A stretch of DNA of 64,000 bases, taken from Flavobacteriaceae bacterium UBA3611 (GTDB lineage Bacteria; Bacteroidota; Bacteroidia; Flavobacteriales; Flavobacteriaceae). The notes under the pieces were generated by a model. That model saw only the letters and a program-made list of their open reading frames with translations. It did not search any database and was not told where the DNA came from. Of the stretch, positions 1-64,000 are shown piece after piece. Within the stretch, counting starts at the first letter, position 1. Each line of letters starts with the position of its first letter. Made by a program: the position numbers and the translations under genes. The stretch lies in NCBI GenBank assembly GCA_002375495.1, contig DFLU01000005.1, forward strand, positions 103,503 to 167,502, in the 5' to 3' direction.

Positions 1-414
1 GCTATTTCTTCGGAAAGAGGAAATCAAGAAGTTATGATGGAGTTCCATTTGCTTCCCACAGAAATAGAAGGAAAATACACCTATACCTTGGTTTATGGTG
101 AAGGTGAATCAAAACAAGTACGAGAATACCATCTACTGGAAAAGAATAAAGAAAAAGGAACGTACGTGGTAGATGAAAATAATGGGATTGTTTTAGACGA
201 CAAAGTGATTGGCAATAGGATGTATGCGCTATTTGAAGTAAACGAAACGCTACTAACTACTTTTATCACTTTTGAAACCGACCACCTAGTCTTTGAAATT
301 GTGGCCACGCCAAAGGCGAAGAAGCGCGTTACACACGCTGATGATGAAGCTAAAACTGAAGTGATTTCATACCCCATCACCACCGTACAACGCGCCGTAT
401 TACAAAAGCAATAA
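1..414 (+). CDS. Hypothetical protein, 5' end outside window
   Basis: Frame 1 is open from base 1 (AISSERGNQEV-MMEF...) to TAA at 412-414; the ORF track starts at the first in-window Met (34). Confidence 0.65.
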   Translation, partial: AISSERGNQEVMMEFHLLPTEIEGKYTYTLVYGEGESKQVREYHLLEKNKEKGTYVVDENNGIVLDDKVIGNRMYALFEVNETLLTTFITFETDHLVFEIVATPKAKKRVTHADDEAKTEVISYPITTVQRAVLQKQ

Positions 415-441
415 GAAGTTTTTTAATTGTATTTCTTTCTG

Positions 442-449
442 TACATTTG
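442..449 (+). promoter_or_regulatory. Bacteroidetes sigma70 -7 element for the riboswitch-metK transcript
   Basis: TACATTTG matches TAnnTTTG and ends 9 nt before the riboswitch P1 stem. Confidence 0.55.
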
Positions 450-457
450 CACCCATT

Positions 458-556
458 AAGAGGAAAGATTTGACTGATTGCAACCTCTTCTGAATCGAAG
501 AAAATTCGAGGATGAGACTCCGAAACAAGATCGGGGTAAAAAATGCTAAAGGCAGT
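458..556 (+). ncRNA. SAM-II class riboswitch, long-loop type
   Basis: P1 AAGAGG(458-463)/CCTCTT(484-489) encloses GATTTGACTGATTGCAA (SAM-II GAUUU...UUGC core). The 3' pseudoknot strand TGCTAAAGGCAGT (544-556) pairs with GCA, TT and ACTG. Two hairpins lie in the long L3 loop; metK is directly downstream. Confidence 0.8.
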
Positions 557-617
557 GTAAACTACCTTCGACGCTCTCGTCAAATCTCCCGCACACTCAA
601 TAATTAAATGTATTTTC

Positions 618-1874
618 ATGGCATATCTATTTACTTCAGAAAGTGTTTCTGAAGGCCACCCAGACAAAGTTGCAGACCAGATTAGCGACGCACTTATCGA
701 CAACTTTTTAGCGTTCGACCCACAGAGCAAAGTAGCCTGTGAAACCCTAGTAACCACAGGACAGGTGGTATTGGCAGGTGAAGTTAAAAGTGCCGTATAT
801 CTAGATGTGCAAAAAATTGCACGTGATGTAATTAACAAAATCGGGTACACAAAAGGTGCCTACCAATTTGATGGAAATTCTTGTGGGGTACTTTCTGCCA
901 TTCACGAACAAAGTGAAGACATTAACCGTGGGGTAGACAGAGATAGCAAAGAAGAACAAGGCGCGGGTGACCAAGGAATGATGTTTGGCTACGCTACCAA
1001 AGAGACCGAAGACTATATGCCGCTGGCGCTCGACCTTTCACACCGTATCTTAAAAGAGCTCGCCCAATTGCGTCGCGAAGAAAAGGATATTCCGTATTTG
1101 AGACCCGACTCAAAAAGTCAGGTAACCATCGAATATAATGACGACAACTCACCTGTTCGAATCGACTCGATTGTGGTATCGACACAACACGACGAATTTG
1201 ACAGTAATGATGACGCCATGTTGGCAAAGATTAAATCTGATATCATCACGATTCTTATTCCACGGGTAAAGGCGCAACTCAAACCAGAGATTGCTGCGCT
1301 TTTTACAGACGACATTACCTACCATATTAATCCTACGGGAAAATTTGTAATTGGGGGCCCACACGGGGACACCGGCCTTACCGGACGAAAAATTATCGTA
1401 GACACCTATGGCGGAAAAGGTGCACACGGTGGTGGTGCATTTAGCGGAAAAGATCCAAGTAAAGTAGACCGATCTGCGGCCTATGCTACACGGCATATCG
1501 CTAAAAACTTAGTAGCTGCTGGCCTTTGTAATGAAGTATTGGTGCAAGTAAGTTATGCGATAGGCGTTGTAGAACCTATGGGGATTTTTGTAGATACCTA
1601 CGGAACAAGCACTGTAAACATGACCGACGGCGAAATTGCCAAAAAAGTAGCCAACATCTTCGACATGCGCCCTGCAGCCATCGAATCGCGGCTTAAATTA
1701 CGACAGCCGATGTATTCAGAAACTGCTGCGTACGGACATATGGGACGAAAAAATGAAGTGGTGACCAAGACATTCGATATTCCGAATGGCGACAGTAAAA
1801 CGATGGATGTTGAATTGTTTACGTGGGAAAAACTAGACTATGTAGACCAAGTAAAAGAAGCATTCAGTTTATAA
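618..1874 (+). CDS. metK: S-adenosylmethionine synthetase
   Basis: [19 protein letters not shown] and GGGAFSGKD signature motifs. Confidence 0.99.
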
Positions 1875-1900
1875 AAACTAAGTAAAGTTGAATACACAAG

Positions 1901-1928
1901 ATGCCCGTTAATTCGGGCATTTTTTTTT
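1901..1928 (+). terminator. Intrinsic terminator between convergent metK and regulator gene
   Basis: ATGCCCG-TTAATT-CGGGCAT hairpin followed by a T run. Confidence 0.85.
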
Positions 1929-2577
1929 AAATAATGTTATGGTTTTTGGCTTTTTGCACGGCTTCAATTTTACTGTGCACCTGTAATTTTTTGTAGATGT
2001 TCTCGATGTGTTTCCGCACCGTGCTGGGCGATAAAAATAAATTTTCAGCAATAGCGGTATAACTCAGTCCAGTGCTAAGCTGTTCTAGGACCTCCACCTC
2101 CCGCTTCGACAACGAAATTTCTTCATGGTCTCTCGGATTTTGGATATCGATTGGATTACGCAACAGTTTGAGCGTTTTTAGTGCTATGGAAGGGTTCATG
2201 GCTGCGCCACCGTTAAGCGTGTCCTTAATACCCTCATACAAGTCTTTTGGATTGATCTCTTTCAGCAGATAGCCATCGGCACCCGCTTTTATGGCATTGA
2301 AAATATTTTCATCATTATCGAAAGCTGTGAGCATGATAATTTTTAATTGCGGGTATTTTTGCTTCACCACTTGGGTTGTTTCTATACCGTTTAAAACAGG
2401 CATTTCAATATCCATTAAAATGATATCCAAATGTTGGCTCTGTTCTAATTTGGTTAACAATTCACTGCCATTGGTTGCAGTGTGTTTCACCGTGATTTCA
2501 TCAAAAAAAGAAAGCTTCTCTTTAATGGCATGAATCAAGAAGGTATTGTCGTCTACAATGGCTACACGTATGCTCAT
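1927..2577 (-). CDS. NarL/LuxR-family response regulator
   Basis: REC domain (VDD, phosphoacceptor D56 in LMDIEMP, GADGYLLK) plus LuxR HTH (LSKREVEVL...SPSTVRKHIENIYKKL). Confidence 0.95.
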   Translation of the reverse strand: MSIRVAIVDDNTFLIHAIKEKLSFFDEITVKHTATNGSELLTKLEQSQHLDIILMDIEMPVLNGIETTQVVKQKYPQLKIIMLTAFDNDENIFNAIKAGADGYLLKEINPKDLYEGIKDTLNGGAAMNPSIALKTLKLLRNPIDIQNPRDHEEISLSKREVEVLEQLSTGLSYTAIAENLFLSPSTVRKHIENIYKKLQVHSKIEAVQKAKNHNII

Positions 2578-2628
2578 ATCTTGGTTAGTTTACAGACTTA
2601 AAGGTAGTTAAATCTAAGCACATGCCAC

Positions 2629-2644
2629 TAGGGCATATGCCCTA
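2629..2644 (-). promoter_or_regulatory. Putative response-regulator box A
   Basis: Perfect palindrome TAGGGCATATGCCCTA, 22 nt from minus-strand TACCTTTA (2599-2606), upstream of the regulator gene. Confidence 0.7.
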
Positions 2645-2681
2645 TTTCAACAAACAAATGCCTCATAGTTTGGTCACTCTA

Positions 2682-2933
2682 CTACTGTGGCACATCTATT
2701 TCAGGCTGGGGTTGTAGCGCTTCATTTATATTGTACTGTAAAAAATCGTACCGCTGTAAACTGTTGTGCCTTTTGGTAATCTGTGATTGGTGTATGGCTA
2801 AGCTTTGGGCCAAGTTTTCCATCCGCTCGCTGTGCTTCCCCTTTAATTTTCTGCTACGCAAAAGGCTTAGCAACCACCCCCCAATACAAAGGGCCAACGT
2901 ACAAGATAGTATGGTGATTTGAATAGCGTCCAT
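2682..2933 (-). CDS. Small protein with N-terminal TM helix
   Basis: 83 aa with hydrophobic ITILSCTLALCIGGWLLSLL; lies between kinase and regulator and has its own box upstream. Confidence 0.6.
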   Translation of the reverse strand: MDAIQITILSCTLALCIGGWLLSLLRSRKLKGKHSERMENLAQSLAIHQSQITKRHNSLQRYDFLQYNINEALQPQPEIDVPQ

Positions 2934-2980
2934 TTCACGGTTTATAGTTTAAAATTACGGGATGCTAATGGCAAAATCTA

Positions 2981-2996
2981 TACGGCAGTTGCCCTA
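2981..2996 (-). promoter_or_regulatory. Putative response-regulator box B
   Basis: TACGGCAGTTGCCCTA, 23 nt from minus-strand TAATTTTA (2950-2957); overlaps the kinase TAG stop. Confidence 0.65.
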
Positions 2997-4982
2997 ATTT
3001 TTAAAAGATATCGTGACGGTAGTGCCTTTGCCTTCTTCAGAAATAATATTGGCCTTACCTCCTATATCGCGGGTGCGTTTTCTAATGTTTGAAAGCCCAT
3101 TGCCAGCTTCAATGGTTTCTTTGTTAAAACCAATGCCGTTGTCTACAATATTTATCACAATCGTATAATCGTTTGCTAAGGTTTTCATGTCTACGGAAAT
3201 TTTAGTAGCCTTGGCATACTTTAGTGCATTATTCACTGCTTCTTGTATTATTCGGTACACGTTCATACCTTGAACTGATGTGAAGACTTGATTTTTGATA
3301 TCTTCATCGGTGGTAAAACTGAATTCGACACTGTTATCTACCTTACTGGCCTTTTCAATAAAGTTAGCGATACGCACTTGAAGGTCTTCTGCCGTGATAT
3401 TACTTTTATTCATCGCCCAAATGGTATCGCGTAGCTCATAAATTGTTTGGGTAGTAAATTCACTAATATTGCCCAATTTCCCAGTAATTGTATCATTGGT
3501 TCCGTCTAAAGCATATTTTAAATTGTCGATAGAAGAAGTTACAAAAGTTAGTTGCGAACCAATATTATCGTGCAGGTCTCTAGAGATCCTAAGGCGTTGT
3601 TCCTGAAGTTTGTTCTGTGTTTCAATACGGGCCAGCGCTGTCTGTAGCTCAGATTCTTTTTTTAACTGTCTGTTTTTCAGTTTTTGCTGATTGTACAACA
3701 AGTAACCTACTAAACCTAAGGCTACCGCCAATGAAAATCCGCCATAGATTAGTGTATTTTTACGCCGTACCTGAAGGTCTTTTTCAGCTAGCTGTGCGCG
3801 TTGGGCAAGAATTTCGTTTTCCTTTTTTTCGGTTTCATATTTGGTTTCCAGCTCTTCAATTGCCTTAGTTTTCGTTTCATCTAAGATCGAGTCGTTAATG
3901 GCGATATATTTCCGAAGGTATTCCACTTCAGCAATAGCATTTTTTCGGTCTTTGGCTAATTCTGCCAAGGAAGAATATGTCTCACGGGCAGAACGTTTTA
4001 TATTGTTATCCAGAGCATAGGTCAAGCCTCTTTTAAGGTAGGTTTCGGCCAATTGATAGCGCTTCTGCAATCGTAGATTTTCACCAAAGCTTGAAAACGA
4101 ATGGGCCAAACCGTTTTTATCGTTTATTTCTTCACGCACCGCGATAGATTGTTCAAAAAAATCATCGGCACGCTTAAAATCTTCTAGTTTTGTGTAAGCT
4201 AACGCAATATTTGCAAGATTAGACGCTTCTAATTTCCTGTCGCCTAATTCTTGGCTAATAGCCAAAGCTTTTTTATAGGTAGCAATAGCTTCGTCATATT
4301 TTTTTTGATAATCGAATATAGCGCCTACATTATTGTACCCTTGTTGAAGCCCGGTAATATTGCCCAGTTTTTTTTGTTCCTCTAAAGCTTTGAGCAAGTA
4401 CGTAGTGGCTTTGTCATAATCCTGCATATAATAGTACACCACGCCAATATTGTTGTATCCATCTGCAATGCCTTCTCTATTGTTTGAAGTTTCTTCGGCC
4501 CGAAGTGCTATAAATAATCTATCGAGTGCCTGTTGATAATCGCCCTTGCGAATATCTACCATTGCCAGATTGTTATAGACTATAGCTCTTCCTATTTCAG
4601 AGTTTTCATTTTCTACGATTTTTAAAGCGGTATTGTAGACAACTACCGCACTATCATACAAGGTCTTTCGCTCGTAATAGTTCCCCAAAGTGCTCAGGTT
4701 CATCCACTCTCCTTTTTTATACTTCAGTTCTTTTGACAATTCAAGGCCTTGCAGTACAAAAGACTTTGCACTATCGACCGCCGTAACATTGTAATGGGCA
4801 GCGATTTTATGAAGCAACACTACTTTATTGGTATCTGAAGGCATTCGGTTGAGCACCTGTAATGTACTGTCGATATTTTTAATGGTCTTTTGGGAAAAAC
4901 CCAGTTGCGAGCTTCCCACTAAAAAAAGAAGTATCACGAATTGACGAAGCAAGTTCGTGCGAAGCTTTTGAGGAAAATCCAT
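2994..4982 (-). CDS. TPR-repeat sensor histidine kinase (HisKA_3 type)
   Basis: Signal-like N-terminus, multiple TPRs (YNNLA, YNNIG, YNNVG), TM helix, H-box RDLHDNIG, N-box EAVNNALKYA, DNGIGF and GNGLSNI. Confidence 0.95.
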   Translation of the reverse strand: MDFPQKLRTNLLRQFVILLFLVGSSQLGFSQKTIKNIDSTLQVLNRMPSDTNKVVLLHKIAAHYNVTAVDSAKSFVLQGLELSKELKYKKGEWMNLSTLGNYYERKTLYDSAVVVYNTALKIVENENSEIGRAIVYNNLAMVDIRKGDYQQALDRLFIALRAEETSNNREGIADGYNNIGVVYYYMQDYDKATTYLLKALEEQKKLGNITGLQQGYNNVGAIFDYQKKYDEAIATYKKALAISQELGDRKLEASNLANIALAYTKLEDFKRADDFFEQSIAVREEINDKNGLAHSFSSFGENLRLQKRYQLAETYLKRGLTYALDNNIKRSARETYSSLAELAKDRKNAIAEVEYLRKYIAINDSILDETKTKAIEELETKYETEKKENEILAQRAQLAEKDLQVRRKNTLIYGGFSLAVALGLVGYLLYNQQKLKNRQLKKESELQTALARIETQNKLQEQRLRISRDLHDNIGSQLTFVTSSIDNLKYALDGTNDTITGKLGNISEFTTQTIYELRDTIWAMNKSNITAEDLQVRIANFIEKASKVDNSVEFSFTTDEDIKNQVFTSVQGMNVYRIIQEAVNNALKYAKATKISVDMKTLANDYTIVINIVDNGIGFNKETIEAGNGLSNIRKRTRDIGGKANIISEEGKGTTVTISFKN

Positions 4983-5016
4983 ACAGGTTTGGTTAGTTAA
5001 TGAAAATTTCCAAAAG

Positions 5017-6423
5017 TTACTCTAAACTTTTCACTAACGAACCATCTTTCCAAATCCCCACCTGTTTTTTATAATCTTTATCGTGGTAATATCCTTTTCC
5101 TTCATACATTCCATTCACCCATTCGCCGCCATAATAGCCACCTCCTTCAAAAAAGTACCTGCCAAAACCATGAAATTGATTTTCAGCATTAAACGTACCG
5201 CTGTATTTATCACCATTTGAAAAATTATAGGTACCAAGATGCATTTTTCCACCTTTAAAAAAGCCGATAAAGGTATCGCCGTTTGTCCATACAAACTTTC
5301 CATATTTATCATCGCAATCGCCAGCTGTACATCCTGATTCTACATTATTAGAGCTATAGGTATAGGGAGTAGTAAGCGTTCCCTTATTAAAGAGCCCTTG
5401 TTCCCACTTGTTTCCTGTTACGGTATATCCTACTCCGTTTAGCTCTCCGTTTTGATACATACCCGCAATATTATCTTCGTTATCAGCTATATAAATTCCG
5501 TAGCCATTCATTTGGTCATTTCTCCAATTGCCAATGTACTTCCCAACGCCATTCCATTTATATAGACCGTATCCATTTTTCTTTCCGTTTTCCCAGAAAC
5601 CATCATAGTAGCCATTTTCATATTGCAGCTTGCCCCAGCCGTTTTCACAATTACCACGAACACAACCTGAAGCAGTATCAGTGTCGACCGTAGAGGTTTC
5701 AGAACCTTTATAAATTTCTACGGGTTTATACACATAAGACGCAGTAGTATAATATGCTGGTAATACGTAACGAACAGCACCATTTTCTTTTACCAACATA
5801 TCGTCACCACTTTGTTCTGTTGTTAGGTTGGTATAGTCTATAGATTTTCCATCTTTAATAATATGGTAGGTATTTTTATCTGCAACACGTGTCCAGTACG
5901 TATTTGAGGCCGAAAAAGGCAACTTTGTTGTGGTCTTTGCACCCCAATCGGCGAAGTTTCGGATTCCGTCCAGGTAGTACGTACTATTCGATCCATCATC
6001 ATAATATACATAGCTTCCGTTAACGTTGGTGAATTTTCCAGTGCTCACGTACTGATCGTTTACGTAATTCGCAAACGAGTTTGGATTGGTGATATAGAAA
6101 TTTGTTCCAATATTTTCAGCAAGAATTGTAGCAGTGCCCGAGCTCCCAATTTCAATATCTTTAAAGTCTTGAAGTAAATAAACAACTCTGTTCGAACGAT
6201 CTAAAACGCTGAGTGTATTTGTTTTCAAAAATTTAAGATCCATGGTATTGGTTAACAAGGTTCCTGACGCGGTCCGGATCTCATAATCCATTTCATTGGT
6301 TTTCTTAAAGGTAGCAACAGAAACTAATGTGTTGGTTTTGGATATGTTAGTAGCCTTGGCCTGTGATATTTTACAGGTGGGTAGCCAAATTAGCAATGAT
6401 AGAAATACAATTAAAAATCTCAT
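5017..6423 (-). CDS. Secreted MORN-repeat protein with extra N-terminal domain
   Basis: Start moved to MRFLIVFL (signal peptide). C-terminal YxGxWxNG-type MORN repeats in two blocks, each opened by CxxGxC. Confidence 0.85.
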   Translation of the reverse strand: MRFLIVFLSLLIWLPTCKISQAKATNISKTNTLVSVATFKKTNEMDYEIRTASGTLLTNTMDLKFLKTNTLSVLDRSNRVVYLLQDFKDIEIGSSGTATILAENIGTNFYITNPNSFANYVNDQYVSTGKFTNVNGSYVYYDDGSNSTYYLDGIRNFADWGAKTTTKLPFSASNTYWTRVADKNTYHIIKDGKSIDYTNLTTEQSGDDMLVKENGAVRYVLPAYYTTASYVYKPVEIYKGSETSTVDTDTASGCVRGNCENGWGKLQYENGYYDGFWENGKKNGYGLYKWNGVGKYIGNWRNDQMNGYGIYIADNEDNIAGMYQNGELNGVGYTVTGNKWEQGLFNKGTLTTPYTYSSNNVESGCTAGDCDDKYGKFVWTNGDTFIGFFKGGKMHLGTYNFSNGDKYSGTFNAENQFHGFGRYFFEGGGYYGGEWVNGMYEGKGYYHDKDYKKQVGIWKDGSLVKSLE

Positions 6424-6458
6424 GGTATGTGTTTTTGTGTTGAAGTGTTTTGTGTCGA

Positions 6459-7274
6459 TTATTTTACGAAGGTTCCATTGTTCCAAGTGCCGTGTTGTAC
6501 GTCACCATTTTTGAAATAGTAGATGCCTTTTCCGTGTCTTTTTCCGTTGCTCCATCCGCCGATATAGTAGTCGCCCGAGCTCCAAAGATAGCTTCCTTGC
6601 CCATGCCTACTCCCGTTCTCAAATTGTCCGTGGTACACACCACCGTCTGGATAGTAATATGAACCAAAATCTACGCGTTTACCATCTCTAAAAAACCCAT
6701 TGTACTTATCGCCGTTGTCCCATTTGTATAGGCCAAATCCGGTATTACAATTACCTGTGCAGTTTCCATTTTTAATGTTATTGATAAAATCAAGACCCTC
6801 GTTGATTGTTAACGTTGAGTTCACATAGTGTCCGGCTTGTTTTAGCTTGTTATCACCCGCCAGAAGATATCCCGGGCCTTCACGTTTATTTTGCTTCCAC
6901 ATACCTCTGTACAATTCTTTGGTGTCATTCCATCCGTAATTACCAAATCCCTCCAACTTTCCTTTGTTGTAAAAACCCAAATAATAGCCATTGGCATATG
7001 TTTCGTAGCCTGGGCCGTGTGGTAGCCCATTTTCAAAAAAGCCTTCATAATATCCTGTTCCAAACTTTTGCTTTCCGTAGCCATTTGTACAATCGCCACT
7101 TACACATTTATCTGCCGGTTTGGTTTCTGAAGACGACTTTTTTGGAGTTGGTGGCTGGGGCACATCAACCGTTGTTGGTTTGGTTTTCGGTGTTCCAGGG
7201 GGTTTAGGTGGTGAAATTTGTGCAAAAAGTACACTCCCTGCAAAGAATAATGCAATTTGGACGATGGTTTTCAT
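6459..7274 (-). CDS. Secreted MORN-repeat protein
   Basis: Signal peptide, Pro/Lys linker, two CxxGxC/CxGxC-led MORN blocks (CVSGDCTNGYG, CTGNCNTGFG). Confidence 0.85.
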   Translation of the reverse strand: MKTIVQIALFFAGSVLFAQISPPKPPGTPKTKPTTVDVPQPPTPKKSSSETKPADKCVSGDCTNGYGKQKFGTGYYEGFFENGLPHGPGYETYANGYYLGFYNKGKLEGFGNYGWNDTKELYRGMWKQNKREGPGYLLAGDNKLKQAGHYVNSTLTINEGLDFINNIKNGNCTGNCNTGFGLYKWDNGDKYNGFFRDGKRVDFGSYYYPDGGVYHGQFENGSRHGQGSYLWSSGDYYIGGWSNGKRHGKGIYYFKNGDVQHGTWNNGTFVK

Positions 7275-7332
7275 AATGGTCTCATTTCTAAATTAATACT
7301 ATAAATTTCTAAAAAAGTGACCAATTACACCA

Positions 7333-7348
7333 TACGGCAGTTGCCTTA
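7333..7348 (-). promoter_or_regulatory. Putative response-regulator box C
   Basis: TACGGCAGTTGCCTTA, 23 nt from minus-strand GAAATTTA (7302-7309), upstream of the MORN genes. Confidence 0.6.
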
Positions 7349-7413
7349 TTTTCTAAAATTGCCAAAAAATATATGAATTCTGAGAGTAGCACCCCTAAAA
7401 TTTTCCGTCTACG

Positions 7414-7665
7414 TTACCGTAAAAGCATCATGATGAGCATGGTAAAACTTACCACTAGGGCAATACCAAAAAGTACATAGTTAGTTTTACTAAACCTATT
7501 ATTAGGTAGTAATTTTTGGGCGCTTCTAGTAAGCCAAAGACCAAGAAGAAGTGCTGGAAGCGCCGTCACTAGGTTGATGTAGTAGACCCACATCCAGCCA
7601 GTGGCCAAACAGCATATTGCACAAATGAATCCGAGAATATTAAAAATTAATGGTTTTTGTTTCAT
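7414..7665 (-). CDS. Small membrane protein
   Basis: 83 aa, three hydrophobic segments, 8 nt downstream of the preceding same-strand gene. Confidence 0.65.
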   Translation of the reverse strand: MKQKPLIFNILGFICAICCLATGWMWVYYINLVTALPALLLGLWLTRSAQKLLPNNRFSKTNYVLFGIALVVSFTMLIMMLLR

Positions 7666-7673
7666 TTTACTAT

Positions 7674-8408
7674 CTATTCAGAAAGACGTTCTAGTTGTTG
7701 TTGTACTTCGGAAGGGTTTTGGTCTGGTTTTGCTATTTTTTCTGAAAGTTCCTTTGCAAATCCGCTGTGTTTGCGAATGGCTACCATACAAAGATCTACC
7801 CCCAAACGGAATAACAGCAATAAGGCTGCAGCCACTATTCCTGCGTCTAAGAATACCATAAAGAAACCGGCTAATATCACTACGAATTGCTGAATGAAGA
7901 TGCGCACGTACGGACTGAAGAATATTTCTGAAGGCGCGTATTCTTTGTACTTTTCAAATTGCCAAAAATTGGAATAGAAATAACCCAAATTGCTTACTAA
8001 TAATGACCCGATGATGAGTAACATTCCGTCCATTTGAAGCAGCACCGAAAAGTTATGAAAAAGTGCAAAACCGTGTGAAAGCCCTGGGATTGAATTTTCA
8101 AAAAAGAAGAATACAAATATCATCTGTATGCCTACAAACATTCCGTAATGGAACAAAAAGAAAACAATAGAACCATAGCCCTGCATACTATTATGGTCTT
8201 TCTTATCTTCTTTCCCGTGTTTAATTACCAAAAAAAGCTTTACAGCATGAAGCAGCCCAATGATGATGGTTTCAAAAAAGTATCCAAAAACAATACTTTC
8301 GGGAGCGGCAAGGCCCAAAACCAATAATATACACAAGAATAATGTTTGGGCGTATATAAGCACATTTGCTTGGTGTAATTGAAAGATATTTTTCAGTAGT
8401 GATGTCAT
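7674..8408 (-). CDS. Integral membrane protein (DUF6498-like)
   Basis: Multi-TM protein with YFFETIIIG, FFLFHYGMF and PYVRIFIQQF motifs. Start moved to MTSLLK because the ORF-track start lies inside a terminator hairpin. Confidence 0.7.
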   Translation of the reverse strand: MTSLLKNIFQLHQANVLIYAQTLFLCILLVLGLAAPESIVFGYFFETIIIGLLHAVKLFLVIKHGKEDKKDHNSMQGYGSIVFFLFHYGMFVGIQMIFVFFFFENSIPGLSHGFALFHNFSVLLQMDGMLLIIGSLLVSNLGYFYSNFWQFEKYKEYAPSEIFFSPYVRIFIQQFVVILAGFFMVFLDAGIVAAALLLLFRLGVDLCMVAIRKHSGFAKELSEKIAKPDQNPSEVQQQLERLSE

Positions 8409-8415
8409 AAATTCG

Positions 8416-8450
8416 ATAAAAAATGGAAACCCCATGTCATTGGGGTTTCC
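8416..8450 (-). terminator. Intrinsic terminator of the beta-propeller gene
   Basis: GGAAACCCCA-TGTCAT-TGGGGTTTCC 10-bp stem with ATTTTTTAT downstream on the minus strand. Confidence 0.75.
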
Positions 8451-8503
8451 GAAGAAAATAAGTCTCCTCTTACTTATTTCCGAAATATAACCTGGTTAGT
8501 TGG

Positions 8504-10363
8504 TTATTTTTTAAGGTCGTAGGCATAGATCGTATTATTATCAGCTTTATAGTACAAAATACCTCCGCGATCGTCTACCTGGTATTCTGGTTTTTTATCT
8601 TTAAGTAGAATTTCCTTTTCCATGGCACCCGAGTCTTTATTAATTTTCACTAGCCCTACTCCATCGTCTAATTTGGTTAGTATAAATTGTGCATTTGCAG
8701 TAGCAGCGGTAGCTTTAAATCGTTTCAGCATTTCAGCCACAGAAGCCCCACTGGCAGCTGCCAGACCTCCTGCAAGATCTGCATCACGATCTGCTTGCGC
8801 ATCGTATTTTGCAATGCGGTTTCGTATCGACGAATTGGCTGCAGCTACAGATCCCGCGGCAGATGCCACAGCTGTTACTCCAGCTATAATGGCGCCTAAA
8901 GCACTTTTCCCGGGAGCTCTGTAATACTCGTGCCATGTTTTGCCACCTTCCCAGTCTAACATCATTAAGTTTTGGTCGCTAGTCAAAAGAATTCCACCAT
9001 TTCTAACGTCTACACCTGTTGGCGCTTCTTTTCCTTCAAATTTATTGTTAGACAGTTCAGATACATCGCCACTCGCAGCGTCTACGGCAAATAACTTTTC
9101 GTCTGCGCTAATCAGATATCGGTTATTTTTGTTGTCAAAAGTTGAAGAAACGGCGTCGGCTCTTTTATACTTTAAGGGTTTCTTCCAAATTTGTTCTCCA
9201 GAATCCAAGTTTACTATGTTGGCATCTTCAGAAGTGATGTAGATAAGCCCTTGGTCTGTTTCGGCCATTGTTAAAATGTTCTCCCCTGTTTTTAATGGCT
9301 TTTTAAACAATGTTTTTCCGTCGTAAGAAACTTTATTAATTCCGCCGTCATAAATTCCGAAGAGAATACCATCATCCATAATATAGAAATGCTGCACATA
9401 ACCTTTCGTCTTGGGAGCCTTGTCCCACATATCTTCACCATTGCTAGCGCCTAACATAGCGATTTTAGATTCTGACCGCCCTGCAAACACACTTTTTCCT
9501 TCATTGTAGGTATTGCTCACTACGGCAAGGCCCTGTGGTAAGATTTCGAAATTGGTCACAACTCCTTTTACTTTTGCTTCGTCTTTCCAAAGTTCGGCAC
9601 CGTTGTTCGAACCAATTTTATAAATTTTTGTATTGCTCTTATTATCGTTGGTTATAAACGCATAGATATCAGATTCAGCTTCGTTAGCGACCATCCATTG
9701 TACATTTTTCAACTTATTGTCCCATTGTGTATCACCGCTATGGGTTTTTGAAAGCACACCTTGCGAAGTAGGAACCAACACTCTATCTTTTAACAACAAG
9801 GGTCTACCTGTCACAGCAAAATTTCGCATGGTCACCTTTCCAGGATCTACAAGGTTAAATCTAAAATCTTCAGCCCCTGTATTGAGATCGTACATAGCTA
9901 CTTGCGATGCAAATTTTTCTTTGGAAGTACGTTGTCCTGCTACTATCAATTTATTCTGAGGCATATACACTTCTACGATAGTGGCCATTTTCCAGCCGTT
10001 GTCTTCGGTGCTGAATAGTTTTTTTCCAGAAATATAATCGATTACAGCTTTTTTTGAAGATATGCCAGCGAAACCACCCTGGGCCACTACAACATACGGC
10101 GCAAATGGGATGTAGGACAACTCTTCTGGTTTCACCCTTCCGTAATCTGTAAAGTTGAACAAAAGCTCATTACTTCCCGGCTTTATACCCACGAGTCCGT
10201 CATTGGTAGCTACCACCATGGTTCCACCTTGGGTAAGGGTCATTTCATTAATTTTCGCTCCCGTGTCGTATCTAAAATCGGGTGTTTCGGCCCTTTGGGC
10301 CACAGCGGTCGCAGTTAACACAAAAGCACACAGCGCTGTTTTTATTAAAGTTGAAGTTTTCAT
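8504..10363 (-). CDS. Secreted PQQ-like beta-propeller repeat protein
   Basis: Signal peptide (MKTSTLIK...AVA-Q); repeated blade motifs (DLNTG..F, NNGAELW, SNGEDMW, LDSGEQIW). Confidence 0.8.
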   Translation of the reverse strand: MKTSTLIKTALCAFVLTATAVAQRAETPDFRYDTGAKINEMTLTQGGTMVVATNDGLVGIKPGSNELLFNFTDYGRVKPEELSYIPFAPYVVVAQGGFAGISSKKAVIDYISGKKLFSTEDNGWKMATIVEVYMPQNKLIVAGQRTSKEKFASQVAMYDLNTGAEDFRFNLVDPGKVTMRNFAVTGRPLLLKDRVLVPTSQGVLSKTHSGDTQWDNKLKNVQWMVANEAESDIYAFITNDNKSNTKIYKIGSNNGAELWKDEAKVKGVVTNFEILPQGLAVVSNTYNEGKSVFAGRSESKIAMLGASNGEDMWDKAPKTKGYVQHFYIMDDGILFGIYDGGINKVSYDGKTLFKKPLKTGENILTMAETDQGLIYITSEDANIVNLDSGEQIWKKPLKYKRADAVSSTFDNKNNRYLISADEKLFAVDAASGDVSELSNNKFEGKEAPTGVDVRNGGILLTSDQNLMMLDWEGGKTWHEYYRAPGKSALGAIIAGVTAVASAAGSVAAANSSIRNRIAKYDAQADRDADLAGGLAAASGASVAEMLKRFKATAATANAQFILTKLDDGVGLVKINKDSGAMEKEILLKDKKPEYQVDDRGGILYYKADNNTIYAYDLKK

Positions 10364-10408
10364 AATCGTGGTTTTAGTAATTTGATATTTCAAAGGTGCA
10401 ACTTGAAA

Positions 10409-10437
10409 TAGGGCAATTCAATAGGGCAATTGACGTA
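10409..10437 (-). promoter_or_regulatory. Putative response-regulator box D plus extra half site
   Basis: TAGGGCAATTGACGTA (10422-10437), 23 nt from minus-strand CACCTTTG (10391-10398); second TAGGGCAAT half site at 10409-10417. Confidence 0.7.
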
Positions 10438-10454
10438 TTTGTGGGAAATTGTTG

Positions 10455-10606
10455 GTTAGATGCTGGGCGTTAGATGCTGGAAGTTGGAAGTTGAGTGTTG
10501 GAAGCTGGAAGTTGGAAGTTGGAAGTTGGAAGTTGGTCTTAGGTCTTTGGTCTTTAGTCTTTAGTCTTTAGTCTTTAGTCTTTAGTCTTTAGTCTTTAGT
10601 CTTTAG
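10455..10606. repeat. Heptamer tandem arrays (GGAAGTT)n and (TCTTTAG)8
   Basis: About 8 GGAAGTT-type units at 10479-10534, two degenerate units, then 8 perfect TCTTTAG units at 10551-10606. Confidence 0.95.
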
Positions 10607-10640
10607 AATATGATAAATTACTGCTTACTGCATATCGAAC

Positions 10641-10676
10641 AAAAAACCGGAAGAAGAACTATTGTTCCGCTCCCGG
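10641..10676 (-). terminator. Probable intrinsic terminator of the lipoprotein gene
   Basis: Imperfect stem CCGG..GAAC-TATT-GTTC..CCGG with A6 on its left (U6 on the minus strand). Confidence 0.5.
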
Positions 10677-10722
10677 CTCCACGTAAAAACCTCAACACTT
10701 GAGATTTTCTTAGATGTGATAA

Positions 10723-11238
10723 TTAGTTGTTGGTTACCTCCAGATTAAATTCACCTGCTGTGACTGCCACAGTATCTGACATATCATTTGCATTGTACCC
10801 AGTAAAATTGAACGTACCTACAATGGTGTTTCCGTCAAAACTTGAAACCCGCAATTCGCCTTCAGATTGCGTCCCGTTAACTGTTGTGTAAATTACAACT
10901 GTTGATGGATCTGGGTTTGAAGGATCTGGAAGGTAGCTATACGTTCCAATATTCAGAAAATTTAATTCATAAGTACCCGCGCCATCAAAATTCTGAATAA
11001 TCATCTGTAAATTCTCAGATTGAGAAGTACCACCAGAGATTGCCAAAACATCACCTTGTGCACTCATAGTTATTTGGGCCTGTACAGCTATATCTGCTGT
11101 TAGACCAGCACCATCTATACTTGCTGTAAGTGTCCCAGTACCAGCTGCAGGATCTTCCCCGCCATCATCATCTTTTTTACAAGCAGTAACAGCTAAACCC
11201 ACCAAAAGGATAAGGCAAAATTGTTTAATACGTTTCAT
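10723..11238 (-). CDS. Lipoprotein (DUF6252-like)
   Basis: Start MKRIKQF; lipobox VTAC followed by acidic KKDDDGG; beta-rich body ending GTFNFTG...GEFN. Confidence 0.8.
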   Translation of the reverse strand: MKRIKQFCLILLVGLAVTACKKDDDGGEDPAAGTGTLTASIDGAGLTADIAVQAQITMSAQGDVLAISGGTSQSENLQMIIQNFDGAGTYELNFLNIGTYSYLPDPSNPDPSTVVIYTTVNGTQSEGELRVSSFDGNTIVGTFNFTGYNANDMSDTVAVTAGEFNLEVTNN

Positions 11239-11296
11239 AATTAAGGTTTTTTTTAGTTTATGGTACAAAGATGCACGCAATGGTATGGGTAATCAA

Positions 11297-11312
11297 TAGG
11301 GCAATTGACGTA
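11297..11312 (-). promoter_or_regulatory. Putative response-regulator box E
   Basis: TAGGGCAATTGACGTA, identical to box D, 23 nt from minus-strand CATCTTTG (11266-11273). Confidence 0.7.
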
Positions 11313-11480
11313 TTTGGAGTAGTTAGATGTGTGAAGCTGGAAGTTGGAGGTTGGGAGTTGATGGTGGTCAGTTGTCGGTTCTGAGTTATCTGTGTCCATA
11401 CTCCATCGGACTATTGCGTCTAGGTTGGATACTCTTTAGTCCATATTCCATTCTCTATATTCTTACGTTAGAAGTTTGAA

Positions 11481-11658
11481 GCTGCTCTCCGACAGATGCT
11501 GCTCTCCGACAGATGCTGCACTTCGACAGCACTTCGACAAGCTCAGTGTAACAGCTCAGTGTGACAGCTCAGTGTAACAGCTCAGTGTGACAGGTGTTGG
11601 GTGTTGGGTATTGCACTTCGACTGCGCTCAGTGTGACAGATGTTGGGTGTTGGGTGCT
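11481..11658. repeat. Compound REP-like repeat cluster
   Basis: 17-mer x2, GCACTTCGACA x2, GCTCAGTGTRACA x4, GGTGTTG-type heptamers and a monomer GCACTTCGACTGCGCTCAGTGTGACA (11613-11638). Confidence 0.9.
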
Positions 11659-11672
11659 AAAAGGAATGACTT

Positions 11673-12638
11673 TTAAAAAGAAATAGCATAGGGTAATTGT
11701 TGCTTTATCTTCTCTATTTTCTGCTGAAGGTCTTGCTGAAATTTTAGATGGGACACACTATCTGGCTGAAATGGCCGATGCTGCAATCCTTTTTGAATGA
11801 CATCAATATCTTTTTGAAGTGTTTCTGTTTCCGAAGACACCCAAACATGCTTGAATTTCTCCCAAATATATTGAACGGCCGTAGTACTGGGATGTACCAT
11901 ATCATCATTGTAAAACCGATAATCCCGTAGTTCGTCCATCATCAATTCGAAGGAAGGGAAATAGAAAAGACCTCTCGACTGCGCTCGAGGAGACACAATC
12001 AATCTCTCATGAATGGCGGCAATTAAATGTGCTTTACTCTGTGTGTTTTCAACAAAACAGTCCTTTGTATGCCGCACGGGAGACACCGTAAAGATTAACT
12101 GTACCTTCTGATTTATCTTGTTAATGAGCGCCACAGTTCGTTCTACGCTTGCTGAAATATCTGCGACTGAAAGGATTTCCTTTGAAAATGATTTCTGCGG
12201 AATTTTGTGGCAGTTTGCTACAATTGAATCTGAAGCAATATGCCTGTAGACCCAAGCCGTTCCGAAGGTTAAAATAATGTGCGACGCCTCTGAAAGAGAG
12301 GTTGAAAATTTATTCAATCGATTGTTCAATAAATGCAACAACGCTTCTTTCGAAGTAGCTGTAACCGAAGAGTGTGCCTCAAAACTGAACCATTGTCCGT
12401 CACGTTCAAATATGTCCTTTTCAGTAAAATCGGTGCGATTGACAGCCCGGGAGATCAAATTTTCTATCGCCAACGGGTGAAACACAATCCCAAACGGATT
12501 CTGGAGATTCTGAAACTTAAAATAGTCTAATTTCCCTCCTATATTCTCTGTAAAACAGGAACCCAACAGCAAAATTTTAGAGGAATATTCTATCTGGTCT
12601 TCCTGTGGTGAGAGTGGTAAGGTGGTTTGTAGCTTCAT
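11673..12638 (-). CDS. GSCFA domain protein (SGNH-like)
   Basis: LLGSCF, NPFGIVFHP, TVSPVRH, FPSFE and RDYRFY..DMVHP motifs. Confidence 0.9.
   Translation of the reverse strand: MKLQTTLPLSPQEDQIEYSSKILLLGSCFTENIGGKLDYFKFQNLQNPFGIVFHPLAIENLISRAVNRTDFTEKDIFERDGQWFSFEAHSSVTATSKEALLHLLNNRLNKFSTSLSEASHIILTFGTAWVYRHIASDSIVANCHKIPQKSFSKEILSVADISASVERTVALINKINQKVQLIFTVSPVRHTKDCFVENTQSKAHLIAAIHERLIVSPRAQSRGLFYFPSFELMMDELRDYRFYNDDMVHPSTTAVQYIWEKFKHVWVSSETETLQKDIDVIQKGLQHRPFQPDSVSHLKFQQDLQQKIEKIKQQLPYAISF
11968..11995. repeat. REP-like element in frame within the GSCFA gene
   Basis: AGACCTCTCGACTGCGCTCGAGGAGACA shares TCGACTGCGCTC with the intergenic monomer and encodes VSPRAQSRGL. Confidence 0.75.
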
Positions 12639-12706
12639 GTTTTAGTATTCAATAGCAGTCGAAGTAAGCAGTAAAGTATGTTTATTGGACCTTGTTAAAG
12701 GAACAA

Positions 12707-15334
12707 CTACTTTATAAAATCTTTCGCAACTTCCAAAGCCTTTTCAACCCCGTCCGGATTTTTACCTCCGGCAGTCGCAAAAAATGGTTGTCCGCCGCCA
12801 CCGCCTTGTATGTGCTTTCCTAACTCACGTACAATCTGGCCAGCATTCAGATTTTTTTCAGCGACCAGTTCTTTTGAAATATAACAGCTCAACAACGCCT
12901 TACCATTGCTTTTAGAGCCAAACAGCAAGAACAGATTGTCTACTTCACCGCCAATTTCAAATGCCAAATCTTTCATTCCGCCAGCATCCAAATCAATTTC
13001 TTTTGCCAAGAAGTTCACTCCGTTAACCAACTCCATTTCAGCTTTTAGGTCGCCTTTCATATTTTTGGCTTTATCCTTCAACAGGGTTTCTACCTGTTTC
13101 TGAAAAGCTGTATTTTCATCTTGTAACTTTTCGATAGCAGCCACCGGATCTTTGGTATTATTCAGCAATTTTTGAACCGCTTTAAACACCTTGCTCCGTT
13201 CTTCAAAATAAGCCTTTGCCTTGTCGCCTGTAATCGCTTCAATACGTCGAATACCGCTTGCTACAGCTCCTTCAGAAGTAATAATAAAATGCCACACATC
13301 GCTTGTATTGGGTACGTGCGTGCCTCCGCAAAGTTCCATGGATTTGCCAAATTTAATGGCCCGAACGGCGTCTCCATACTTTTCACCGAAAAGCGCTATG
13401 GCACCTTCGTCTATGGCTTGTTGGTAAGGAATGTTACGACGTTCTTCCAGTGCAATCCCTTCTCTGATTCGCGCATTTACAAAGTCTTCTACCTCGCGTA
13501 GTTGCTCATCGGTTACCTTGCTGAAATGTGAAAAATCAAACCGTAAATTTCCACTATGCACCATGCTTCCCTTTTGTTCTACATGCTCTCCCAAAATATT
13601 TCTAAGAGCTTGATGTAGTAAATGGGTAGCTGTGTGGTTCGCTGCTGTTCGGTTTCGCTGTTTTACATCTACAACGGCCTTAAAGGTTTCTTCTGGATTT
13701 CGTGGTAAATTCTTGGCAAAATGAACGATCAGGTTGTTTTCTTTTTTGGTATCTACAATATAGACCACTTCGCCATTGGCCGCTTCTAGATAGCCCTTAT
13801 CGCCTACTTGTCCGCCGCCTTCAGGATAGAAAGGCGTAAGGTTAAAAACCAATTGGTACAATTCTCCTTCTTTTTTGCTTTCAGTTTTACGGTAGCGCGT
13901 AATCTTCACTTGGCTTTCTAAGGTGTCATACCCAACAAATTCTTCTTCGGCATCATCTTTTAAGATAACCCAATCTCCCGTGGCTACCTTTGTGGCAGCA
14001 CGAGATCGCTCCTTTTGTTTTTTGAGTTCTGTATTAAATTCTTCTTCATTTAGCTGAAATCCCCTTTCACGCAAAATAAGACTGGTTAAATCGATGGGGA
14101 AACCAAAGGTGTCGTACAATTCGAATGCTTTAGCACCAGAAATCTCTTTTCCGTCTGCCTGCTGAATGATATTTTCTAAAAGCACCAATCCTTGATCTAA
14201 GGTTCTGAGAAACGATGCTTCTTCTTCTTTGATGACGTTAGTGATTAAATTTTTCTCTTTTTTGAGTTCAGGAAACGCATCTCCCATTTGTTTGGTCAGG
14301 GTTTCAACCAACTTAAATATAAACGGTTCTTTGATGTCCAGAAATGTAAATCCGTACCGAATAGCACGACGTAAAATACGGCGTATCACATATCCTGCGC
14401 CCGTATTGCTTGGCAGTTGTCCATCTGCAATGCTGAACGCCACCGCTCTCACATGATCTGAAATTACACGAATGGCAATGTCTACTTTTTCTCCCGATTC
14501 ACTGTCCGTTTTGCCGTATTTGCTATTTGTGATTGCTTCCACTTCTCGAATGAGTGGTGTAAACACATCAGTGTCGTAATTGCTTTGCTTGTTCTGCAAT
14601 ACCATGGCAAGACGTTCAAAGCCCATCCCGGTGTCGACATGTTGTGAAGGTAATTTTTCGAGGCTACCGTTGGCCTTTCGGTTATACTGCATAAAAACCA
14701 AGTTCCAAATCTCAACCACTTGCGGATGGTCTTGATTTACCAAACTGGCGCCAGGCACTTTCGCTTTCTCTTCGGCAGAACGAATATCTACGTGAATTTC
14801 AGAACAAGGCCCACAAGGTCCTTGCTCACCCATTTCCCAAAAATTGTCCTTTTTGTTTCCGTTTAAGATGCGGTCTTCGGCAACAAATTGCTTCCAAAAA
14901 TCGTACGCCTCTGTATCACGAGCTAAATTTTCCGAAGCATCACCTTCAAAAATAGTTACATATAAAATGTCTTTGTCAATTCCGTAGACTTTGGTTAGCA
15001 GTTCCCATGCCCATGAAATGGCTTCCTCTTTAAAATAGTCACCAAAACTCCAATTACCGAGCATTTCAAACATAGTATGATGGTACGTATCCATTCCTAC
15101 CTCTTCCAAGTCGTTGTGTTTTCCGCTTACGCGCAAACATTTTTGGGTATCGGCAATACGAGAATGCTTAATCTCTTTGTTACCCAGAAAATATTCTTTG
15201 AACGGAACCATCCCTGCGTTGGTGAACATGAGGGTGGGATCATCTTTTAGCACCATGGGTGCAGAAGCAACGATTTGGTGTTGTTTCGATTTAAAAAATT
15301 GTAAGAATTGTGAGCGTATTTCGCTAGATTTCAT
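12707..15334 (-). CDS. alaS: Alanine--tRNA ligase
   Basis: [41 protein letters not shown] and [14 protein letters not shown] motifs. Confidence 0.99.
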
Positions 15335-15455
15335 TGCTGCTATATTTCAGTAAAAACTGTAGGTTATTGGTAAGTGAAAACAATTTTTATCTTTGTAGGA
15401 CGTTAGCAAAAAGCTAACACTCACCATCACCGCAAAAATAGGATTTTTTTAGCGT

Positions 15456-16433
15456 ATGTCTAAGGTTAAATATTACTACGATAGCGAGACCCTCTCGTAT
15501 CGAAAAATTGAGAAGAAAAAAGGCCGTAAACTCGGTATTTTTCTGCTGAGTTTGTTGGGGATGTTGCTCAGTGGTTTTTTACTACTAGTTGTCTACTTAA
15601 ACCTTCCTGGTATTGAAACCCCTCGTGAAAAAACGATGAAACGGGAATTGGCCAACATGCAGTTGCAGTACGATTTACTGAACCGCAAAATGGACCAAGC
15701 CGAAAACGTTTTGAACGAACTAGCCGACAGAGACAATAATTTGTATCGGGTCTATTTTGAAGCGAACCCGATTCCGAATGAGCAACGAAAAGCAGGTTTT
15801 GGTGGGGTGAACCGCTATAAAGATTTAGAAGGTTTCGACAATTCAAAATTGGTGATTACAGCCAACAAACGGCTTGATATACTTACCAAACAAATCGTGG
15901 TTCAATCACGATCTCTAGACGAAATAGCACAATTAGCCGAAGAAAAAGAAAAATTACTGGCCGCAATTCCAGCCATTCAGCCTGTGAATAACGAAGACCT
16001 TACGAGAATGGCCTCGGGCTACGGTTATAGAACCGATCCATTTACTAAAGCACGTAAAATGCATTGGGGTATGGACTTTACCGCTCCTCGTGGAACCCCT
16101 GTCTACGCAAGTGGAGACGGTGTCGTGACCCGCGCAGACAATACGGCTTCTGGTTACGGGAACCACATTCGTATAGATCATGGCTACGGATATGAAAGCC
16201 TGTATGCCCATTTGTACAAATACAATGTGCGAAATGGCCAAAAAATTAAGCGAGGCGACCTGATTGGCTTTGTTGGCAGTACGGGCCGTAGCGAAGCACC
16301 ACACTTGCACTACGAAGTGTTTAAAGATGGTGAGCGCATTAACCCAATTAATTTTTACTACGGAAACTTGAGCCCCGAAGAATTTGCAGACCTGTTGAAG
16401 AAATCGCAGCAAGAAAACCAATCGTTAGATTAG
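15456..16433 (+). CDS. M23 family metallopeptidase
   Basis: N-terminal TM, coiled coil, HWGMDF (HxxxD) and PHLHYEV (HxH) zinc motifs. Confidence 0.95.
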   Translation: MSKVKYYYDSETLSYRKIEKKKGRKLGIFLLSLLGMLLSGFLLLVVYLNLPGIETPREKTMKRELANMQLQYDLLNRKMDQAENVLNELADRDNNLYRVYFEANPIPNEQRKAGFGGVNRYKDLEGFDNSKLVITANKRLDILTKQIVVQSRSLDEIAQLAEEKEKLLAAIPAIQPVNNEDLTRMASGYGYRTDPFTKARKMHWGMDFTAPRGTPVYASGDGVVTRADNTASGYGNHIRIDHGYGYESLYAHLYKYNVRNGQKIKRGDLIGFVGSTGRSEAPHLHYEVFKDGERINPINFYYGNLSPEEFADLLKKSQQENQSLD

Positions 16434-16442
16434 GCCAATTGC

Positions 16443-16595
16443 GGCGGCTTCGAGTGCCCGTCTAGCCGACGACGCTGACTTCAGCCGCCAAAAGTTGACA
16501 CTATTTCGTAATTAAGCCGTGGCTGAAGGTCATGTTGAGCTACTGCCTTGCCAGAAGCGATTCAAGACGTGAGTCGATGTGCTCTCGAAGCCACC
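16443..16595. repeat. Nested inverted repeats in the M23-MerR spacer
   Basis: GGCGGCTTCGAG (16443-16454) pairs with CTCGAAGCCACC (16584-16595); inner CTTCAGCC (16479-16486) pairs with GGCTGAAG (16521-16528). Confidence 0.65.
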
Positions 16596-16660
16596 ATAAT
16601 TTTTATTTTCATAAACTTTTTAGATATTTCTCACTAACTTCGTGAAGCAATAGCACATAT

Positions 16661-16990
16661 ATGCACGTAGATCTTCCAGAAAAATTATATTACAGTATCG
16701 GTGAAGTCGCCAAGGCGTTCGATGTAAACACATCGCTCATACGCTTTTGGGAAAAAGAATTTGATGTGCTACAACCCAAAAAGAACGCCAAGGGAAACCG
16801 TAAGTTCACTCCCAATGACATTAAAAACCTAGAGCTTATTTATCATTTGGTGAAGGATCGCGGATTTACACTCGAAGGCGCTAAAACGCACCTTAAGGAA
16901 CACAAACACAAGACACTTAGCAATTTTGAAATCATACGGAAATTGGAAACCGTGAAAGCCGAATTGCTAAAAATAAAAGACCAACTTTAA
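16661..16990 (+). CDS. MerR-family transcriptional regulator
   Basis: YSIGEVA...SLIRFWEKEF...GNRKFT MerR HTH. Confidence 0.92.
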   Translation: MHVDLPEKLYYSIGEVAKAFDVNTSLIRFWEKEFDVLQPKKNAKGNRKFTPNDIKNLELIYHLVKDRGFTLEGAKTHLKEHKHKTLSNFEIIRKLETVKAELLKIKDQL

Positions 16991-17002
16991 ACACAAACGA
17001 CC

Positions 17003-17614
17003 ATGAAAAAAATGATTATCGTGCTTTTAGCGATACTTGCCCTAATTGCGATTTATTTAGTAATAAAGGGACCTAGTTTTTACAATACTGGTATCGATTT
17101 GAAAGAAAACACTGCCGAACAATGGGGGAATGTAGAAAGTGCCTACCAACGTCGTGCCGATTTAATTCCGAACATCGTAAACACGGCCAAAGGGTATGCG
17201 GAGTTTGAACAAGAAACTTTAACCAAGGTCATTGAAGCACGTAGCAAGGCAACAGCCGTACAAATTGATCCTAGCAATATCACACCAGCTCAATTAGAGC
17301 AATTTCAACAAGTACAAAGTGGGCTTAGTTCTGCATTGGCTCGATTACTCGCTGTATTTGAACGATACCCAGATTTAAAAGCGAATGAGAACTTTAAGGA
17401 GCTTATCAACGAACTTGAAAGAACGGAAAACCGTATCAACGTCGAGCGAAATCGTTTTAACGAAACAGTAAATCCATACAACAAGCATTTGAAGAAATTT
17501 CCGAATAATATATTAAATAACTTTATCGGTAATTTTGAAACGATGGACTACTTTGAAGCTGCCGAAGGAAGTGAAAATGCACCGGAAGTTGAATTTGACT
17601 TCGGAACTAATTAA
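17003..17614 (+). CDS. lemA: LemA family protein
   Basis: N-terminal TM; YQRRADLIPN, YPDLKA and ENRI..RNRFN motifs. Confidence 0.93.
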   Translation: MKKMIIVLLAILALIAIYLVIKGPSFYNTGIDLKENTAEQWGNVESAYQRRADLIPNIVNTAKGYAEFEQETLTKVIEARSKATAVQIDPSNITPAQLEQFQQVQSGLSSALARLLAVFERYPDLKANENFKELINELERTENRINVERNRFNETVNPYNKHLKKFPNNILNNFIGNFETMDYFEAAEGSENAPEVEFDFGTN

Positions 17615-17622
17615 TACGTCTT

Positions 17623-18060
17623 ATGTCTAAAGTAGAAGATTTTTTGACTGCCGACGAAGAAATGGCTATTGTAGAAGCCATTCGAACTGCCGAAAAGAAC
17701 ACCTCTGGAGAGATTCGGGTACACTTAGAAGCCCATAGCAAGACAGATGCGTTTGACCGTGCTGCTGATGTATTCGATTTTTTACACATGAACAACACCA
17801 AGCTGAACAATGGCGTACTCATTTACATTGCTGTAGAAGACCGCACTTTAGTCATCATGGGTGATAAAGGAATTAACGATGTGGTACCCCCGCACTTTTG
17901 GGAAAGCACCAAAGATGCGATTATCGAAAAATTCAAAAAAGGTGATATGAAACAAGGGCTCGTAGATGGTATTCTGAAAGCCGGTGAGCAATTGAAAAAA
18001 CATTTTCCGCGAAAAAACAATGACACCAATGAATTACCAGATGATATTTCGGTTGGGTAG
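17623..18060 (+). CDS. TPM domain protein
   Basis: AEKNTSGEIRV, NGVLIY, GDKGIN and NELPD motifs; follows lemA. Confidence 0.9.
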   Translation: MSKVEDFLTADEEMAIVEAIRTAEKNTSGEIRVHLEAHSKTDAFDRAADVFDFLHMNNTKLNNGVLIYIAVEDRTLVIMGDKGINDVVPPHFWESTKDAIIEKFKKGDMKQGLVDGILKAGEQLKKHFPRKNNDTNELPDDISVG

Positions 18061-18095
18061 TTGTTAGTTGTTAGTTGTTAGTTGTTAGTTGTTAG
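18058..18095. repeat. (TAGTTGT)5 heptamer array
   Basis: Five perfect copies plus TAG, starting at the TAG stop of the upstream TPM gene. Confidence 0.95.
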
Positions 18096-18898
18096 AAATT
18101 AATAAGTTGAATATATACTATCCAAAACGCATATTAATTCTTTTTCCGATGGTGGCATTGCTACTATCGAATGCTGCAATAGCGCAGTTTACGATTCCGC
18201 CAAAACCCACAAAGCAATCTGAACAGACTTCGCTCTACGATTACATCAATCTTCTATCAGGTTCTGAAAAAAATGCCTTAGAGCAAAAATTGCTACGGTA
18301 TTCAGATTCTACCTCAACGCAAATTCTGGTAGCGATTATCGGAACTTCAAACGGCGACGACCTAGCGTTGGTTGGAGCTAAATGGGGACAACAATGGGGT
18401 ATTGGGCAAGCCGACGAAGACAACGGGATTCTTATTATTCTAGCGAAGGAAGATCGTAAAATAGATATCAATACTGGCTACGGTATTGAGTATCGTGTAA
18501 GCGACCGGACGGCAGAAAAAATAATTAACCAAATTATGATTCCCGAGTTTAAATCAGGGAATTTTTACAGCGGTTTAGACAAAGGAACCGATGCGCTCTT
18601 CTACGCATTGAATGGCGAATTTAAAGAAGATCGGGACTTTAGCAAGAAAAATGACAACAGCCGATTTGTATTCCTCATCATTATTTTTATCATCATCATT
18701 ATTTTGTTGCGTAACCGTGGCGGTAAAGGCGGAAAAGGGGGCGGCGGCAGTCTATTGGACGTGATCATACTTAGCAATATGGGGCGTACGGGAGGATTTG
18801 GCGGTGGCGGAAGCTTTGGCGGTGGCAGTAGTGGTGGTTTTGGTGGCGGCTTCGGCGGTGGCGGCTTTGGAGGTGGCGGTGCTTCTGGTGGATGGTAA
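18089..18898 (+). CDS. TPM domain protein with Gly-rich tail (start uncertain)
   Basis: DNGILI, IDINTGYGIE motif, TM helix, FGGGGFGGGGASGGW tail. The listed TTG start lies in the heptamer array, so the true start may be downstream. Confidence 0.88.
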   Translation: MLEINKLNIYYPKRILILFPMVALLLSNAAIAQFTIPPKPTKQSEQTSLYDYINLLSGSEKNALEQKLLRYSDSTSTQILVAIIGTSNGDDLALVGAKWGQQWGIGQADEDNGILIILAKEDRKIDINTGYGIEYRVSDRTAEKIINQIMIPEFKSGNFYSGLDKGTDALFYALNGEFKEDRDFSKKNDNSRFVFLIIIFIIIIILLRNRGGKGGKGGGGSLLDVIILSNMGRTGGFGGGGSFGGGSSGGFGGGFGGGGFGGGGASGGW

Positions 18899-18995
18899 GC
18901 ACCGACACCGTGATGTGTGGTGGTGGTTTGGATAATTTTGTAAGATGCGAAGAACAAAATTAGACAAACTTTTCGTTCAATTTATCAGAATCTAA

Positions 18996-19111
18996 TCTCA
19001 ACTCATAACTCATAACTCATAACTCTCAACTCATAACTTGTCACACTGAGCTGTTACACTGAGCTGTTACACTGAGCCTGTCGAAGTGCTGTCGATGTGC
19101 TGTCGATGTGC
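18996..19111. repeat. Compound REP-like repeat cluster, inverted relative to 11518-11592
   Basis: TCWYAAC heptamers x6, TGTYACACTGAGC x3, TGTCGAWGTGC x3. Confidence 0.9.
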
Positions 19112-19129
19112 ACACCTCCCAACTAATCT

Positions 19130-21907
19130 TTAAAACCTAAAGAATCCGCCGTCATTTACTTCTCCCTTTTTACCCAAACTATTAAATTTCCAACTAAAAC
19201 TGAGCATTACATACCGTTCTAGCACGGTACTTTGTGAATCTTGAATATAATTTGCTGTGGCTGTTCGGCGGGTGTTGTTGTTCTGCCCCAAAATATCGTA
19301 TACCTTGAGTGTGATAGTTCCTTTGTCTTTTAAGACCGAATACGCCAACGTGCTATTCCAAAATAAGACACTACGCTGAAATCCCGCAGCAACATCCGGA
19401 TTGTAACTGTAATCGATATCGTTGCGCCATTCTAATTTTTCTGGGAAGAAGGTGGCAGTTTCTAAACCTACATTATGCCTCACAAAACTACGGTCATCAA
19501 ACGCATCTAGATCGTATGTGGTATTGGTAAAGCTTAGCCGATAGCTAGGAATGAATTCAAACCATTTTTTCCAAGTAAAAGTAATACGTGTGTCGGGTGA
19601 ATACGTAACATTATTTGAAGCGTACTCTACCCCGTTATTGAAATTGATGCTCTGGTTGGTGTTTACAGACATCGCCACGCGAAACTTTACTTCCCGTATG
19701 GTATCTAGCTTTACATTTTTGCTGTAGTTTCCACTTCCGTAGAAATAGTAGTTACCATCTACGTTCGTATAGGTCGTGGTTCTTACAAAATTCTCGTCGA
19801 TAGTAGTTTGGGGTACGATTTGATTCTCTGTTAGATTTCCGTTAGCCCAAAAGCCGAAACCTGTTCCCTTCTGAAAATCGAATGCATTATACCCCATATA
19901 CACATTGTGCTGATTAGAAGGTTCAAGATTCGGGTTACCAGTTACCACATTCAACGGGTCACTCACATCTTGAAATGGCTGAAGTTGTTGTACGTCTGGC
20001 GGACTGTTATTAAGTCTGTAATTGGCGTATAAGGATGCTTTCGGACTAAAGCGATAATTACCGTATGCATTTACTTCAACTGCTTCAAAATCCTGCTCAA
20101 ATGAGGTTTGTGGCCGTAAAGCATCTACATTTTCTAAGGTTCTAAACACATAAGACGCACTTAAGTTTGCGCTTAATTTTTCGCCATTGTATTGGAGTCC
20201 TAATGAGGGCGTGCTACGCCTATTGGTGTATTCAAAATTGGTACTCAAGGCTTGGTTAAAATCTATAAAATCTTGCGCATCCTCGTTAAAATCGAATGTG
20301 CTTTCAACACTTGTACGCGTATCTTCACGGTGGCTGTACCTCGGATTCAGGAACAACTTCTTCGCGATAATCGGGTACCGATAGCTTATGGATGCAAAAT
20401 AACTGTCTAGCGTAAATTTTTCGTCTGTAAACTGGTTTCTATCTAGTACCGACGGATTGTCACCGAATACTTCGGTACTTGATTCTAGGAATTGTTCAGC
20501 ATCGTTATTTTCAAATTCGGTATTCAGGCTTACATTTAACGAAGCTCCCCTATCACCAAAACGTTTGGTTATGTCTAGGTCATTCCTAAAACTTCTATTG
20601 ATATTTTCAGAAAAAGTAAACGTTTCAGCTTGGTTGGTTGTTTCACCCACTTCATTTCTTGAAATTTCGTCGTTCGAAAAACGTCGATTTCCGGTTCCGT
20701 AGGTAATCGAAGGCCGTACATTAATCAAAAAAGTAGAATCTACTTTTATGTCTAACCGTACATTAGTGTTGTTAGTATTGTTTTCAGTAAAGCTTTCAGA
20801 ATTAGAATTGGTAAAAAAGCGGGAATCTGGTAAAATATTTTCTCGTTGGGTACTATTCCGATTTTCACTATTACTACCTGCATAAAAATGGTCTGCAGTA
20901 ATCTCAAATTTCTCTCCGTAAGTATCTGCGTAATTCGCGCCGGCATTTCGCGATCGTACAATACCCTCTCCACCTCCAAATCGGCGACCATCAATTCCAA
21001 ACGAACCATCGCTGCTGGTAAAGATGCTTCGGCCACCGCCAAACATTTTCCGAATCTCGCCAAAGCTAAATCCAGCAGAATTGATATTGTTACCTCCCGC
21101 GAGTACACTAATGCGTTGGTCATTATCAAATCGGTTAAAAAACCCTGCAAATTCATAGCGCTCGTCGGTGCCTGCTCCACCTGCCACTCTACCAAAAACA
21201 CCTTTATTGTTTTCTTCTTTTATGGTCAGGTTAATCGTTTTGTTTTGTCCGTCACTTGCTTCTCCAGCAAAAGCTTCTGCATCGGTTTTGGTATCTGTAA
21301 CCTGCACTTTTTCAATAATTTCTTTGGTCAGGTTTCGAGTAGTAATCGTGGGATCGTCTCCAAAAAACGGTTTTCCGTTTACAAGGATTTTATTTACTTC
21401 CTTTCCGTTTACGGTAATCTGCCCTTCTGCATCTACCTCCACCCCAGGTAGTTTTTTTAATAAATCTTCTACGGTAGCGTCTTTTTTCGTCTTAAACGAT
21501 TTTACATTAAATTCTAGGGTATCTTTCTTAATGGTAATGGGCGCTCTCGATTTCAGCACTACTTCATCTAGGGTATTGGCATTGGTTTTCATCACAATGG
21601 TTCCCAAATTGATTTCTTCGGAAGTAGCCTTGAACTCTTTTTCGTATGTTTCAAAACCCACATAGGAGATGTAGATTTTTAAATTGGGATCTGTGGTCTT
21701 TTCTTCGATACGAAACGCACCGTCCTGATCTGAAATGGTGTAGGTTACCAATGTACTGTCTTTGGCACGTTCAACATAAATAGTTGCAGATTCTAGTGGT
21801 TTTTGGGTGTCTTCGGCAGTGAGGGTACCCGAAATCGTGAACGGTTGAAATTGGGCAAATGTAGTAAGGCTGCAAAAAAACAGCAGCGCGCGTAGGCATT
21901 GCTTCAT
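19130..21907 (-). CDS. Outer-membrane beta-barrel protein with carboxypeptidase-regulatory-like N-domain
   Basis: Signal peptide from MKQCLRALL, ISYVGF domain, LLKKLPGVEV plug-like segment, C-terminal YVMLSFSWKFN. Confidence 0.85.
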   Translation of the reverse strand: MKQCLRALLFFCSLTTFAQFQPFTISGTLTAEDTQKPLESATIYVERAKDSTLVTYTISDQDGAFRIEEKTTDPNLKIYISYVGFETYEKEFKATSEEINLGTIVMKTNANTLDEVVLKSRAPITIKKDTLEFNVKSFKTKKDATVEDLLKKLPGVEVDAEGQITVNGKEVNKILVNGKPFFGDDPTITTRNLTKEIIEKVQVTDTKTDAEAFAGEASDGQNKTINLTIKEENNKGVFGRVAGGAGTDERYEFAGFFNRFDNDQRISVLAGGNNINSAGFSFGEIRKMFGGGRSIFTSSDGSFGIDGRRFGGGEGIVRSRNAGANYADTYGEKFEITADHFYAGSNSENRNSTQRENILPDSRFFTNSNSESFTENNTNNTNVRLDIKVDSTFLINVRPSITYGTGNRRFSNDEISRNEVGETTNQAETFTFSENINRSFRNDLDITKRFGDRGASLNVSLNTEFENNDAEQFLESSTEVFGDNPSVLDRNQFTDEKFTLDSYFASISYRYPIIAKKLFLNPRYSHREDTRTSVESTFDFNEDAQDFIDFNQALSTNFEYTNRRSTPSLGLQYNGEKLSANLSASYVFRTLENVDALRPQTSFEQDFEAVEVNAYGNYRFSPKASLYANYRLNNSPPDVQQLQPFQDVSDPLNVVTGNPNLEPSNQHNVYMGYNAFDFQKGTGFGFWANGNLTENQIVPQTTIDENFVRTTTYTNVDGNYYFYGSGNYSKNVKLDTIREVKFRVAMSVNTNQSINFNNGVEYASNNVTYSPDTRITFTWKKWFEFIPSYRLSFTNTTYDLDAFDDRSFVRHNVGLETATFFPEKLEWRNDIDYSYNPDVAAGFQRSVLFWNSTLAYSVLKDKGTITLKVYDILGQNNNTRRTATANYIQDSQSTVLERYVMLSFSWKFNSLGKKGEVNDGGFFRF

Positions 21908-22018
21908 AAGAGATGATTCGTTAGTTGATTGACGTTGGTGCTTCAATAACGATGTTTTTACAGAAATGTTTCAATCTCAAAAAAGAAGCACTACATATAA
22001 CATCGGAAAAGACATGAC

Positions 22019-23320
22019 CTACTTCTTCCTGATATAAATAGTTACCGGAACACCCGTAAAGTCGAATTCTTTTCGAAGTTTGTTTTCAATAAAGCGTTTG
22101 TAGGGTTCTTTTACGTACTGCGGAAGGTTTGCAAAAAATGCAAAAGCAGGATAGGGAGTTGGCAGTTGGGTACAGTATTTAATTTTTACGAATTTTCCTT
22201 TGTATTGCGGTGGCGGATACGCCTGGATAATAGGCAACATGGTGTCGTTAAGCGTCGAAGTTTTAATTTTTTTACTTCTATTTTTGAATACCTCAACCGC
22301 TGTTTCAATTGCTTTGAAGATTCGTTGCTTCGTTGTTGCAGACATGAACACAATCGGGATATCTGTGTAAGGCTCACATTCTTTACGAATATAAGCTTCC
22401 ATTTCTTTGGTGCTTTGGTTGTCTTTTTCAACCAAATCCCATTTGTTCACCAAAATCACAATCCCTTTGTTATTGCGCTGTGCCAGCCAGAAAATATTCT
22501 GTACTTGACCATCAAAGCCTCGAGTGGCATCAAAAACCAAGAGGCAAACGTCACTATGCTCTATGGCACGCACACTACGCATTACCGAATAAAACTCAAG
22601 GTCTTCTTTTACTTTCGACTTTTTTCGGATCCCTGCAGTATCTACCAAATTAAATTCAAATCCGAAACGATTGTATTTAGTATCAATACTGTCGCGCGTA
22701 GTACCTGCAATGTCGGTTACTACAAAACGTTCTTTCCCAATTAATGCATTGATAAATGACGATTTTCCCGCATTCGGTCTACCTACCACGGCGAATCGTG
22801 GCAGTTGTTCTTCCTCAACCTCTTCTTCGTCTGGCAATGCCTTTACTAAATCGTCTAACAAATCGCCGCTACCGCTACCATTGATGCTTGAAATAGTATA
22901 GTACTTTTCTACGCCCAAGGAGTAAAATTCTACTGCGTCATTCTCGCGTTTGGAGCTATCTACCTTGTTTACTGCCAGAAAATAGGGTTTCTGACTTTTC
23001 CGAAGTAATTCTGCTACTTCTTCATCCATTCCCGTCACGCCACTCTCCACATCTACCATAAAGATGATGGCATCTGCTTCGTCTATGGCGAGTTCGACCT
23101 GTTTATCGATTTCCGCTTCAAAAATATCGTCGCTACCCACTACATAACCGCCGGTATCTATCAACGAGAATTCCTTTCCGTTCCAATCACTTTTTCCGTA
23201 GTGGCGATCACGGGTCACCCCGCTCACAGCATCGGTAATAGCTTCACGCCGCTGAATTAAACGATTAAAAAACGTAGACTTTCCTACATTGGGTCTCCCT
23301 ACAATGGCAACAATACTCAT
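22019..23320 (-). CDS. der: Ribosome biogenesis GTPase Der
   Basis: Two G domains ([16 protein letters not shown]; DTGG, DTAG; NKVD, NKWD) and KH-like C-terminus. Confidence 0.98.
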
Positions 23321-23488
23321 GGTTTGATTCTTAAAGGGTGCAAAGTTAGAACATCCTTAGCAGTATTCAGTGGCAGTTAGCAGTTTTCTAACAATAATGT
23401 GCATGCTTGCTAAGTTTGGATGCATTATATGTAAAATTTTTATCAACTCTAAAAAAATCAGTACCTTCCTTCCCCAACCTATGTGAAG

Positions 23489-23986
23489 ATGCATCTTTCG
23501 GAAAATATAGTACTTCGTCCCAGATTTCAATTTCAAGTTTCAGCAACCAAAGATGAGCTTTTAGCTGCGTTTCAAAATGCCAAAAAGTCTCAAAAAGCCT
23601 ATATTCTCTCTATTGTAGACGACCATATTTTTATAAAAATACCAAAGCAAAAACAACATTTCTGGTCACCGCAACTTCATTTAGAATTACGCACCAATGA
23701 AGATTCAGGACTGATGTTACATGGTTTATTCGGTCCGAATCCGACCGTATGGACGCTTTTTATGTTTCTGCATTTTGTAGTAGCCACCCTATTTATAGGT
23801 TTGGGTGCATGGGCGTACAGTAATTATGCCTTGGACCAATCGTACAGGCTACAACTTGTCATGATGTTTGTTCTCATAGGAATCTGGTTTACGCTCTACT
23901 TTGCCGGGAGAATGGGCAAAAAAGCTGGGCGCAAAGAAACCAACGAACTCTATAGCTTTATGCAATCGATTGTTAGCATACCCTAG
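23489..23986 (+). CDS. Conserved membrane protein
   Basis: HFWSPQL and GLFGPNPTVWTLFMF segments followed by two TM helices. Confidence 0.75.
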   Translation: MHLSENIVLRPRFQFQVSATKDELLAAFQNAKKSQKAYILSIVDDHIFIKIPKQKQHFWSPQLHLELRTNEDSGLMLHGLFGPNPTVWTLFMFLHFVVATLFIGLGAWAYSNYALDQSYRLQLVMMFVLIGIWFTLYFAGRMGKKAGRKETNELYSFMQSIVSIP

Positions 23987-23991
23987 CACTG

Positions 23992-24885
23992 TTACTTTTG
24001 ATTATAGCCAAACCTGCGGAGTTGCTTTTCGTTACTGCGCCAATTCTTGTTCACCTTTACATAGGTTTCTAAGTGTACTTGTTTTCCGAAAAAGGCTTCC
24101 AAATCTTTGCGAGCTTCAATACCCACGCGTTTTAAAGGCGCTCCTTTATGGCCAATAATGATTCCTTTTTGCGTTTCTCGCTCTACCATAATCACAGACC
24201 TGATACGGATGATATTTTCTTCTTCAAAAAACTCTTCGGTATCGATTTCTACGGAATACGGGATTTCTTTTTTATAGTGCATCAGGATTTTCTCACGAAT
24301 GATTTCATTCACAAAAAAGCGTTCGGGCTTGTCGGTAAGTTGGTCTTTGGGATAGAATGGCGGACTCTCAGGAAGTAGCTCGATGATACGGTTGAAGACC
24401 TCGGCAACCCCGAAATTTTGCAGTGCTGAAATAGCGAATATTTCAGCATTGGGCACCTTTTGTTGCCAATGATCTAATGCTTCGGCCAACAATTGCTCAT
24501 TGCCTTTATCTATTTTATTGATAAGCAGTAGCACTGGAATTTTCGCATTGGTAATCTTGGCGAAAAACTGTTCATCTTTCAATTCTTTTTCGCCTAATTC
24601 TACCAAATACAGCAACACATCGGCATCTTCAAAAGCAGATTTCACAAAATCCATCATGCTTTCCTGCAACTGGTACGCTGGTTTAATAATGCCCGGTGTA
24701 TCGCTTAAAATAATTTGAAAATCGTCTCCATTTACAATCCCTAAGATACGGTGGCGAGTGGTCTGAGCCTTACTGGTAATAATAGACAAGCGCTCCCCGA
24801 CAAACGCATTCATAAGGGTACTTTTACCTACGTTTGGGTTTCCTATAATATTAACGAACCCAGCTTTGTGTTTAGAATCTTCCAT
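23992..24885 (-). CDS. era: GTPase Era
   Basis: Start MEDSKHKAGFV; GNPNVGKS, QTTRH, DTPG, NKID and the KH motif IIIGHKG. Confidence 0.98.
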   Translation of the reverse strand: MEDSKHKAGFVNIIGNPNVGKSTLMNAFVGERLSIITSKAQTTRHRILGIVNGDDFQIILSDTPGIIKPAYQLQESMMDFVKSAFEDADVLLYLVELGEKELKDEQFFAKITNAKIPVLLLINKIDKGNEQLLAEALDHWQQKVPNAEIFAISALQNFGVAEVFNRIIELLPESPPFYPKDQLTDKPERFFVNEIIREKILMHYKKEIPYSVEIDTEEFFEEENIIRIRSVIMVERETQKGIIIGHKGAPLKRVGIEARKDLEAFFGKQVHLETYVKVNKNWRSNEKQLRRFGYNQK

Positions 24886-24979
24886 AGTGTAAAGGTACGG
24901 TTCAAAATGATTAAAAATAAAAATTCCGCAGACAATAAAAGCCAACGGAATTTTCAAAAACTAGTATTTCAACAGTCAC

Positions 24980-26383
24980 TTAAAATAAATCATAATTTGG
25001 CCACGAGCTTCTATTTTCGATACTGGATTGCATGAGTTGTTGCATGTCGGTAATAATGGCGAAAATATCTGTGGAGGGTCTTGTATTTGTAAGTATAACA
25101 TAATTGTATTCTCCAGCTATTTTACCTACTACAGAAGATGTGCCGGGCAATGAGCCAGCAAACCACCAGTCTGATACGCCAATATAGTTAACAGCCGTAG
25201 TTTGTGAAGTAAGAATGTCTGGCACGGCATTGCCTCCGTCTACGCGAACCAATAATTTTGCCAGGTCTGTGGCACTGGCAACCCAACCGCCGTGTGAATC
25301 CATTCTAGGAACGTTCATATCGGTATACGGGTTAAAATTTTCTTGGCTATAGTATTCTACTTCGTTCGGCCAGGTTTCAGTTCCTGGTTTGGCATTTTGC
25401 ATGGTAGTAATGCCAGATGGAGATAATATTTGGTCTTTCACATAATCTACGTAAGACATGCCCGTTACTTTTTCGACTACTCTACCCAATACGCAATAAC
25501 CAAAATTTGAATAATAGTAGGTAGCACCAGGCACCGTTTCTAGAGGTCTGTTATTTACGATATCATCAATTACCTGTTCTTGAGACCAATTGATATTGGC
25601 AAACATAGGGTCGAACGGATTGTTAGTCCATCCCGAGACATGATCTATGAGATGTATTACCTGAATGTTTTCAATATTTGTACCGTATGGAGCCGTTCCG
25701 TAGTCGGTTCCTAGAATGCCGTTGGCTCCAAATACCGTATCGTTAAGTCCGATAATCCCATCTTGAACCAATTTTAGGATGGCAATCACTGTCACCGGTT
25801 TCGAAACACTTGCTATTCTGAAAAGCGACGCGTCTGTGACCGACTGGGTGCCCGCAATATCTGCGTTACCATAGTGGTTTGCATATACGAGTTTTTCGTT
25901 TTTTACGATTGCTAATTGAAAGCCAGGAGCGTTGTATTGTGTTCGCAGATTTTCTATGGCTGCATCGAGTGCTGTGAAGTTTCCTTCGCTTGTCACGGTA
26001 TAATTATTTTCATCGCCGTTTTCAGCAACAACAGTTAAGGTTACAGAACTCGTAAAATTAATAGGAGTTTCACCACTGACGATTTCATTGGCACCAATAA
26101 ATAATTGCGCTCCAGGAGAAAGCTCATAGTTTACAACAATAGCACTACGATTTACATTGGGCGGAAAAAACACCTTAAAAGTATTATTCCCGGCTTGTAC
26201 ATCTGCATCTATAGGCATATTATTAGCAGCAGCTGGAATGGCGAAGTTTGTTATTAAATTGGCTGCACTTCCTGGGTCTTGGCCCATATCGTCATCGTTC
26301 ATCATCGGGCTAGAGTCGTCATTACTACTACAAGCAAGGAGAAGTGCCAACACAAAAATAGAGAGGTATTTAAATAGTCGCAT
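24980..26383 (-). CDS. Lipoprotein: Ig-like (DUF5018-like) domain plus serine hydrolase of beta-lactamase fold
   Basis: Lipobox LLAC; FRIASVSK (SxxK), YYYSN (YxN), GGWVASATDLAK; N-terminal VTLTVVAENG..NYTVT domain. Confidence 0.85.
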   Translation of the reverse strand: MRLFKYLSIFVLALLLACSSNDDSSPMMNDDDMGQDPGSAANLITNFAIPAAANNMPIDADVQAGNNTFKVFFPPNVNRSAIVVNYELSPGAQLFIGANEIVSGETPINFTSSVTLTVVAENGDENNYTVTSEGNFTALDAAIENLRTQYNAPGFQLAIVKNEKLVYANHYGNADIAGTQSVTDASLFRIASVSKPVTVIAILKLVQDGIIGLNDTVFGANGILGTDYGTAPYGTNIENIQVIHLIDHVSGWTNNPFDPMFANINWSQEQVIDDIVNNRPLETVPGATYYYSNFGYCVLGRVVEKVTGMSYVDYVKDQILSPSGITTMQNAKPGTETWPNEVEYYSQENFNPYTDMNVPRMDSHGGWVASATDLAKLLVRVDGGNAVPDILTSQTTAVNYIGVSDWWFAGSLPGTSSVVGKIAGEYNYVILTNTRPSTDIFAIITDMQQLMQSSIENRSSWPNYDLF

Positions 26384-26494
26384 AGTTGAAATGTTTTTGG
26401 ATGTTTTCAATACATCGAGCATTTATATTAATGTCATCAATAAATCCCAAAAAAGAGTTTTTTAAATTTTGGTTGGGGTTAGCCATGCGGCCCA

Positions 26495-26956
26495 CTAAAT
26501 CTTCGGCTTATTGCGACTACGGTCGTACAGCACAATACTTCCTGCCACCGCAACATTTAGGCTAAACGTAGAGGGAAATTGTATTAAAAAATGTGATTTT
26601 GAAATGGCTTCGTTTGTGAGCCCATGATCTTCGGCACCTAACAAATAAACACAGCGTTTCGGATGTTGGAAATCTTCTAAATTTTCAGCCCCGTCTGTTT
26701 TTTCGACCCCTACAATTCGAACGCCCTTTGGCAGATGTGCGAAGAAATCGGCAAAGGTTTTATAGTGATAGTACGGCATCGATTTTACCGCGTTGTGGGT
26801 ATCGCTGGCTTGATTGGCATATCGCTTCCCGATGGTAAAGATAAAATGTGCGCCCATATTTTGGGCGGTACGCCAAAGCACCCCAAGATTTTCTGGGGTT
26901 TTTCCGTTCATGATGCCGATTCCGAAGAAATCTGTGGTAAAATTGTCAGGTTGCAT
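26495..26956 (-). CDS. TrmH/SpoU family RNA methyltransferase
   Basis: NLGVLWRTA, LGAEDHGL and SLNVAVAG SPOUT motifs. Confidence 0.92.
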   Translation of the reverse strand: MQPDNFTTDFFGIGIMNGKTPENLGVLWRTAQNMGAHFIFTIGKRYANQASDTHNAVKSMPYYHYKTFADFFAHLPKGVRIVGVEKTDGAENLEDFQHPKRCVYLLGAEDHGLTNEAISKSHFLIQFPSTFSLNVAVAGSIVLYDRSRNKPKI

Positions 26957-27427
26957 ACCTGCAAAGATAAGCTCTTATGTCTTAGTACTGAAGGAAGCTT
27001 GTGATGTGGTTGTTTATTTTTCCAGGGTATTGGAAAAATTATCTTCTGAATTTTGAGGAAAGAATAAGCGAAAGTCAAATTTAAACTTATCCATATCAAG
27101 ATTTGCAAATTTAGGTTTCGCGTCTTTTGTATTTGTAGGCTTTGGATTATTGTTCATTAAGTATGTATTATTTGGGGTCATTAATATTATGATGCAAATA
27201 TCGGGTATTGGTAAAAGTCCTACATCACAAAAAATATTATTTCTATGTTAATATTTCTATAATACAAAAACACAAACCATGCCTTAAACACTGGTGTTTA
27301 GCGCAGTTTAATAGAAAAAATTTGAATTTTGTTAGTTATTGTATTTATTATGCTAATGTTAAGTAAGTTTGACAAGTGTTACATCAGCAAAAACAAAACG
27401 TATTGTTAATGCGTTAATTCTATTACT

Positions 27428-28753
27428 ATGCGGTATTTTATAAAATTCTCTGTTTCGTTGATCATTCTCGTTTGTTTCATTTCTTGTGCTGAAAAAAAAA
27501 TACACCCATACCAAGCTATTGTTAGTTCAGACATCGATAATTTTTTCAATGCTTTTGATGCCATACATCAAACTACCGACAGTCTAGAACAGCTCATCAG
27601 TTTAAGAACTGAATTTTTGGACAAAGCTTCGGAAGGACAACTCGCAATGATTGCAGCCAGAAATTACTCGAAACAAGAATATCTGGACGTTATATTAGCG
27701 TATCCAAAGTTTTGGAATTCTATAAGGAAAAACACCAACGACATGACTCCTCATAATGAAGCTTTGAGGGAAGGAGTTCAACAATTAAGGAATATCTATC
27801 CCGATTTAGAAAGCGGCACTATCTATTATACCGTGGGTGCTTTTCGGTCGCCAGGAACAGGTTTAAACGATAAAATACTCATAGGCAGTGAGTTTGCGCT
27901 AGGAGAAACAACAACTGACGTTTCAGAATTTAAAGGGGTACGTGACCATACCGCCAATTATTATAAAATTGACCCGAAACAATATCTATCTTTTCTCACA
28001 GTACACGAATATGTGCATACGCAACAAAAGGATATTCCAGACAATTTATTGTCGCATACCCTACGGGAAGGAATTGCTGAGTTTGTAGCGATACAGGCAA
28101 CAGGAAAAGATTCGCCTTGGGGAGCCTTCAATTATGGCCCCGAAAATGAAACATTTGTCAGAAATACATTCGAATCGCAGATGTTTAATGGTCGATCCTA
28201 CGGAAATTGGCTGTGGAATGGAACAGACAATCTCTTTGGCCATCATGATATGGCGTATTATGTAGGCTATAAAATAGCACAACTTCATTACGACGCGGCA
28301 ACCGACAAACAGAAAGCAATTAAAGAGTTGATTGAATTAGATTTTATGGATGAGCAGGCCGTAGAACGTTTGGTAGACGGCAGCGGTTATTTTTCTGCCA
28401 ATTTAGACGTACTCTACGAAAATTACCAAAAAAACAGACCCAAAGTGTTGGCTATTGAACCTTTTGAAAATGGAAGCCAGCAAGTAGACCCATCGATTGA
28501 TGAAGTTACTGTACGATTTACCAAGCCATTAGACACCTTATACCGAGGCTTCGATTTTGGGCCTTTGGGAGAGCAAAACGCAATGAAGCTGACTAAATAC
28601 CTAGGTTTTTCTGAAGATGGAAAGTCAGTTAGGTTTCAAGTAGATTTAAAGCCCAACACCCAGTATCAGTTACAATTGCCAAGCAAGTTTGTAGATAGTG
28701 ATGGCAATGCTATACCCCCTTACCTCATCGATTTTAAAACAAGTGGAAATTAG
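27428..28753 (+). CDS. Lipoprotein, putative zinc peptidase (DUF2268-like) with C-terminal Ig-like domain
   Basis: Lipobox FISC; HEYVH plus EGIAE; GYKI segment; C-terminal PFENGS..VDP...LKPNTQYQL Big_5-like domain. Confidence 0.75.
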   Translation: MRYFIKFSVSLIILVCFISCAEKKIHPYQAIVSSDIDNFFNAFDAIHQTTDSLEQLISLRTEFLDKASEGQLAMIAARNYSKQEYLDVILAYPKFWNSIRKNTNDMTPHNEALREGVQQLRNIYPDLESGTIYYTVGAFRSPGTGLNDKILIGSEFALGETTTDVSEFKGVRDHTANYYKIDPKQYLSFLTVHEYVHTQQKDIPDNLLSHTLREGIAEFVAIQATGKDSPWGAFNYGPENETFVRNTFESQMFNGRSYGNWLWNGTDNLFGHHDMAYYVGYKIAQLHYDAATDKQKAIKELIELDFMDEQAVERLVDGSGYFSANLDVLYENYQKNRPKVLAIEPFENGSQQVDPSIDEVTVRFTKPLDTLYRGFDFGPLGEQNAMKLTKYLGFSEDGKSVRFQVDLKPNTQYQLQLPSKFVDSDGNAIPPYLIDFKTSGN

Positions 28754-28817
28754 CATACTTGCAATGTCTTTAGTTGGATTGACATTGCTCACAAAGGGGA
28801 AAATGTTAAGAAAAGAA

Positions 28818-29477
28818 TTAGCCCCCTCCCATTTTCGACATGTCTTCCAAGTCCTGAATTTCTGTGCCAACAGGAACGTTTACGTTGTATTCTGACATAT
28901 CCACTTTCTTTTTTACTTCTATTGCGGTATAGGTTAAGGTTACGCCACCTTGAGGAGAAGATTCAAATTGTAAGCTAAGCCCAGGCAGGTCGTCGGGCAT
29001 TTGCGATATGCCTTCTGGGCGCTTTATTTTTTCCGTATACCAAAAAATAGCGGTATTTCCTTCCATATCAGTCATGATCGCTTTTTTACATGTGTACCCA
29101 AGTATTTCCTTCGTTGCGTCAACATATTCGATGTTGTTGTTTTTTGCTGCTTCCTCAGCATCATCTTTTAGGTCGTCAGGATTTCCTTGAAACGCCATGG
29201 TCCCCATCATTCCTTCCATGAGCATGGTCATTTCGTTAGTTTCTCCTATGTTTAACTCTAGTGTTAGCGTCATCATGGTTCCCATAACCGTTCTAACCCA
29301 GTTCTTCTCCGGACTGATGGCCAACTCCATCGTACTGCCGCTCATCATCATCGCCATCATCTCTCCGTCTTCAGAAGTAGTTTCGACATCTGCTTCATAT
29401 TTTAAGTATATCCCTTCTTGGGACATTCCCGTAACGGTAAGGGCAAGTATAAATAGTAAACTAATAATGTGTTTCAT
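28818..29477 (-). CDS. Secreted Met-rich protein (DUF4412/GLPGLI-like)
   Basis: Start MKHIISLL with signal peptide; ILGYTCKKA..WYT..LPGL motif. Confidence 0.75.
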   Translation of the reverse strand: MKHIISLLFILALTVTGMSQEGIYLKYEADVETTSEDGEMMAMMMSGSTMELAISPEKNWVRTVMGTMMTLTLELNIGETNEMTMLMEGMMGTMAFQGNPDDLKDDAEEAAKNNNIEYVDATKEILGYTCKKAIMTDMEGNTAIFWYTEKIKRPEGISQMPDDLPGLSLQFESSPQGGVTLTYTAIEVKKKVDMSEYNVNVPVGTEIQDLEDMSKMGGG

Positions 29478-29560
29478 GATATTAAATTTCAAATAGTATA
29501 AGTCTAAGGTACAATTTTTATAACATATACTGACTGCTATTTTATACGACCTTTGAGATA

Positions 29561-29572
29561 TGACATTTCTCA
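29561..29572 (+). promoter_or_regulatory. FNR-like box 1
   Basis: TGACATTTCTCA, 23 nt before TACATTGG (29596-29603), upstream of a USP gene. Confidence 0.6.
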
Positions 29573-29622
29573 TTCTTTAAAACTCTTTTCAGCATTACAT
29601 TGGCTGTCTAACCTTTAGCACG

Positions 29623-30462
29623 ATGAAAAACATATTATTGCCTACAGATTTTTCAGCAAATTCGATGAATGCAATCGATTATGCCATGCACTTTTTTGAA
29701 AATTGGGAATGCAACTTCTATATACTCAACGTGCAGAAAATTTCCGAATACATAAGTGACGATCTTGTGGCAGGTTCTAAAACCGATTCGATATACGATA
29801 GCATCGCCAGCGACAACAAAAAATTGATTCAGCAGTTGGTAAAAAAATTAAGCAAAAAGCATAAGTCACAAGGATATACTTTTCACGGATTATTCGATTA
29901 TGACGATTTCGTTTCTGCAGTAGACCAAGCCGTTACTTTCCATGCAATAGACCTTATTATCATGGGAACCAATGGCGCTACAGGAGCCAGAGAAGTACTT
30001 TTTGGTAGCAACACACTGAAAATAGTGCGCCATATAGATTGCCCAACGCTTACGATACCCGAGCACTATCGTTATACCAAGATTAACAGTGCACTTCTTA
30101 CTACGCAGCAATGTAAAGACCTTTCATTGAGAGAACTCGAAATTTTTAAAGAAATACTAAATATGCATCAATGCGAGCTCAATATCGTTGAGCTTGACGA
30201 CGATGCTATTGTGATGTCGCAAAAGAAAGACAACCCGCAATTACAGAAGCTATTTAAAGATTACGCATACAACTATTTCAGCCTGAATGCTGTTCCCGGA
30301 CTTATAGCTGTTAATACCGCAACCCAAATCTTGAAGGTTGACTTACACGCTGCATTTATTGAAAAAGAAACCTTTTTAGAGCGCCTACTATTTGGTTCGG
30401 ATGATGCGAAGGTGTTGTACCGAACACTCGTACCCCTCTTATTTTTACATCAAAACGATTAA
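29623..30462 (+). CDS. Universal stress protein (tandem USP domains)
   Basis: ILLPTDFS, DLIIMGTNGATG and GSNT...CPTLTIP motifs. Confidence 0.93.
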   Translation: MKNILLPTDFSANSMNAIDYAMHFFENWECNFYILNVQKISEYISDDLVAGSKTDSIYDSIASDNKKLIQQLVKKLSKKHKSQGYTFHGLFDYDDFVSAVDQAVTFHAIDLIIMGTNGATGAREVLFGSNTLKIVRHIDCPTLTIPEHYRYTKINSALLTTQQCKDLSLRELEIFKEILNMHQCELNIVELDDDAIVMSQKKDNPQLQKLFKDYAYNYFSLNAVPGLIAVNTATQILKVDLHAAFIEKETFLERLLFGSDDAKVLYRTLVPLLFLHQND

Positions 30463-31448
30463 GACAGCTCATTAACGGCATGTTTGCCATCAGCCCAGGC
30501 ATTTAAATTCTCAAGGGTAGCCGATGCAATATTATGCAATGCCTCACGCGTAGCAAAAGCTTGGTGGGGAGTCACTAATGTTTTGGGATGACAAAGAAGT
30601 TGGTGCAATTCCGTATCATTTGGAGCATTGTGTGATCTGTCATAAAAAAACACGCCATGTTCCCGTTCGTACACGTCTGTGGCATATCCTGAAACAAGGC
30701 CTTTGTTAAGGGCTTTTAAAATTTCAGTAGTATGTACAATACCTCCTCTTGCCACATTTACAATAATTGGTTTTTTTGAAAGTTTGGCTATATACGTTTT
30801 GTCAAAAAGATAATGAGTTAGTTGGTTTAGTGGAAGACTAATAAATATAATCTCCGCTTCGTTGGCGAGCGCATCTTTAGAAATATAGCTAACATCATAG
30901 TTGGTTATCAGCTCTTCGTTGCTACTGGTATCATTCGCCACGATGTTACATCCAAATCCGTGTAAGATTTTAACCAGCACACTTCCTATTCTACCAGTTC
31001 CCATTACGCCCACCGTTTTTCCGGTTAAATCGAATCCGATTAGATTATCTAAGAGGAAATTATCTTGAAGTGTCTGTTGCTGGGCGAGCGTTATTTTCCT
31101 GTTGAATGCCAAAAGTAATGCTATAGCATGCTCTGCAATGGCATTTGGAGAATAGCTGGGGGTGTTTGCCACCTTAAAACCGAGATGCCTGGCCGTTTTT
31201 AAATTTATGTTGTCGTGGCCTGCTGACCTCAGGGTAATATATCGCACCCCGAAATCCCTCAATTTAGTGAGTACTATGTCTGATGCGTCATCTGCCGAAA
31301 AAATAGAAATAGCATCGTAGTTTAATGCTTTCATTGCTGTTTCTGAAGTAAGCCGCTTTTCAGTATAGCTTATTTTGTGAATGGCGGCATTTGCTTTTTC
31401 AAGCAATGGTTTTTCAAAAGGTTTGGCACTATAAACGAGTACTTTCAT
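30459..31448 (-). CDS. ldhA: D-lactate dehydrogenase / D-2-hydroxyacid dehydrogenase
   Basis: LRSAGHDN, PSYSPNAIAEH, GTGRIG, VNVARG, DVYE and TPHQAF motifs. Confidence 0.8.
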   Translation of the reverse strand: MKVLVYSAKPFEKPLLEKANAAIHKISYTEKRLTSETAMKALNYDAISIFSADDASDIVLTKLRDFGVRYITLRSAGHDNINLKTARHLGFKVANTPSYSPNAIAEHAIALLLAFNRKITLAQQQTLQDNFLLDNLIGFDLTGKTVGVMGTGRIGSVLVKILHGFGCNIVANDTSSNEELITNYDVSYISKDALANEAEIIFISLPLNQLTHYLFDKTYIAKLSKKPIIVNVARGGIVHTTEILKALNKGLVSGYATDVYEREHGVFFYDRSHNAPNDTELHQLLCHPKTLVTPHQAFATREALHNIASATLENLNAWADGKHAVNELS

Positions 31449-31450
31449 GA

Positions 31451-32086
31451 TTAAAGTAGTAGTAGTTTGTTCTCTCGAAGCGAATTAAAAAGGATCTTTG
31501 TATAGGCATTTATGTTTCTGTTCACTTTGTCAGCATCTACCACTTCAATTTCACCGCGCCACAGCAATTCACGTTCTTTTCCTGGACAAATACAGTACAG
31601 TGAGGTTTCTGTGGTATAGACTTGGTATCGTTCTTTTTCCTGTTTCTGATATTCGTGTATATTGCCGTAGAAGTAATCCTCGTAGGTTGGATAATTTCTT
31701 GAAAAATTTCGATAGGCATCTACTACGGTCACTCTACTTTCAGAGCCCGTGACCTTTGTAAATAATATAGCATCAAAACCCGCATTTAGTAGTCGTTGCT
31801 CTATATTATCGAGTTGTGCGAGCGACTTTTTATTATCGGTAAACGAAGTTTCAAAGAAATCGATACTTTTTACAGCGATGACCCCTTGTTTATCTAGGTC
31901 TTCTGTCATCTTTTTTTCGTAGGTACGCCGCAATTCTGCATCTGCTGAAATACCAACCACCAACACTTTATTGGCCTCGAAGTTTACTGTATCGGGGTTT
32001 TTGTATTGCTGTACCAGCTTTGTTGAGCTGCAACCGCTTACCACCCAAAGGATAAGCACGATGCCGAGGTATATGAGTCTTTTCAT
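31451..32086 (-). CDS. Lipoprotein of unknown function
   Basis: Lipobox VSGC followed by SSTKLV. Confidence 0.75.
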   Translation of the reverse strand: MKRLIYLGIVLILWVVSGCSSTKLVQQYKNPDTVNFEANKVLVVGISADAELRRTYEKKMTEDLDKQGVIAVKSIDFFETSFTDNKKSLAQLDNIEQRLLNAGFDAILFTKVTGSESRVTVVDAYRNFSRNYPTYEDYFYGNIHEYQKQEKERYQVYTTETSLYCICPGKERELLWRGEIEVVDADKVNRNINAYTKILFNSLRENKLLLL

Positions 32087-32271
32087 GAAAATTGATTTTG
32101 TTAGATTAATTTAAAAGGTTTGTTTGCTTCTTGAACTTTATCAATTCATTAATAAAACCGTATTCGTATTTGATAAAAGTTAATTGTAGCATCCATTCTA
32201 GCATTAGGCAAATATTTTTTCTGGAGTACCTTATCGTACTATTCAGCAAGTGATGCTACATTCTCTAGGGC

Positions 32272-32709
32272 TTAATGAAGATTTTTCTGTTTGCTCTTCT
32301 TCATAATTTCTGCCAGCATCTTAAATATGGTCCGCTTGGTTTTTTTCACATCCGCATGCAAATCCATAGTACTAATCATCAACTCGTAATGGGTGTTTTT
32401 ATATTCTTTCACTTCGTTTGGAACATCAATATCATCTATCAACACTTGTAGATTGTTAGCATGCGCTTGCATTTCTTTTAATAAACGCTTAACCCTTTTG
32501 TCATATCCTCTTAACGCAATTGCTATTTGAGCAGCTTTCTCATGGGTTATATTATAAATTAGTTCTAGTGTGTCTTCAGCAACTAAGTCTCTTAAAAAAT
32601 GGAGTTCATCCTGCAAAAATTTTAATTCAGAAATACTCATCCCTATATCGTCGTGCAACCCACTAGGGTTTCTCCATTCAATGTACTTGTAATGTGTGCT
32701 TGTTTTCAT
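32272..32709 (-). CDS. Hypothetical helical protein
   Basis: 145-aa ORF with its own FNR-like box and -7-like element. Confidence 0.75.
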   Translation of the reverse strand: MKTSTHYKYIEWRNPSGLHDDIGMSISELKFLQDELHFLRDLVAEDTLELIYNITHEKAAQIAIALRGYDKRVKRLLKEMQAHANNLQVLIDDIDVPNEVKEYKNTHYELMISTMDLHADVKKTKRTIFKMLAEIMKKSKQKNLH

Positions 32710-32814
32710 GATAAATAAATTAGAAATCAGAAGAGTTCCGAAAATCTATTTACTGCCTAGCAGGTAATGCTTTAGATATACCGTAAAAATAACTGAACAG
32801 CTACCTCTTAGAAA

Positions 32815-32826
32815 TGATAATTATCA
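32815..32826 (-). promoter_or_regulatory. FNR-like box 2
   Basis: Perfect palindrome TGATAATTATCA, 23 nt from minus-strand TATTTTTA (32784-32791). Confidence 0.7.
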
Positions 32827-32899
32827 GTTTTGAAACGGCTGCTTTATTAAATTCACAGATGGATTTAACTATTTCCTCTAGAAAGAGCGTTTCGTACGG

Positions 32900-34270
32900 C
32901 TACACGAAAACAGTAACCACATCATTCAGCTTTGGTACCGTTACACGCCAAGAAAACGTAGCTTCCAGTTTTACGCTGAGTGCTTGTAATGAAGTAGGTT
33001 CACCATGAATTAGAAACGTATTTTCAGGTATATTTTTTATTTCACTCAACCAATGTAAGATCCCGTTCTGATCTGCATGGGCAGAGAGGCTTTCAATGTG
33101 TTCAACCGTAGCGTTCACTGGATAATACTTCCCGAAAAATTTCAGTTCATGTGCGCCTTCCAACAATTGTCGTCCCCTAGTGCCTTCCGCTTGATAACCC
33201 ACTAGTAGAATTGTAGTAGTTGGCACGTCGATGAGTTGTTGCATGTATGTTAGTACACGACCTCCTGTTACCATACCACTACCGGCGATTACAATTTTTG
33301 GTCTGGGGTCGTCAACTGTTTCCCATGTTTCTTTATACGATGAAACAATATGCATCCGTTTTTTCATAGCTTTAAATTCTGTGGGAGGGATTTTATGCCA
33401 TTGCGAAAACCGCTCAAAAACCCCCAGGACATTGCTACCCATAGGGCTATCTATAAATATTGGAATATTAGGGATACGCCGTTCATTATATAATTTCCAA
33501 AGAAGAAACATTAACGTTTGCAAACGTTCTACGGCAAAGGAAGGTATAATCAAAGTGCCGCGATTGTGAATTGTTTTGTTAATGAGTGCAATTAATTTTT
33601 CTGAAACACTCTCTTCTGGATGTAACTTTCCACCGTAGGTACTTTCCAAAAAAAGATAATCTGCCCATTGGGGCTTCTCTGGCGGGAACAATAACAGGTC
33701 ATTTTTCCTGCCTACATCTCCAGAAAATACAAACGTTTTACCAAAAAGCGCTAATTCGATAAAGGTAGCACCAATAATGTGACCGTTATATCGAAATCGA
33801 TATTTACAATTTTCCGAAAGCGAATGCCAGACATCTTTTTCTGCTGGCACCAACATCTTGATGGTGCGAGCGGCATCTTCAATCGTATAAAATGGCAAGG
33901 CTGGTTGGTGTTTAGAATACTTTTCTTTATTGGCACGTTCTGCATCTTCTTCATGTATTTTTGCGCTGTCCAACAATATAATTTTTGTGATTTCCAAGGT
34001 GGGTGAAGTTCCCATTATCTTACCCTGAAATCCCTGTTTCAGAAGCCTAGGTAGATAGCCTGTGTGATCTAAGTGACCATGGGTTAATAACACAGTGTCA
34101 ATGGCTGAAACCTCAAAAGATAGATCCTGCCAATTTTGCTCCCGCAATTCTTTTAGTCCCTGAAACATCCCACAATCTACAAGTATATTTTGTTCGGGTG
34201 TTTCTAATAAAAATTTAGATCCTGTGACGGTTCCCGAAGCTCCTAAAAAATGTATGTTAACAGTATTCAT
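32900..34270 (-). CDS. Metallo-beta-lactamase fold beta-CASP nuclease (YSH1/TTHA0252-like)
   Basis: Start MNTVNIHFLGA; THGHLDH, GHIIG, SGDVG, ESTYG and SAHAD motifs. Confidence 0.92.
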   Translation of the reverse strand: MNTVNIHFLGASGTVTGSKFLLETPEQNILVDCGMFQGLKELREQNWQDLSFEVSAIDTVLLTHGHLDHTGYLPRLLKQGFQGKIMGTSPTLEITKIILLDSAKIHEEDAERANKEKYSKHQPALPFYTIEDAARTIKMLVPAEKDVWHSLSENCKYRFRYNGHIIGATFIELALFGKTFVFSGDVGRKNDLLLFPPEKPQWADYLFLESTYGGKLHPEESVSEKLIALINKTIHNRGTLIIPSFAVERLQTLMFLLWKLYNERRIPNIPIFIDSPMGSNVLGVFERFSQWHKIPPTEFKAMKKRMHIVSSYKETWETVDDPRPKIVIAGSGMVTGGRVLTYMQQLIDVPTTTILLVGYQAEGTRGRQLLEGAHELKFFGKYYPVNATVEHIESLSAHADQNGILHWLSEIKNIPENTFLIHGEPTSLQALSVKLEATFSWRVTVPKLNDVVTVFV

Positions 34271-34271
34271 T

Positions 34272-35108
34272 TCAATTTGAGTTACATAGCATTGAGATTT
34301 CAGAAAGTATTTTTGCTTTGCGGGTTTCAGAAACACCCAAATGATCTAGGTAAAATACGTCGTTGGCCAATTGGCGGCACAGCACAATATCCCGACTTAG
34401 GAGAAATTGTTTTTCTCTATTAGTGAGCAAAGTTGAAACAGTTATTGGATAGAGCCCCAATCGGTCAATGCGATCCTTTAGCCCATTATCTTCAGGGTGG
34501 TCCCAACTAAGCAAATACAAACCTGCACATTTTCCGTAGGCAAGTGCATCTTTCGTAAACCGGGTGTTTGTGACCACCCAGCCTTCATTGGGGCAATTGG
34601 GTGTGTCTTTATATTGCGCAAGAATGTCTTGGTATCTAGAGTGAATGTACAAAGGCACTTTGACGTTACAGGTAGTTGATTTTTCACTATGAAATTTACA
34701 TTCGGCAACAATATGCTGCCCATTTTTAGATGCAATTACATCTACTTCATGCGACACACATTTGCCTTGCATTATTTTGCCCACCTCAACCTCATAACCA
34801 GCATATTTTAATACTGCGCCTATAAAATTTTCGAACGGAAACCCAGTGGGTCCCAACTCATAAATCGCCTTTTTGAGTTTGTATTTAGAAGCATAGATCG
34901 ACTTGCGCCTTTTCAACAGTGAGAACGCACGGTTGTAAATTTCTTTGGTAGAAATACCTTGGTACAATTCATCACGTACCACGTTGATGATATTGTCGAC
35001 AGTGAGTTCATCGGCCCCACTTCGATACAAGCTGGTCCTCAATTTGTCTATTGAAAAATCTACTTTTTCACCAGAAGACTTTATAACTTTAAAGGGTTCT
35101 TTTTTCAT
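34272..35108 (-). CDS. ATP-cone domain fused to Mrr-like PD-(D/E)xK nuclease domain
   Basis: N-terminal VIKSSGEKVDFSIDKL..SL ATP-cone pattern; then FE...EVDV...ECK nuclease motif. Confidence 0.8.
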   Translation of the reverse strand: MKKEPFKVIKSSGEKVDFSIDKLRTSLYRSGADELTVDNIINVVRDELYQGISTKEIYNRAFSLLKRRKSIYASKYKLKKAIYELGPTGFPFENFIGAVLKYAGYEVEVGKIMQGKCVSHEVDVIASKNGQHIVAECKFHSEKSTTCNVKVPLYIHSRYQDILAQYKDTPNCPNEGWVVTNTRFTKDALAYGKCAGLYLLSWDHPEDNGLKDRIDRLGLYPITVSTLLTNREKQFLLSRDIVLCRQLANDVFYLDHLGVSETRKAKILSEISMLCNSN

Positions 35109-35110
35109 AT

Positions 35111-35962
35111 TCAATTGCGGAAATCGTGCAAAGCTAATACGGGTACCTTTGCATTGAGACCCAAATCTTTTACCAAGGGTCTTGAGAAAATAGAACCAAA
35201 AAAGCTGTGTTTTTTATTAATAAAGGCAATCATTTCACTATTGCGGCTTTGCGCGAAGATGTTGAGCCCTGTTTGGACATCGGTATTTTCAAGTGTGTGG
35301 AAACTATATTTCAATCCTTCAAAACACGATTCGAGCAATGCTTTTTTCTCATTCTGTTCTTTTGAAAGTTCTTTTTCTTTTGAAATGTGCAAAATTCTAA
35401 TGGGCGCATTTGTAATGTTCGCAATTTCGTACAGATAGTTGAGCTCTCTTCGTTTATAATGCGTTTTGAAACTGGTGGGAAATACAATTTCGTTGGGTTT
35501 TTTAAAAGAGACATTTGCAGGAACCATAAATACAGGACAGTTGCGCACTTTTTCCATTATTTCGGCAGAACTCCTGCCAAAATTATAATTTTCATCATCT
35601 GTTTCTCCCCTAGAACCTATTGCTATTAGCTCGATATCGTATTTTTCAACCGTATTCTTAATTACTTCTACCAACGGACCAAATTCGCACATGAAATGAT
35701 ATGTATGGTTTGGATACTCATCTTCAAATTTCAGCTGTACCTTCAACCCCTCCATCTTTTTTTCAGAAGTATGCTTTAGTGATTGCAACACATCGCTTGA
35801 AGGTTCTGGAATCGATAAATTGTCTGTCGAGTAACCCAACGAAAAATACGTATTCAAAACATAGAATTCTACTTGTTGGTCTTTAAACAACTCAACTACA
35901 TACGCTATAGCATTTGTTGCATTTTTTGAAAAATCTGTCGGTACTAATATCCTTTTTTTCAT
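35111..35962 (-). CDS. Universal stress protein
   Basis: ILVPTDFS, IAIGSRG, CPVFMVP. Confidence 0.93.
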   Translation of the reverse strand: MKKRILVPTDFSKNATNAIAYVVELFKDQQVEFYVLNTYFSLGYSTDNLSIPEPSSDVLQSLKHTSEKKMEGLKVQLKFEDEYPNHTYHFMCEFGPLVEVIKNTVEKYDIELIAIGSRGETDDENYNFGRSSAEIMEKVRNCPVFMVPANVSFKKPNEIVFPTSFKTHYKRRELNYLYEIANITNAPIRILHISKEKELSKEQNEKKALLESCFEGLKYSFHTLENTDVQTGLNIFAQSRNSEMIAFINKKHSFFGSIFSRPLVKDLGLNAKVPVLALHDFRN

Positions 35963-36019
35963 CTTGATGAGCTTTATGGTTCTTCGTATAAAAATAAGCC
36001 CGAAACAGCCGTTTTACTA

Positions 36020-36031
36020 TGATATTTATCA
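36020..36031 (-). promoter_or_regulatory. FNR-like box 3
   Basis: TGATATTTATCA, 23 nt from minus-strand TATTTTTA (35989-35996); overlaps the upstream USP stop codon. Confidence 0.7.
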
Positions 36032-36877
36032 GTCTTGGGCAGGTACTATCAAAAATGGAATAAGCGAGAATTTTGCAATGTCTTTTACCGTAGCCTCCCT
36101 AAATAACCGCACAAAAACATTGTGCTTGTAATAGATCATTGCCAACAGATCTATATTTTCTTTTTGTATGTATGATGTAATTGCATTGTATGTGTCTGAA
36201 GTGCCCGGCAACCAATTGTTTTCTGGGTTCGTTTCTTCTAAGATTTCATGAAGTTGATGTGCGTTGGCACGTTGCTCGTCTGACTTTTTTTCCTTTTTTT
36301 GAACGTACACCACCTTCACGGTCGCATTTGTTTTTCCTACTAGTTCTAACAAGGGTTCAAGTTCAACTTTTGAGTATGGTCTCTTAAATCCTGTGGCAAA
36401 GGCAATTTTCTCTACCGATTTGAATTCGAAACCCTGGGGAATGATCAATAAGGATGCTTTCTTTATTTTGCGTATCATCGCAAGGGTATTGCTTCCAACT
36501 AAAATATCTGCAGCTCCGGTACTGCCTTTGTTACCCATAACGACAAGATCTGCCTGTTCTTTAACTATTAATTTATTTATTGCTCTTGCTAACGTGAGCG
36601 AGGTAGCTATAGTTTTATAGCTGTGATTGGCATTTGGAACGTCCTTCGCAATGGCATGTTTTACTTCATCACATTGTTCTTCGTAAGTCGAATAGAATTC
36701 TGCAACAACAGCTTCGGTTTTTGCAATATCTACCCGGCTGGTCATATGGCTTACTTGGTTTTCAAAAGAGTGCACAATAATAAATGTACATTCTGTTTCA
36801 GCATACAACTGTGCTGCATATTGTAATGCGGCGTATGCATTCGCTGAAAAATCTGTGGGAACAAGAATTGTTTTCAT
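36029..36877 (-). CDS. Universal stress protein
   Basis: ILVPTDFS, DLVVMGNKGSTG, GSNT. Confidence 0.93.
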   Translation of the reverse strand: MKTILVPTDFSANAYAALQYAAQLYAETECTFIIVHSFENQVSHMTSRVDIAKTEAVVAEFYSTYEEQCDEVKHAIAKDVPNANHSYKTIATSLTLARAINKLIVKEQADLVVMGNKGSTGAADILVGSNTLAMIRKIKKASLLIIPQGFEFKSVEKIAFATGFKRPYSKVELEPLLELVGKTNATVKVVYVQKKEKKSDEQRANAHQLHEILEETNPENNWLPGTSDTYNAITSYIQKENIDLLAMIYYKHNVFVRLFREATVKDIAKFSLIPFLIVPAQD

Positions 36878-36889
36878 AAAGGGAATGTT

Positions 36890-37738
36890 TTATTGTCTCT
36901 CTACGGAAGGGATCACCAAAAACGGGACATTGGTATGATACACCACCTGATTTATGACGGGTTTAAATAATAAGTTTTCTAAAAAATTGTGCTTGTTATG
37001 GATCATCACAATCAAATTGATTTTCGACTTCATTTGAAACTGTTCCACAGCACCCAATACGTCGGTTCCTTCTGCCTCATGAAAAAGGTGTGCATTACGG
37101 ATAAAATAGTTGTCCAAAAACGTTTTAGCTTCCTGTTGTTTTTCGGTTAATGCAGTACCGTAATACACATTCAACATATTTAATTCAGATACGTGCTGTT
37201 CGCACAGTTCCCGGAGCATTGGTAGATACTTATTGTCTTTGTCGAAGTTATAATCTGTAGGAAATAGAATTTCCTTCGGCTCTTCAAAACTGAAATTTTC
37301 AGGAACTGCCAATACGGGAACCTTTATTTTTTTAATGGCATACATGGTGTGTGTTCCCAAAAATATTTCTTTAGCTCCAGTAGCACCTTGCGTACCCATA
37401 ATTACAAGATCTATTCCTTTTTCTTCTATTATTAGTTCCATTTCTGAAATAAGCATATTAAAGCTTGTAGCATATTTCAAACTATGTTTGGGGTTTTTAA
37501 AACTTGCCTCGAGCTTTTCTTTAAGGGCATCCATCTTTTTATCTGCATTTTCTTTGGCTGCTTCTTGCAGTGTTATGGCAGAATAACTGTCCATCATACT
37601 TCCTGCGCTTATCATAGCTGGGGTATAGGTGTGCAACAAATAGAATGTGCATGTTTCCTGTTTATACAATTGAAGCGCATACGCTATGGCATTATAAGCG
37701 TTTTCTGAAAAATCTGTGGGCAACAATATTCGTTTCAT
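36890..37738 (-). CDS. Universal stress protein
   Basis: ILLPTDFS, DLVIMGTQGATG, VPVLAVP. Confidence 0.93.
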   Translation of the reverse strand: MKRILLPTDFSENAYNAIAYALQLYKQETCTFYLLHTYTPAMISAGSMMDSYSAITLQEAAKENADKKMDALKEKLEASFKNPKHSLKYATSFNMLISEMELIIEEKGIDLVIMGTQGATGAKEIFLGTHTMYAIKKIKVPVLAVPENFSFEEPKEILFPTDYNFDKDNKYLPMLRELCEQHVSELNMLNVYYGTALTEKQQEAKTFLDNYFIRNAHLFHEAEGTDVLGAVEQFQMKSKINLIVMIHNKHNFLENLLFKPVINQVVYHTNVPFLVIPSVERQ

Positions 37739-37766
37739 AGTATTCTTAATTTAAGTGAAGTTATTG

Positions 37767-38612
37767 TTATCTCGGTAGGTTTTGAAGGACCAAAAAGGGG
37801 ATTTCTATTTCTAAACCTATTTTTTCGATGGCAGAGCGATACAGCAGGTTTTCTAAATAAGAATGTCTGTGGTTTACCATCACAAGCATATCTATAACAC
37901 TGTCTTTCAAAGTTTTGTTTACTGCTGCGGTAATGTCTTTTCCAGGTGTTTTTATGTAAGAAATTTTCACGTCTTCAAAGCAGCACCCGGCAAGTGCTTT
38001 GTTATCTTGCTGTCTATGTGAAAGTTGCTCAGCTTCGGAAATATGCAGAAAATGAACTCTGGTAACAAATCGTTTCGCGATGGTATTTATAAGTTTTAGT
38101 TCCCTGCGATTAAATGGGAGCATATAATTGGTGGGGAATAGAATATTTTCTGGAGGATACCCGTGAAACCCAACGGGAACCGCTAGCACCGGACAACTAA
38201 CATATTTAATTACTTGAAGTGTCTGGCTACCAAAAGTAATATCGTCTTTATTCGTTTTTCCTTTGGTGCCCATTACAATAATATCTGCATTGCTTGTATT
38301 GGCCAGATCATTTACCTCATCTACCAGACTACCAAATTTGGCCACATATTCATAGGTGTGTTTTGGGTTGGGCGATAGCTCCAACATTTGGGCGATAACT
38401 TTTTGTAATGCCCTTTCTATTGCCGCTTCACTTTTTTGCTTGTATTCTTCAAAGAATTCACGGTCCATTTCCATGGTGTTTTCATATACATCATCGGCAA
38501 AAGCATTCATAATGACAAACCTGCTTTTTTCATATTTGAAGAGTTCTACCGCATAGCGAATAGCATTATCTGCAGTTTCAGAAAAATCGGTAGGAATGAT
38601 GACGGTTCTCAT
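37767..38612 (-). CDS. Universal stress protein
   Basis: VIIPTDFS, DIIVMGTKG, GSQT, CPVLAVP. Confidence 0.93.
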   Translation of the reverse strand: MRTVIIPTDFSETADNAIRYAVELFKYEKSRFVIMNAFADDVYENTMEMDREFFEEYKQKSEAAIERALQKVIAQMLELSPNPKHTYEYVAKFGSLVDEVNDLANTSNADIIVMGTKGKTNKDDITFGSQTLQVIKYVSCPVLAVPVGFHGYPPENILFPTNYMLPFNRRELKLINTIAKRFVTRVHFLHISEAEQLSHRQQDNKALAGCCFEDVKISYIKTPGKDITAAVNKTLKDSVIDMLVMVNHRHSYLENLLYRSAIEKIGLEIEIPFLVLQNLPR

Positions 38613-38668
38613 AGTAGCTGTTTTAGGTTTCCTATCCCAAAGCTACAGTGCGAAACATTCTTATAAAA

Positions 38669-38680
38669 TGATATTTATCA
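38669..38680 (-). promoter_or_regulatory. FNR-like box 4
   Basis: TGATATTTATCA, 23 nt from a perfect -7 element TAGCTTTG (38638-38645, minus strand). Confidence 0.75.
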
Positions 38681-38723
38681 GCCTAATAATAGATTGTACA
38701 TCTATTTGGCAGATAGAAGAAAA

Positions 38724-39560
38724 TTATTCGTGTAGCACCAAGAAAGGGATTCGGGTGTGGTAGCTAATTTTCTGGACCCGGGGTTTAAATAAAATTCGCT
38801 GGAAGAGATTGAGACTTTTCGCGATCATCACCACCATGTCTATTTTAAAAGAGCTGACAAACGACTGCAGCGCGTCTTCCAGATTAGGGTCTTCTACTAC
38901 GTGAAAGCTATGGGGTACCTCGGCCAAAGAATCATTTAGATAAATCCTGTTGGTATTTTGAAAAGCGTTTAAAGGTTGTTCATTTTGGGCTACCCTCAGA
39001 ACTTTGACCATCGATTGATGGATTTTTGCCATACCCTGCAACAGTTGCAGGACCTTGTTGGTATAAGGAATGTTGAAATCTGTAGGAAATCCGATATTTA
39101 CGGGCGGTTTAAAAGTAGCTTCTTCTGGGATGACCAAGATGGCACATTTAACTTTTGTAATAACAGCCCCCGTGCTGCTACCTACGGTTATTTCTTTTAT
39201 GCCTGAAGCACCTTTTGTGCCCATTGCTATTAGATCGATATTATTCGTTTTTACATAGCTCCGTATACTCTCAATAAAACGCCCTTTTACTACAGTTGCG
39301 ATGATGGCATGGTTGTTAATGCGGTTTTTAGCATTTACCCTAGCTACTAGCGAATCCATATTGTCCTGCAGTTCACTTTCAATTTCGCCCAATGCAAGGA
39401 AGCCTGCTGTGTGTAAATTTTCATCTCTAGGGAGAGTGTAAGCAGTATCGACGTGCAAGAAATGAAATGTGACACGTTCCTCACGAAAGAACTCAAAAGC
39501 ATATTGGATAGCGTTCCAAGCATTAAGAGAAAAATCTGTAGGAATTAATATATGCCGCAT
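38724..39560 (-). CDS. Universal stress protein
   Basis: ILIPTDFS, DLIAMGTKGASG, GSST, CAILVIP. Confidence 0.93.
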   Translation of the reverse strand: MRHILIPTDFSLNAWNAIQYAFEFFREERVTFHFLHVDTAYTLPRDENLHTAGFLALGEIESELQDNMDSLVARVNAKNRINNHAIIATVVKGRFIESIRSYVKTNNIDLIAMGTKGASGIKEITVGSSTGAVITKVKCAILVIPEEATFKPPVNIGFPTDFNIPYTNKVLQLLQGMAKIHQSMVKVLRVAQNEQPLNAFQNTNRIYLNDSLAEVPHSFHVVEDPNLEDALQSFVSSFKIDMVVMIAKSLNLFQRILFKPRVQKISYHTRIPFLVLHE

Positions 39561-39608
39561 TACTTTTGATTATCGTACAAAAGTATTAGGGTGCTAAGCA
39601 GTAAAGAA

Positions 39609-39620
39609 TGACAATTATCA
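39609..39620 (-). promoter_or_regulatory. FNR-like box 5
   Basis: TGACAATTATCA, 23 nt from a perfect -7 element TACTTTTG (39578-39585, minus strand). Confidence 0.75.
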
Positions 39621-39634
39621 GTTACTCAAAATTA

Positions 39635-40681
39635 TTACTCCATCATCTCAAGGGCCTTCAGATCACGAATGGTAATATTTCTACCCTCGATTTCTATAAG
39701 ATTCTTCTTTTTGAATTCAGACAAGGTACGTATCAAACTTTCTGTGGCGATTCCGGCCACGCTAGCCAAGTCTGCACGTGAAATCTTGATGGCTTCGTCA
39801 GGTTTCTTGTTGAGAATCTTTGAAAACTGTAAAATAGTCTGGGCCGTTTTTTTACGTACTGAGCTGTATGCCATTTGTAGCAGTTGTTCTTTTATTTCTG
39901 AAACGGTATCACTCAACACATTCACAAGTGCCAAGGATACTTTTTGATTTTTGCCAAGAATATCTTTTAATGAACTTTTAGAGATGCCAGCCAATTCTGA
40001 TTCTTCAACAGCAGTAGCTGTTTCCTCATAGGGTACATTATCTTCAAAAGAAGTAAATCCCACAAATTCATCTTCCTTATAAAGTGCCGTGATGAGTTCT
40101 TTACCACTTTCATCCAATTTATGACTTTTTACGACTCCTTTTAATATAAGGAAAATAGTATTGGAGCGACTCCGCTCTTCGTAAATAACCTCCCCTTTTT
40201 TGTAGGTGCTAATTACACCATTATCGTCAAAAAAATTTTTTAGTTCGTTTAAGTCCCGAAGATCATCTTCCTTTTCTGTGAAAGTTGGCGCTATGGCTTT
40301 CGCTAAAATTTCAGCTTTTGCCAATCTACTTTCAATGGCGCTTATTAATTCATCCTCTTCAAAAGGCTTGGTAAGGTAATCGTCTGCCCCGAGGTCCATC
40401 CCTTTTCGTATTTCTTTGTGCTCTGTTTTGGCAGATAAGAATATAAAGGGAATGTGTGCCGTTTTTTCATCTAAAGATAAGGCTTCCAGTACTCCATAAC
40501 CATCTACTTCGGGCATCATTATATCGCAAACAATGAGGTTTGGCAGGTATTCCTTAGCCATATCGATACCAATCTTACCGTTAGGAGCCGTAAAAACATG
40601 GTAATTGGCAAGTTCTAACAGTTCTGCAGTGTTTTCTCGAAGGGCAGTATCGTCTTCTATTAAAAGTATGTTTTTCATCAT
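39635..40681 (-). CDS. Response regulator: REC domain fused to CRP/FNR-family cNMP-binding-like and HTH domains
   Basis: IEDD, D53 in VCDIMMP, GADDYLTKP; CRP-like beta-roll (YKKGEVIY...ILKGVV); HTH ISRADLASVAGIATESLIRTLSEF. Confidence 0.93.
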   Translation of the reverse strand: MMKNILLIEDDTALRENTAELLELANYHVFTAPNGKIGIDMAKEYLPNLIVCDIMMPEVDGYGVLEALSLDEKTAHIPFIFLSAKTEHKEIRKGMDLGADDYLTKPFEEDELISAIESRLAKAEILAKAIAPTFTEKEDDLRDLNELKNFFDDNGVISTYKKGEVIYEERSRSNTIFLILKGVVKSHKLDESGKELITALYKEDEFVGFTSFEDNVPYEETATAVEESELAGISKSSLKDILGKNQKVSLALVNVLSDTVSEIKEQLLQMAYSSVRKKTAQTILQFSKILNKKPDEAIKISRADLASVAGIATESLIRTLSEFKKKNLIEIEGRNITIRDLKALEMME

Positions 40682-42198
40682 TGGTCTTTATCAGTGATTG
40701 GAATGGTTACCACAAAAGTGGAGCCCTTATTTTCAATACTTGTAAATGTAATGCTGCCTCCCAAGTTTTCCAAATGCGTCTTTACAATATTGAGCCCAAT
40801 ACCGGTTCCTTGGTTCAGCAAAGCATTTTCGGCTCTAAAGTATCGGTTAAAAATGTGCTTTTGTTCTTCTTTTGGAATTCCAATCCCTTCATCTGAAATG
40901 GAAATCTTAAGGCTATCTTCGTTCTGTTCAATAATTATATTTACGGTGGTATTTTCTGAAGAATACTTAACCGCATTGTTAATCAAATTGGTTAAAACGA
41001 GTGCCAAGATTTTTTCATCAAAGTGTACCACAATAGTATCTATGCCTTCGGGATAGGCAATCGTTTGTCCTTCCTTCAACATCATATTGGCATCATAAAT
41101 AACTTCGTTCACCACTTTACTCAACGGAAAACTCGCAAAATTGTAGTTTACACTTCCACTTTCAAGCCGTTCTATGGATAAAAAATCATTGATGATATTA
41201 TTGAGGTATTTTACCTTACTGGTTATAGTGTTAAGGTGTTTCTCCCGTTTTTCCTGTTGGTCTTCTTTTGTATATTTTCCGGCCAACGTGGCAGAAGTTA
41301 AAATACCGCTCAATGGCGTTTTAAATTCATGAGAAACCAATGACAAAAATTTTGTTTTCAGTTCGCCCAATTCTTTTTCTTTTTTGAGGGCATCTTGCAA
41401 CTGTCGGGTACGAATGGCAACTTCCTTTTCCAATTTATTCGTGTACTCAACTCGTTCGGTAATGTCTAAAATTATGGCTACCAGAGTATCTTTATTCTCT
41501 TTCACCGTTTTCTGCAAATGAACTTCAACAGGATATGTACTTGCGTCTTTACGTTGATGCGTGGTATAGAATATTAGCTTTTCTTTTTCACCAATTAATA
41601 AAGGTGTGATTTCATTCCGAAAAGCAGCTTCGTCAAAATCGGGTTTAATATCTACTGGGGTCATACTTCTCAATTCGTCCAGTGTATATCCTATGTTTTG
41701 TTGTGCCCCCTTATTCACATCCATGAATTTTAATGTGGCTGCATCAAATATGAAAATTTCGTTGAGTGATTCGTTAAAAATCTCAGCCCAGTGCTTCAAT
41801 TCCTGTTCAGCTTTTTTTCTAACGGTAATGTCAATTACCAAAGCCATTACATACTCTTGGTCATAGATGGAAAAGGGGTTCAATCCGGCCTCGACTGGGA
41901 AATGTGATCCATCTTTTCGGCGTCCGTATAAATTGCGACCATGCCCCATAGAACGCTTCTCGCTCTTATCCATAAATTCATCTACATGCGAATGGTGGCT
42001 ATGATGGTATTTTTTGGGGATCAAAATATCGAGGTGCTGCCCTAGCAATTCGTCCTCGGCATATCCAAAAACTTCGTTTGCCGCCGAGTTGGTCGCCACA
42101 ATGTGTTGCTCTTTGTTTACGATAACGATTCCCTCAGAAACGGCTTCTGATAAAATCTTAAAAACATTGCTCCCCTTTTTAAATACTTCCATAGGCAT
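40678..42198 (-). CDS. Double-PAS cytoplasmic sensor histidine kinase, FixL-like
   Basis: PAS-A LIPKKYHHSH...GRRKDGSHFPVE, PAS-B, H-box SHEFKTPL, NLINNAVKYS, DEGIGIP, GTGIGL; no TM segment. Start may be 42192. Confidence 0.92.
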   Translation of the reverse strand: MPMEVFKKGSNVFKILSEAVSEGIVIVNKEQHIVATNSAANEVFGYAEDELLGQHLDILIPKKYHHSHHSHVDEFMDKSEKRSMGHGRNLYGRRKDGSHFPVEAGLNPFSIYDQEYVMALVIDITVRKKAEQELKHWAEIFNESLNEIFIFDAATLKFMDVNKGAQQNIGYTLDELRSMTPVDIKPDFDEAAFRNEITPLLIGEKEKLIFYTTHQRKDASTYPVEVHLQKTVKENKDTLVAIILDITERVEYTNKLEKEVAIRTRQLQDALKKEKELGELKTKFLSLVSHEFKTPLSGILTSATLAGKYTKEDQQEKREKHLNTITSKVKYLNNIINDFLSIERLESGSVNYNFASFPLSKVVNEVIYDANMMLKEGQTIAYPEGIDTIVVHFDEKILALVLTNLINNAVKYSSENTTVNIIIEQNEDSLKISISDEGIGIPKEEQKHIFNRYFRAENALLNQGTGIGLNIVKTHLENLGGSITFTSIENKGSTFVVTIPITDKDQ

Positions 42199-42219
42199 AA
42201 AGGTACATAAATATTGAAC

Positions 42220-42231
42220 TGATAAATGTCA
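42220..42231 (+). promoter_or_regulatory. FNR-like box 6
   Basis: TGATAAATGTCA, 23 nt before TATTTTTA (42255-42262); also directly upstream of the divergent kinase gene. Confidence 0.7.
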
Positions 42232-42282
42232 TAGCACAGCTCAATTCGCCTTATTATTTTTACACTATTAAAAGATTAAAAG

Positions 42283-42690
42283 ATGGAAAAAATTAGTGCT
42301 ACCGAATTAGTATTCTATCAAAAATTAGGAGAACTTTTTTACGCCATTGCTGCCTCAGACAAGGTAGTGCGCGAAGCCGAGTATAAAACCCTCACACAAA
42401 TCGTAGAAGAAAGGTGGAAGCAAATAGACGACTACGAAGACCAATTTGGCAGTGATGCCGCGTACCAAATTTCAATCGTTTTTGAATGGTTTGATTATGA
42501 GCAAATGGATGCAGACGATTGTTTTACAAGCTTTTCCGATTATTACATGGAACATAAAAGTTTGTTTAGCGAACTACGCAAAAATCTTATACTGAACACG
42601 GCGCACAGTATTGCAGAAGCGTTTGCAGGCACCAATAAAAGTGAGTTAATCATGATCGCTAAACTTGAATTACTTTTTAACAAACACTAA
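42283..42690 (+). CDS. Hypothetical protein, TerB-like fold possible
   Basis: LFYAIAASDKVVREAE and IAEAFAGTNKSEL resemble TerB helices. Confidence 0.6.
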   Translation: MEKISATELVFYQKLGELFYAIAASDKVVREAEYKTLTQIVEERWKQIDDYEDQFGSDAAYQISIVFEWFDYEQMDADDCFTSFSDYYMEHKSLFSELRKNLILNTAHSIAEAFAGTNKSELIMIAKLELLFNKH

Positions 42691-42701
42691 ACCCCTTTTT
42701 T

Positions 42702-43601
42702 ATGAAATACTTAGTGCTATCACTATCGCTGCTATTGTTTTTATCTTGTAAAAACGATACATCGCGGCCCACAGACACCCCAAATACCGAGGTGAATACT
42801 TCAATAGAAAGTGATGATACTTTTGAGCAAGTACTTCCGTTCGATTCTATCTACACCAACAATGATACGGAATTGAAAAAAACCAAATCGGTAGTCATAA
42901 AAAGACAAAATTTAATCGACAAAGAAGACGACAAAAAAGAATTAGAGGAATTGGTCATTCAAAAAACCTTTAAAAAAGATGAAGATTTATACCTAATAGA
43001 CTTTACCTATCCGTACCTGAATGAAGAGTTAAAAGCTTCGTACCACAACTTTAATGAATATCTGGAAGAAACATATATGGATATTGCTGGGGTGGAAGCT
43101 AGTATTTTAGAAGACAAAGAATTGATATGTGACACCTTACGCATCAACCGATTTAAGGAAAAACGCTTTGTAGATTATAAAATCTACAACTTAAACGCGT
43201 CCCTTATAAGTGTGCTTTTCTACAAGGAAAACTATTATTCTGGCACTTTGCACCCTTCATACACCTTCGATTGTTTAAACTTCGATTTGGAACGCTCGGT
43301 ATTTATGGATTATGAAGATTTTTTTAATGAAGGGACCGAAGAGGAAATGACACAAATTTTAAACGAAGTACTTCGAGAAAAAATAAATAGTGGTGACATC
43401 TATTTTGATTGTTGGGAAATTACCTTCGATGATTTTTTTGAGTACAAAGACAATTTCGTAGTAGACGATGCTAAGGTAGAATACTACTTTGACGACTGCG
43501 TTATCTGCCCGTCTTACACAGGCACATTCTCTGTAGAGATTCCGCTAGAGCGATTATTGCCTGTACTTAGAAAATATAAATTTAACCCCTTTATGATGTA
43601 A
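42702..43601 (+). CDS. Lipoprotein with DUF4163/DUF3298 (RsiV/PdaC-like) domains
   Basis: Lipobox FLSC; ISVLF..YYSGTLHP...NFDL..FF..NF.V..YF pattern. Confidence 0.7.
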   Translation: MKYLVLSLSLLLFLSCKNDTSRPTDTPNTEVNTSIESDDTFEQVLPFDSIYTNNDTELKKTKSVVIKRQNLIDKEDDKKELEELVIQKTFKKDEDLYLIDFTYPYLNEELKASYHNFNEYLEETYMDIAGVEASILEDKELICDTLRINRFKEKRFVDYKIYNLNASLISVLFYKENYYSGTLHPSYTFDCLNFDLERSVFMDYEDFFNEGTEEEMTQILNEVLREKINSGDIYFDCWEITFDDFFEYKDNFVVDDAKVEYYFDDCVICPSYTGTFSVEIPLERLLPVLRKYKFNPFMM

Positions 43602-43602
43602 T

Positions 43603-44247
43603 ATGAGATTCTACGCAATTTTGTATGTAGTGGCCTATCTATTATTTGTAGGTACACTTTTCATATTGCCACTATTCTCTTTTGAAGGTGCTTCGATTCT
43701 AGAAACTACAATCGGAGCACTGGGAGCGCAGAAAGTACCTGGAAATTGGTTCGCAAACGCAACGGTCATCTTATTGAGTTTTGCAGTGGTACCGCTCGCC
43801 ACAAAACAGTTAGGGAGTTATTGGAAACAGCTCGCAGTGCTCTATACCTTTTGTATCGTCTTTTTCTTTACGGGAATGTACCAATTGGCGGGTCTAGATG
43901 CACAGCAATATATTTTTAATTATACCAATGACGCGCTGCATTCCTTATTTTCAGTTATTACTGGGTTTGCTTTTTGTCTTTTTTGCGTTTTCTTTATCGT
44001 TATTTTAAAAGAAAAAGCACATAGATGGCAAACAGTTATAGTTTTCTCATTGGCATTGATACTACCGTTGCTTATGTGGTACTTTCCGGCATATAAAGGC
44101 ATTTTACAACGTGTTCTTTTTCTGGTAACTTTTGGTTGGTTATTTTATGCATTAACTTCATACCCGTTGAAGAGAAGCAACAGTAAAGCTTCACAAATTA
44201 GACGTTATAACGAGCTGAAAAAACACATTCAAAAAGATGAAAAGTAA
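43603..44247 (+). CDS. Membrane protein (DUF998-like)
   Basis: Multi-TM; TIGALGA, LHSLFS and GILQR motifs. Confidence 0.7.
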
Positions 44248-44533
44248 TTTTAATTCTATTATCAACTCTGAAATACCTGTATTGGTCGATTTTTTTGCTG
44301 AATGGTGCGGGCCGTGCAAAGCACTTGCGCCTATTCTTAAAGACGTCAAGGCAGAAATGGGTGATGCTGTAAAAATTGTAAAGATTGATGTTGATAAAAA
44401 CCAGCCACTTGCAGCACAATATCAAGTGCGTGGTGTACCAACAATGCTCTTGTTTAAAAATGGAAAGCAAGTATGGAGACAAAGCGGGGTGTTGCAAAAA
44501 CAAGAAATCATAAATAGAATTCGCGCTAAGTGA
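44237..44533 (+). CDS. trxA: Thioredoxin
   Basis: WCGPC active site and GVPT. Confidence 0.93.
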
Positions 44534-44534
44534 A

Positions 44535-45197
44535 ATGACAAATCTTCACAACTTTATAGAACACACCTTGCTTAAAGCCACAGCAACAACCGCTGACATC
44601 ATTACACTTTGTGACGAAGCGAAACAATATGATTTCTTCGGTGTTTGTGTGAATAGCTGCTATGTATATTTAGCGGTTAATGAATTGAAAGATCATCGCA
44701 CCAAAGTGATAGCCACCGTAGGGTTTCCTTTGGGAGCATCTTCTACAAAAACGAAGATTGAGGAAGCAAAACAAGCGGTAAAAGACGGAGCAGACGAAAT
44801 TGATATGGTGATGAATCTTGGTTTTTTTAAATCTGGAATCACCAAATCAGTCACTGAAGAAATTCGAGCGATTAAAAAAGCTATTGGAAGGCGCATTTTA
44901 AAAGTGATTATTGAAACCTGTTATTTGAATGCTGCTGAAATGAAACTCGCTTGCAAAATGGTACGTTTGGCTGGAGCAGATTTTGTAAAAACCTCAACCG
45001 GATTTGGCAATAAGGGAGCGTTGCTAAAAGATGTACAATTATTAAAAAGCATCGCAAACGAAGATGTGGGAATCAAAGCTTCTGGCGGAATCAAAACAGC
45101 GAAACAGGCCATTGCATTTATAGATGCTGGCGCAACCAGAATAGGATCCTCGAATGGTGTCGCCATGGTGTATGAGCCAGAAAATCATAAAGAATGA
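44535..45197 (+). CDS. deoC: Deoxyribose-phosphate aldolase
   Basis: HTLLK, VGFPLG, EIDMV, KVIIET, FVKTSTGF, KASGGI, RIGSS. Confidence 0.96.
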   Translation: MTNLHNFIEHTLLKATATTADIITLCDEAKQYDFFGVCVNSCYVYLAVNELKDHRTKVIATVGFPLGASSTKTKIEEAKQAVKDGADEIDMVMNLGFFKSGITKSVTEEIRAIKKAIGRRILKVIIETCYLNAAEMKLACKMVRLAGADFVKTSTGFGNKGALLKDVQLLKSIANEDVGIKASGGIKTAKQAIAFIDAGATRIGSSNGVAMVYEPENHKE

Positions 45198-45245
45198 GAG
45201 TACAGAATTATTTAATGATTAAAAACACTTAGAACAAAGCAATTT

Positions 45246-45650
45246 ATGTCGTATTCCATTTGTGCCACAGCAACTCCTGAAAAAGAAGGCGAAATCATTT
45301 TCAATGAAACTTCCGCTTCGTTTGGTATCACAACCAGCAGTGACCAAGAACTCCCTAGTCCTGCAGATGTATTCTTGGGCGCACTCGCCGCTTGCATTCT
45401 TAAGAACGTACAGCGCTTCTCAGGAATGATGAAATTTGAATATCAAGAAGCCAACGTCACGGTTTCTGCAACCTATGCCCAAAAACCGTCTAGGTTAGAA
45501 AACATTACCTATGAGCTTGTGATTTTAAGTAGTGAAGAAAAGATTAATACGCCGTTGTTAAAACGGAATCTTTCAAAATTTGGGACTATTTACAACATGA
45601 TAGCAAAAGCCACCGAAGTTTCTGGAACGGTAACCCATAACAGAATCTAA
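45246..45650 (+). CDS. OsmC family protein
   Basis: SPADVFLGALAAC and GTIYN motifs; only one of the two canonical Cys residues is evident. Confidence 0.8.
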   Translation: MSYSICATATPEKEGEIIFNETSASFGITTSSDQELPSPADVFLGALAACILKNVQRFSGMMKFEYQEANVTVSATYAQKPSRLENITYELVILSSEEKINTPLLKRNLSKFGTIYNMIAKATEVSGTVTHNRI

Positions 45651-45723
45651 AAGTGTAGTCATTATTAGTATAATTACCTTTCGTATTGCAGCGTATTTTT
45701 TTAAAAATTTAATATCCGATATT

Positions 45724-46179
45724 ATGATCAAGACCTTAGACGATAAAGAAAAATTGTTACTGCTCAGTTCTAATTATATTGGCAGTATGGGCTATATATT
45801 TCAAGACAAATGTTTTGTAGTACCCATCACCTATTTCTATAACCAAGAACAACATAACATTATCGGTTATTCAGCCAACGGACATAAAATTAATGCACTA
45901 CGAAAGAATAATTCCGTATCCCTATCTGTGACCGATATCGACTCGGTAAACGACTGGAAATCGGTATTAGTCCATGGCAGGTATGAGGAACACGAAGGAA
46001 CTATCGCTACCGCATTGCTGCATCAATTTTCATTAGGGGTAAAAGATCTTATTCTACGGAAAGAGTTACGGGATCTAGATTTTATAAGTCAGTTTTCCAG
46101 CAAGATTCACATCGACGATATGCCCATAATTTTTACTATCAATATCGAAGAAATTACTGGAAGAATGCGGAAGTTTTAA
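45724..46179 (+). CDS. Pyridoxamine 5'-phosphate oxidase-like FMN-binding protein
   Basis: VVPITY, GHKINALRKN..V, WKSVLVHGRYEE, ITGR motifs. Confidence 0.88.
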   Translation: MIKTLDDKEKLLLLSSNYIGSMGYIFQDKCFVVPITYFYNQEQHNIIGYSANGHKINALRKNNSVSLSVTDIDSVNDWKSVLVHGRYEEHEGTIATALLHQFSLGVKDLILRKELRDLDFISQFSSKIHIDDMPIIFTINIEEITGRMRKF

Positions 46180-46180
46180 T

Positions 46181-46214
46181 AAAAAAAGGAACCCTTTCAC
46201 AAGAATTCCTTTTT
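46181..46214. terminator. Bidirectional terminator between convergent genes
   Basis: AAAAAAGGAA...TTCCTTTTT stem with A/T tails on both sides. Confidence 0.55.
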
Positions 46215-46234
46215 CCATCCTACTGAAACACCCA

Positions 46235-47068
46235 CTACACCTTAAAGGTCATTATGGGTAAATCACTATGATTCACGATAGCTTCGCCAATATTTTCAGA
46301 AAAGAAATGAGCCAACCCCCTTCTTCCGTGGGTAGGTATTACCACCATATCTGCATCAACTTCATCACTAAAGCTATAGATACCATGTTCTAATCTATAG
46401 TCACAGTAATATGCGGTATTATCATACACATCTGTATTTTCTACACCGCTGTGTAACATAAACTTAAAGGCCCGTTCTTGCATTTCTTGATTGCTCAAGA
46501 ATTTCTCTGGGGTATTGATAAAAACCACTTGAAACTCGGCACCAATTGATTCGAAGAATTCCCAAGCTTTTTTGAATGCCCCTGCAAAATCTATATTGAA
46601 ATCGCAAGCAAACACCACCTTGTCCATTTTAAAATCTTTGTTACGGTTTTTTACCACCAAAACAGGAATTTCTGAAGTGCGCACCACCTTTTCTGTATTA
46701 GATCCTACAAAAACTTCTTTTAAGCCACTGGCACCGTGTGATCCCATCACGATTAGATCTGCTTTAAAATCGTTGGCAACCGTATTTATTTCGTGAAACT
46801 CCTTATAATTTTGTACTGTAGTTTCAACAGTGATGCCTTTTAAATAATCTTTGTCCAGGAAATCGCTAAAACGCTTTTCAGCTAGTTTCATATAGTAGAT
46901 AGCTTCCAACATTTCTCTAGACTCATCTTTAGTGAGAATTGCTTCCGAGAGCCCCATCATGTGCAAAACAACCAGTGAAGCATTGTTTTTTTTGGCTAAT
47001 GTAGCAGCCACTTCAAGGGCGTATTCTGAGTGATCAGAAAAATCTATAGGTATCAGTATTTTTTTCAT
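46235..47068 (-). CDS. Universal stress protein
   Basis: ILIPIDFS, DLIVMGSHGASG, GSNTEKVVR, PTHGRRG. Confidence 0.95.
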   Translation of the reverse strand: MKKILIPIDFSDHSEYALEVAATLAKKNNASLVVLHMMGLSEAILTKDESREMLEAIYYMKLAEKRFSDFLDKDYLKGITVETTVQNYKEFHEINTVANDFKADLIVMGSHGASGLKEVFVGSNTEKVVRTSEIPVLVVKNRNKDFKMDKVVFACDFNIDFAGAFKKAWEFFESIGAEFQVVFINTPEKFLSNQEMQERAFKFMLHSGVENTDVYDNTAYYCDYRLEHGIYSFSDEVDADMVVIPTHGRRGLAHFFSENIGEAIVNHSDLPIMTFKV

Positions 47069-47380
47069 CTAAGAGGATATGTTTTGGTTCGTAAATTTTG
47101 CTTTTCGCTTTTTTAATTGCTTTTCGAGGTCTGAAATGGTTTCTTTTACAGCCATCTCATAATTTTTTTCGTTGGAAGCTGCAAAAATTTTAGGTCCCGG
47201 TAAGCTCAGTTCCATTTCGCAGATTTGTCCTTTTTCGGTAGGATCATTCTCTTGTTTAAAGAAAACATCGGCTCTAATTACCCATTCATATTTTTTTGCG
47301 AGTCGTTGTAACTTCTTAGAAGTATAATCAACCATGCTTTCGCTGGTTTTCATTTTTACAAATTGAATATCTATAGTCAT
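47069..47380 (-). CDS. hpf: Ribosome hibernation factor (short HPF/RaiA)
   Basis: Start MTIDIQF (alternative 47395); YTSKKLQRL, ICEMELSLPG..IFA, AVKETISDLEKQLKKRK S30AE pattern. Confidence 0.85.
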   Translation of the reverse strand: MTIDIQFVKMKTSESMVDYTSKKLQRLAKKYEWVIRADVFFKQENDPTEKGQICEMELSLPGPKIFAASNEKNYEMAVKETISDLEKQLKKRKAKFTNQNISS

Positions 47381-47434
47381 AGCGTTTCGTTTCATTGTTT
47401 CTTCAAAAATAAAAAGCAACCCTACTTTAAACTA

Positions 47435-47446
47435 TGATAAATATCA
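47435..47446 (-). promoter_or_regulatory. FNR-like box 7
   Basis: TGATAAATATCA, 23 nt from a perfect -7 element TATTTTTG (47404-47411, minus strand). Confidence 0.75.
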
Positions 47447-47477
47447 GTTACAACAATTGAGACTGAGCACTCATTAT

Positions 47478-47987
47478 TTAGTTTATCATACTTTCCATTT
47501 TCAAAAGTATCGCATCAGACACATCACTTGCATTTTCAAGAATCGATTCACCGGCCATGGCATCAATACCTTCAATTTTATTATTGCCAGCGCCAGAAGT
47601 AGCATACACTATCATTTTGTGCTTCCTTTCGCTATTATTTTCGATAAATTCCAACACCGCCGCTGGAGGTTTCCCATATTCCCAAGTATGCAAGATCACA
47701 ATCACATTGTATTTAGAAGAATCCACCTGTGGTAACTGCGATACGTCGATTGCTTTTATATAGACCGAATCCTTTTTATAAAAATTGAAAATATTGGTCA
47801 CCACAGCATCTTTAAAACCACTTCCCTGTGTGGCCACGAGGACCTTAGTGGTTAGGTTCGGACTATGGATTGCTTTGCTTTGCACCACCTCCATTTCATA
47901 GGTTATTTTATACCAAACTGCGAATGCTACTAAGAAGGCAGCAAGGATACCTAAGAATAAGACCCGATTTTTAAGTTTTGATTTCAT
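47478..47987 (-). CDS. Membrane-anchored flavodoxin-like protein
   Basis: N-terminal TM; KVLVATQGSGFK, YNVIVILHTWE, ATSGAG alpha/beta pattern. Confidence 0.65.
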   Translation of the reverse strand: MKSKLKNRVLFLGILAAFLVAFAVWYKITYEMEVVQSKAIHSPNLTTKVLVATQGSGFKDAVVTNIFNFYKKDSVYIKAIDVSQLPQVDSSKYNVIVILHTWEYGKPPAAVLEFIENNSERKHKMIVYATSGAGNNKIEGIDAMAGESILENASDVSDAILLKMESMIN

Positions 47988-48037
47988 TTTCAGTAAATTA
48001 AAAGTCTAAAGTTAGTTTCTGAAACAACTTTTTACTA

Positions 48038-48049
48038 TGATATTTATCA
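48038..48049 (-). promoter_or_regulatory. FNR-like box 8
   Basis: TGATATTTATCA, 23 nt from minus-strand TAACTTTA (48007-48014). Confidence 0.7.
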
Positions 48050-48124
48050 CCTCCAAAAAAGTCGCAATGGTTCTAGCGATGTAAGTTCAAAAAGTGGGAG
48101 ATTTGATGACTTCAATTCCGTTTA

Positions 48125-48136
48125 TGACCAAAATCA
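48125..48136 (+). promoter_or_regulatory. FNR-like box 9
   Basis: TGACCAAAATCA, 23 nt before AATCTTTA (48160-48167), upstream of the patatin gene. Confidence 0.55.
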
Positions 48137-48237
48137 TTGCTATAGCGTCCATTTTTTTTAATCTTTATATAAATTAGTTACAGATTTGTATTTGCTACTA
48201 TTTCAGAAATAAACATTCAGAAAGTAAAGGACTGCGT

Positions 48238-49005
48238 ATGAAAACAGGATTGGTTCTATCGGGTGGTGGCGCGAGAGGTGTTGCGCACATAGGGGTGCTA
48301 AAAGCGCTCGAAGAACGGCAAATAGAAATTACACATCTATCAGGCACCAGTGCTGGCGCCATTGTTGGTGCGCTTTATGCTGCGGGGCATTCTTGGGAAA
48401 CCATACTCACCTTTTTTAAGAAGGTACCTATTTTTCATTACAAGCGCTATGCGTATAACAAGCCTGGATTTATAGACACCATAAAGTTTTACAGTGATTT
48501 TTTCGGTTTCTTTGAAGAAGACGATTTTGACTCTCTACAACGGAAACTTTACATTCCTGCTACAAATCTTATTGAAGGAACCGAACGCGTATTTGACGAA
48601 GGACAACTCATTAAACCCGTACTCGCTTCAGCAGCATTTCCAGGTTTGTTTACGCCAGTTCTTATAGATGAAATTCCCTATGTTGATGGAGGAGTACTGA
48701 ACAATTTCCCAGTAGAGCCCCTTAAAAAACAGTGTGACACACTCATCGGCGTATATGTAAATCCGTTGGAAAAAATAGATGTTTCCGAACTGAAACATTC
48801 GTACCAAGTAGCCAATCGGGCTTATCACATTAGTTTTGGCAGCCATTGTGTCGCGAAATTCAACGAATTAGATCTGTTGATCGCTCCCAAAAATATCAAT
48901 CGGTATGGCATGTTCAACTTAAAGAATATTGATGCTATTTTTGAAATCGGCTACAATGCTGCCGTGGCCTCTTTAAAAGAATTTGTACTGCCCAAGCAAC
49001 GTTAG
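48238..49005 (+). CDS. Patatin-like phospholipase
   Basis: GGGARG, GTSAG and DGG motifs. Confidence 0.95.
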   Translation: MKTGLVLSGGGARGVAHIGVLKALEERQIEITHLSGTSAGAIVGALYAAGHSWETILTFFKKVPIFHYKRYAYNKPGFIDTIKFYSDFFGFFEEDDFDSLQRKLYIPATNLIEGTERVFDEGQLIKPVLASAAFPGLFTPVLIDEIPYVDGGVLNNFPVEPLKKQCDTLIGVYVNPLEKIDVSELKHSYQVANRAYHISFGSHCVAKFNELDLLIAPKNINRYGMFNLKNIDAIFEIGYNAAVASLKEFVLPKQR

Positions 49006-49030
49006 AGATTTGTAATTGCACACTTGCTAA

Positions 49031-50020
49031 TCATTGGTTAGCTGCTTTTTCTTGGCGTTTGGCCTGGCGTTCCAATTTTCTAAAATAACCGCGAAATAAA
49101 AAGTTATGTTTTAATGCTTCCATGTTCTCGTTCAACTTTTGGGAAGCTTCTTTTATTTGCTGCATGGTCGAGTCTATCGTCTTCGGAAGGGCTTCATCTT
49201 GGGTAAGATAATTAAAGGTGCTTTTTTTAGTATTTATTTCAGCAACCATTCCCTCTAGCTGCCCCATTGTTTCTGAAACCGTACGGCTAGACTTTTCTAG
49301 GTTCGATACCATACGTTGCATTTTGTTCCCGGTCACGGTATCGTTTAGCAGGACACCCGCAGCACTTTTTTCCATGTTTATTTTTGAAAGTTTCTCGTGC
49401 AAAGAATTTATGAGTGTATTGGCGCCTTGGGTCGTATTTTTTAAGTTTTCTAAGCTGGCATGAATGTTTTGCGTGAGCGTGGTATCTGCTATTAATGCAC
49501 CCAATGTGCCCTCCCCTTCTAAAATTTTATTTGTTATTTTTAGTAAGTCGGCGGTAAGTAATGCCGCATTTTCATTGGTGACATTAAGGGTTGAGAGCAT
49601 GTCGTCTGCACCAATTTTACTATAGGTTGGTATGGTATCTCCAGAAGTGATGGCGAATCGGTTTTCGTTACCCGGCAAAATGTTTACCACCATGCTCCCT
49701 ACCAAGCCATCAGACCCAATGGTAGCAATCGCATCTTTTTTGATAAAGGCACCTGTTTTTTCTTCAACCATCATTTGTACTACAATGGTGGCCTCACCTA
49801 CCATTTCAATAGCAGCCACGGTGCCTACATTAATACCAGAATAGCGCACGTTGTTTCCCAACTGTAGGCCATTTACATTTTGAAATACTGCAAATACCTG
49901 CATATTCTTGCTAAAGATATGTTGTCTGTTTCCTATAAAGTAGAGCGCGGCCACTAAAATTAGGGTGCCTAGTACTACAAAAAATCCGACGCGGGTTTTG
50001 TGGGAAGCTGATTTTTTCAT
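49031..50020 (-). CDS. mlaD: MCE/MlaD family protein
   Basis: N-terminal TM; GLQLGNNVRYSGINVGTV and GLVG motifs, followed by a helical tail. Confidence 0.88.
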   Translation of the reverse strand: MKKSASHKTRVGFFVVLGTLILVAALYFIGNRQHIFSKNMQVFAVFQNVNGLQLGNNVRYSGINVGTVAAIEMVGEATIVVQMMVEEKTGAFIKKDAIATIGSDGLVGSMVVNILPGNENRFAITSGDTIPTYSKIGADDMLSTLNVTNENAALLTADLLKITNKILEGEGTLGALIADTTLTQNIHASLENLKNTTQGANTLINSLHEKLSKINMEKSAAGVLLNDTVTGNKMQRMVSNLEKSSRTVSETMGQLEGMVAEINTKKSTFNYLTQDEALPKTIDSTMQQIKEASQKLNENMEALKHNFLFRGYFRKLERQAKRQEKAANQ

Positions 50021-50025
50021 GATTT

Positions 50026-50763
50026 CTATGTTTTAAAAAAGGCCTTTACTTTTGGATCTTGCGACTGTGAAAGCTCCTCGAAGGTACCTTCGGCATAATT
50101 AATTCCGTCTACCAATAAAATCATACGGTTACTAATTACTCGTGCACAATCTACATCGTGGGTAATGATGAGTGACGATGTTTGGTAGGTCTGTTGTATG
50201 TGGCGCATTAACTGAATGATTTCTTTTGAAGTGATGGGGTCGAGGCCCGTAGTGGGCTCGTCGTACAAAATGATTTTGGGTTTTAAAATGAGTGCCCGTG
50301 CCAGGGCAACTCTGCGTTGCATTCCGCCAGATAATTCTGCCGGCATTAGGTCGATGGCATGTGCCAAGCCAACATTTTCAAGGGCTTCTACCACCAATGC
50401 TTCGGTAGTTTGGGATGTTTTTATTTTATCCCTATTTCTCCGTAACGGAAACTCTAAATTTTCACGCACCGTCATAGAATCGTACAGCGCACTTCCTTGG
50501 AAAAGAAAACCGATTTCAGTACGCAAGACATCCAACTCGTTTTGGCCTAGGGAAACGATGTCAAAATCTTTAATTTTAATCGTCCCGCTATCGGCTGCCA
50601 TCAATCCGACGAGGCATTTAATCATTACCGATTTCCCCGAGCCTGACTTTCCCATGATCACGAGGTTTTCCCCTTCAAACAATTGGAGACTAAAGCCATT
50701 CAACACATGGTTTTCGCCAAAGCTTTTGCGCAATTCGTTTATTTCTAATACAGGCTTTTTCAT
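50026..50763 (-). CDS. mlaF: ABC transporter ATPase, MlaF/Mkl family
   Basis: GKSGSGKS, FQGSALYDSMTV, LSGGM, YDEPTTGLDP. Confidence 0.9.
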   Translation of the reverse strand: MKKPVLEINELRKSFGENHVLNGFSLQLFEGENLVIMGKSGSGKSVMIKCLVGLMAADSGTIKIKDFDIVSLGQNELDVLRTEIGFLFQGSALYDSMTVRENLEFPLRRNRDKIKTSQTTEALVVEALENVGLAHAIDLMPAELSGGMQRRVALARALILKPKIILYDEPTTGLDPITSKEIIQLMRHIQQTYQTSSLIITHDVDCARVISNRMILLVDGINYAEGTFEELSQSQDPKVKAFFKT

Positions 50764-51542
50764 ATCTCGAAGAAAATATCAGTAAGAAATACAGCAATAA
50801 AATCGATCACGAAGATGAGCATGGAGGTATACACGACGGCAGCATTTGAGGCCTCACCTACGCCAACGGTTCCTTTTGAACTGTGGTACCCCTTATAGCA
50901 TCCTACCAGACCAATGGCGAAACCGAAAAAAAATGATTTGACGGTGGCCGGAATAATATCACTGAACTTCAGTGCATCGAATACTTTATTAAAATACAGC
51001 AGGTATGAAACTTCGCCTTTTAAATTTTCAACAATAGCAGAGCCAAAAAGCGCCACTGCATCACCCATAATGATGAGCAGCGGGAGCATTAAGGTAGTGG
51101 CTAAAATTCGGGTGACCACCAAATATTTGAAGGGGTTGGTTCCCGAAACTTCCATCGCATCAATTTGCTCAGTTACTTTCATACTGCCCAGCTCGGCACC
51201 AATACCTGAACCGATGCGTCCTGCACAAATAAGCGCAATGATTACGGGACCGATTTCGCGCACTATCGAAATACTGACCATAGAAGGCATCCAAGAGACG
51301 GCGCCAAATTCTAGTAAGGTAGGTCTGGATTGCAGCGTAAACACCAACCCAAGAATAAAACCTGTTACACCCACCAGGAGAAATGAACGGTTTCCCATTT
51401 GATAACATTGGCGGAGCAGTTCTTTCCATTCAAAGGGCGTTGTAAAGACTTCTTTAAAGAACCGTATGGCGAAATAGGTCATATCGCCAATTTCTTCAAA
51501 AAAGCGTTTTGTCTTTACCGTGATGGTGTTTGTTTGATGCAA
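50760..51542 (-). CDS. mlaE: ABC transporter permease, MlaE family
   Basis: REIGPV, GRIGSGIGAELGSMKVTEQIDAMEV motif. Confidence 0.92.
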   Translation of the reverse strand: MHQTNTITVKTKRFFEEIGDMTYFAIRFFKEVFTTPFEWKELLRQCYQMGNRSFLLVGVTGFILGLVFTLQSRPTLLEFGAVSWMPSMVSISIVREIGPVIIALICAGRIGSGIGAELGSMKVTEQIDAMEVSGTNPFKYLVVTRILATTLMLPLLIIMGDAVALFGSAIVENLKGEVSYLLYFNKVFDALKFSDIIPATVKSFFFGFAIGLVGCYKGYHSSKGTVGVGEASNAAVVYTSMLIFVIDFIAVFLTDIFFEI

Positions 51543-51592
51543 TGAATGCGTATTAAAAAACTAAATATAGCTGTCACGTTTCGAGCAAGAAA

Positions 51593-51604
51593 TGATATCT
51601 ATCA
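51593..51604 (-). promoter_or_regulatory. FNR-like box 10
   Basis: TGATATCTATCA, 23 nt from minus-strand TATATTTA (51562-51569). Confidence 0.7.
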
Positions 51605-51637
51605 GTTGTCCCTTCTTTCCATTCCGGTTAGGCATTC

Positions 51638-52366
51638 TTACAGATTACTGATAATGCTAGCCAGACCTATTCCCAAGATCAGGAATAGCACGATGTATCG
51701 AAACTGTTCTTGCGACATTTTGTTGAGAATTAGTTTCCCGATCCAAGTGCCTAAAATTCCGACCACGATCAGAATGGGAATAAGGTATAAGAGTTCTATT
51801 TTTATATAGCCATTAAAGTAGTAGACAACAGTCCGGCTCACATCTACCCCTAAATCGATGATCGCAGAAGTAGCGATAAACTTGTCTTTATTCATCTTAA
51901 AGGCCGCCAAGGTAATACCGCGAATCGCACCACCTGTACCTAAAACCCCTGCGCTTAGGCCAGAAAGCACGCCACCAGCAACAGCATTCTTAGTCGTTGG
52001 TTTTACCGCCAGTTTTTTAAAAATCAGAAACAACAGACTTAAAACAACGAGAAAGATTCCAAGGCTATATGTTAAGATAGTCGGATCTATATATTTACTT
52101 ATAAATCCGCCGATAATCACAAAAAGTACCGCTGGCACCCCTAGGGTTAAGATGACTTTCTTATCGATTCCTTTTCTGAAAAATGCAATTTTGGTAAGAT
52201 TACTAGAAACATGGTAGAGCGCAGTAATCCCTAACACCGATTGGAATTCTAGAAAAAAGTTGGCTACGGGCACAAAAAACACCGATGATCCGAATCCGCC
52301 CACCGTACCAAAAATTTCAGCCAGCAATGACAGAATGATAAAAACGGGAAGGTAGCGTGATAGCAT
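51638..52366 (-). CDS. TauE/SafE (TSUP) family membrane transporter
   Basis: Start MLSRYLP (the ORF-track start overlaps the -7 element); GGFGSS and GTGGAIR repeats; multi-TM. Confidence 0.88.
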   Translation of the reverse strand: MLSRYLPVFIILSLLAEIFGTVGGFGSSVFFVPVANFFLEFQSVLGITALYHVSSNLTKIAFFRKGIDKKVILTLGVPAVLFVIIGGFISKYIDPTILTYSLGIFLVVLSLLFLIFKKLAVKPTTKNAVAGGVLSGLSAGVLGTGGAIRGITLAAFKMNKDKFIATSAIIDLGVDVSRTVVYYFNGYIKIELLYLIPILIVVGILGTWIGKLILNKMSQEQFRYIVLFLILGIGLASIISNL

Positions 52367-52414
52367 GTTTGTTACATATTGAACAAACATAGCACAATGG
52401 ATACATTAAGGTTA

Positions 52415-52426
52415 TGACATTTATCA
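52415..52426 (-). promoter_or_regulatory. FNR-like box 11
   Basis: TGACATTTATCA, 23 nt from a perfect -7 element TATGTTTG (52384-52391, minus strand). Confidence 0.75.
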
Positions 52427-52709
52427 CTCTAAGATTATCACGGCCCACTACGGTAGCTTTCGAACAAAAAACAGGGTTTTTTCTGTTGATTTTGGTTGCG
52501 GAAAACCGTAAAATGGTCTGCTGTTTTATTTTGATATTGGCGGTTAAACGGGGGTGGATAACTGAAACAAAAATTACGTGTTTTTGGATATTTTGGGGAA
52601 AGTGGGGAATGGGTATATTTACACGAAATGACTTTGTTTGGCCTTATTGGACCGAAAAAAAAAGTTAAAAGTAGTTTTAAAACAAATTTGCAATAATTAA
52701 AACAGAATT

Positions 52710-53294
52710 ATGGCACATAAATGTTTCATAACATTCAAAACGGAAGACATCTCATATAAGGAATATATCAGAGATGAAATGGACGTTGATATGATTGACA
52801 AATCATTAAATGATCCAATAAATTCAGACGATGAAGACTTTATAATGAGAAAAATCAGAGAGGACTATCTTTCTGATTCTACAGTCACAATTTGTCTAAT
52901 TGGCAGTAGGAGTAGCGAAAATTTAGGTTGGGATGAACAGAGGTTTATAAAACGTGAACTTCAAGCTTCACTTTATAATGGGCAAAATAATTCTAAAAGC
53001 GGGATTTTAGGTATTGTCTTGCCATCAATGTATGATTCTATCTATACAGGCTCTGGGATTTGTGATACTTGTGGAAACTCACATACTTATGTTAATATTA
53101 ATGATTCGACAATAATTAAGGAATTTAGTTATAATTATTATATACCTAATAACAAATGCGCTTGGAGTGAAGATGATAGATACTGTGTTTTAGTCAAGTG
53201 GTCAGATTTTAAGATAAATCCAAATTATTACATAGACAAAGCTTTTGACAAAAGGTCGAGTAACATATCAAGTAAAACTAAAGTAAGACCATAA
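52710..53294 (+). CDS. TIR-like protein (ThsB/DUF1863-like)
   Basis: KCFITF first strand, STVTICLIG, FIKRE (candidate catalytic E83), YYIDKAF end; CDTCGNSH insert. Confidence 0.85.
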   Translation: MAHKCFITFKTEDISYKEYIRDEMDVDMIDKSLNDPINSDDEDFIMRKIREDYLSDSTVTICLIGSRSSENLGWDEQRFIKRELQASLYNGQNNSKSGILGIVLPSMYDSIYTGSGICDTCGNSHTYVNINDSTIIKEFSYNYYIPNNKCAWSEDDRYCVLVKWSDFKINPNYYIDKAFDKRSSNISSKTKVRP

Positions 53295-54178
53295 TGGAGT
53301 TTAAAGATTTCCCAGGTTTATACCAAGCTTCTGATGAAGCTTCTCTATCTGCTCAAAAAAATTATAAAAATATTATAGCATACGATTTGATTACTATGAT
53401 TATCGCATCTGCTCTTGCGATTTATAATTACCAGAAAGTGGAACCTAAATTAATTGTTTATGTAATTTCCGGTATTTTCTTACTGATAAGTTTTGCTTTA
53501 ACATTAATTATAAGAACGAAAAAATTTGAAGATGTTTGGTATCAAGGAAGAGCATTAGCTGAATCTTGTAAAACTTTAACTTGGAGATTTGTAACTTGTT
53601 CCGAAAGCTTCGAAAATGACTTAACTAAACAAGATGTAGAAGACTATTTTATATCTAGAGTAAGGGAATTAAGCAAAGAATTTAAAGAATTAAATGATTC
53701 TTTAAATGCAAAAATTGTTGTACTACCCGTAATAACAGATAAAATGTGGGAAATAAGAACCTTAAATACTTTAGAAAGAAAGCAGTACTATATTGAGAAT
53801 AGAATTAATGACCAAAAAGATTGGTACGCTTCAAAAGCAGAATTTAATAAAAAAAAGTATGACAATTGGTTTTTATTAATAATAATATCTCAATTTATAG
53901 CCATAATAAGCGTAGCTTTTCTTATTAAGTATCCTGAATCTAATTGGAATTTAGTAGGTTTATTTACAACCATTTCTGCTTCAGCAATTAGTTGGCTTCA
54001 ATTAAAGCAGCATCAAGAACTCAAACAAGCATACACAACCGCAGCTCAAGAATTGAATTTTATACAAGCATCATTTGGTAATATTAATTCAGATTTAGAA
54101 TTAGCAGAATTTGTTTTGGATTCAGAAAATGCAATTTCTCGTGAACATACTTTATGGCTTGCTCAAAGAAGAAAATAA
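53294..54178 (+). CDS. Double SLATT (DUF4231-like) 4-TM effector
   Basis: Two pairs of TM helices; WYQGRALAESCKTLTWRF, DQKDWY..KA..N, HQEL..AY and E.AISREHTLW motifs. Confidence 0.85.
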   Translation: MEFKDFPGLYQASDEASLSAQKNYKNIIAYDLITMIIASALAIYNYQKVEPKLIVYVISGIFLLISFALTLIIRTKKFEDVWYQGRALAESCKTLTWRFVTCSESFENDLTKQDVEDYFISRVRELSKEFKELNDSLNAKIVVLPVITDKMWEIRTLNTLERKQYYIENRINDQKDWYASKAEFNKKKYDNWFLLIIISQFIAIISVAFLIKYPESNWNLVGLFTTISASAISWLQLKQHQELKQAYTTAAQELNFIQASFGNINSDLELAEFVLDSENAISREHTLWLAQRRK

Positions 54179-54715
54179 ATGACAAATAATAATTCATATA
54201 ATTCCTCTTGGTTAGAACTAATAATTTCTATTGGAGGTGTTTTGCTTTTTGCTCATCTGATATCAAAATTAATAGACTATTTAATTGGTAATTATTATAG
54301 TGAAGAGGATTACTATTTAGAAAAAAGAAAGAAAAGAAAACCTCGGATTTTCGTAAGTCATTCTTGGAAACATAACAAAGATTATAACAATCTTATAAAA
54401 GGATTTGAAAAGCAAGGTTTTGTTTATTATAATCACAGTATATCATTAGAAAAAGCAGAGGATTTAACAAACGGAAAGGAAATTGAAAATAAAATAAAAA
54501 ACCAATTGCTTTATAGCAGATGTCTGCTTGTTCTTGGTGGTAGTTATTCGAATAAGTACTGGATAAAAAAAGAGGTCGAAATAGCAAAATCACTAGGAAA
54601 GAAAGTAATTGCAGTTAGACCTTGGAATACTGACAATATTCCGAAATATTTAGAGAAATCAGCTGATGAAATTATTGGATTTAATTCTAAAGCGATTATT
54701 GAAAAAATAAAATAA
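54179..54715 (+). CDS. TIR-like protein (MTH538/ThsB-like) with N-terminal TM helix
   Basis: TM WLELIISIGGVLLFAHLISKLI, basic KRKKRK, RIFVSHSW, YWIKKE (candidate catalytic E132), KVIAVRPW. Confidence 0.85.
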   Translation: MTNNNSYNSSWLELIISIGGVLLFAHLISKLIDYLIGNYYSEEDYYLEKRKKRKPRIFVSHSWKHNKDYNNLIKGFEKQGFVYYNHSISLEKAEDLTNGKEIENKIKNQLLYSRCLLVLGGSYSNKYWIKKEVEIAKSLGKKVIAVRPWNTDNIPKYLEKSADEIIGFNSKAIIEKIK

Positions 54716-54781
54716 CTATTGCTAACAGCGCATAATAAAAATATTGCATTTAAAGAAATTAAACTATTTGTGCTCATTTAA

Positions 54782-54816
54782 TAAACAAAAACCGCCACAG
54801 TTGTACCGTGGCGGTC
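54782..54816 (-). terminator. Intrinsic terminator downstream of the rtcB remnant
   Basis: ACCGCCAC (54791-54798) pairs with GTGGCGGT (54808-54815); TTTTGTTTA follows on the minus strand. Confidence 0.65.
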
Positions 54817-54850
54817 TTATACAGTGAGAAAATGCAATTAAATTACGTTA

Positions 54851-55066
<216 letters not shown>

Positions 55067-55081
55067 TCAAAGCCTGTTTAA

Positions 55082-55714
55082 TCAATCACACTCCTCCCCA
55101 TACTTCTCCACCATATACCGGGTAGCTTGTTTTAGTGTTTTTCCATTGACCGGATGCAATCCATGATACGTGAAAAATGTGACCACATCGTCGGATTTAT
55201 CATACCATAAAACAGGTTGGCCGTTTTTTTTGACCGCTGCATCTTTGCAAACTTCAACCCTTTTCATTTTTCTGAGTGTTTTGGTATCACATGCTCGTTC
55301 AAGACGCTTACCGCTACATGCGGTTTCCTCCCAATGATCTTCCATCCAAATCATACAACACGTTTCGTCTGTAACAAAGAAATTCCAAGACAACGAAACT
55401 CCCAAGGCCATAATTAAAAACCAAAGCAAATAACTAGAAACTTTGTTACCATTCCTTGTGTTTTTCTGTACGAAGTCACGGTAACTTTCATAACCAATAT
55501 ATCTCGCCAATTGATCCTTCGAATTATTTGCAACATTAAAAGGAATATGATTATTATACTTTCGATAATACCCCCGGATGGCATCGGCTGTGATGGGCTG
55601 TTTTTCTGTTTTCTCTAATGTTTGGTGAATTTCGGAAGCTATAGCACTGCCACTACGCGCAGTTGCTTTTTTGCTTGCTTTCTCAAATACCTTCTTTAAA
55701 AAATTTCGTAACAC
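55082..55714 (-). CDS. Membrane-anchored hypothetical protein (helical N-domain, TM, Cys-rich C-domain)
   Basis: Probable GTG start at 55714 (ORF track extends to 55783); TM YLLWFLIMALGVSLSWNFF; CCMIW..HWEETAC and LWYDK..TFFTYHGLHP. Confidence 0.75.
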   Translation of the reverse strand: MLRNFLKKVFEKASKKATARSGSAIASEIHQTLEKTEKQPITADAIRGYYRKYNNHIPFNVANNSKDQLARYIGYESYRDFVQKNTRNGNKVSSYLLWFLIMALGVSLSWNFFVTDETCCMIWMEDHWEETACSGKRLERACDTKTLRKMKRVEVCKDAAVKKNGQPVLWYDKSDDVVTFFTYHGLHPVNGKTLKQATRYMVEKYGEECD

Positions 55715-56081
55715 ATTCCCGTTTTTAAATCGATAGAAAATTACAATTCTTTTTTGGAAAGTTCTTGGAATATAAGTTTCCAAAAGCTTTCCAGCTACTT
55801 TCTAGGCCCATCTTCTGCAACTTTCTCATATTTGTCCTGTACTGCTGATCGCCCGAGCGTAATAGGGTTTTTACGAATATTTCAACAGTACTTACTGGAG
55901 TCGCATTGTACTGTGCCAAGACCATTTTGAGAAGTAATCTGACACACGGTACTTCTGCGCTCCACACTTCTCAACCGAAGAGCTTACTCTTCCCTTAATT
56001 GTATGGCTTACGGCCTAAACTCACAATCTGAGCCAAGACTCGGACAGCCATACGCATGTCAAATCTTTAAATACAAATACA

Positions 56082-56249
56082 ATGAAAAAGTTGTCATATA
56101 TCATGCTTTCATGTTTGCTAGGCGGACTTATTTTCTCCTGCACTCCCGAGAGCCAAATAACCACAGATGAAGTCGCGTGTTGCGGTGAAGATGGTCATTT
56201 ACCCCCACCGCCTCCACCACCCCCACCACCACCAAATGGCGGGGACTAA
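56082..56249 (+). CDS. 55-aa lipopeptide with (Pro)11 tail, absent from ORF track
   Basis: MKKLSYIMLSCLLGGLIFSC-TPESQITTDEVACCGEDGHLPPPPPPPPPPPNGGD*: basic N-terminus, hydrophobic core, lipobox IFSC, mixed Pro codons; ends 30 nt before the kinase ATG. Confidence 0.8.
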   Translation: MKKLSYIMLSCLLGGLIFSCTPESQITTDEVACCGEDGHLPPPPPPPPPPPNGGD

Positions 56250-56279
56250 TAACTAATATTTAGTTATTACATTTGAGGA

Positions 56280-57950
56280 ATGGAAAAATCAAACTTTTCA
56301 TTCCTCTTTTTTTTGAAGGTAGTATTCATGCTGAGCAGTTTACTATCATCATCATCATATTGTTTCGCGCAACAAACAGTGGATAGCACTGCCTATTTCT
56401 ACAACAAGATTTTAAACCCTGATTCTGCAGACGATCTAGTCGTTAGTTACGTGTACTTCAAAAAATATAAAGAAGAGAAAGGTATAGACCAAGACACTCT
56501 TGGACTTGTTTTCACATACCAAATGTTAGCAATGGCGGAATATAAATTGGGCCAAATCTACGCTAGTGAACAATCAGCCATTGAGGCTCTTAAATTGAAA
56601 GAGATTGCTTCAGATGTATTACAGTTTCCCGACGGGACCGAAAGTCGCATCAATAATCATTTAGGCATGGTCTACAGAACTACCGCCCAACCTGAAAAAG
56701 CTATACAAATCTATTCTAAAGCCTTATCGAAAAACAAAAGCTTAAAGGATAGCCTTATACTCTTAAACAACTTAGCGAATGCCCATCGGGATAGCGGAAA
56801 CTATGATGAGGCAGTTGACTTATTGACGTCAGTTGTTAGAAGAAATAAAAAATTGAACAATCCGGTTGAAACAGCCAGGGCGTTGGATAATTTGGGATAT
56901 ACACAAGCATTGGCTAATGACCCGAAAGGACTAGAAAACATGTTGGAAGCACTAGAACTTCGGAAAGAATTAGGCAATCCTGGCCAACTTTTTACAAGTT
57001 ATAATCATCTTACCGAATACTACGCATCCATAGGCGATACCACCACTGCTAGAATGTATGCCGTTTTGGGAAAGAATCTCGCGAAAAAGGTGAGCACAAA
57101 ATATCGTCAAGAGGCCCTTGAGTCTTACTTTGCGTTAAGTGATGATCCCGAAATTGTGGAATACATTCGTAATAACGACAGTATCACAAAAGCGTCCCTT
57201 CAAAATGATATCAAATTCGCGAGTATCAAATATGACTTTTCAAAAGAACAAGAACGAACCCAGGTTGCGCAACTAGAACGTCAGAAAGAAAGTCAAAGGA
57301 AAAATCTCTTTAAGGTCATTGGGCTATTTATATTATTGCTGGGTATAGCGTTATATTTCGTATTGAAGTATCGCCATCGAAAGGAGAAAGTTGAAGAAAT
57401 CTATCGAACCGAATCCCGAATTTCTAAAAAAGTACATGATGAAGTAGCTAATGATCTTTATCAAATTATGAGCAAAATACAGACCTCTATCCAATCAAAT
57501 GATACAATACTCGATGATTTAGATTCGGTATACCACAAAACCCGGGATATTTCAAAAGATTATGGACTAATTGAACCGGAAGAAGAATTCGGCGAACTCT
57601 TAAACGACCTGCTCCTAAACTATCAAAACGACCAAGTGAATGTGATCTCCAAAAACTTGCTTCGTATCGATTGGAATGGCTTGGCAACCGAAAAAAAGAT
57701 TGCCCTCTATCGAGTGTTACAGGAGTTAATGACCAATATGCGCAAGCATAGCGAAGCCTCATTAGTAGTGGTTTCAGCAGAAAAGCTGGGAAGTAAATAT
57801 GTTGTTGAATATACCGATAACGGTACGGGTGGCCCTATAAAAATAGGCAACGGACTCCGAAATGCGGAAAACCGTATTCACTCGGTAAAGGGAACGATTA
57901 TATTTGAACCAACCGAAAGAAATGGCTTCAAGGCAAAAATAAAGTTGTAG
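56280..57950 (+). CDS. TPR-repeat sensor histidine kinase (HisKA_3 type)
   Basis: Signal-like N-terminus, TPRs (NNHLG, LNNLA, LDNLG), TM helix, KKVHDEVAN H-box, ELMTNMRKHS, DNGTG, GNGLRN. Confidence 0.93.
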   Translation: MEKSNFSFLFFLKVVFMLSSLLSSSSYCFAQQTVDSTAYFYNKILNPDSADDLVVSYVYFKKYKEEKGIDQDTLGLVFTYQMLAMAEYKLGQIYASEQSAIEALKLKEIASDVLQFPDGTESRINNHLGMVYRTTAQPEKAIQIYSKALSKNKSLKDSLILLNNLANAHRDSGNYDEAVDLLTSVVRRNKKLNNPVETARALDNLGYTQALANDPKGLENMLEALELRKELGNPGQLFTSYNHLTEYYASIGDTTTARMYAVLGKNLAKKVSTKYRQEALESYFALSDDPEIVEYIRNNDSITKASLQNDIKFASIKYDFSKEQERTQVAQLERQKESQRKNLFKVIGLFILLLGIALYFVLKYRHRKEKVEEIYRTESRISKKVHDEVANDLYQIMSKIQTSIQSNDTILDDLDSVYHKTRDISKDYGLIEPEEEFGELLNDLLLNYQNDQVNVISKNLLRIDWNGLATEKKIALYRVLQELMTNMRKHSEASLVVVSAEKLGSKYVVEYTDNGTGGPIKIGNGLRNAENRIHSVKGTIIFEPTERNGFKAKIKL

Positions 57951-57951
57951 T

Positions 57952-58617
57952 ATGTTTTCAAAAGTATTGGTCTCTGACGATCTGGACTGTATCAATTCGG
58001 GTGTAGCCAACACCTTAACTTTATTGGGCGTGAACGATATCGTCAAGGTACAATACTGTGATGACGCCTATCTAAAAATAAAGAGTGCGGCCTTAAAAGA
58101 ACATCCCTTCGAACTCTTGATTACCGATCTCTCTTATGTGCCCGACCATCGGGAACAGAATTTTAATTCGGGCGAGGAGCTTATTGCCATCATCAAGAAA
58201 GAGCATCCAGAGGTAAAAATCATTGTGTATTCTGTGGAAGACCGCAAACAGCGGGTTGCCAACATTATGAACGAACTCAAGGCAGATGCTTATGTGTGCA
58301 AAGGCAGAAACGGATTAAAGGAATTGGAACAGGCCATTACAAGCGTGTATAACGGCCAAACCTATCTCTCTACCCAACTTCAACACCTACTGCATAAAAG
58401 TTCGCATTCAGAAATAGACGATTTTGACATAGAGTTGGTGCGTCTCTTATCGCTTGGCCATTCCCAAGAGGAAATCAGTACGCTATTTAAAGATCGAGAT
58501 GTGAGTCCGAGTAGTCTAAGCTCCATCGAAAAGCGGCTGAATCGTTTAAAAATTCAGTTTAAGGCAAACAATGCCATTCATTTGGTGAGTATTGTAAAGG
58601 ATTTGGGCTTAATTTAG
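57952..58617 (+). CDS. Response regulator (REC plus C-terminal HTH)
   Basis: VSDD, LITDLS phosphoacceptor, AYVCKG; C-terminal LGHSQEEIS...SSIEKRLNRLK. Confidence 0.92.
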   Translation: MFSKVLVSDDLDCINSGVANTLTLLGVNDIVKVQYCDDAYLKIKSAALKEHPFELLITDLSYVPDHREQNFNSGEELIAIIKKEHPEVKIIVYSVEDRKQRVANIMNELKADAYVCKGRNGLKELEQAITSVYNGQTYLSTQLQHLLHKSSHSEIDDFDIELVRLLSLGHSQEEISTLFKDRDVSPSSLSSIEKRLNRLKIQFKANNAIHLVSIVKDLGLI

Positions 58618-58658
58618 ATTTTGGTAGTTTGTAAAAATGCAACATCAAAAATTACAGT

Positions 58659-59264
58659 ATGAAAATTAAGTATATTATTACAATTATCCTTTTAGTTTTG
58701 ATGCAATTTAATTGCTCTAATGGTCCTGAAATCAAAACAGAAACTAAAAAACTGATTGAAAATAGAAGTATCTATTTAAATGGAGGTCTAAACGCTAATT
58801 TTGGAGGAAAGTCAAGAACGGTATTGAAAATAGATTTGCCGCCAAACACGGTTGAATGGTATTATAGTTTTTCAACCACAAAAGGTGAGAGCGGAACACA
58901 AAATTTGAACTTAGCAATTCAGTTAGCCGCCTTGATGGCTGACTCAAGTGGTTTAACGTCAGGTATTCTATCTTCCATAAAAGTACCGGAGGGCGTTGCA
59001 TCTGCAGACATTTATTTATTGGACAAAACTAACATGGCTAAGTTCATCGCAAAGGAGGACTTTGATGGTGAGCAAATTTCATATGCTATGGAAGGCACTG
59101 TGGAAAGTACTAAACAAGCTGTTGTAAGAATAAATGATATTACTTCGGGAACTGTTTATTTAGGCTTAAAAAATCCGAGCACCATGAATAGTGTCACAAT
59201 AAATATAGAAGTAGTAGCAATTACGGAATCAACAATCGAGCCCATATTGGTTAAAACGCCATAA
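58659..59264 (+). CDS. Secreted/lipoprotein of unknown function
   Basis: Signal peptide with possible lipobox QFNC; GGKSR..LPPNTVEWYYSF segment. Confidence 0.7.
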   Translation: MKIKYIITIILLVLMQFNCSNGPEIKTETKKLIENRSIYLNGGLNANFGGKSRTVLKIDLPPNTVEWYYSFSTTKGESGTQNLNLAIQLAALMADSSGLTSGILSSIKVPEGVASADIYLLDKTNMAKFIAKEDFDGEQISYAMEGTVESTKQAVVRINDITSGTVYLGLKNPSTMNSVTINIEVVAITESTIEPILVKTP

Positions 59265-59314
59265 ACAGGTGAATTTGTAAAATTTGCTGCTTTATTTAGC
59301 GTAAGTACCACACC

Positions 59315-59328
59315 TACGGATTTCCGTA
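59315..59328 (+). promoter_or_regulatory. Putative response-regulator box (second family)
   Basis: TACGGATTTCCGTA palindrome; TATCATTG 22 nt downstream. Confidence 0.6.
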
Positions 59329-59399
59329 AAGTAATTACATTCATTATTCATATCATTGGGTGTTTGATAGCCAAAAGGCTTTCACATTGGGGAGCATAG

Positions 59400-59430
59400 A
59401 AAAGACACTGTAAAAGGTGTCTTTTTTTTT
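59400..59430 (+). terminator. Intrinsic terminator
   Basis: AAAAGACAC-TGTAAAAG-GTGTCTTTT followed by further Ts. Confidence 0.8.
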
Positions 59431-59434
59431 GTGG

Positions 59435-59479
59435 TTACGGATTACCGTAAGGAAAATGTGGTTTTGAATTGTAGGTTTG
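59435..59479 (+). promoter_or_regulatory. Response-regulator box plus -7 element
   Basis: TTACGGATTACCGTAA (59435-59450) and a perfect TAGGTTTG (59472-59479). Confidence 0.7.
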
Positions 59480-59502
59480 GACAAACTAACAACCAACTCC
59501 CG

Positions 59503-60219
59503 ATGAAAATTACTACGCTTACTTTACTTCTACTCCTTTTAATTGTTCCTAAATCGAATGCCCAAGACGACGGTCTTCTCGGAGCTGTAGCAGGTGTTGC
59601 TGCTATAGGCGCCGTCATTGTAGCAGTAGACCAAATGAAGGAACAAGCTGAGCTGAATGCCACCGAATGGTTACTCAACAACCATCCTGAAATGAATAGT
59701 TTTTCTCTCAAAACGCTTTCGTTTGATGGAAAAAAAGCCAAGGATATGTCATCGGTTTCGGTAATTACTTATAAAATCCAAGAGTTTGAACTGCAGGATA
59801 AACCAGAATTGGATGGTAAAAAATATGTTTTATTTGGTTTCACAAGTTACGGCTGGGCCAATGAAATGGGTGTTGATTTAAACCGAATTATCTGGCATAT
59901 GATTGATAAAGAAGAGTGGATAAACATGATGGTAGCATACGTAAAAACAGCTTCTCAGGAACAAAATGAAGAAAAAATTAGAGATTTATTAAAAAGCGGC
60001 AAAATTGTAAATAAAGGCGTGCGTGAAGGATTTGATCTTACTATACCATTTTATCGGATGAATGGTGACATGTATTCCGTACAGGACTATAATGAGATGA
60101 TGAAGTTAATCTATAATGAACGGTCATTAGGCATCTACCTAAAAGCAACTGAAAATCTGGTACAAATTGGAAGAGGCGACATAATTGATATTCATGAGTT
60201 TTTTACGGAAAACGATTAG
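59503..60219 (+). CDS. Secreted hypothetical protein
   Basis: Start moved to MKITTLTLLLL (signal peptide); the ORF-track N-terminus overlaps the promoter. Confidence 0.75.
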   Translation: MKITTLTLLLLLLIVPKSNAQDDGLLGAVAGVAAIGAVIVAVDQMKEQAELNATEWLLNNHPEMNSFSLKTLSFDGKKAKDMSSVSVITYKIQEFELQDKPELDGKKYVLFGFTSYGWANEMGVDLNRIIWHMIDKEEWINMMVAYVKTASQEQNEEKIRDLLKSGKIVNKGVREGFDLTIPFYRMNGDMYSVQDYNEMMKLIYNERSLGIYLKATENLVQIGRGDIIDIHEFFTEND

Positions 60220-60279
60220 TTGTCAAAAGAAAACTTTAGCACTTATTTTAATACGAAACTAATTTTAAAAAAACATATT

Positions 60280-60411
60280 ATGGCAAAATCAAGCGGACTT
60301 AAAAACGCGCCTAGCACCACAGGGCGTCCATCAGGAAAAGGCAGGAGCAACAACCCTTCGAAAATTTCTGGTGGCAATACTTCAACAAATAAAGGTACTA
60401 GCAAAAAATAA
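60280..60411 (+). CDS. 43-aa basic Gly/Ser/Lys-rich peptide
   Basis: ATG after an A-rich leader; MAKSSGLKNAPSTTGRPSGKGRSNNPSK... Confidence 0.55.
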   Translation: MAKSSGLKNAPSTTGRPSGKGRSNNPSKISGGNTSTNKGTSKK

Positions 60412-60458
60412 TTAGTTGGCCTTCAAGCGTCAAGTTCAAATATAAAATCGATTGATCT

Positions 60459-60692
60459 ATGAAATCATCCTCACAAACTCCAAACTATAAAGAAAAATTC
60501 CTTGAACGTTATAAAGACAAAGATCAAAATGAGCTTTTAATAGAGCTTATTTGGGTTCTTCGAAAAAATTTCGATAAAAATGAAAAGATTCGCGAGAATA
60601 CGTCGAAATTAGTTTGGTGGTTGATTGCTATTCCAATAATTATCGGACTTATAATTGGGTTTATTTCATTAGCAGGTATTGCTTCCTTGTAG
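60459..60692 (+). CDS. Small protein with C-terminal TM helix
   Basis: 77 aa ending LVWWLIAIPIIIGLIIGFISLAGIASL. Confidence 0.65.
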   Translation: MKSSSQTPNYKEKFLERYKDKDQNELLIELIWVLRKNFDKNEKIRENTSKLVWWLIAIPIIIGLIIGFISLAGIASL

Positions 60693-60785
60693 ACTCAAAA
60701 AATTAAACTAATTCAACTTTTGTAAAACCTATAAGTTTCCTAGTAAAGTATGAATATTGATTAACAAGTTGAAATAAATCAAATA

Positions 60786-61148
60786 ATGAAAAAAGCACTT
60801 CTTTTATTCCTATTCCTAAATGCGTCCGTATCAATTATAACTGTCCATGCTCAATCTATGAGCTGCCAAGAAGTTTTTGAAATTGTCACCGAGAATTATG
60901 ACTCTAAAAACCAAGTGTCTTGCTATGGTTCTAGTATGTTAACCAAAGCTATTTATTATAAACTAGACGGGATGGGATTTGTAGTCGCATACCTGAAATC
61001 AAACGAATTCGATTTCAAAGGCAGACCTTACATCTTTTGTGGTATTTCTGATGCCCGTTGGAGATCATTTAAATCGGGTGGAATGTATGGTTCGTGGGGT
61101 GAATCGTTTCATGAGTATATTAGGGATTATACGTGTGATTGTGATTAA
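60786..61148 (+). CDS. Secreted protein with KTSC-like domain
   Basis: Signal peptide; SSMLTKAIY...Y.FCGI...W..F....S.G..FHEYIRDY resembles the KTSC consensus. Confidence 0.6.
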   Translation: MKKALLLFLFLNASVSIITVHAQSMSCQEVFEIVTENYDSKNQVSCYGSSMLTKAIYYKLDGMGFVVAYLKSNEFDFKGRPYIFCGISDARWRSFKSGGMYGSWGESFHEYIRDYTCDCD

Positions 61149-61270
61149 GCACGCCCACGACATGATATCGACTAAAACGTACGAAACCATCACTGGAAAC
61201 TAAGTGAATCTACGTATACCAGAAATTGAATGATTCTGCTATATTTGAAAATCAACTAACGCAACTCCCA

Positions 61271-64000
61271 TTGGAACCCAACCAAAACCCAGAACAACTT
61301 GCACGCGACCGGATTGACGAAATGCTTCGTGAGGCAGGATGGGTTGTGCAATCTAAAAATCAAGTTGATCTATCAGCAAATATTGGTGTTGCCCTACGAG
61401 AGACGAATACAGCTTCTGGCTCTGCAGACTATATGCTGTTTGTTAATAGAAATCCCGTGGGTGTTATAGAAGCCAAGCGTGAAGACGAGGGGCATAGACT
61501 AACGATGGTTGAAGAACAATCTGAACGATATGCCACTGAGGCCATTAAAATAGGTTCGTTTACACTTGAAGGAATTAAGCCATTTGTGTACGAGAGTACT
61601 GGGACGATTACTCGCTTTACCAACTATCGAGATCCGAAACCAAGAGGCAGAAATGTTTTTAGCTTTCATAAGCCCGAGACTTTAGCCGATTGGCTAAAAA
61701 AAGATAAAAGTCTTCGTGAGCGATTGTTATCAATACCAGACCTTGATGAATCCGGACTCCGTCCCGCTCAAATCGTAGCCATCAATAACTTGGAAAATTC
61801 TTTTAAAAAGAATAGACCCAAGGCGTTAATCCAAATGGCCACGGGTGCTGGAAAAACCTTCACAGCCGCAACTTTTGTGTATCGTTTGCTCAAACACGCC
61901 GATGCAAAACGAATATTATTTTTGGTAGACACCAAAAACCTTGGAGAACAGGCAGAACAGGAGTTTATGACCTTCCAACCAAATGATGACAACCGAAAAT
62001 TCACTGAATTGTATAACGTGCAGCGATTATCTTCAAGCTACATTGCTTCAGATAGTCAAGTGTGCATTTCAACCATACAACGCCTCTACTCTATTCTAAA
62101 AGGTGAAGAATTAGACGAGAGTGCAGAAGAAGCCAATCCAAATGAATCCCGATATTTATCGGGATGGCTGCAACAGAAAATGGCGAAGAACAAAGCCGTG
62201 CCAGTGGAGTACACCCCAAAAGTACCTATCGAACAATTCGATTTTATTGTTATTGATGAGGCGCACCGTTCTATTTATAACCTATGGAAACAGGTATTGG
62301 ATTATTTTGATGCGTTTCTAATTGGACTAACCGCTACACCAGATAAGAGAACCTTTGGTTTTTTTAATGAAAATGTGGTGAGTCAGTATACGTATGAAGA
62401 ATCGGTAACCGATGGTGTAAATGTGCCTTATGATGTGTACACGATTGAAACTGAAATTTCACAGAAAGGCGAAGTAGTAAAGGCTGGTTGGTTTGTTGAC
62501 AGGCGCGACAAACTCACGCGTAAAAAACGTTGGCAACAAGAAGATGAAGATACCGACTACAATCGCAATGATCTAGATAAAAAAGTAGTCAACCCTAGCC
62601 AAATCAGAAATATCATTCGTGAATTTAAAAGGGCTTTGAAAACTACGATTTATCCAAATCGTATTGATTCAAATGGAGAATACGAAGTACCTAAAACATT
62701 AGTCTTTGCCAAAACTGATAGCCACGCAGACGATATCATAAAGATCATCAGGGAAGAATTTGACGAAGGCAACGACTTTTGTAAAAAAGTAACGTACAAA
62801 ATTGAAGAAGACCCGAAATCGGTGTTGAATCGCTTTCGTAATTCATATTATCCAAGAATTGCCGTAACTGTTGATATGATTGCCACAGGTACAGACGTAA
62901 AACCTTTGGAGGTATTGTTATTTATGCGGGATGTTAAAAGCATCAACTATTTTGAACAAATGAAAGGTCGTGGCACACGAACTATTAATAGCGATTCTTT
63001 ACAACTTGTATCCAGAACAGCTAAAACAAAGACACATTTTGTCATAGTAGACGCGGTTGGTGCCACCAAGTCTAAAAAAACAGACAGCAGACCATTGGAA
63101 CGCAAACCAACTGTACCCATGAAAGATTTATTGGGGGCCGTAACCATGGGAGTTGCCGACGAAGATTTGTTCTTGTCTCTGGCCAATCGATTGATACGTT
63201 TGGAAAAACAAATCACGGAAAAAGAAAAAGATAAATTATTGGAATTTTCTGGTGGCAAAAACTTAAAGCAGATCACCAAAGAACTCATTACAGCATACGA
63301 TCAAGATGCCATTGAAACCAGAGCGCAACTAGAAATTGACAAAATTCCTGTACAAGACCAAACCCCAGCGTTAATCGAAGAGGCAAAAAAGCACGCTCAA
63401 AATGCCCTTATTTTAGAAGCAACCAAAACATTTAATGGTGAGCTCAACGAATATTTAGACAACGTTCGCAAGCAACATGAACAAATTATTGATAGCATAA
63501 ACATAGATACCGTTACAAAGAGCGAATGGGAAACCACTTCTGTGGATAAAGCAACCCAAATCATCAAAGATTTTAGCGAATATCTCGAAGCAAACAAAGA
63601 CGAAATTACCGCGCTAAGTATATTCTACGACCAACCTTATAATCGCAGAAACATCACCTTTAACATGATAAAGGAGGTATTTGAAAAACTAAAGCTTGAA
63701 AAGCCTACGTTGGCACCAGATTACGTTTGGGAAGCCTATGTCACCTTGAGCGCTGTCGAAAGGTCGCAACAACCAAAAGAGGAACTAACAGCCTTAGTTT
63801 CCCTAATTAGAAAAGTGTGCGGCATCGATAGCGAGTTAAAGCCTTTTGATAAAACCATAGATGAAAATTTCAAAAACTGGATGTTTAAGCAAAATGCGGG
63901 GCAACACAACCGTTTTACACCAGAGCAAGTAGAATGGTTACGAATGATTAAAGACCACGTCGTGAGCAGTTACCATATCGAATTGGACGATTTAGACTAT
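61271..64000 (+). CDS. hsdR: Type I restriction enzyme R subunit (EcoAI/EcoEI-like), 3' end outside window
   Basis: Absent from the ORF track (no stop in window). Probable TTG start (MEPNQNPEQLARDRID; alternative ATG 61322); ADYML..VIEAK nuclease motif, MATGAGKT Walker A, DEAH, GLTATP, QMKGRGTR. Confidence 0.93.
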   Translation, partial: MEPNQNPEQLARDRIDEMLREAGWVVQSKNQVDLSANIGVALRETNTASGSADYMLFVNRNPVGVIEAKREDEGHRLTMVEEQSERYATEAIKIGSFTLEGIKPFVYESTGTITRFTNYRDPKPRGRNVFSFHKPETLADWLKKDKSLRERLLSIPDLDESGLRPAQIVAINNLENSFKKNRPKALIQMATGAGKTFTAATFVYRLLKHADAKRILFLVDTKNLGEQAEQEFMTFQPNDDNRKFTELYNVQRLSSSYIASDSQVCISTIQRLYSILKGEELDESAEEANPNESRYLSGWLQQKMAKNKAVPVEYTPKVPIEQFDFIVIDEAHRSIYNLWKQVLDYFDAFLIGLTATPDKRTFGFFNENVVSQYTYEESVTDGVNVPYDVYTIETEISQKGEVVKAGWFVDRRDKLTRKKRWQQEDEDTDYNRNDLDKKVVNPSQIRNIIREFKRALKTTIYPNRIDSNGEYEVPKTLVFAKTDSHADDIIKIIREEFDEGNDFCKKVTYKIEEDPKSVLNRFRNSYYPRIAVTVDMIATGTDVKPLEVLLFMRDVKSINYFEQMKGRGTRTINSDSLQLVSRTAKTKTHFVIVDAVGATKSKKTDSRPLERKPTVPMKDLLGAVTMGVADEDLFLSLANRLIRLEKQITEKEKDKLLEFSGGKNLKQITKELITAYDQDAIETRAQLEIDKIPVQDQTPALIEEAKKHAQNALILEATKTFNGELNEYLDNVRKQHEQIIDSINIDTVTKSEWETTSVDKATQIIKDFSEYLEANKDEITALSIFYDQPYNRRNITFNMIKEVFEKLKLEKPTLAPDYVWEAYVTLSAVERSQQPKEELTALVSLIRKVCGIDSELKPFDKTIDENFKNWMFKQNAGQHNRFTPEQVEWLRMIKDHVVSSYHIELDDLDY
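63739..63765. repeat. REP-like element in frame within hsdR
   Basis: TGTCACCTTGAGCGCTGTCGAA matches the reverse complement of the intergenic monomer (11617-11638) at 19 of 22 positions; encodes VTLSAVE. Confidence 0.75.

What the first reader, a model, noticed from the sequence alone, without database searches (positions are those of the whole stretch)
2599..11316. Five-promoter regulon of a TPR kinase/NarL-type pair, readable from sequence
Seen: a 16-bp palindrome (consensus TASGGCA-N2-TGMCSTA, one copy ending CCTTA) occurs at 2629, 2981, 7333, 10422 and 11297. Each copy is 22-23 nt from an nAnnTTTR element on the minus strand. Targets are the regulator itself, an 83-aa TM protein, the MORN pair, the beta-propeller gene and a lipoprotein. 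Several -7 elements deviate from TAnnTTTG (CACCTTTG, CATCTTTG, GAAATTTA), as expected for activator-dependent promoters. Known: NarL/LuxR regulators bind inverted half sites near -35 to -40. Inference: an autoregulated envelope/secreted-protein regulon sensed through periplasmic TPRs.
Basis: partly seen in the sequence, partly recalled or inferred. Interest (0 to 1): 0.72.

Follow-up and report, generated by a model that had tools for sequence, protein, structure and literature searches.

The report
Conserved two-component regulon in marine Flavobacteria
A 16-base palindrome sits at a fixed distance upstream of five genes around a sensor-kinase/regulator pair, and the same arrangement recurs across dozens of Flavobacteriaceae genera, so it is very probably the regulator's binding site switching on a small local set of exported proteins of unknown function.

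Summary
Five 7-2-7 palindromes lie at 2629, 2981, 7333, 10422 and 11297. Each is followed on the minus strand, after 22-23 nt, by an nAnnTTTR box and then an ATG. Nothing similar occurs in the other 53 kb. A matrix built only from other genomes scores the five sites at 21-35 bits; the next best site scores 12.4.

Comparative genomics supports the interpretation. In 79 Flavobacteriaceae genome loci the gene order is conserved: GSCFA, [PAL] DUF6252 lipoprotein, [PAL] beta-propeller, ([PAL] MORN), [PAL] small membrane protein, TPR kinase, [PAL] regulator. The gap from palindrome to -7 box is exactly 23 nt in 128 of 135 sites. Sites are about 260-fold denser inside the cluster than in its flanks. 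Half-site bases co-vary with two residues at the start of the regulator's recognition helix.

The best reading is a NarL-type response regulator that activates one-off-consensus Bacteroidetes promoters from a site abutting the -33 element. It also autoregulates. Its input is probably a periplasmic TPR domain, as in P. gingivalis FimS.

DNA binding, transcription starts, the signal and the function of the effectors remain untested. I found no prior description. This is a new member of a known kind and of moderate interest.

The parts
1927..2577 (-). NarL/LuxR-type response regulator (216 aa; receiver domain plus GerE helix-turn-helix)
   Evidence: Pfam Response_reg 1.3e-25 and GerE 4e-19. Best NCBIfam model is NarL, 132 bits against a cut-off of 250. 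Nearest solved structures are VraR/LiaR and NarL. Orthologues are 61-92% identical in 76 loci.
2599..2606 (-). -7-like box TACCTTTA of the regulator promoter
   Evidence: Lies 22 nt after the palindrome and 22 nt before ATG 2577. Regulator promoters in other genomes are TAnnTTTA in 17 of 19.
2629..2644 (-). Palindrome 1 (TAGGGCATATGCCCTA), autoregulatory site upstream of the regulator gene
   Evidence: 21.4 bits. Equivalent sites lie upstream of the RR orthologue in other loci; 19 have the -7 geometry.
2682..2933 (-). 83-aa bitopic membrane protein (TM83a): N-terminal TM helix, then basic residues and a conserved cytoplasmic helix
   Evidence: TM at residues 3-26 followed by RSRKLKGK. No Pfam, NCBIfam or PADLOC hit. 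The family sits next to the kinase in many genera and has a conserved motif QIxxRxxxLxxYxFxxYNLxEAL.
2950..2957 (-). -7-like box TAATTTTA of the TM83a promoter
   Evidence: Lies 23 nt after palindrome 2 and 17 nt before ATG 2933. TM83a promoters are TAnnTTTA in 16 of 18.
2981..2996 (-). Palindrome 2, overlapping the kinase stop codon and upstream of TM83a
   Evidence: 23.6 bits.
2994..4982 (-). Sensor histidine kinase: signal-like N-terminus, TPR domain (about residues 60-390), TM helix 410-430, HisKA_3, HATPase_c
   Evidence: Pfam TPR_12 3.6e-36, HisKA_3 1.2e-09, HATPase_c 2.7e-14. Hydropathy. Best NCBIfam model is P. gingivalis FimS, 98.6 bits against a cut-off of 600.
5017..6423 (-). Exported MORN-repeat protein (468 aa)
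   Evidence: Pfam MORN 1.8e-07. N-terminal hydrophobic signal. Orthologues carry a palindrome in 8-12 loci.
6459..7274 (-). Exported MORN-repeat protein (271 aa), first gene of the probable MORN-MORN-kinase operon
   Evidence: Pfam MORN 2e-21. Signal peptide. No terminator between 7274 and 2994 on the minus strand.
7302..7309 (-). -7-like box GAAATTTA of the MORN operon promoter
   Evidence: Lies 23 nt after palindrome 3 and 28 nt before ATG 7274.
7333..7348 (-). Palindrome 3 (TAAGGCAACTGCCGTA on the minus strand)
   Evidence: 29.0 bits.
8504..10363 (-). Exported beta-propeller protein (619 aa, PQQ_2/BamB-like); monocistronic
   Evidence: Pfam PQQ_2 1e-17. Signal peptide. Intrinsic terminator at 8450-8425 directly after its stop. 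Orthologues carry the palindrome in 20 loci and in 19 metagenome hits. Transcribed in a marine metatranscriptome.
10391..10398 (-). -7-like box CACCTTTG of the propeller promoter
   Evidence: Lies 23 nt after palindrome 4 and 28 nt before ATG 10363. Propeller promoters are CAnnTTTG in 16 of 20.
10419..10437 (-). Palindrome 4 (10422-10437) with the abutting TTG (10421-10419), read as the -33 element
   Evidence: 35.2 bits. TTG directly follows the palindrome in 20 of 20 propeller promoters.
10723..11238 (-). DUF6252 lipoprotein (171 aa; lipobox VTAC), the most frequent target
   Evidence: Pfam DUF6252 1.2e-09. NCBIfam Riean_0653 family, 57.7 bits against a cut-off of 57. It is the target in 43 genome sites and 31 metagenome sites. 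AlphaFold model is all-beta with pLDDT 85 and has no strong structural match. A metatranscriptome contig covers 10978-11236.
11266..11273 (-). -7-like box CATCTTTG of the lipoprotein promoter
   Evidence: Lies 23 nt after palindrome 5 and 28 nt before ATG 11238. DUF6252 promoters are CAnnTTTG in 38 of 43.
11294..11312 (-). Palindrome 5 (11297-11312) with the abutting TTG (11296-11294)
   Evidence: 35.2 bits. TTG follows the palindrome in 41 of 43 DUF6252 promoters.

Best explanation
The locus is a self-contained, autoregulated two-component gene cluster that is conserved across Flavobacteriaceae and reaches Weeksellaceae.

Input (inferred). The kinase has a signal-like N-terminus, a TPR domain, one TM helix, and HisKA_3 plus HATPase_c domains. 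It most likely senses a periplasmic ligand through the TPR domain and phosphorylates the NarL-type regulator.

Binding (inferred). A dimer of the phosphorylated regulator binds the 7-2-7 inverted repeat. The family consensus is A-TACG(G/T)CA-NN-TGCC(C/G/T)TA-T, and the invariant core is TACG-N8-CGTA.

Position (shown). The proximal edge of the repeat abuts the -33 TTG, and the repeat lies exactly 23 nt upstream of the -7 box. Its centre is therefore about -43 +/- 2. This figure assumes the usual position of the -7 box relative to the start of transcription.

Activation (inferred). From that position the regulator recruits or stabilises RNA polymerase at promoters that are each one base short of the Bacteroidetes TAnnTTTG consensus. 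Effector promoters (DUF6252 lipoprotein, beta-propeller, most MORN genes) read PAL-TTG-N20-CAnnTTTG. Regulatory-gene promoters (the regulator, the small membrane protein) read PAL-N23-TAnnTTTA.

Output in this window: five transcription units.
- The lipoprotein.
- The propeller.
- MORN-MORN-kinase.
- The 83-aa membrane protein, possibly reading on into the regulator gene.
- The regulator.

Positive feedback therefore acts on both signalling proteins. The 83-aa bitopic protein is probably an accessory or feedback modulator of the kinase.

Shown here: motif, geometry, conservation, locality, domain content, co-variation.
Not shown: DNA binding, direction of regulation, transcription starts, the signal, effector function.
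For: - Motif and spacing are real and non-random.
- The palindrome recurs 2-6 times per locus in most of the 79 Flavobacteriaceae loci anchored on the kinase. It stands in front of the same gene families in the same order.
- The gap to the -7 box is 23 nt in 128 of 135 sites, 22 nt in 6 and 24 nt in 1.
- Information content is near zero outside the palindrome, the abutting TTG and the -7 box.
- In 59 loci there are 110 sites inside the GSCFA-to-RR interval (379 kb) against 1 site in 873 kb of flanks.
- A metagenome scan not anchored on the kinase searched for palindrome plus box. Of the 111 sites with an ORF downstream, 70 stand before homologues of the window's own cluster proteins. Most of the rest stand before proteins with signal peptides or a single TM.
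- The regulator is the only DNA-binding protein in the cluster. It is a receiver+GerE protein closest to NarL, VraR and LiaR. NarL output domains bind 7-2-7 sites as dimers and activate from -40..-49 (napF) and -38..-47 (yeaR) (PMC4549865).
- Regulators with PS at the start of the recognition helix have CA at half-site positions 6-7 in 239 of 246 half-sites. Those with xG have it in 27 of 90.
- The class-specific one-off -7 boxes are conserved across genera.
- The Bacteroidetes -7 TAnnTTTG and -33 TTTG consensus is taken from PMC7366714.
- A TPR kinase with a periplasmic TPR sensor exists in the same phylum: FimS (PMC11053733).
Against: - There is no experimental binding, footprint or expression data for this system. 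I found no paper on it.
- RNA data are limited to a few metatranscriptome contigs. They show that two target genes are transcribed but give no 5' ends.
- Activation rather than repression is inferred only from position, rigid spacing and sub-consensus promoters.
- The co-variation statistic is inflated, because the xG regulators probably form one or a few clades.
- In the more distant clade the inner half-site is degenerate and partly asymmetric, so the binding mode there may differ.
- The N-terminal hydrophobic stretch of the kinase is short, so the topology is a prediction.
Confidence: 0.8

Rival explanations
1. The palindrome is the regulator's operator, but the regulator represses. It occludes the -33 region, and phosphorylation or its loss relieves repression.
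For: The site abuts or overlaps the -33 TTG. NarL represses from some 7-2-7 sites, for example frdA (PMC4549865).
Against: - The known NarL repression site lies at the transcription start (-4/+6), not at about -43.
- A repressor would not need a spacing fixed to the base pair (128 of 135 sites at 23 nt).
- Every promoter is one base off consensus in a class-specific way, which is typical of activator-dependent promoters.
- The regulator and kinase-module genes carry the same architecture, which is the usual pattern of positive autoregulation.
Confidence: 0.1
2. The palindrome is bound by a different transcription factor encoded elsewhere, and its association with the two-component system is only positional.
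For: No binding data exist. Palindromes beginning TA and ending TA could fit other helix-turn-helix families.
Against: - Sites are confined to the cluster that encodes the regulator.
- They include sites in front of the regulator gene itself in most genomes.
- The 7-2-7 geometry is the NarL-family signature.
- Half-site bases co-vary with the regulator's recognition-helix residues.
Confidence: 0.05
3. The palindromes are structural or mobile repeats (REP-like elements, RNA hairpins or terminators, recombination sites) and not operators.
For: Sites 4 and 5 share a 23-nt identical stretch and lie next to tandem-repeat-rich DNA. Palindrome 2 sits at the 3' end of the kinase gene.
Against: - A 7-bp stem with a 2-nt loop cannot form a stable hairpin, and no T-run follows.
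- The sites lie upstream of genes at a fixed distance from a promoter box.
- Conservation is limited to the motif itself across genera whose flanking sequence has diverged.
- The sites are not dispersed through the genome.
Confidence: 0.02

Closest known systems
E. coli NarL/NarP with 7-2-7 heptamer sites (napF and yeaR activation)
   Same: - Receiver+GerE regulator paired with a HisKA_3 kinase.
- Binding site made of two inverted heptamers separated by 2 bp, beginning TAC and ending GTA. The engineered NarL site is TACCCCT-AA-AGGGGTA; the consensus here is TACGGCA-NN-TGCCGTA.
- Activating sites centred near -43/-44 (PMC4549865).
   Different: - Not an orthologue: the NarL model scores 132 bits against a cut-off of 250.
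- The inner heptamer bases differ.
- The sensor is a TPR domain, not the NarX/NarQ periplasmic four-helix bundle (family knowledge, not tested here).
- The promoters are of the Bacteroidetes -33/-7 type.
- The regulon is a small local cluster of exported proteins, not respiratory genes.
Porphyromonas gingivalis FimS/FimR
   Same: - Same phylum.
- The kinase has TM, a periplasmic multi-TPR sensor, TM and a kinase domain, with an unknown signal (PMC11053733).
- FimS is the best-scoring NCBIfam model for the kinase here.
- The system positively controls a local cluster of exported or surface proteins.
   Different: - The score is far below the family cut-off (98.6 against 600), so the resemblance is in architecture, not orthology.
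- Its targets are fimbrial genes, and none is present here.
- The papers I read describe no defined palindromic FimR operator or fixed promoter geometry.
Firmicutes LiaFSR/VraSR cell-envelope stress modules
   Same: - The regulator's closest solved structures are VraR/LiaR.
- HisKA_3 kinase with weak similarity to LiaS (71.8 bits).
- A small membrane protein is encoded with the kinase.
- Strong positive autoregulation and a very small, mostly local regulon. This last point on LiaFSR/VraSR is established knowledge and was not tested here.
   Different: - LiaS/VraS are intramembrane-sensing kinases without a large extracytoplasmic domain, whereas this kinase has about 350 residues of TPR.
- TM83a matches no family model, LiaF included, in the scans run.
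- The effectors differ.

Membership tests
NarL/FixJ (LuxR-type) response regulators | N-terminal receiver domain with the phospho-acceptor aspartate, plus a C-terminal GerE-type helix-turn-helix | tested here: met
   Pfam Response_reg 1.3e-25 and GerE 4e-19. The full-length alignment to VraR keeps the DD pair (res 9-10), the aspartate in LMD (res 54-56), the threonine in MLT (res 82-84) and the lysine in LLK (res 104-106).
NarL orthologue (NCBIfam NF007935) | Score at or above the curated equivalog cut-off of 250 bits | tested here: not met
   132 bits. The protein is a family member, not NarL itself.
NarL-type 7-2-7 operator | Two inverted heptamers separated by 2 bp and bound by a dimer of the output domain | tested here: inconclusive
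   The sequence arrangement is met at all five sites and at 135 sites in relatives. Binding by the regulator cannot be tested with these tools; it is supported indirectly by co-variation.
HisKA_3-type (NarX/LiaS/DesK class) histidine kinases | HisKA_3 dimerisation/phospho-acceptor domain followed by HATPase_c | tested here: met
   HisKA_3 1.2e-09 at residues 463-525 and HATPase_c 2.7e-14 at residues 575-661.
FimS (NCBIfam NF053520, Porphyromonas) | Score at or above the equivalog cut-off of 600 bits | tested here: not met
   98.6 bits over residues 66-626. The domain architecture is the same, but it is not an orthologue.
FimS-like architecture | TPR sensor domain located in the periplasm between an N-terminal membrane or signal segment and a TM helix | tested here: inconclusive
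   A basic N-terminus with a 9-residue hydrophobic core is followed by the TPRs and one clear TM at 410-430. This is a topology prediction only.
Bacteroidetes primary-sigma promoter | -7 box TAnnTTTG and -33 TTTG/TTG, with the start of transcription a few nt downstream | tested here: inconclusive
   Boxes one base off consensus stand at a fixed place before each ATG. TTG abuts the palindrome at 2 of the 5 window sites and at 61 of 63 DUF6252/propeller promoters. Transcription starts are not mapped. The consensus is from PMC7366714.
LiaFSR/VraSR module | LiaS/VraS orthologue plus a LiaF-family membrane inhibitor | tested here: not met
   The LiaS model scores 71.8 bits against a cut-off of 450. 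TM83a matches no family in Pfam, NCBIfam or PADLOC.
Known anti-phage defence systems (PADLOC) | Specific hits of the cluster proteins to defence-system models | tested here: not met
   Only generic HTH and TPR domain matches were found.

The most novel reading that the evidence does not exclude
The cluster may be a phylum-specific envelope-surveillance circuit. The periplasmic TPR domain of the kinase would monitor the very exported beta-repeat proteins and lipoprotein that the regulator induces (MORN, propeller, DUF6252), or their trafficking. The co-induced 83-aa membrane protein would set the feedback. That would make it a closed sensor/effector loop serving Flavobacteriia in place of the Cpx/Rcs-type envelope stress systems, which are not described for this class (my own knowledge, not tested here).

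The evidence is compatible with this reading but does not require it. The regulon is local. Its targets are almost entirely exported. It includes a conserved small membrane partner. TPR domains typically bind peptides or proteins (PMC11053733).
Probability: 0.12. Interest if true: 0.75.

Novelty: new member of a known kind. Interest (0 to 1): 0.5.

Why it matters
TPR-HisKA_3 kinases paired with LuxR-type regulators are common in Flavobacteriia; one scan found 559 relatives. I could find no published operator or regulon for any of them.

This locus gives a complete cis-regulatory code that can be read from sequence:
- the operator consensus;
- base-pair-exact spacing to the -7 box;
- two promoter classes;
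- a set of conserved targets.

The code holds from Rasiella-like marine bacteria to Flavobacterium and Moheibacter. That makes several questions directly testable in culturable relatives. How does an activator work at the unusual -33/-7 promoters of Bacteroidetes? What do periplasmic TPR sensors detect? What do the conserved DUF6252, propeller and MORN exported proteins do?

It is not a new mechanism. It is a well-resolved new instance of NarL-type class-II-like activation.

Tried and rejected
- RNA evidence. Public runs holding this sequence are metagenomes. Four metatranscriptome runs gave only a few short contigs (9700-9868, 9987-10206, 10978-11236 and a few others), with no 5' ends. Transcription starts therefore could not be checked.
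- Literature. Five full-text searches found nothing on this system. One hit (PMC10197871) matched 'morning', not MORN. Riean_0653, a distant relative of the lipoprotein, affects the haemolysis phenotype in Riemerella but is not itself a haemolysin (PMC7881567). That gives no mechanistic clue.
- Effector function by structure. The DUF6252 model is confident (pLDDT 85), but its only fold match is weak: M. tuberculosis LpqH, TM 0.37/0.49, E 2.6e-3. The propeller and the lipoprotein have no sequence relatives among solved structures.
- Defence system. PADLOC gave only generic domain hits.
- Secreted signalling pro-peptide. I considered whether the 83-aa protein is a pro-peptide sensed by the TPR domain, as in RRNPP or Agr systems. 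This is disfavoured. The family has an acidic or neutral N-terminus, a TM helix, then a basic cluster and a conserved roughly 55-residue C-terminal helix. That predicts N-out/C-in topology, so the conserved part is cytoplasmic.
- Generic sigma-70 promoter scan. It found no enrichment (29 found against 26 expected), as expected for a Bacteroidetes genome.
- Two further window sites (52148, 61201) match only the relaxed outer pattern plus geometry. They are not palindromic and are taken as chance. The site at 56807 scores 12 bits and has no -7 box at the right distance.

Full report
**Observation**

- 2629-2644 TAGGGCATATGCCCTA
- 2981-2996 TACGGCAGTTGCCCTA
- 7333-7348 TACGGCAGTTGCCTTA
- 10422-10437 and 11297-11312, both TAGGGCAATTGACGTA

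None of 100 shuffles reaches 11. Ten of the 11 matches are these five sites read on both strands.

Read on the minus strand, each palindrome is followed by an nAnnTTTR box. The gap is 22 nt at site 2629 and 23 nt at the other four. An ATG follows 17-28 nt after the box.

The boxes are TACCTTTA, TAATTTTA, GAAATTTA, CACCTTTG and CATCTTTG. None is the full Bacteroidetes consensus TAnnTTTG (consensus from PMC7366714).

**Genes**

All genes lie on the minus strand.

| Coordinates | Product |
|---|---|
| 11238-10723 | DUF6252 lipoprotein |
| 10363-8504 | Exported PQQ_2-type beta-propeller, ending in a strong intrinsic terminator at 8450-8425 |
| about 8408-7674 | DUF6498 membrane protein; no palindrome |
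| 7665-7414 | 83-aa polytopic protein (TM83b); no palindrome |
| 7274-6459 and 6423-5017 | Two exported MORN proteins |
| 4982-2994 | Kinase: signal-like N-terminus, TPR domain, TM 410-430, HisKA_3, HATPase_c |
| 2933-2682 | 83-aa bitopic protein (TM83a) |
| 2577-1927 | Receiver+GerE regulator |

The kinase has no palindrome of its own. It follows the MORN genes after 34 nt with no terminator, so the 7333 promoter probably drives MORN-MORN-kinase.

**Is it more than chance?**

I built a weight matrix from 124 sites in other genomes, leaving the window's own sites out. It scores the five window sites at 21-35 bits. The next best position in the 64 kb scores 12.4 bits. Sites above 15 bits are expected 0.07 times per window.

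A very relaxed pattern (TA[ACG]G-N8-C[CGT]TA plus the box at 22-23 nt) finds seven sites against 0.22 expected. Five are the real sites. The other two are not palindromic.

**Comparative evidence**

A scan of one genome per species with the kinase returned 79 loci from Flavobacteriaceae. Genera include Ulvibacter, Altibacter, Gilvibacter, Aequorivita, Psychroserpens, Winogradskyella, Leeuwenhoekiella, Flavobacterium and Polaribacter, plus Moheibacter. The best match is 70% identical, so the window's own genome is not among them.

The palindrome recurs two to six times in most of these loci. The gene order is conserved: GSCFA, [PAL] DUF6252, [PAL] propeller, (DUF6498), ([PAL] MORN genes), (second TPR kinase), [PAL] TM83a, kinase, [PAL] regulator.

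Of 135 sites with a downstream nAnnTTTR box, the gap is exactly 23 nt in 128, 22 nt in 6 and 24 nt in 1.

The aligned promoters carry information only in three places:
- An 18-bp palindrome, A-TACG(G/T)CA-(A)T-TGCC(C/G/T)TA-T. The flanking A is present in 124 of 128 and the flanking T in 128 of 128.
- The next two bases, T in 100 of 128 and G in 85 of 128.
- The -7 box.

The G at position +19 has no symmetric partner; C occurs at the mirror position in only 4 of 128. The TTG is therefore a promoter feature, the -33 element, directly abutting the operator.

The targets of these 135 sites are DUF6252 (43), propeller (20), regulator (19), TM83a (18), MORN (9) and others (26).

**Locality**

In the 59 loci that contain both GSCFA and the regulator, there are 110 sites within the 379 kb between those genes. 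There is one site in the 873 kb of flanks, about a 260-fold difference in density. The window behaves the same way: five sites in 9 kb and none in the remaining 53 kb.

**An independent, unanchored test**

I scanned metagenome contigs for the strict palindrome, 23 N and ANNTTTR.

Of the 111 sites with an ORF downstream, 70 precede homologues of the window's own cluster proteins: DUF6252 31, propeller 19, regulator 7, TM83a 6, kinase 3, MORN 4.

The other 41 are almost all proteins with an N-terminal signal peptide or a single TM helix. They include:
- divergent TM83a-like small proteins;
- SBBP and sortilin/BNR propellers carrying T9SS C-terminal sorting domains;
- a papain-family peptidase;
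- TPR proteins;
- several families with no Pfam match.

The output is therefore a variable set of exported proteins around a conserved core.

**Who binds?**

The only DNA-binding protein in the cluster is the regulator. It is a canonical receiver+GerE protein. Its best family model is NarL, below the orthologue cut-off. Its nearest solved structures are VraR/LiaR and NarL.

NarL output domains bind inverted heptamers separated by 2 bp (7-2-7 sites) as dimers. One example is TACCCCT-AA-AGGGGTA. NarL activates from 7-2-7 sites at -40 to -49 (napF) and -38 to -47 (yeaR) (PMC4549865).

The element here has the same 7-2-7 layout and the same outer TAC...GTA. With the -7 box in its usual place, its centre falls at about -43 +/- 2.

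The regulator is far more conserved than the kinase (61-92% against 35-70% identity). Its recognition helix, T(V/I)RKHIENIY, is almost invariant.

The two residues before that helix co-vary with the DNA. Regulators with PS have CA at half-site positions 6-7 in 239 of 246 half-sites. Regulators with xG have it in 27 of 90, and their sites keep only TACG-N8-CGTA, for example TACGTAATTCATCGTA. The clades are not independent, so the nominal P value overstates the case. The direction is nevertheless what protein-DNA co-evolution predicts.

**Activator or repressor?**

Three observations favour activation.
- The spacing is fixed to the base pair.
- The operator abuts rather than covers the core elements.
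- Every promoter is one step from consensus, in a class-specific way that is conserved across genera. DUF6252 and propeller promoters read PAL-TTG-N20-CAnnTTTG: 61 of 63 have the TTG and 54 of 63 have CA..G. Regulator and TM83a promoters read PAL-N23-TAnnTTTA in 33 of 37, usually without the TTG.

Repression from this position remains possible. I give it about 10%.

**Input**

The kinase's best-scoring family model is P. gingivalis FimS. The score is far below the cut-off, so the resemblance is one of architecture. FimS has eight TPRs in a periplasmic domain between two TM segments, and its signal is unknown (PMC11053733).

The kinase here has a basic N-terminus with a short hydrophobic core, then TPRs, and a single clear TM helix before the kinase core. 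A periplasmic TPR sensor is therefore the likely topology, but this is a prediction.

Many relatives carry two tandem TPR kinases and one regulator, which suggests several inputs into one output.

TM83a is a conserved partner. It has an N-terminal TM helix, a basic cluster and a conserved cytoplasmic helix, QIxxRxxxLxxYxFxxYNLxEAL. Its topology argues against a secreted pro-peptide. It is more likely a feedback modulator of the kinase, by analogy with small membrane regulators of other kinases. That is inference.

**Effector function is unresolved**

- The DUF6252 lipoprotein just passes the NCBIfam Riean_0653 family threshold. A distant Riemerella member affects haemolysis without being a haemolysin (PMC7881567).
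- Its AlphaFold model is a confident all-beta fold. Only a weak match to M. tuberculosis LpqH was found.
- The propeller and the lipoprotein have no sequence relatives among solved structures.
- PADLOC finds no defence system.
- Two target genes are transcribed in a marine metatranscriptome.

**Comparison and novelty**

The system works like NarL at class-II-type 7-2-7 sites. It has a FimS-like sensor architecture. It has the compact, autoregulated, accessory-protein-containing layout of LiaFSR/VraSR. It fails the orthologue thresholds for NarL, FimS and LiaS, so it is none of these.

Five literature searches found no description of the operator or the regulon. I file it as a new member of a known kind.

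Its value lies in the resolution and breadth of the cis-regulatory code for a poorly studied phylum, not in a new principle. Interest is 0.5. Confidence in the main explanation is about 0.8.

Noticed in passing
window 454-559 (+): A SAM-II (long-loop) riboswitch lies upstream of metK (618-1874). It scores 48.3 bits against a gathering score of 44.
   Followed up: no
window 10478-10606, 11333-11360, 11481-11656; also 18058-18095 and 19000-19111: The intergenic DNA upstream of palindromes 4 and 5 is full of tandem repeats. These include TGGAAGT x8.4, GTCTTTA x9.1, a 17-mer x2.9 and AGCTCAGTGTAAC x4.2. Related units, including the reverse complement TGTTACACTGAGC x3, recur at 19039-19111. Period-7 arrays of unrelated sequence occupy the same place upstream of the propeller palindrome in L015 (CTAACAA), L020 (TACCGTC) and L064 (TACCGAC). 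I have no explanation.
   Followed up: partly
window 10407-10431: A 13-nt direct repeat, AATAGGGCAATTC x1.9, gives the propeller promoter a third half-site (TGCCCTA) 13 nt promoter-proximal of palindrome 4. It is not conserved in other genomes; the logo is flat there.
   Followed up: partly
window 8425-8450 (-) and 7414-8435: A strong intrinsic terminator follows the propeller gene: GGAAACCCCAATGACATGGGGTTTCC plus a T-run. The mechanical DUF6498 ORF start at 8435 lies inside the hairpin, so the real start is probably ATG 8408. DUF6498 and the 83-aa polytopic protein at 7414-7665 have no palindrome, although DUF6498 is syntenic in many relatives.
   Followed up: partly
loci L003-L006, L008-L012, L014, L019-L023, L025, L036, L037, L039, L046, L055, L056, L058, L061, L064, L065, L070, L076, L079 (kinase regions): Many relatives carry two tandem TPR-HisKA_3 kinases, and L079 carries three, with a single regulator. 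The window has only one kinase.
   Followed up: no
window 5008-5015 (-): A palindrome-less nAnnTTTG box (AACTTTTG) lies inside the last codons of the MORN gene, including its stop codon, about 25 nt before the kinase ATG (4982). It could give the kinase a basal, regulator-independent promoter.
   Followed up: no
window 1898-1923: A bidirectional hairpin terminator is shared by the convergent metK and regulator genes.
   Followed up: no
window 11673-12638 (-) and all related loci: A GSCFA-family gene is the invariant upstream neighbour of the cluster in nearly every genome, yet it has no palindrome. The reason for this tight synteny is unknown.
   Followed up: no

Follow-up and report, generated by a model that had tools for sequence, protein, structure and literature searches.

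The window analysed here, a 64-kb stretch of DNA from a marine flavobacterium related to Patiriisocius/Ulvibacter, carries a 23-kb island in which 11 transcription units are grouped about the island's own two-component system. Pfam bears out the gene calls of an earlier, sequence-only reading, three of the seven Usp being recognized by resemblance of their translations only. Besides the seven Usp, the set comprises HPF, a beta-CASP nuclease with an ATP-cone/Mrr protein, Trx-DeoC-OsmC-PNPOx, patatin, MlaEFD and a TauE/TSUP permease, together with a REC-cNMP-HTH_Crp regulator and a PAS histidine kinase (Pfam). The features are listed below in order of position; scores in bits refer to the weight matrix (PWM) described further on.

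29561..29603, + strand: promoter P1 (borderline), box TGACATTTCTCA (one mismatch), 23 nt, -7 element TACATTGG; 16.3 bits
29623..30462, + strand: tandem Usp, target of P1 (Pfam Usp, 4e-17)
30459..32709, - strand: hyp145 (145 aa, function unassigned), then a lipoprotein (211 aa) and a D-2-hydroxyacid dehydrogenase (Pfam)
32784..32826, - strand: promoter P2, box TGATAATTATCA, 23 nt, TATTTTTA; 33.6 bits
32900..35962, - strand: operon of Usp, ATP-cone/Mrr_cat nuclease and beta-CASP metallo-beta-lactamase RNase (Pfam)
35989..36031, - strand: promoter P3, box TGATAAATATCA, 23 nt, TATTTTTA; 32.5 bits
36029..38612, - strand: three consecutive tandem-Usp genes (37767, 36890, 36029), translations resembling the Pfam-confirmed Usp
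38638..38680, - strand: promoter P4, box TGATAAATATCA, 23 nt, TAGCTTTG; 32.2 bits
38724..39560, - strand: tandem Usp directly downstream of the regulator
39578..39620, - strand: promoter P5, box TGATAATTGTCA, 23 nt, TACTTTTG; 37.1 bits, the best score of the window
39635..40681, - strand: response regulator, 348 aa, REC, cNMP-binding-like beta-barrel and HTH_Crp (Pfam REC, cNMP_binding, HTH_Crp_2)
40678..42192, - strand: soluble histidine kinase, PAS (haem-type)-PAS-HisKA-HATPase (Pfam)
42198..42205, - strand: TACCTTTA, the -7 element of the kinase operon; 14 nt separate it from the shared box and 5 nt from the downstream ATG
42220..42262, + strand: promoter P6, box TGATAAATGTCA, 23 nt, TATTTTTA; 33.3 bits; its box also serves the divergent kinase operon
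42283..46179, + strand: seven-gene operon of hyp135 (135 aa), DUF3298, DUF998 membrane protein, thioredoxin, DeoC-family aldolase, OsmC and PNPOx-like protein (Pyridox_ox_2) (Pfam)
46235..47395, - strand: HPF (Ribosomal_S30AE, ribosome hibernation factor), then a tandem Usp (Pfam)
47404..47446, - strand: promoter P7, box TGATATTTATCA, 23 nt, TATTTTTG; 35.8 bits
47478..47987, - strand: hyp169, a membrane-anchored 169-aa protein
48007..48049, - strand: promoter P8, box TGATAAATATCA, 23 nt, TAACTTTA; 27.0 bits
48125..48167, + strand: candidate promoter P9 (weak), box TGACCAAAATCA, 23 nt, AATCTTTA; 10.8 bits, within the random range
48238..49005, + strand: patatin-like phospholipase (Pfam, 1.8e-33)
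49031..51542, - strand: MlaE-MlaF-MlaD lipid ABC transporter operon (Pfam)
51562..51604, - strand: promoter P10, box TGATAGATATCA, 23 nt, TATATTTA; 27.5 bits
51638..52366, - strand: TauE/SafE (TSUP) permease (Pfam)
52384..52426, - strand: promoter P11, box TGATAAATGTCA, 23 nt, TATGTTTG; 22.0 bits

The permease probably starts at 52366, since the ATG listed for it falls within the -7 element. The lipoprotein and the dehydrogenase may belong to the P2 operon with hyp145, an assignment kept tentative because of the 185-nt gap after the hyp145 gene. Hyp169 has no match in Pfam or NCBIfam.

The island contains ten exact TGAY-N4-RTCA boxes and one near-match between 29.5 and 52.4 kb. The motif TGAYNNNNRTCA occurs 12 times in the window as compared with 4.1 occurrences expected, a number reached in none of 100 shuffles (highest, 9). 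Ten of the 12 coincide with box positions given by the sequence-only reading, the remaining two (11359 and 57452) being devoid of a -7 element, and box 1 at 29561 is indeed TGACATTTCTCA, with one mismatch. That reading had also claimed a fixed spacing confined to the island. A TAnnTTTR-like element does lie exactly 23 nt downstream of all 11 boxes, on the strand facing the gene start, and is a perfect TAnnTTTG in four cases (38669, 39609, 47435 and 52415); exact-box composite sites are absent from the rest of the window outside 29.5-52.5 kb. When spacings from 15 to 31 were scanned, ten exact-box matches were found at 23 and zero to three at each other spacing. A PWM built from 427 sites of other genomes, and hence independent of the window, ranked the 11 island sites as its top 11 in the window. 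Nine score 22-37 bits, the site at 29561 scores 16.3 and that at 48125 scores 10.8, as compared with a maximum of 15.7 bits in 20 random windows. This makes nine sites solid, leaves box 1 on the borderline and casts doubt on the patatin box.

The arrangement extends well beyond this organism. In 1.52 Mb surrounding the orthologous regulator in 80 Flavobacteriaceae genomes of about 20 genera, 427 composite sites with a spacing of 23 lie within 10 kb of the regulator, as compared with at most 23 sites for any other spacing. Every one of the 80 loci has at least one composite site, and site density is maximal at the regulator gene itself (0.4-0.56 per kb). The regulatory system is conserved across the family. 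The Usp encoded at 38724..39560 is the commonest boxed target in other genomes (85 boxed orthologues, 80 loci), and orthologues of the three tandem-Usp genes at 36029..38612 are present in 78-79 of the 80 loci. Boxes also precede orthologues of hyp135 (61 loci), HPF (24 loci) and hyp145 (four other loci), and 21-24 of the 80 loci have the nuclease pair in the regulator's vicinity. MlaE follows the composite motif in two metagenome loci as well; patatin is boxed in one other locus only. Marine metatranscriptome contigs, few, of low depth and without strand or condition, cover within the island only Usp (37875-38608), hyp135-DUF3298 (42285-43148), HPF-Usp (46282-47390, the best covered) and hyp169.

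The targets of relatives include respiratory genes. In Aquimarina, a boxed promoter adjoining the regulator precedes ccoS-ccoNO-ccoQ-ccoP-ccoG-fixH, and boxed genes in relatives include FixS/CcoS (19), Hsp20 (10) and HemN (3). A census of 120 metagenome loci selected by the motif alone yielded Usp (25), HPF (4), HemN (4) and CcoS (2), as well as NirS, NirK-like, NorC-like, NapC/NirT, Sdh/Frd cytochrome b and SCO1. No respiratory gene is present in the 64-kb window, so that for the source organism the link to oxygen would rest on orthology.

The kinase offers a second line of evidence. The best PDB matches of its first PAS domain are the haem domain of FixL (1d06, 3e-18) and DosP, both haem O2 sensors. 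Its H68 corresponds to the proximal His of FixL (conserved in 32 of 33) and its R88 to the FG-loop Arg (28 of 33). These features suggest that the kinase binds haem and that O2 may be its signal. No conservation is seen, however, at the position matching BjFixL Arg206. Against the NCBIfam FixL model the protein scores 105 bits, far below the cut-off of 850. Domains of the haem-PAS type can also sense NO, CO or the redox state, and the second PAS domain could take other inputs. The kinase probably starts at the ATG at 42192 (MEVFKK...); alignments of its orthologues begin at residue 3.

On these grounds we consider it likely that the island is an oxygen-limitation regulon in which a FixL-type kinase acts in one step on a "FixJ-K fusion". 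The most serious competitor, which we hold to be unlikely, keeps the regulon and its regulator and replaces O2 by NO, CO, redox or energy state, perceived through the haem-PAS, the second PAS or a beta-barrel ligand. Related haem-PAS and haem-GAF sensors (DosS/DosT, FixL) respond to NO and CO, denitrification genes (nirS, nirK-like, norC-like) are among those boxed, and the pocket residues of the regulator's beta-barrel are nearly invariant despite the absence of the cAMP-binding Arg. However, the commonest respiratory targets are cbb3 maturation genes and hemN, which are hallmark targets of FixK, FNR and Anr under O2 limitation, and the first PAS domain gives its best alignments with FixL and DosP, both O2 sensors. 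Moreover, cbb3 and haem synthesis are induced in F. psychrophilum under O2 limitation (PMC9723704). Oxygen limitation is the preferred signal, and low oxygen would induce the regulon.

The protein at 39635..40681 is the proposed box-binding activator. For its C-terminal part (216 residues), the best solved relative is A. fischeri FNR (5cvr, 1e-15); its AlphaFold model (pLDDT 82) retrieves CRP, FixK2 and NtcA with Foldseek. The receiver residues D10, D11, D53, S83 and K105, catalytic or phospho-accepting, are invariant. So is the recognition helix GIATESLIRTLS in 121 homologues, matching the invariant TGA/TCA core of the box; E314 and R318 correspond to FNR E209 and R213, and the position of CRP R180 is occupied by a residue other than Arg. 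The protein lacks Fe-S cysteines (it has a single Cys) and the cAMP-binding arginine. Its beta-barrel pocket is strongly conserved (F206, G208, F209, E220) and could take other inputs. Paralogues of the CRP/FNR family encoded outside the window could also recognize the same box.

It is improbable, though somewhat less so than for the repressor reading discussed below, that the reader of the boxes is another CRP/FNR factor, unlinked to the island (for example, a classical one-component FNR/Dnr-like protein), the REC-CRP protein having another role or being one of several readers. This would accommodate the classical 217-aa Crp-family gene that itself follows the composite motif in a single metagenome locus (L111), as well as the fact that the E..R recognition pair is common to many family members. 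Against it, the REC-CRP gene sits at the peak of box density in 80 of 80 genomes and its recognition helix is as invariant as the box core. Furthermore, the window has no CRP-family protein besides the regulator, and a second such gene lies near the regulator in only 1 of 80 loci. The REC-CRP protein is accordingly retained as the putative reader.

Promoters mapped in F. psychrophilum carry the sigma-A TAnnTTTG box at -12..-5 (PMC9723704). With the -7 element placed in this register, the regulator box would span -47..-36 and be centred at -41.5, the classical class II CRP/FNR position. Consistent with this register, the kinase ATG follows the -7 box by 4 nt in 28 of the 33 loci with a well-spaced kinase-side promoter (spacing 24-25). 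The divergent arrangement is found in 50 of 55 loci with a box upstream of the kinase. In the window, where the -7 element lies only 5 nt before the ATG, the kinase mRNA is predicted to be leaderless and the box to cover the -33 region of the kinase promoter; here and in 17 relatives, 10-14 nt separate the shared box from the kinase-side -7 element. Although this last geometry, with the box over the -33 region, would suit repression, it is very improbable that the box is a repression operator and the regulator a repressor released under stress, since the box is fixed at -41.5 in 427 target promoters just upstream of a region devoid of the TTTG -33 element, which is an activator-dependent layout, and repression has no need of single-nucleotide phasing. 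The regulator would then act as an activator.

The following mechanism can be proposed for the oxygen-limitation regulon. O2 leaving the haem of the FixL/DosP-type PAS would trigger autophosphorylation of the soluble kinase (40678-42192), which would then phosphorylate the regulator transcribed with it (39635-40681) at Asp53; the kinase gene overlaps the start of the regulator gene by 4 nt. In the regulator, the receiver would replace the N-terminal Fe-S part of FNR and is followed by the FNR/CRP beta-barrel, dimerization helix and helix-turn-helix; phosphorylation is predicted to promote dimerization and DNA binding. The dimer would occupy (C)TGAT-N4-ATCA(G), the 12-mer and the downstream sigma-A -7 element TAnnTTTG being exactly 23 nt apart, and would stand in for the missing -33 element. 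The output may be a survival set: seven Usp, the hibernation factor, the RNase/nuclease pair and the thioredoxin/OsmC/PNPOx redox proteins, with Mla and patatin for lipid upkeep, to which relatives would add cbb3 oxidase, hemN, Hsp20 and denitrification genes.

The sequence-only reading had envisaged a clustered low-oxygen survival programme in which the embedded REC-CRP/FNR protein acts on FNR-like boxes. Comparative evidence supports it: the box and its spacing are kept beside the regulator gene in all 80 genomes, the regulator has an FNR-type recognition helix, the partner kinase a FixL/DosP-like haem-PAS, and in relatives cbb3 oxidase, hemN and denitrification genes stand under the same promoter. 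The island is what the 64 kb covered here show; as a general rule the regulon is not limited to one, extending in other genomes to respiratory genes. The motif had been thought undescribed in Bacteroidota; in the literature we found neither a description of it nor a published account of the system.

The regulon appears analogous to that of DosR and to the Burkholderia lxa locus. The label 'DosR-like', used in the earlier reading, is apt as a functional analogy and fails as a protein relationship to DosR/DosS. In M. tuberculosis, too, haem-based kinases (DosS/DosT) switch on a Usp-rich survival set with a hibernation-factor-like protein and PNPOx/nitroreductase-like proteins, and Hsp20 is shared with flavobacterial relatives. 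However, the haem of DosS/DosT resides in GAF domains, whereas that of the flavobacterial kinase is predicted in PAS, and DosR belongs to the NarL/LuxR type and recognizes another motif, of 20 bp. The regulatory parts lack homology, and the resemblance is one of functional convergence.

The closest described analogue of the clustered island is the lxa locus of Burkholderia cenocepacia, a contiguous, low-oxygen-activated set of about 50 co-regulated genes required for anoxic survival of an obligate aerobe (PMC3721108). It encodes six Usp, alpha-crystallin, a metal-dependent RNase, a cation ATPase, CRP/Anr-type regulators and two-component systems, and carries a TGA-N6-TCA motif at 17 intergenic points (PMC3721108). 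Contiguity, predicted co-regulation, Usp genes, RNase and motif are common to both, whereas phylum and promoter type differ and the lxa regulators are separate proteins unassigned to the motif (PMC3721108); the flavobacterial counterpart is the smaller of the two and has a fusion protein as its regulator.

The homologous comparison is with FNR/Anr and FixL-FixJ-FixK. FNR (E. coli, Aliivibrio) and Anr (Pseudomonas) provide the best solved sequence match of the regulator's C-terminal 216 residues and share the recognition-helix E and R, the TGA-N6-TCA core and the -41.5 centre (class II); Pseudomonas Anr also has Usp, cbb3 and hemN among its targets. Unlike these proteins, the flavobacterial regulator has a phosphorylatable receiver in place of the N-terminal Cys cluster and only a single Cys, so that it would not itself sense O2 by an Fe-S cluster. 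With FixL-FixJ-FixK of rhizobia and Caulobacter, the system shares a histidine kinase whose haem-PAS has the corresponding proximal His and FG-loop Arg, a factor of the CRP/FNR type acting on a TTGAT-N4-ATCAA-like box, and the targets fixNOQP/ccoNOQP, fixGHIS/ccoGHIS and hemN. In contrast, the flavobacterial kinase is not a FixL orthologue (105 versus 850 bits in NCBIfam), the promoters rely on the sigma-A -7 box of Bacteroidetes, and the outer T/A of the FixK box gives way to a C/G preference. Most distinctively, FixJ, with its LuxR-type output, and the separate transcription step that makes FixK are dispensed with, receiver and CRP/FNR DNA-binding body being united in one protein.

The island at 29.5–52.4 kb of the window is organized around one composite site, in which a 12-mer box (TGAY-N4-RTCA) is followed after 23 nt by a sigma-A −7 element (TAnnTTTR-like). 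The pattern TGAYNNNNRTCA matches 12 times in the 64-kb window against 4.1 expected, and none of 100 shuffles of the window reached this count (largest, 9). Ten of the matches are boxes of the island that a sequence-only reading had described, at 32815, 36020, 38669, 39609, 42220, 47435, 48038, 48125, 51593 and 52415; its eleventh, at 29561, carries a single mismatch (CTCA), as that reading had said. The spacing that it had claimed holds as well: a TAnnTTTR-like element lies exactly 23 nt past each of the 11 boxes, oriented towards a gene. When spacings of 15–31 nt were scanned across the window, 10 exact boxes had a partner at 23 nt and 0–3 at each other distance. The features needed to follow the argument are these:

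39635–40681 (−): regulator, 348 aa, receiver (REC) domain joined to an FNR/CRP body
40678–42192 (−): kinase, PAS-PAS-HisKA-HATPase
42190–42231: shared box between the kinase operon and the divergent hyp135 operon
42283–42690 (+): hyp135, unnamed protein of 135 aa
32900–35114 (−): beta-CASP/MBL RNase and ATP-cone + Mrr_cat nuclease, co-transcribed with Usp
454–559 (+): SAM-II riboswitch
52710–54715 (+): TIR-SLATT-TIR cassette

The same reading had seen no such pairing elsewhere in the window, and indeed neither of the two boxes outside the island (11359–11370 and 57452–57463) has a −7 partner at a plausible distance. Both fall within or next to unrelated genes, and they agree with the approximately four matches that chance would give. 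With a weight matrix built only from sites of other genomes, the 11 sites of the island were the top 11 of the window; nine scored 22–37 bits, 29561 scored 16.3 and the patatin site at 48125 scored 10.8, the random maximum being 15.7. The boxed promoters are almost certainly a genuine co-regulated set. Scans of the island for E. coli-type sigma-70 promoters (56 against 59 expected) and for terminators (15 against 14.8) showed no enrichment; this is as expected for Bacteroidetes, and uninformative. An Rfam search returned no match inside the island. Elsewhere in the window it recognized the SAM-II riboswitch (RF01726, 48.3 bits against a gathering score of 44), just upstream of a 418-aa ORF at 618–1874.

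The feature is genuine, far exceeds chance and is conserved among the members of a bacterial family. Full-length homologues of the regulator number in the thousands, with at least 67% identity across Flavobacteriaceae genera (Patiriisocius, 89%, Ulvibacter, Aquimarina, Lacinutrix, Mesonia, Maribacter, Arenibacter, Aequorivita and Dokdonia). In 1.52 Mb of sequence flanking its orthologue in 80 genomes, the box combined with an exact TANNTTTR element occurred 427 times at spacing 23 and at most 23 times at any other spacing between 15 and 31; at least one composite site was present in each of the 80 regulator loci. The site logo reads aaC-TGAT-wwwT-ATCA-T, then a T-rich stretch, then TAnTTTR. 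Its core, TGAT-N4-ATCA, is invariant, and the outer positions differ from those of TTGAT-N4-ATCAA, with C upstream in 64% and T downstream in 97% of sites. The density of composite sites over 10 kb on either side ranges from 0.16 to 0.56 per kb and is maximal at the regulator gene; accordingly, clustering around the two-component system is a trait of the family. Recent horizontal acquisition of the island can be rejected, since its GC content (38.4%) is close to that of its flanks (40.4% and 36.6%) and the clustering is family-wide. The TIR-SLATT-TIR cassette directly adjoining its right end, in the lowest-GC stretch of the window (33%), comprises a ThsB-like TIR protein, a SLATT_3/SLATT_1 two-TM effector and a second TIR protein, and looks like a small anti-phage defence islet.

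Promoters mapped in F. psychrophilum carry the sigma-A TAnnTTTG box at −12 to −5 (PMC9723704). In this borrowed register, the 23-nt gap would place the 12-mer box at −47 to −36, centred at −41.5, where class II sites of CRP and FNR canonically lie. The kinase promoter offers an internal check: 33 relatives have its −7 box at 24–25 nt from the shared box, with the ATG a further 4 nt on in 28 of them, so that a leaderless kinase mRNA is predicted from +1 in the same register. This distance fits the −12 to −5 assignment. At spacing-23 sites, 97% have a T directly after the box. At spacing-24 promoters the T is still found 23 nt before the −7 box (91%) and the base adjoining the box is G; the position of the T follows the −7 box and not the regulator site. 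The regulator itself seems to favour flanks of the form C...G, and the T, at −35, belongs to the promoter, perhaps as a remnant of the −33 element. As a calibration on 1,733 non-box TAnnTTTG matches in the regulator loci gave no −33 TTTG peak, the vestigial nature of this T stays at the level of inference.

In the window and among the 80 loci, a single palindromic box serves the divergent hyp135 promoter (spacing 23) and the kinase promoter. The kinase-side distance varies: apart from the relatives with 24–25 nt, it is 10–12 nt in 17 relatives (15 nt in two of these), and 14 nt in the window. With so short a spacing, the regulator would cover the −33 region of its own operon. Given this difference in spacing (24/25 against 10–15), it may be speculated that autoregulation is positive in some lineages and negative in others. 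Four mechanically called gene starts in the window are probably wrong. The kinase probably begins at M3 (42192), HPF at an ATG (47395/47380) rather than at the TTG at 47419, and the DUF4412 lipoprotein at its signal-peptide Met (about 29477), which leaves the box at 29561 intergenic; the listed ATG of TauE falls inside the −7 element, and 52366 is the alternative start.

The regulator scores as Response_reg (4.5e-27), cNMP_binding (1e-16) and HTH_Crp_2 (3.5e-13) in Pfam. It has the barrel, dimerization helix, winged helix-turn-helix and recognition Glu and Arg of the CRP/FNR family, and the best solved sequence relative of its C-terminal 216 residues is Aliivibrio fischeri FNR (1e-15), followed by CRP, GlxR and FixK2. 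Its recognition helix, GIATESLIRTLS, aligns with GLTVETISRLLG of FNR, such that E314 and R318 correspond to E209 and R213 of FNR (E181 and R185 of CRP), the Glu and Arg that read the TGA half-site; where CRP has the Arg responsible for its preference for GTGA, the regulator has a Thr. Across 121 close homologues the helix does not vary. In an alignment of 140 sequences, comprising the window regulator and 139 homologues of 35–50% identity, R318 is found in every sequence and E314 in 139 of them. In the receiver, E9, D10, D53 and K105 are invariant among the 121 homologues, and D11 and S83 nearly so; this pocket, together with the cognate kinase encoded alongside, marks the protein as a two-component response regulator. 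The regulator lacks the N-terminal cysteine cluster and central Cys of FNR: its N-terminus is the REC domain, and its single Cys (C52) lies inside the receiver, so that there is no FNR-type Fe-S site. The Arg-Ser/Thr-Ala cassette with which CRP binds cAMP is likewise absent, an invariant Glu occupying the presumed Arg position (P217-Y218-E/Q219-E220-S/T221-A222, placed by reading the sequence rather than by alignment with CRP).

A confident AlphaFold model based on a 52-sequence alignment (mean pLDDT 82; 35 with single-sequence input) comprises REC (1–130), a disordered linker (130–139), the barrel (156–234), a long helix (261–290) and the winged helix-turn-helix (297–347). Its top Foldseek matches are CRP, GlxR, FixK2 and NtcA, CRP-family bodies of ~200–230 residues. 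No solved REC-CRP fusion was seen among the 50 targets listed, since none of them is long enough to include an added receiver. In the window the regulator is the only CRP-family gene, and a second one is found nearby in only one of the 80 loci. A search of 1.84 billion representatives returned 1,524 clusters (50% identity) below 1e-30, and nearly all of the best 150 were full length; the REC-CRP architecture is thus widespread, and NCBIfam offers no model specific to this architecture.

The kinase gene, found in 77 of the 80 loci, shares 4 nt with the start of the regulator gene. Reading of its translation revealed no obvious hydrophobic membrane-spanning stretch, and the protein is therefore taken to be soluble. 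In the PDB, its first PAS domain is closest to RmFixL (1d06, 3e-18), E. coli DosP (4e-16) and BjFixL (3e-13), all of them haem oxygen sensors. H68 aligns with the proximal histidine of FixL and is conserved in 32 of 33 orthologues; R88 corresponds to the FG-loop Arg (R214 in RmFixL, R220 in BjFixL) and is present in 28 of the 33. The domain accordingly has the features of a FixL-type haem-PAS, namely a homologous PAS domain, an F-alpha proximal His and an FG-loop Arg. Against the NCBIfam equivalog for rhizobial FixL (NF041777), the protein scores 104.8 bits, the cut-off being 850. The kinase is no orthologue of FixL and is related to it in the sensor domain only; we infer that it binds haem, and likewise its ligand.

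The genes named by the sequence-only reading were recovered with Pfam. Besides the regulator (REC, cNMP_binding, HTH_Crp_2) and the kinase, the island set comprises seven tandem Usp genes, HPF, the beta-CASP RNase with the ATP-cone/Mrr nuclease, Trx-DeoC-OsmC-PNPOx, patatin, MlaEFD and TauE. When the first gene downstream of each site near the regulator was counted over the 80 genomes, Usp was by far the most frequent (about 184), followed by orthologues of hyp135 (61), HPF (24), FixS/CcoS (19), DUF3298 (18), a 94-aa membrane protein (16), Hsp20 (10), thioredoxin (8), DUF1706/DinB (7), HMA (7), DUF2267 (6), PNPOx-like proteins (5) and HemN (3). In one Aquimarina locus (L017), a boxed ccoS is followed by ccoNO, ccoQ, ccoP, ccoG, fixH and a DsbD_2 gene, and HemN and a Usp adjoin the regulator. 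A census independent of the regulator, in which metagenome contigs were searched for exact copies of the 20-base composite CTGATAAATATCAT-N22-TANNTTTG (120 loci), gave Usp (25), HPF (4), HemN (4), CcoS (2) and MlaE (2) as first downstream ORFs. Pfam checks added NirS (cytochrome cd1), NapC/NirT, the Sdh/Frd cytochrome b, SCO1/SenC, a NirK-like multicopper oxidase with a cytochrome c domain and a NorC-like cytochrome c, as well as a fatty-acid desaturase, MBL-rhodanese proteins, TonB, a BcrAD/BadFG activase, PPDK and a Crp-family factor. With its core, and with cco, hemN, nirS, nirK-like and norC-like genes as targets, the box is an FNR/FixK-type palindrome placed before low-oxygen respiratory genes, and the boxed gene content is the signature of FNR, Anr and FixK regulons joined to a dormancy set. 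Since the window itself contains no cco, hemN or hsp20 gene, the link to oxygen is drawn, for UBA3611, from the orthology of its regulator, kinase and box.

Two families recurred unexpectedly in the motif-only census, an MBL + rhodanese fusion resembling persulfide dioxygenase (L081, L088, L114, L154, L194) and a TonB protein (L082, L094, L101, L183, L188). Together with an SQR-like gene in regulator locus L024, they suggest that the regulon is tied to sulfide detoxification and energy-coupled uptake. The nuclease pair is found near the regulator in 21–24 of the 80 genomes. Its retention there, and the low-oxygen-induced metal-dependent RNase of the Burkholderia lxa locus (PMC3721108), hint that RNA or nucleotides are turned over in a programmed way during hypoxic arrest. 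Second to Usp in conservation among the targets is hyp135, which is always divergent from the kinase and is boxed in 61 of the 80 genomes; it has no match in Pfam, NCBIfam or PDB sequences. Of two other unnamed proteins behind boxed promoters, hyp169 (169 aa) matches neither Pfam nor NCBIfam, and hyp145 (145 aa) has a sub-threshold Pfam match only and none in NCBIfam.

RNA data covering the locus consist of Logan contigs from one marine metatranscriptome. They are confined to Usp 35111, Usp 37767, hyp135-DUF3298-DUF998, HPF-Usp 46235 (the deepest) and hyp169, and none lies on the kinase, regulator, Mla, TauE or patatin genes. Two contig ends (42285 and 47390) lie just inside predicted start sites (42267 and 47399). 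These contigs are compatible with the model, weakly so because they are of low depth and carry neither strand, start-site nor condition information. Two further runs of one coded organism (X2 and X3) cover 32600–52550 evenly and at high depth, at 95–99% identity and with many SNPs and single-base deletions; they probably represent genomic DNA, not RNA, from closely related strains. In F. psychrophilum, cbb3 oxidase and haem synthesis are upregulated under oxygen limitation, with no regulator or mechanism named (PMC9723704).

In the circuit that we propose, oxygen would be sensed by the haem kinase, which would act on the REC-FNR regulator, and this in turn would activate transcription from a class II position; we consider this full mechanism probable. 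A broader reading, for which the chances appear to us about even, is that REC-FNR/CRP hybrids are a large uncharacterized class of response regulators that, paired with a FixL-like haem kinase, form a one-step cascade, the master oxygen regulator of aerobic Bacteroidota, with the first activator-dependent sigma-A promoter architecture. If so, the three-tier FixL-FixJ-FixK cascade would be collapsed into one phosphotransfer step, these hybrids would control cbb3 oxidase, haem synthesis, denitrification and the Usp/HPF dormancy set, and a class II-like promoter architecture would be defined for the first time for Bacteroidetes sigma-A.

In the sea, Flavobacteriaceae take a major part in breaking down algal and particulate organic matter, and the family also includes important pathogens of fish; hypoxia develops on particles, in biofilms and in infected tissue. 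We know of no named regulator for low-oxygen sensing and survival in flavobacterial 'strict aerobes'. The sigma-A of Bacteroidetes is unusual, and the promoter logic of the phylum is poorly known. The locus presents a complete, directly testable circuit, with a sensor, an unusual fusion regulator and a sharply delimited DNA site phased to the −7 box with single-nucleotide precision, whose regulon would be predictable genome-wide from sequence alone in hundreds of species. The composite site would provide a rule for activator-dependent promoters in Bacteroidota, and the same rule could give a ready-made low-oxygen-inducible promoter for genetics in this phylum.

In the full-text literature searched, which excludes most subscription journals, we found no description of the regulator, the kinase or the motif in Flavobacteria or Bacteroidota, in line with the sequence-only reading. 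That reading is essentially right provided that its term 'DosR-like' is taken as an analogy. The likeness to the DosR regulon lies in gene content only: the island has no NarL/LuxR-type DosR, GAF-haem DosS/DosT or 20-bp motif, whereas its output domain is HTH_Crp, its sensor PAS and its motif FNR-like. The closest described analogue of the clustered island is the lxa locus of Burkholderia cenocepacia, which is required for anoxic survival; its 50 genes include six Usp, an alpha-crystallin and the metal-dependent RNase, and 17 of its intergenic points carry a TGA-N6-TCA motif (PMC3721108). The comparison with FixL-FixJ-FixK and FNR/Anr is one of homology: the putative chemistry of the sensor, the core of the box, the predicted position of the site and the respiratory targets all match. 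The flavobacterial system is wired differently from both, with a receiver joined straight to the FNR-type body, an arrangement in which neither FixJ nor an Fe-S cluster would be needed.

Follow-up and report, generated by a model that had tools for sequence, protein, structure and literature searches.

Results

Organization of the A-B locus

Two predicted nuclease genes, which we call A and B, lie on the minus strand of the window (the whole 64,000-nucleotide stretch of Flavobacteriaceae DNA analysed here) as the last cistrons of an operon whose first cistron, USP5, encodes a universal stress protein (USP; Table 1). The preliminary description had placed them one nucleotide apart, directly behind a run of USP genes and downstream of a site termed FNR-like box 3, and the open reading frame map agrees in each respect: the USP5 stop codon (35111-35113) lies 2 nt ahead of the ATG of A, and from the stop codon of A and the ATG of B it follows that a single base (34271) separates the pair. 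An upstream TTG at 35114 is a less likely start for A than the ATG. USP5-A-B, with intergenic gaps of only 2 and 1 nt and a single box ahead of it, is one operon, of which that box, a putative CRP/FNR-like operator, is probably the control site. The next such box, past the end of B and ahead of a 145-aa gene, marks where the following transcription unit begins and so sets the 3' limit of USP5-A-B. A REC-cNMP-HTH_Crp regulator and a PAS histidine kinase encoded in the window presumably control the regulon that these boxes define.

As had also been noted, there is no methyltransferase nearby, no DNA methyltransferase being found among the open reading frames from 27 to 43 kb. Rfam gave no match in or near the A-B locus, and a scan for sigma-70 promoters and terminators gave no excess over shuffled sequence, the sigma-70 promoter type being inapplicable to Bacteroidota.

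Table 1. Genes, encoded domains and candidate operators at the A-B locus (window coordinates).
Feature	Coordinates	Strand	Details
PAS histidine kinase	40678-42198	minus	Pfam
REC-cNMP-HTH_Crp regulator	39635-40681	minus	Pfam
CRP/FNR-like operator CTGATAAATATCAT (FNR-like box 3)	36019..36032	minus	56 nt upstream of USP5 ATG; putative
USP5	35111..35962	minus	283 aa; tandem-domain universal stress protein; Pfam Usp 6.3e-19
Gene A	35108-34272	minus	278 aa; open reading frame map; ATG at 35108, stop TGA at 34274-34272
A residues 1-85, ATP-cone, putative adenine-nucleotide sensor	34854..35108	minus	Pfam PF03477
A residues 86-200, PD-(D/E)xK nuclease core, AF1548/Mrr_cat type	34509..34853	minus	Mrr_cat
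A residues 201-278 and stop, AF1548-like C-terminal helical domain	34272..34508	minus	Alignment to AF1548 residues ~120-192
Gene B	34270-32900	minus	456 aa; ATG at 34270; minimal beta-CASP/RMMBL metallo-nuclease, RNA type (Pfam)
Next CRP/FNR-like box CTGATAATTATCAT	32814..32827	minus	Between B and following 145-aa gene

Gene A joins an ATP-cone to a PD-(D/E)xK nuclease

The product of A is, as first proposed, an ATP-cone joined to an E..D..ExK nuclease domain, and both parts match their Pfam models above the cutoffs: PF03477 at residues 7-66 (30.2 bits; family threshold 25.8) and Mrr_cat at residues 89-197 (23.2 bits; cutoff 21). A genome-wide scan with PF03477 recovers both A and a paralogue, A' (32.8 bits). 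A phmmer search of the PDB with the ATP-cone segment alone matched no solved ATP-cone; in the AF2 model of A (pLDDT 96), the segment is predicted to form the four-helix bundle capped by a beta-hairpin that superposes on solved cones, with an rmsd of 1.7-2.1 Å over 81-85 residues relative to that of E. coli NrdR, and the Foldseek matches include NrdR (9fvr, 9gex, 9a6n) and the cones of ribonucleotide reductases (RNR; 5im3, 3hnf, 5olk). Across 92 diverse homologues, conservation is 90% or higher at K10, G13, K22 and T54, of which K10, K22 and T54 correspond to the Lys and Thr ligand-contact positions of E. coli NrdA. The likeness to NrdR and to NrdA, NrdB and NrdD thus covers the N-terminal ~85 residues, which pass the ATP-cone HMM threshold and superpose, whereas the output domain in those proteins is a reductase or a zinc-ribbon repressor and in A a predicted nuclease; at the 'KR(D/N)G' motif A reads K-S-S-G, so that the canonical Arg is missing. 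The presence of an ATP-cone, as judged from the HMM match and the modelled fold, suggests that A may be gated by nucleotides.

The catalytic motif of the second domain, E93...D123...E136-x-K138, is invariant in the same 92 sequences from bacteria and archaea, as are E121, R158, D161 and N181. Residues 95-271 are homologous to AF1548 of Archaeoglobus fulgidus (PDB 1Y88; sequence E 8.4e-26, Foldseek E 2.2e-14, TM 0.79), which has the same D...ExK core and C-terminal helical domain but no ATP-cone; AF1548 is itself a structural-genomics protein called a restriction endonuclease by sequence and structure prediction only (PMC1821046). The helical domain, whose model PF22357 (AF1548-like_C) matches A' at 23.4 bits and many of the homologues as well, is probably a nucleic-acid-binding tail. 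The HMM match and the intact catalytic constellation identify A as a predicted member of the Mrr_cat/AF1548 group of PD-(D/E)xK nucleases. It might be supposed that A is not an enzyme but an NrdR-like nucleotide-sensing regulator that binds DNA or RNA, or a chaperone modulating B or genes nearby, given that NrdR, the one further small ATP-cone protein known to stand alone, is a repressor and that the helical domain could bind nucleic acid. We consider this highly improbable, as strict retention of E93, D123, E136 and K138 from bacteria to archaea would be unexpected of a degenerate nuclease fold. Assignment of A as a type IV (Mrr-like) restriction enzyme was also rejected, its N-terminus being an ATP-cone rather than a modified-DNA reader (Mrr_N/SRA-like) and its context a stress operon.

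Gene B encodes a beta-CASP nuclease of the RNA type

Pfam finds Lactamase_B, Beta-Casp (1.4e-30) and RMMBL (4.5e-17) in B, and the MBL/beta-CASP motif set is as complete as originally described: D32, H64xH66xD68H69, H164, D185, E209, H398 and H422 are all present and invariant in 76 orthologues. A His at motif C together with RMMBL is reportedly the signature of the RNA-directed members of the family, as set out by Callebaut et al. in 2002. By its MBL motifs 1-4, beta-CASP motifs A-C with H422 as the motif C His, and RMMBL domain, B is predicted to belong to this RNA-metabolising branch. It shares the same seven motifs and the motif C His with Thermus thermophilus TTHA0252, archaeal and eukaryotic CPSF73 and Cas14; in the PDB it aligns end to end with the TTHA0252 RNase (6.1e-66) and over the MBL/beta-CASP part with Cas14 (9.4e-66). 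Unlike aCPSF1 it has no KH domains and unlike Cas14 it lacks that protein's C-terminal domain, and what distinguishes B is its fixed partnership with A. Three family assignments were tried and rejected: Cas14 (an NCBIfam score of 366.7 bits where 800 are required, the match spanning model positions 1-425 of 612, with USP neighbours and no CRISPR array in the window), RNase J (TIGR00649, 16.6 bits against 400) and aCPSF1 (TIGR03675, 264 bits against 580, through the catalytic part alone, positions 174-629).

The pair might instead act on DNA. A could cut DNA as an endonuclease that is gated by nucleotides and specific for structure or damage, resembling NucS/EndoMS or Hjc, and B an SNM1/Artemis-like 5' exonuclease working on DNA ends, the two repairing or trimming the chromosome of dormant cells when dNTPs are low. 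A PD-(D/E)xK core with a helical C-terminal domain is typical of DNA enzymes, and the Foldseek neighbours of the A nuclease include NucS/EndoMS (2vld, 5gke) and MspJI/AspBHI, besides the RNA/DNA-cutting Can2 (7bdv, 8bao and 9u49, the Can2/Card1/Cdn1 set); dATP, a DNA-precursor signal, is classically read by ATP-cones; B has a weak similarity (32 bits) to the ligase-associated exonuclease family TIGR04122; and among the archaeal and CPR-like A genes, which stand alone, an archaeal one lies between two DNA-repair genes, for a LigD phosphoesterase domain (LigD-PE) and endonuclease III (EndoIII). We nevertheless regard a role in DNA maintenance as quite unlikely. The motif C His and RMMBL of B, whose closest characterised relative is an RNase, speak against it, as do the recurrent partners of the pair, which are genes for NMP-phosphorylase-like, PRPP-synthetase and fermentation enzymes rather than ligases, Ku or recombinases, and repair genes occur in 0/80 flavobacterial loci.

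A and B are inherited as a unit

The coupling of A to B that had been proposed from their proximity held up in a survey of gene neighbourhoods: in 70 of 80 related loci, loci without USP genes included, A is followed directly by B, and the trees of the two proteins are congruent (r=0.92; 0/999 permutations). In a sample of 401 Bacteroidota genomes the close B subfamily, defined by an identity of 45% or more, has 39 copies, of which 34 are directly downstream of A, whereas a remote B paralogue (33-38%), present in most of these genomes, never is. Only 34 of the 61 copies of A in the same sample have an adjoining B, so A is not obligatorily paired, and B relatives throughout the Proteobacteria occur without A. 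The A-B pair is also found in Chlamydiia, where the genes overlap. Sequences of the A family number in the thousands across Bacteroidota, Chlamydiota, archaea and CPR-like bacteria (the last two groups being sampled through a single contig each, one archaeal-like and the other CPR-like). No genes of the island are better conserved or evolve more slowly than A and B, whose mean identities are 67.6% and 67.7%, compared with 62.5% for the regulator and 41.7% for the USP; their synteny is stable, largely vertical and fixed within the stress regulon in ~70 loci. These observations support a two-nuclease module inherited as a unit.

One natural A-B fusion was found, in a single cluster (P0271) from one contig, and a wider search for fusions gave no more; it is therefore an anecdote rather than a trend. 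An AF2 model of this fusion (pLDDT 85.9, pTM 0.61), computed from a shallow alignment of 20 paired rows made by translating across the one in-frame stop that separates A from B, contained no confident A-B interface and a disordered linker (280-298).

The same survey bears on defence against phage. The preliminary description had left two roles open, RNA turnover in dormancy or abortive defence, and in the latter the ATP-cone would sense ATP or dNTP shifts caused by a phage and unleash both nucleases on host or phage nucleic acid. The layout of A, with an N-terminal nucleotide-ligand sensor and a C-terminal PD-(D/E)xK nuclease, mimics that of the CARF-nuclease effectors of type III CRISPR systems, Can2, Card1 and Cdn1, whose nuclease cores are fold neighbours of that of A; B is the closest stand-alone relative of the type VII CRISPR protein Cas14; and A is patchily distributed in Bacteroidota (34 of 179 genera). 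The CARF sensor, however, is unrelated to the ATP-cone, and A is not a member of the Can2/Card1/Cdn1 family and has no CRISPR or defence context: no CRISPR array is present in the window, and no methylase, integrase or other defence gene adjoins the pair. A occurs in 0/50,697 phage records and 2/72,556 plasmid records, and PADLOC gave no family match, only superfamily-level matches with E values of 1e-4 or weaker. On the strength of this distribution and the lack of a defence-model match we reject the defence branch of the earlier proposal; slow evolution of A and B and their fixed place in the stress regulon likewise make an anti-phage role very improbable.

A probable low-oxygen regulon

In the 3.38-Mb genome the strict box pattern [CG]TGATAANT[AG]TCA[TC] occurs seven times, and all seven matches, box 3 among them, are inside the window (32814-52414). 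The operator consensus is cTGATAAnT(A/G)TCAt. A canonical FNR box, TTGAT-N4-ATCAA, was rejected as the operator, showing no enrichment in the window (8 matches versus 5.75 expected). The 80 A loci related to this one show a 17-fold enrichment of the box, which is placed at USP gene boundaries upstream of A, and in ~30 of them the genes are in the order HK-CRP-USPxN-A-B; both box and REC-CRP regulator are present here and conserved across related loci. Another box of the regulon lies at position 47435 of the window.

Relatives of B are strongly induced in the low-oxygen regulons of Burkholderia and Bradyrhizobium. BCAM0300, in the lxa locus of Burkholderia cenocepacia, is induced at low oxygen (PMC3721108, PMC6127331), and the bll3117-bll3116-bll3115 operon of Bradyrhizobium diazoefficiens, induced in microoxia (PMC6515984), has a FixK2 box, with bll3115 down 30.6-fold in a fixK2 mutant (PMC9104804); BCAM0300 and bll3115 were assigned to the B family by annotation, size and synteny, not by their sequences. 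A syntenic homologue of BCAM0300 (L098) is 41.5% identical to B, and Proteobacterial beta-CASP genes at syntenic plasmid and chromid loci are 41-43% identical over the full length. The Proteobacterial loci resemble those of A-B in their USP, P-type ATPase, acetate kinase, phosphoketolase, thymidine-phosphorylase-family and PRPP-synthetase genes and in their CRP/FNR-type boxes; they differ in that the Burkholderia and Bradyrhizobium beta-CASP loci contain no A. The text of the Burkholderia lxa paper mentions neither an ATP-cone nor a nuclease gene, and one review discusses BCAM0300 as a beta-lactamase (PMC12071387). By analogy, USP5-A-B probably belongs to a local CRP/FNR-type low-oxygen/energy-stress regulon, the induction experiments being those on B relatives in Proteobacteria only (PMC9104804, PMC3721108).

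A second pair heads a putative nucleotide-recycling cassette

The genome contains a second, anciently diverged pair, A'-B' (locus L003, contig C12), at the head of a cassette with genes for a thymidine/AMP-phosphorylase-like enzyme and a PRPP synthetase. The same four-gene order is found in Owenweeksia, Pontibacter and, among the Chlamydiota, Criblamydia, with phosphoketolase, acetate kinase, glycogen phosphorylase and P-type ATPase genes in the flanks, and the A tree and the B tree alike place A'-B' with the Owenweeksia/Chlamydiae lineage. The cassette-linked arrangement of the A-B module is older than the one in the window and more widespread; neither a phosphorylase nor a PRPP synthetase gene adjoins the copy in the window. 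The phosphorylase scores 480-506 bits on the AMP-phosphorylase model, under the equivalog cutoff of 535, and 589-603 bits on TIGR02645, the archaeal-type 'putative thymidine phosphorylase'. This enzyme, encoded outside the window, can be likened to that of the archaeal NMP degradation (pentose bisphosphate) pathway, DeoA; unlike in that pathway, no gene for ribose-1,5-bisphosphate isomerase or RuBisCO is seen beside it, and a PRPP-synthetase homologue of the PRK07199 subfamily is found instead.

The cassette also bears on a purely regulatory role, in which the pair would cleave particular mRNAs, rRNA or tRNA and so, alongside the USPs, halt translation as cells become dormant in hypoxia, nucleotide recycling being incidental. 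Such a role would suit the part played in mRNA processing by CPSF73 and RNase J relatives, and the table that lists bll3117-3115 also has bll4412, a 'translational machinery protein' of Bradyrhizobium with a predicted FixK2 box that is down in the fixK2 mutant (PMC9104804). It seems unlikely to us, as pure regulation would hardly account for a genomic association with phosphorylase and PRPP-synthetase genes that is conserved across phyla, and an element that could confer specificity, such as a toxin-antitoxin partner or an RNA-binding KH or S1 domain, is absent.

Discussion

In the reading that we favour, and to which we give about an even chance, A and B constitute an adenylate-gated module that breaks down nucleic acid, probably RNA rather than DNA, and recycles its nucleotides under oxygen or energy starvation, by a mechanism that we infer as follows. 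The ATP-cone of A would read the state of the adenine-nucleotide pool, ATP versus dATP, ADP or AMP, and nucleotide binding would shift the oligomeric state of the protein, as in RNR and NrdR, so that the PD-(D/E)xK nuclease is turned on or off. Active A would presumably act first, making endonucleolytic entry cuts, and B, possibly in contact with it, would degrade the resulting fragments to 5'-NMPs as a 5'-3' exo/endoribonuclease of the TTHA0252/CPSF73 type. In the cassette form, the products of the genes beside the pair, an AMP-phosphorylase-like enzyme and a PRPP-synthetase homologue, would then take up the NMPs, the net effect being that RNA, with idle rRNA or mRNA as the most plausible source, is converted to phosphoribosyl units and bases when respiration fails. 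The RNA-turnover branch of the preliminary description is the one supported: it fits motif C of B, the link to NMP-phosphorylase-like and PRPP-synthetase genes, and the low-oxygen relatives of B.

A consideration on the other side is that the fold of A, PD-(D/E)xK with a helical C-terminal tail and with MspJI and NucS among its neighbours, more often belongs to a DNA enzyme, which counts against RNA as the substrate.

What is understood of ATP-cones is confined to their regulation of dNTP synthesis. An ATP-cone and an intact nuclease in one conserved family would mean that this allosteric switch also serves to control the degradation of nucleic acids, and defining what A and B do would give a testable mechanism for the disposal and recycling of RNA in non-growing, oxygen-starved bacteria, a question of dormancy and persistence, and would clarify the ancestral function of the nuclease that was recruited by type VII CRISPR. 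It is tempting to go further and speculate that A represents a third functional class of ATP-cone proteins, beside the ribonucleotide reductases and NrdR, and is the adenylate-gated gatekeeper of a bacterial pathway that uses RNA as emergency fuel: A would open idle RNA, B would reduce it to NMPs, the archaeal-type NMP phosphorylase and PRPP-synthetase homologue would yield phosphoribosyl sugars, and phosphoketolase and acetate kinase would generate ATP from these. Genes for the last two enzymes lie beside the cassette in Criblamydia and are co-regulated by FixK2 in Bradyrhizobium; we offer the proposal tentatively, as a doubtful one.

A minor observation concerns Halalkalibaculum, in which an ATP-cone is fused to a glucoamylase two genes away from a solo A; this fusion hints that the same sensor also gates the mobilisation of glycogen.

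Gene organization and control region

A single base separates the stop codon of A (TGA, 34274-34272) from the ATG of B (34270), and only 2 nt lie between the stop codon of USP5 and the ATG of A, in agreement with the preliminary description, which had placed the two genes 1 nt apart and directly behind the universal stress protein (USP) array. Because these intergenic gaps are too small for promoters, USP5-A-B is predicted to be a single transcription unit. The 66-nt spacer 5' of USP5 contains the CRP/FNR-like palindrome CTGATAAATATCAT, whose strict form, [CG]TGATAANT[AG]TCA[TC], has seven matches in the 3.38-Mb genome, all of them confined to a 20-kb stretch of the window (32814-52414); the 'FNR-like box 3' noted upstream of the pair is thus a real box and a member of a local regulon. 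A relaxed pattern adds operator matches at 47435 and 51593, and the window shows no enrichment of the textbook TTGAT-N4-ATCAA motif. In flavobacterial loci, operator density is 17 times that of the genome at large, with the sites at USP gene boundaries upstream of A. In this genome the operator points to a strictly local regulon.

Coordinates of the features discussed (positions are those of the window unless another locus is named)
Feature	Position	Strand	Remarks
Gene A	35108-34272	minus	278 aa; ORF map and sequence
Gene B	34270-32900	minus	456 aa; ORF map and sequence
USP5, tandem-domain USP gene	35111-35962	minus	precedes A
Operator 5' of USP5	36019-36032
REC-cNMP-HTH_Crp regulator and PAS kinase	39635-42198		Pfam; adjoin the local regulon
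Second module copy	G000 (this genome) contig C12:440266-442780 = locus L003 5043-10662	minus	outside the window
84-aa ORF between A' and B'	L003 8644-8898	minus	fills ~310-nt spacer
A-B fusion, single 752-aa ORF	L089 5903-8161 = G045:C19	minus	Bacteroidota; linker ~20 residues
ATP-cone-PF10091 fusion, Halalkalibaculum sp.	L083 9193-10722	plus	509 aa
SAM-II riboswitch	454-559	plus	Rfam RF01726
Short tandem arrays	10441-10609 and 11540-11655		intergenic

Two predicted nucleases

The proposed fusion of an ATP-cone to an E..D..ExK nuclease was borne out by Pfam, which assigns residues 7-66 of A to the ATP-cone (30.2 bits, cutoff 25.8) and residues 89-197 to Mrr_cat (23.2 bits, cutoff 21). By sequence search, residues 95-271 are homologous to AF1548 (PDB 1Y88; E 8.4e-26), a structural-genomics protein that is itself only a predicted endonuclease (PMC1821046). 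An AlphaFold2 model with 92 homologues as input was very confident (pLDDT 96, pTM 0.91), and its top Foldseek match was AF1548 (E 2.2e-14, TM 0.79), followed by the ATP-cones of NrdR and RNR (rmsd 1.7-2.1 Å over ~85 residues) and by the nuclease cores of Can2, Cdn1, MspJI, AspBHI and NucS. Since E93, E121, D123, E136, K138, R158, D161 and N181 are invariant in 92 sequences with 34-87% identity to A, the nuclease is almost certainly catalytic. The cone, which lacks the KR(D/N)G-motif Arg, keeps part of the classical ligand-contact set, as K10, G13, K22 and T54 are each at least 90% conserved in the same sequences. A word search returned more than 7,500 homologues. At 50% identity there are 443 clusters with E <1e-30, nearly all ~280 aa long and organised in the same three domains; our literature search turned up no publication describing an ATP-cone nuclease.

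B contains the Pfam domains Lactamase_B, Beta-Casp and RMMBL and does possess the full MBL/beta-CASP motif set ascribed to it, with all seven motifs (D32, H64xH66xD68H69, H164, D185, E209, H398, H422) invariant in 76 orthologues. A His at motif C together with the RMMBL domain marks the RNA-acting branch of the beta-CASP superfamily. Among solved structures, B is nearest to Thermus RNase TTHA0252 (6.1e-66) and to the catalytic portion of Cas14 (9.4e-66); archaeal and eukaryotic CPSF73 and Integrator subunit 11 come next. Assignment to Cas14 was rejected (366.7 bits versus a cutoff of 800), as were RNase J and aCPSF1 by family-model scoring, and no CRISPR array was found in the window.

Co-conservation and joint inheritance

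The co-conservation of A and B, which the preliminary description had left to a gene-neighbourhood survey, is strong but asymmetric. Among 80 loci retrieved with A as query from a species-representative genome collection, B lies immediately 3' of A on the same strand in 70, and at least four of the other ten are contig ends. The commonest order is HK-CRP-USPxN-A-B-(145-aa gene)-(lipoprotein)-D-LDH, where HK is the PAS histidine kinase and CRP the regulator; where USPs or regulators are absent or rearranged, A and B are still together. In an evenly drawn sample of 401 Bacteroidota genomes, for which pairing counts were tallied by hand from two tables, 56 genomes (34 of 179 genera) have A and 257 have beta-CASP genes, whose identity to B is bimodally distributed. 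Most genomes contain the remote paralogue (33-38% identity), which adjoins A in none. The close subfamily (≥45%) comprises 39 copies, of which 34 immediately follow A and a further one is within 1 kb, whereas B adjoins only 34 of the 61 copies of A; the close B subfamily in Bacteroidota is therefore essentially always partnered and A is able to stand alone. Outside Bacteroidota and Chlamydiota, where sampling was anecdotal, solo A genes were seen on one archaeal-like and one CPR-like contig.

The A and B trees are congruent over 76 pairs (distance correlation 0.92, reached by none of 999 permutations). A second, diverged pair on contig C12 of the same genome (A' 51% and B' 55% identical to the window pair) provided a test of joint evolution independent of the species tree: in both trees A' and B' group with Owenweeksia and Chlamydiia sequences, apart from the window pair, so that there are two old lineages of the pair, each moved and inherited as a unit. 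The C12 locus encodes a USP, A', an 84-aa ORF, B', an archaeal-type thymidine/AMP-phosphorylase-like protein and a PRPP-synthetase homologue, flanked by P-type ATPase, D-LDH, SDR, MgtC/DUF4010, PFK, aldolase and GAPDH-like genes; the window's operator has no copy there. In Chlamydiia MAGs, which have the pair without USPs, the stop codon of A overlaps the start codon of B. In one Bacteroidota genome the two are fused into a single gene, which adjoins a peroxiredoxin gene; a dedicated search for further fusions found no second cluster. An AF2 model of the fusion, with 20 naturally in-frame paired rows as input, has well-folded modules and a disordered linker (pTM 0.61), with no confident interface between A and B.

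The small acidic 84-aa ORF, ending ...PSCCGGL, has no Pfam match and is kept at the same position in two other genomes, G391 (63% identity) and G100 (55%); a role as accessory or regulatory subunit of the C12-type ('type 2') cassette is possible. At these loci (L101, G391:C1:2036500-2040000; L102, G100:C5:93500-97000), B' is 91-92%, A' 75-77% and the small ORF 55-63% identical, in a comparison of this genome with another Flavobacteriaceae genome and one of a different family of the phylum, suggesting that the cassette was recently transferred horizontally or that B' is under unusually strong constraint. In Aequorivita spp. (L012, L019, L032), a second A-like gene on the opposite strand directly follows B (order A+ B+ A-), so that the beta-CASP gene is bracketed by two ATP-cone nucleases.

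Probable physiological role and low oxygen

The preliminary description had also raised abortive defence. This is contradicted by the distribution of A, which is found in none of 50,697 phage records and in two of 72,556 plasmids, both copies inside a metabolic cassette, by PADLOC, which returned no more than marginal superfamily hits, and by conservation: across Flavobacteriaceae loci A (67.6% mean identity) and B (67.7%) are the most conserved island genes, ahead of the regulator (62.5%), kinase (55.5%) and USP (41.7%). A defence function is thus very improbable, and the pair has the profile of physiological enzymes.

Relatives of B without A occur on 236 plasmids or chromids of Proteobacteria (41-43% identical, full length), in islands with Hsp20, USPs, nitroreductases, alcohol dehydrogenase, acetate kinase and P-type ATPases and often with the type-2 phosphorylase and kinase. 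BCAM0300 of the Burkholderia cenocepacia lxa locus (51 kDa; 'metallo-beta-lactamase superfamily'; COG class Translation) is higher both under low oxygen and in late cystic-fibrosis isolates (PMC3721108, PMC6127331). The Bradyrhizobium diazoefficiens bll3117-bll3116-bll3115 operon is induced by microoxia at the RNA and protein levels (PMC6515984) and has a FixK2 box; mutation of fixK2 lowers bll3115 30.6-fold (PMC9104804). We infer that BCAM0300 and bll3115 belong to the B family from their annotation and size and from their synteny with the sequenced homologues L098 and L096. A review credits hypoxia-induced BCAM0300 with a contribution to beta-lactam resistance (PMC12071387), but its size, its COG class and L098, a syntenic homologue with 41.5% full-length identity to B, indicate an enzyme of the beta-CASP RNase type and not a beta-lactamase. 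We consider it highly probable that A and B function and are inherited together as a unit within a low-oxygen or energy-stress regulon.

The type-2 layout, A-B-(thymidine-phosphorylase-family)-(ribose-phosphate pyrophosphokinase), is carried by this genome (L003), Owenweeksia (L080), a Pontibacter plasmid and a Criblamydia plasmid. The phosphorylase is of archaeal type (589-603 bits on TIGR02645; 480-506 bits on the AMP-phosphorylase model, slightly below its cutoff of 535) and the kinase belongs to the PRK07199 subfamily. The surrounding genes (phosphoketolase, acetate kinase, glycogen phosphorylase, glucoamylase, P-type ATPase, PFK, aldolase, D-LDH) make up a fermentation and energy-maintenance set.

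The B signature and these NMP-metabolising partners make RNA the probable substrate of the pair. In the mechanism that we favour, the ATP-cone would report the adenylate or dATP state and, on the model of RNR and NrdR, switch the nuclease of A through oligomerisation; A would make entry cuts and B would reduce the resulting fragments to 5'-NMPs, for salvage or catabolism by the phosphorylase/Prs pair where this is encoded. The chances that A-B serves such nucleotide-gated RNA breakdown and recycling seem to us evenly balanced. Regulatory RNA decay in translational shutdown, a close variant, is conceivable but doubtful. A serious rival is DNA maintenance, to which the PD-(D/E)xK fold with a helical tail typical of DNA enzymes, the presence of NucS and MspJI among the fold neighbours of A, and the LigD-PE and EndoIII genes adjoining an archaeal A homologue all point; we regard it as unlikely.

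Other observations

In Halalkalibaculum sp., an island that also encodes a P-type ATPase, a GAPDH-like protein and cytochrome c carries a solo A and, two genes downstream of it, a fusion of an ATP-cone (26.6 bits) with the 'putative glucoamylase' domain PF10091; the PF10091 gene of the Criblamydia cassette is without an ATP-cone. The cone may gate reserve mobilisation more generally. Elsewhere in the window, the SAM-II riboswitch match (48.3 bits) exceeds the gathering score of 44, and the two tandem arrays, which repeat every 14 nt and 13 nt, consist of GTTGGAA/GTCTTTA-type and AGCTCAGTGTAAC units.
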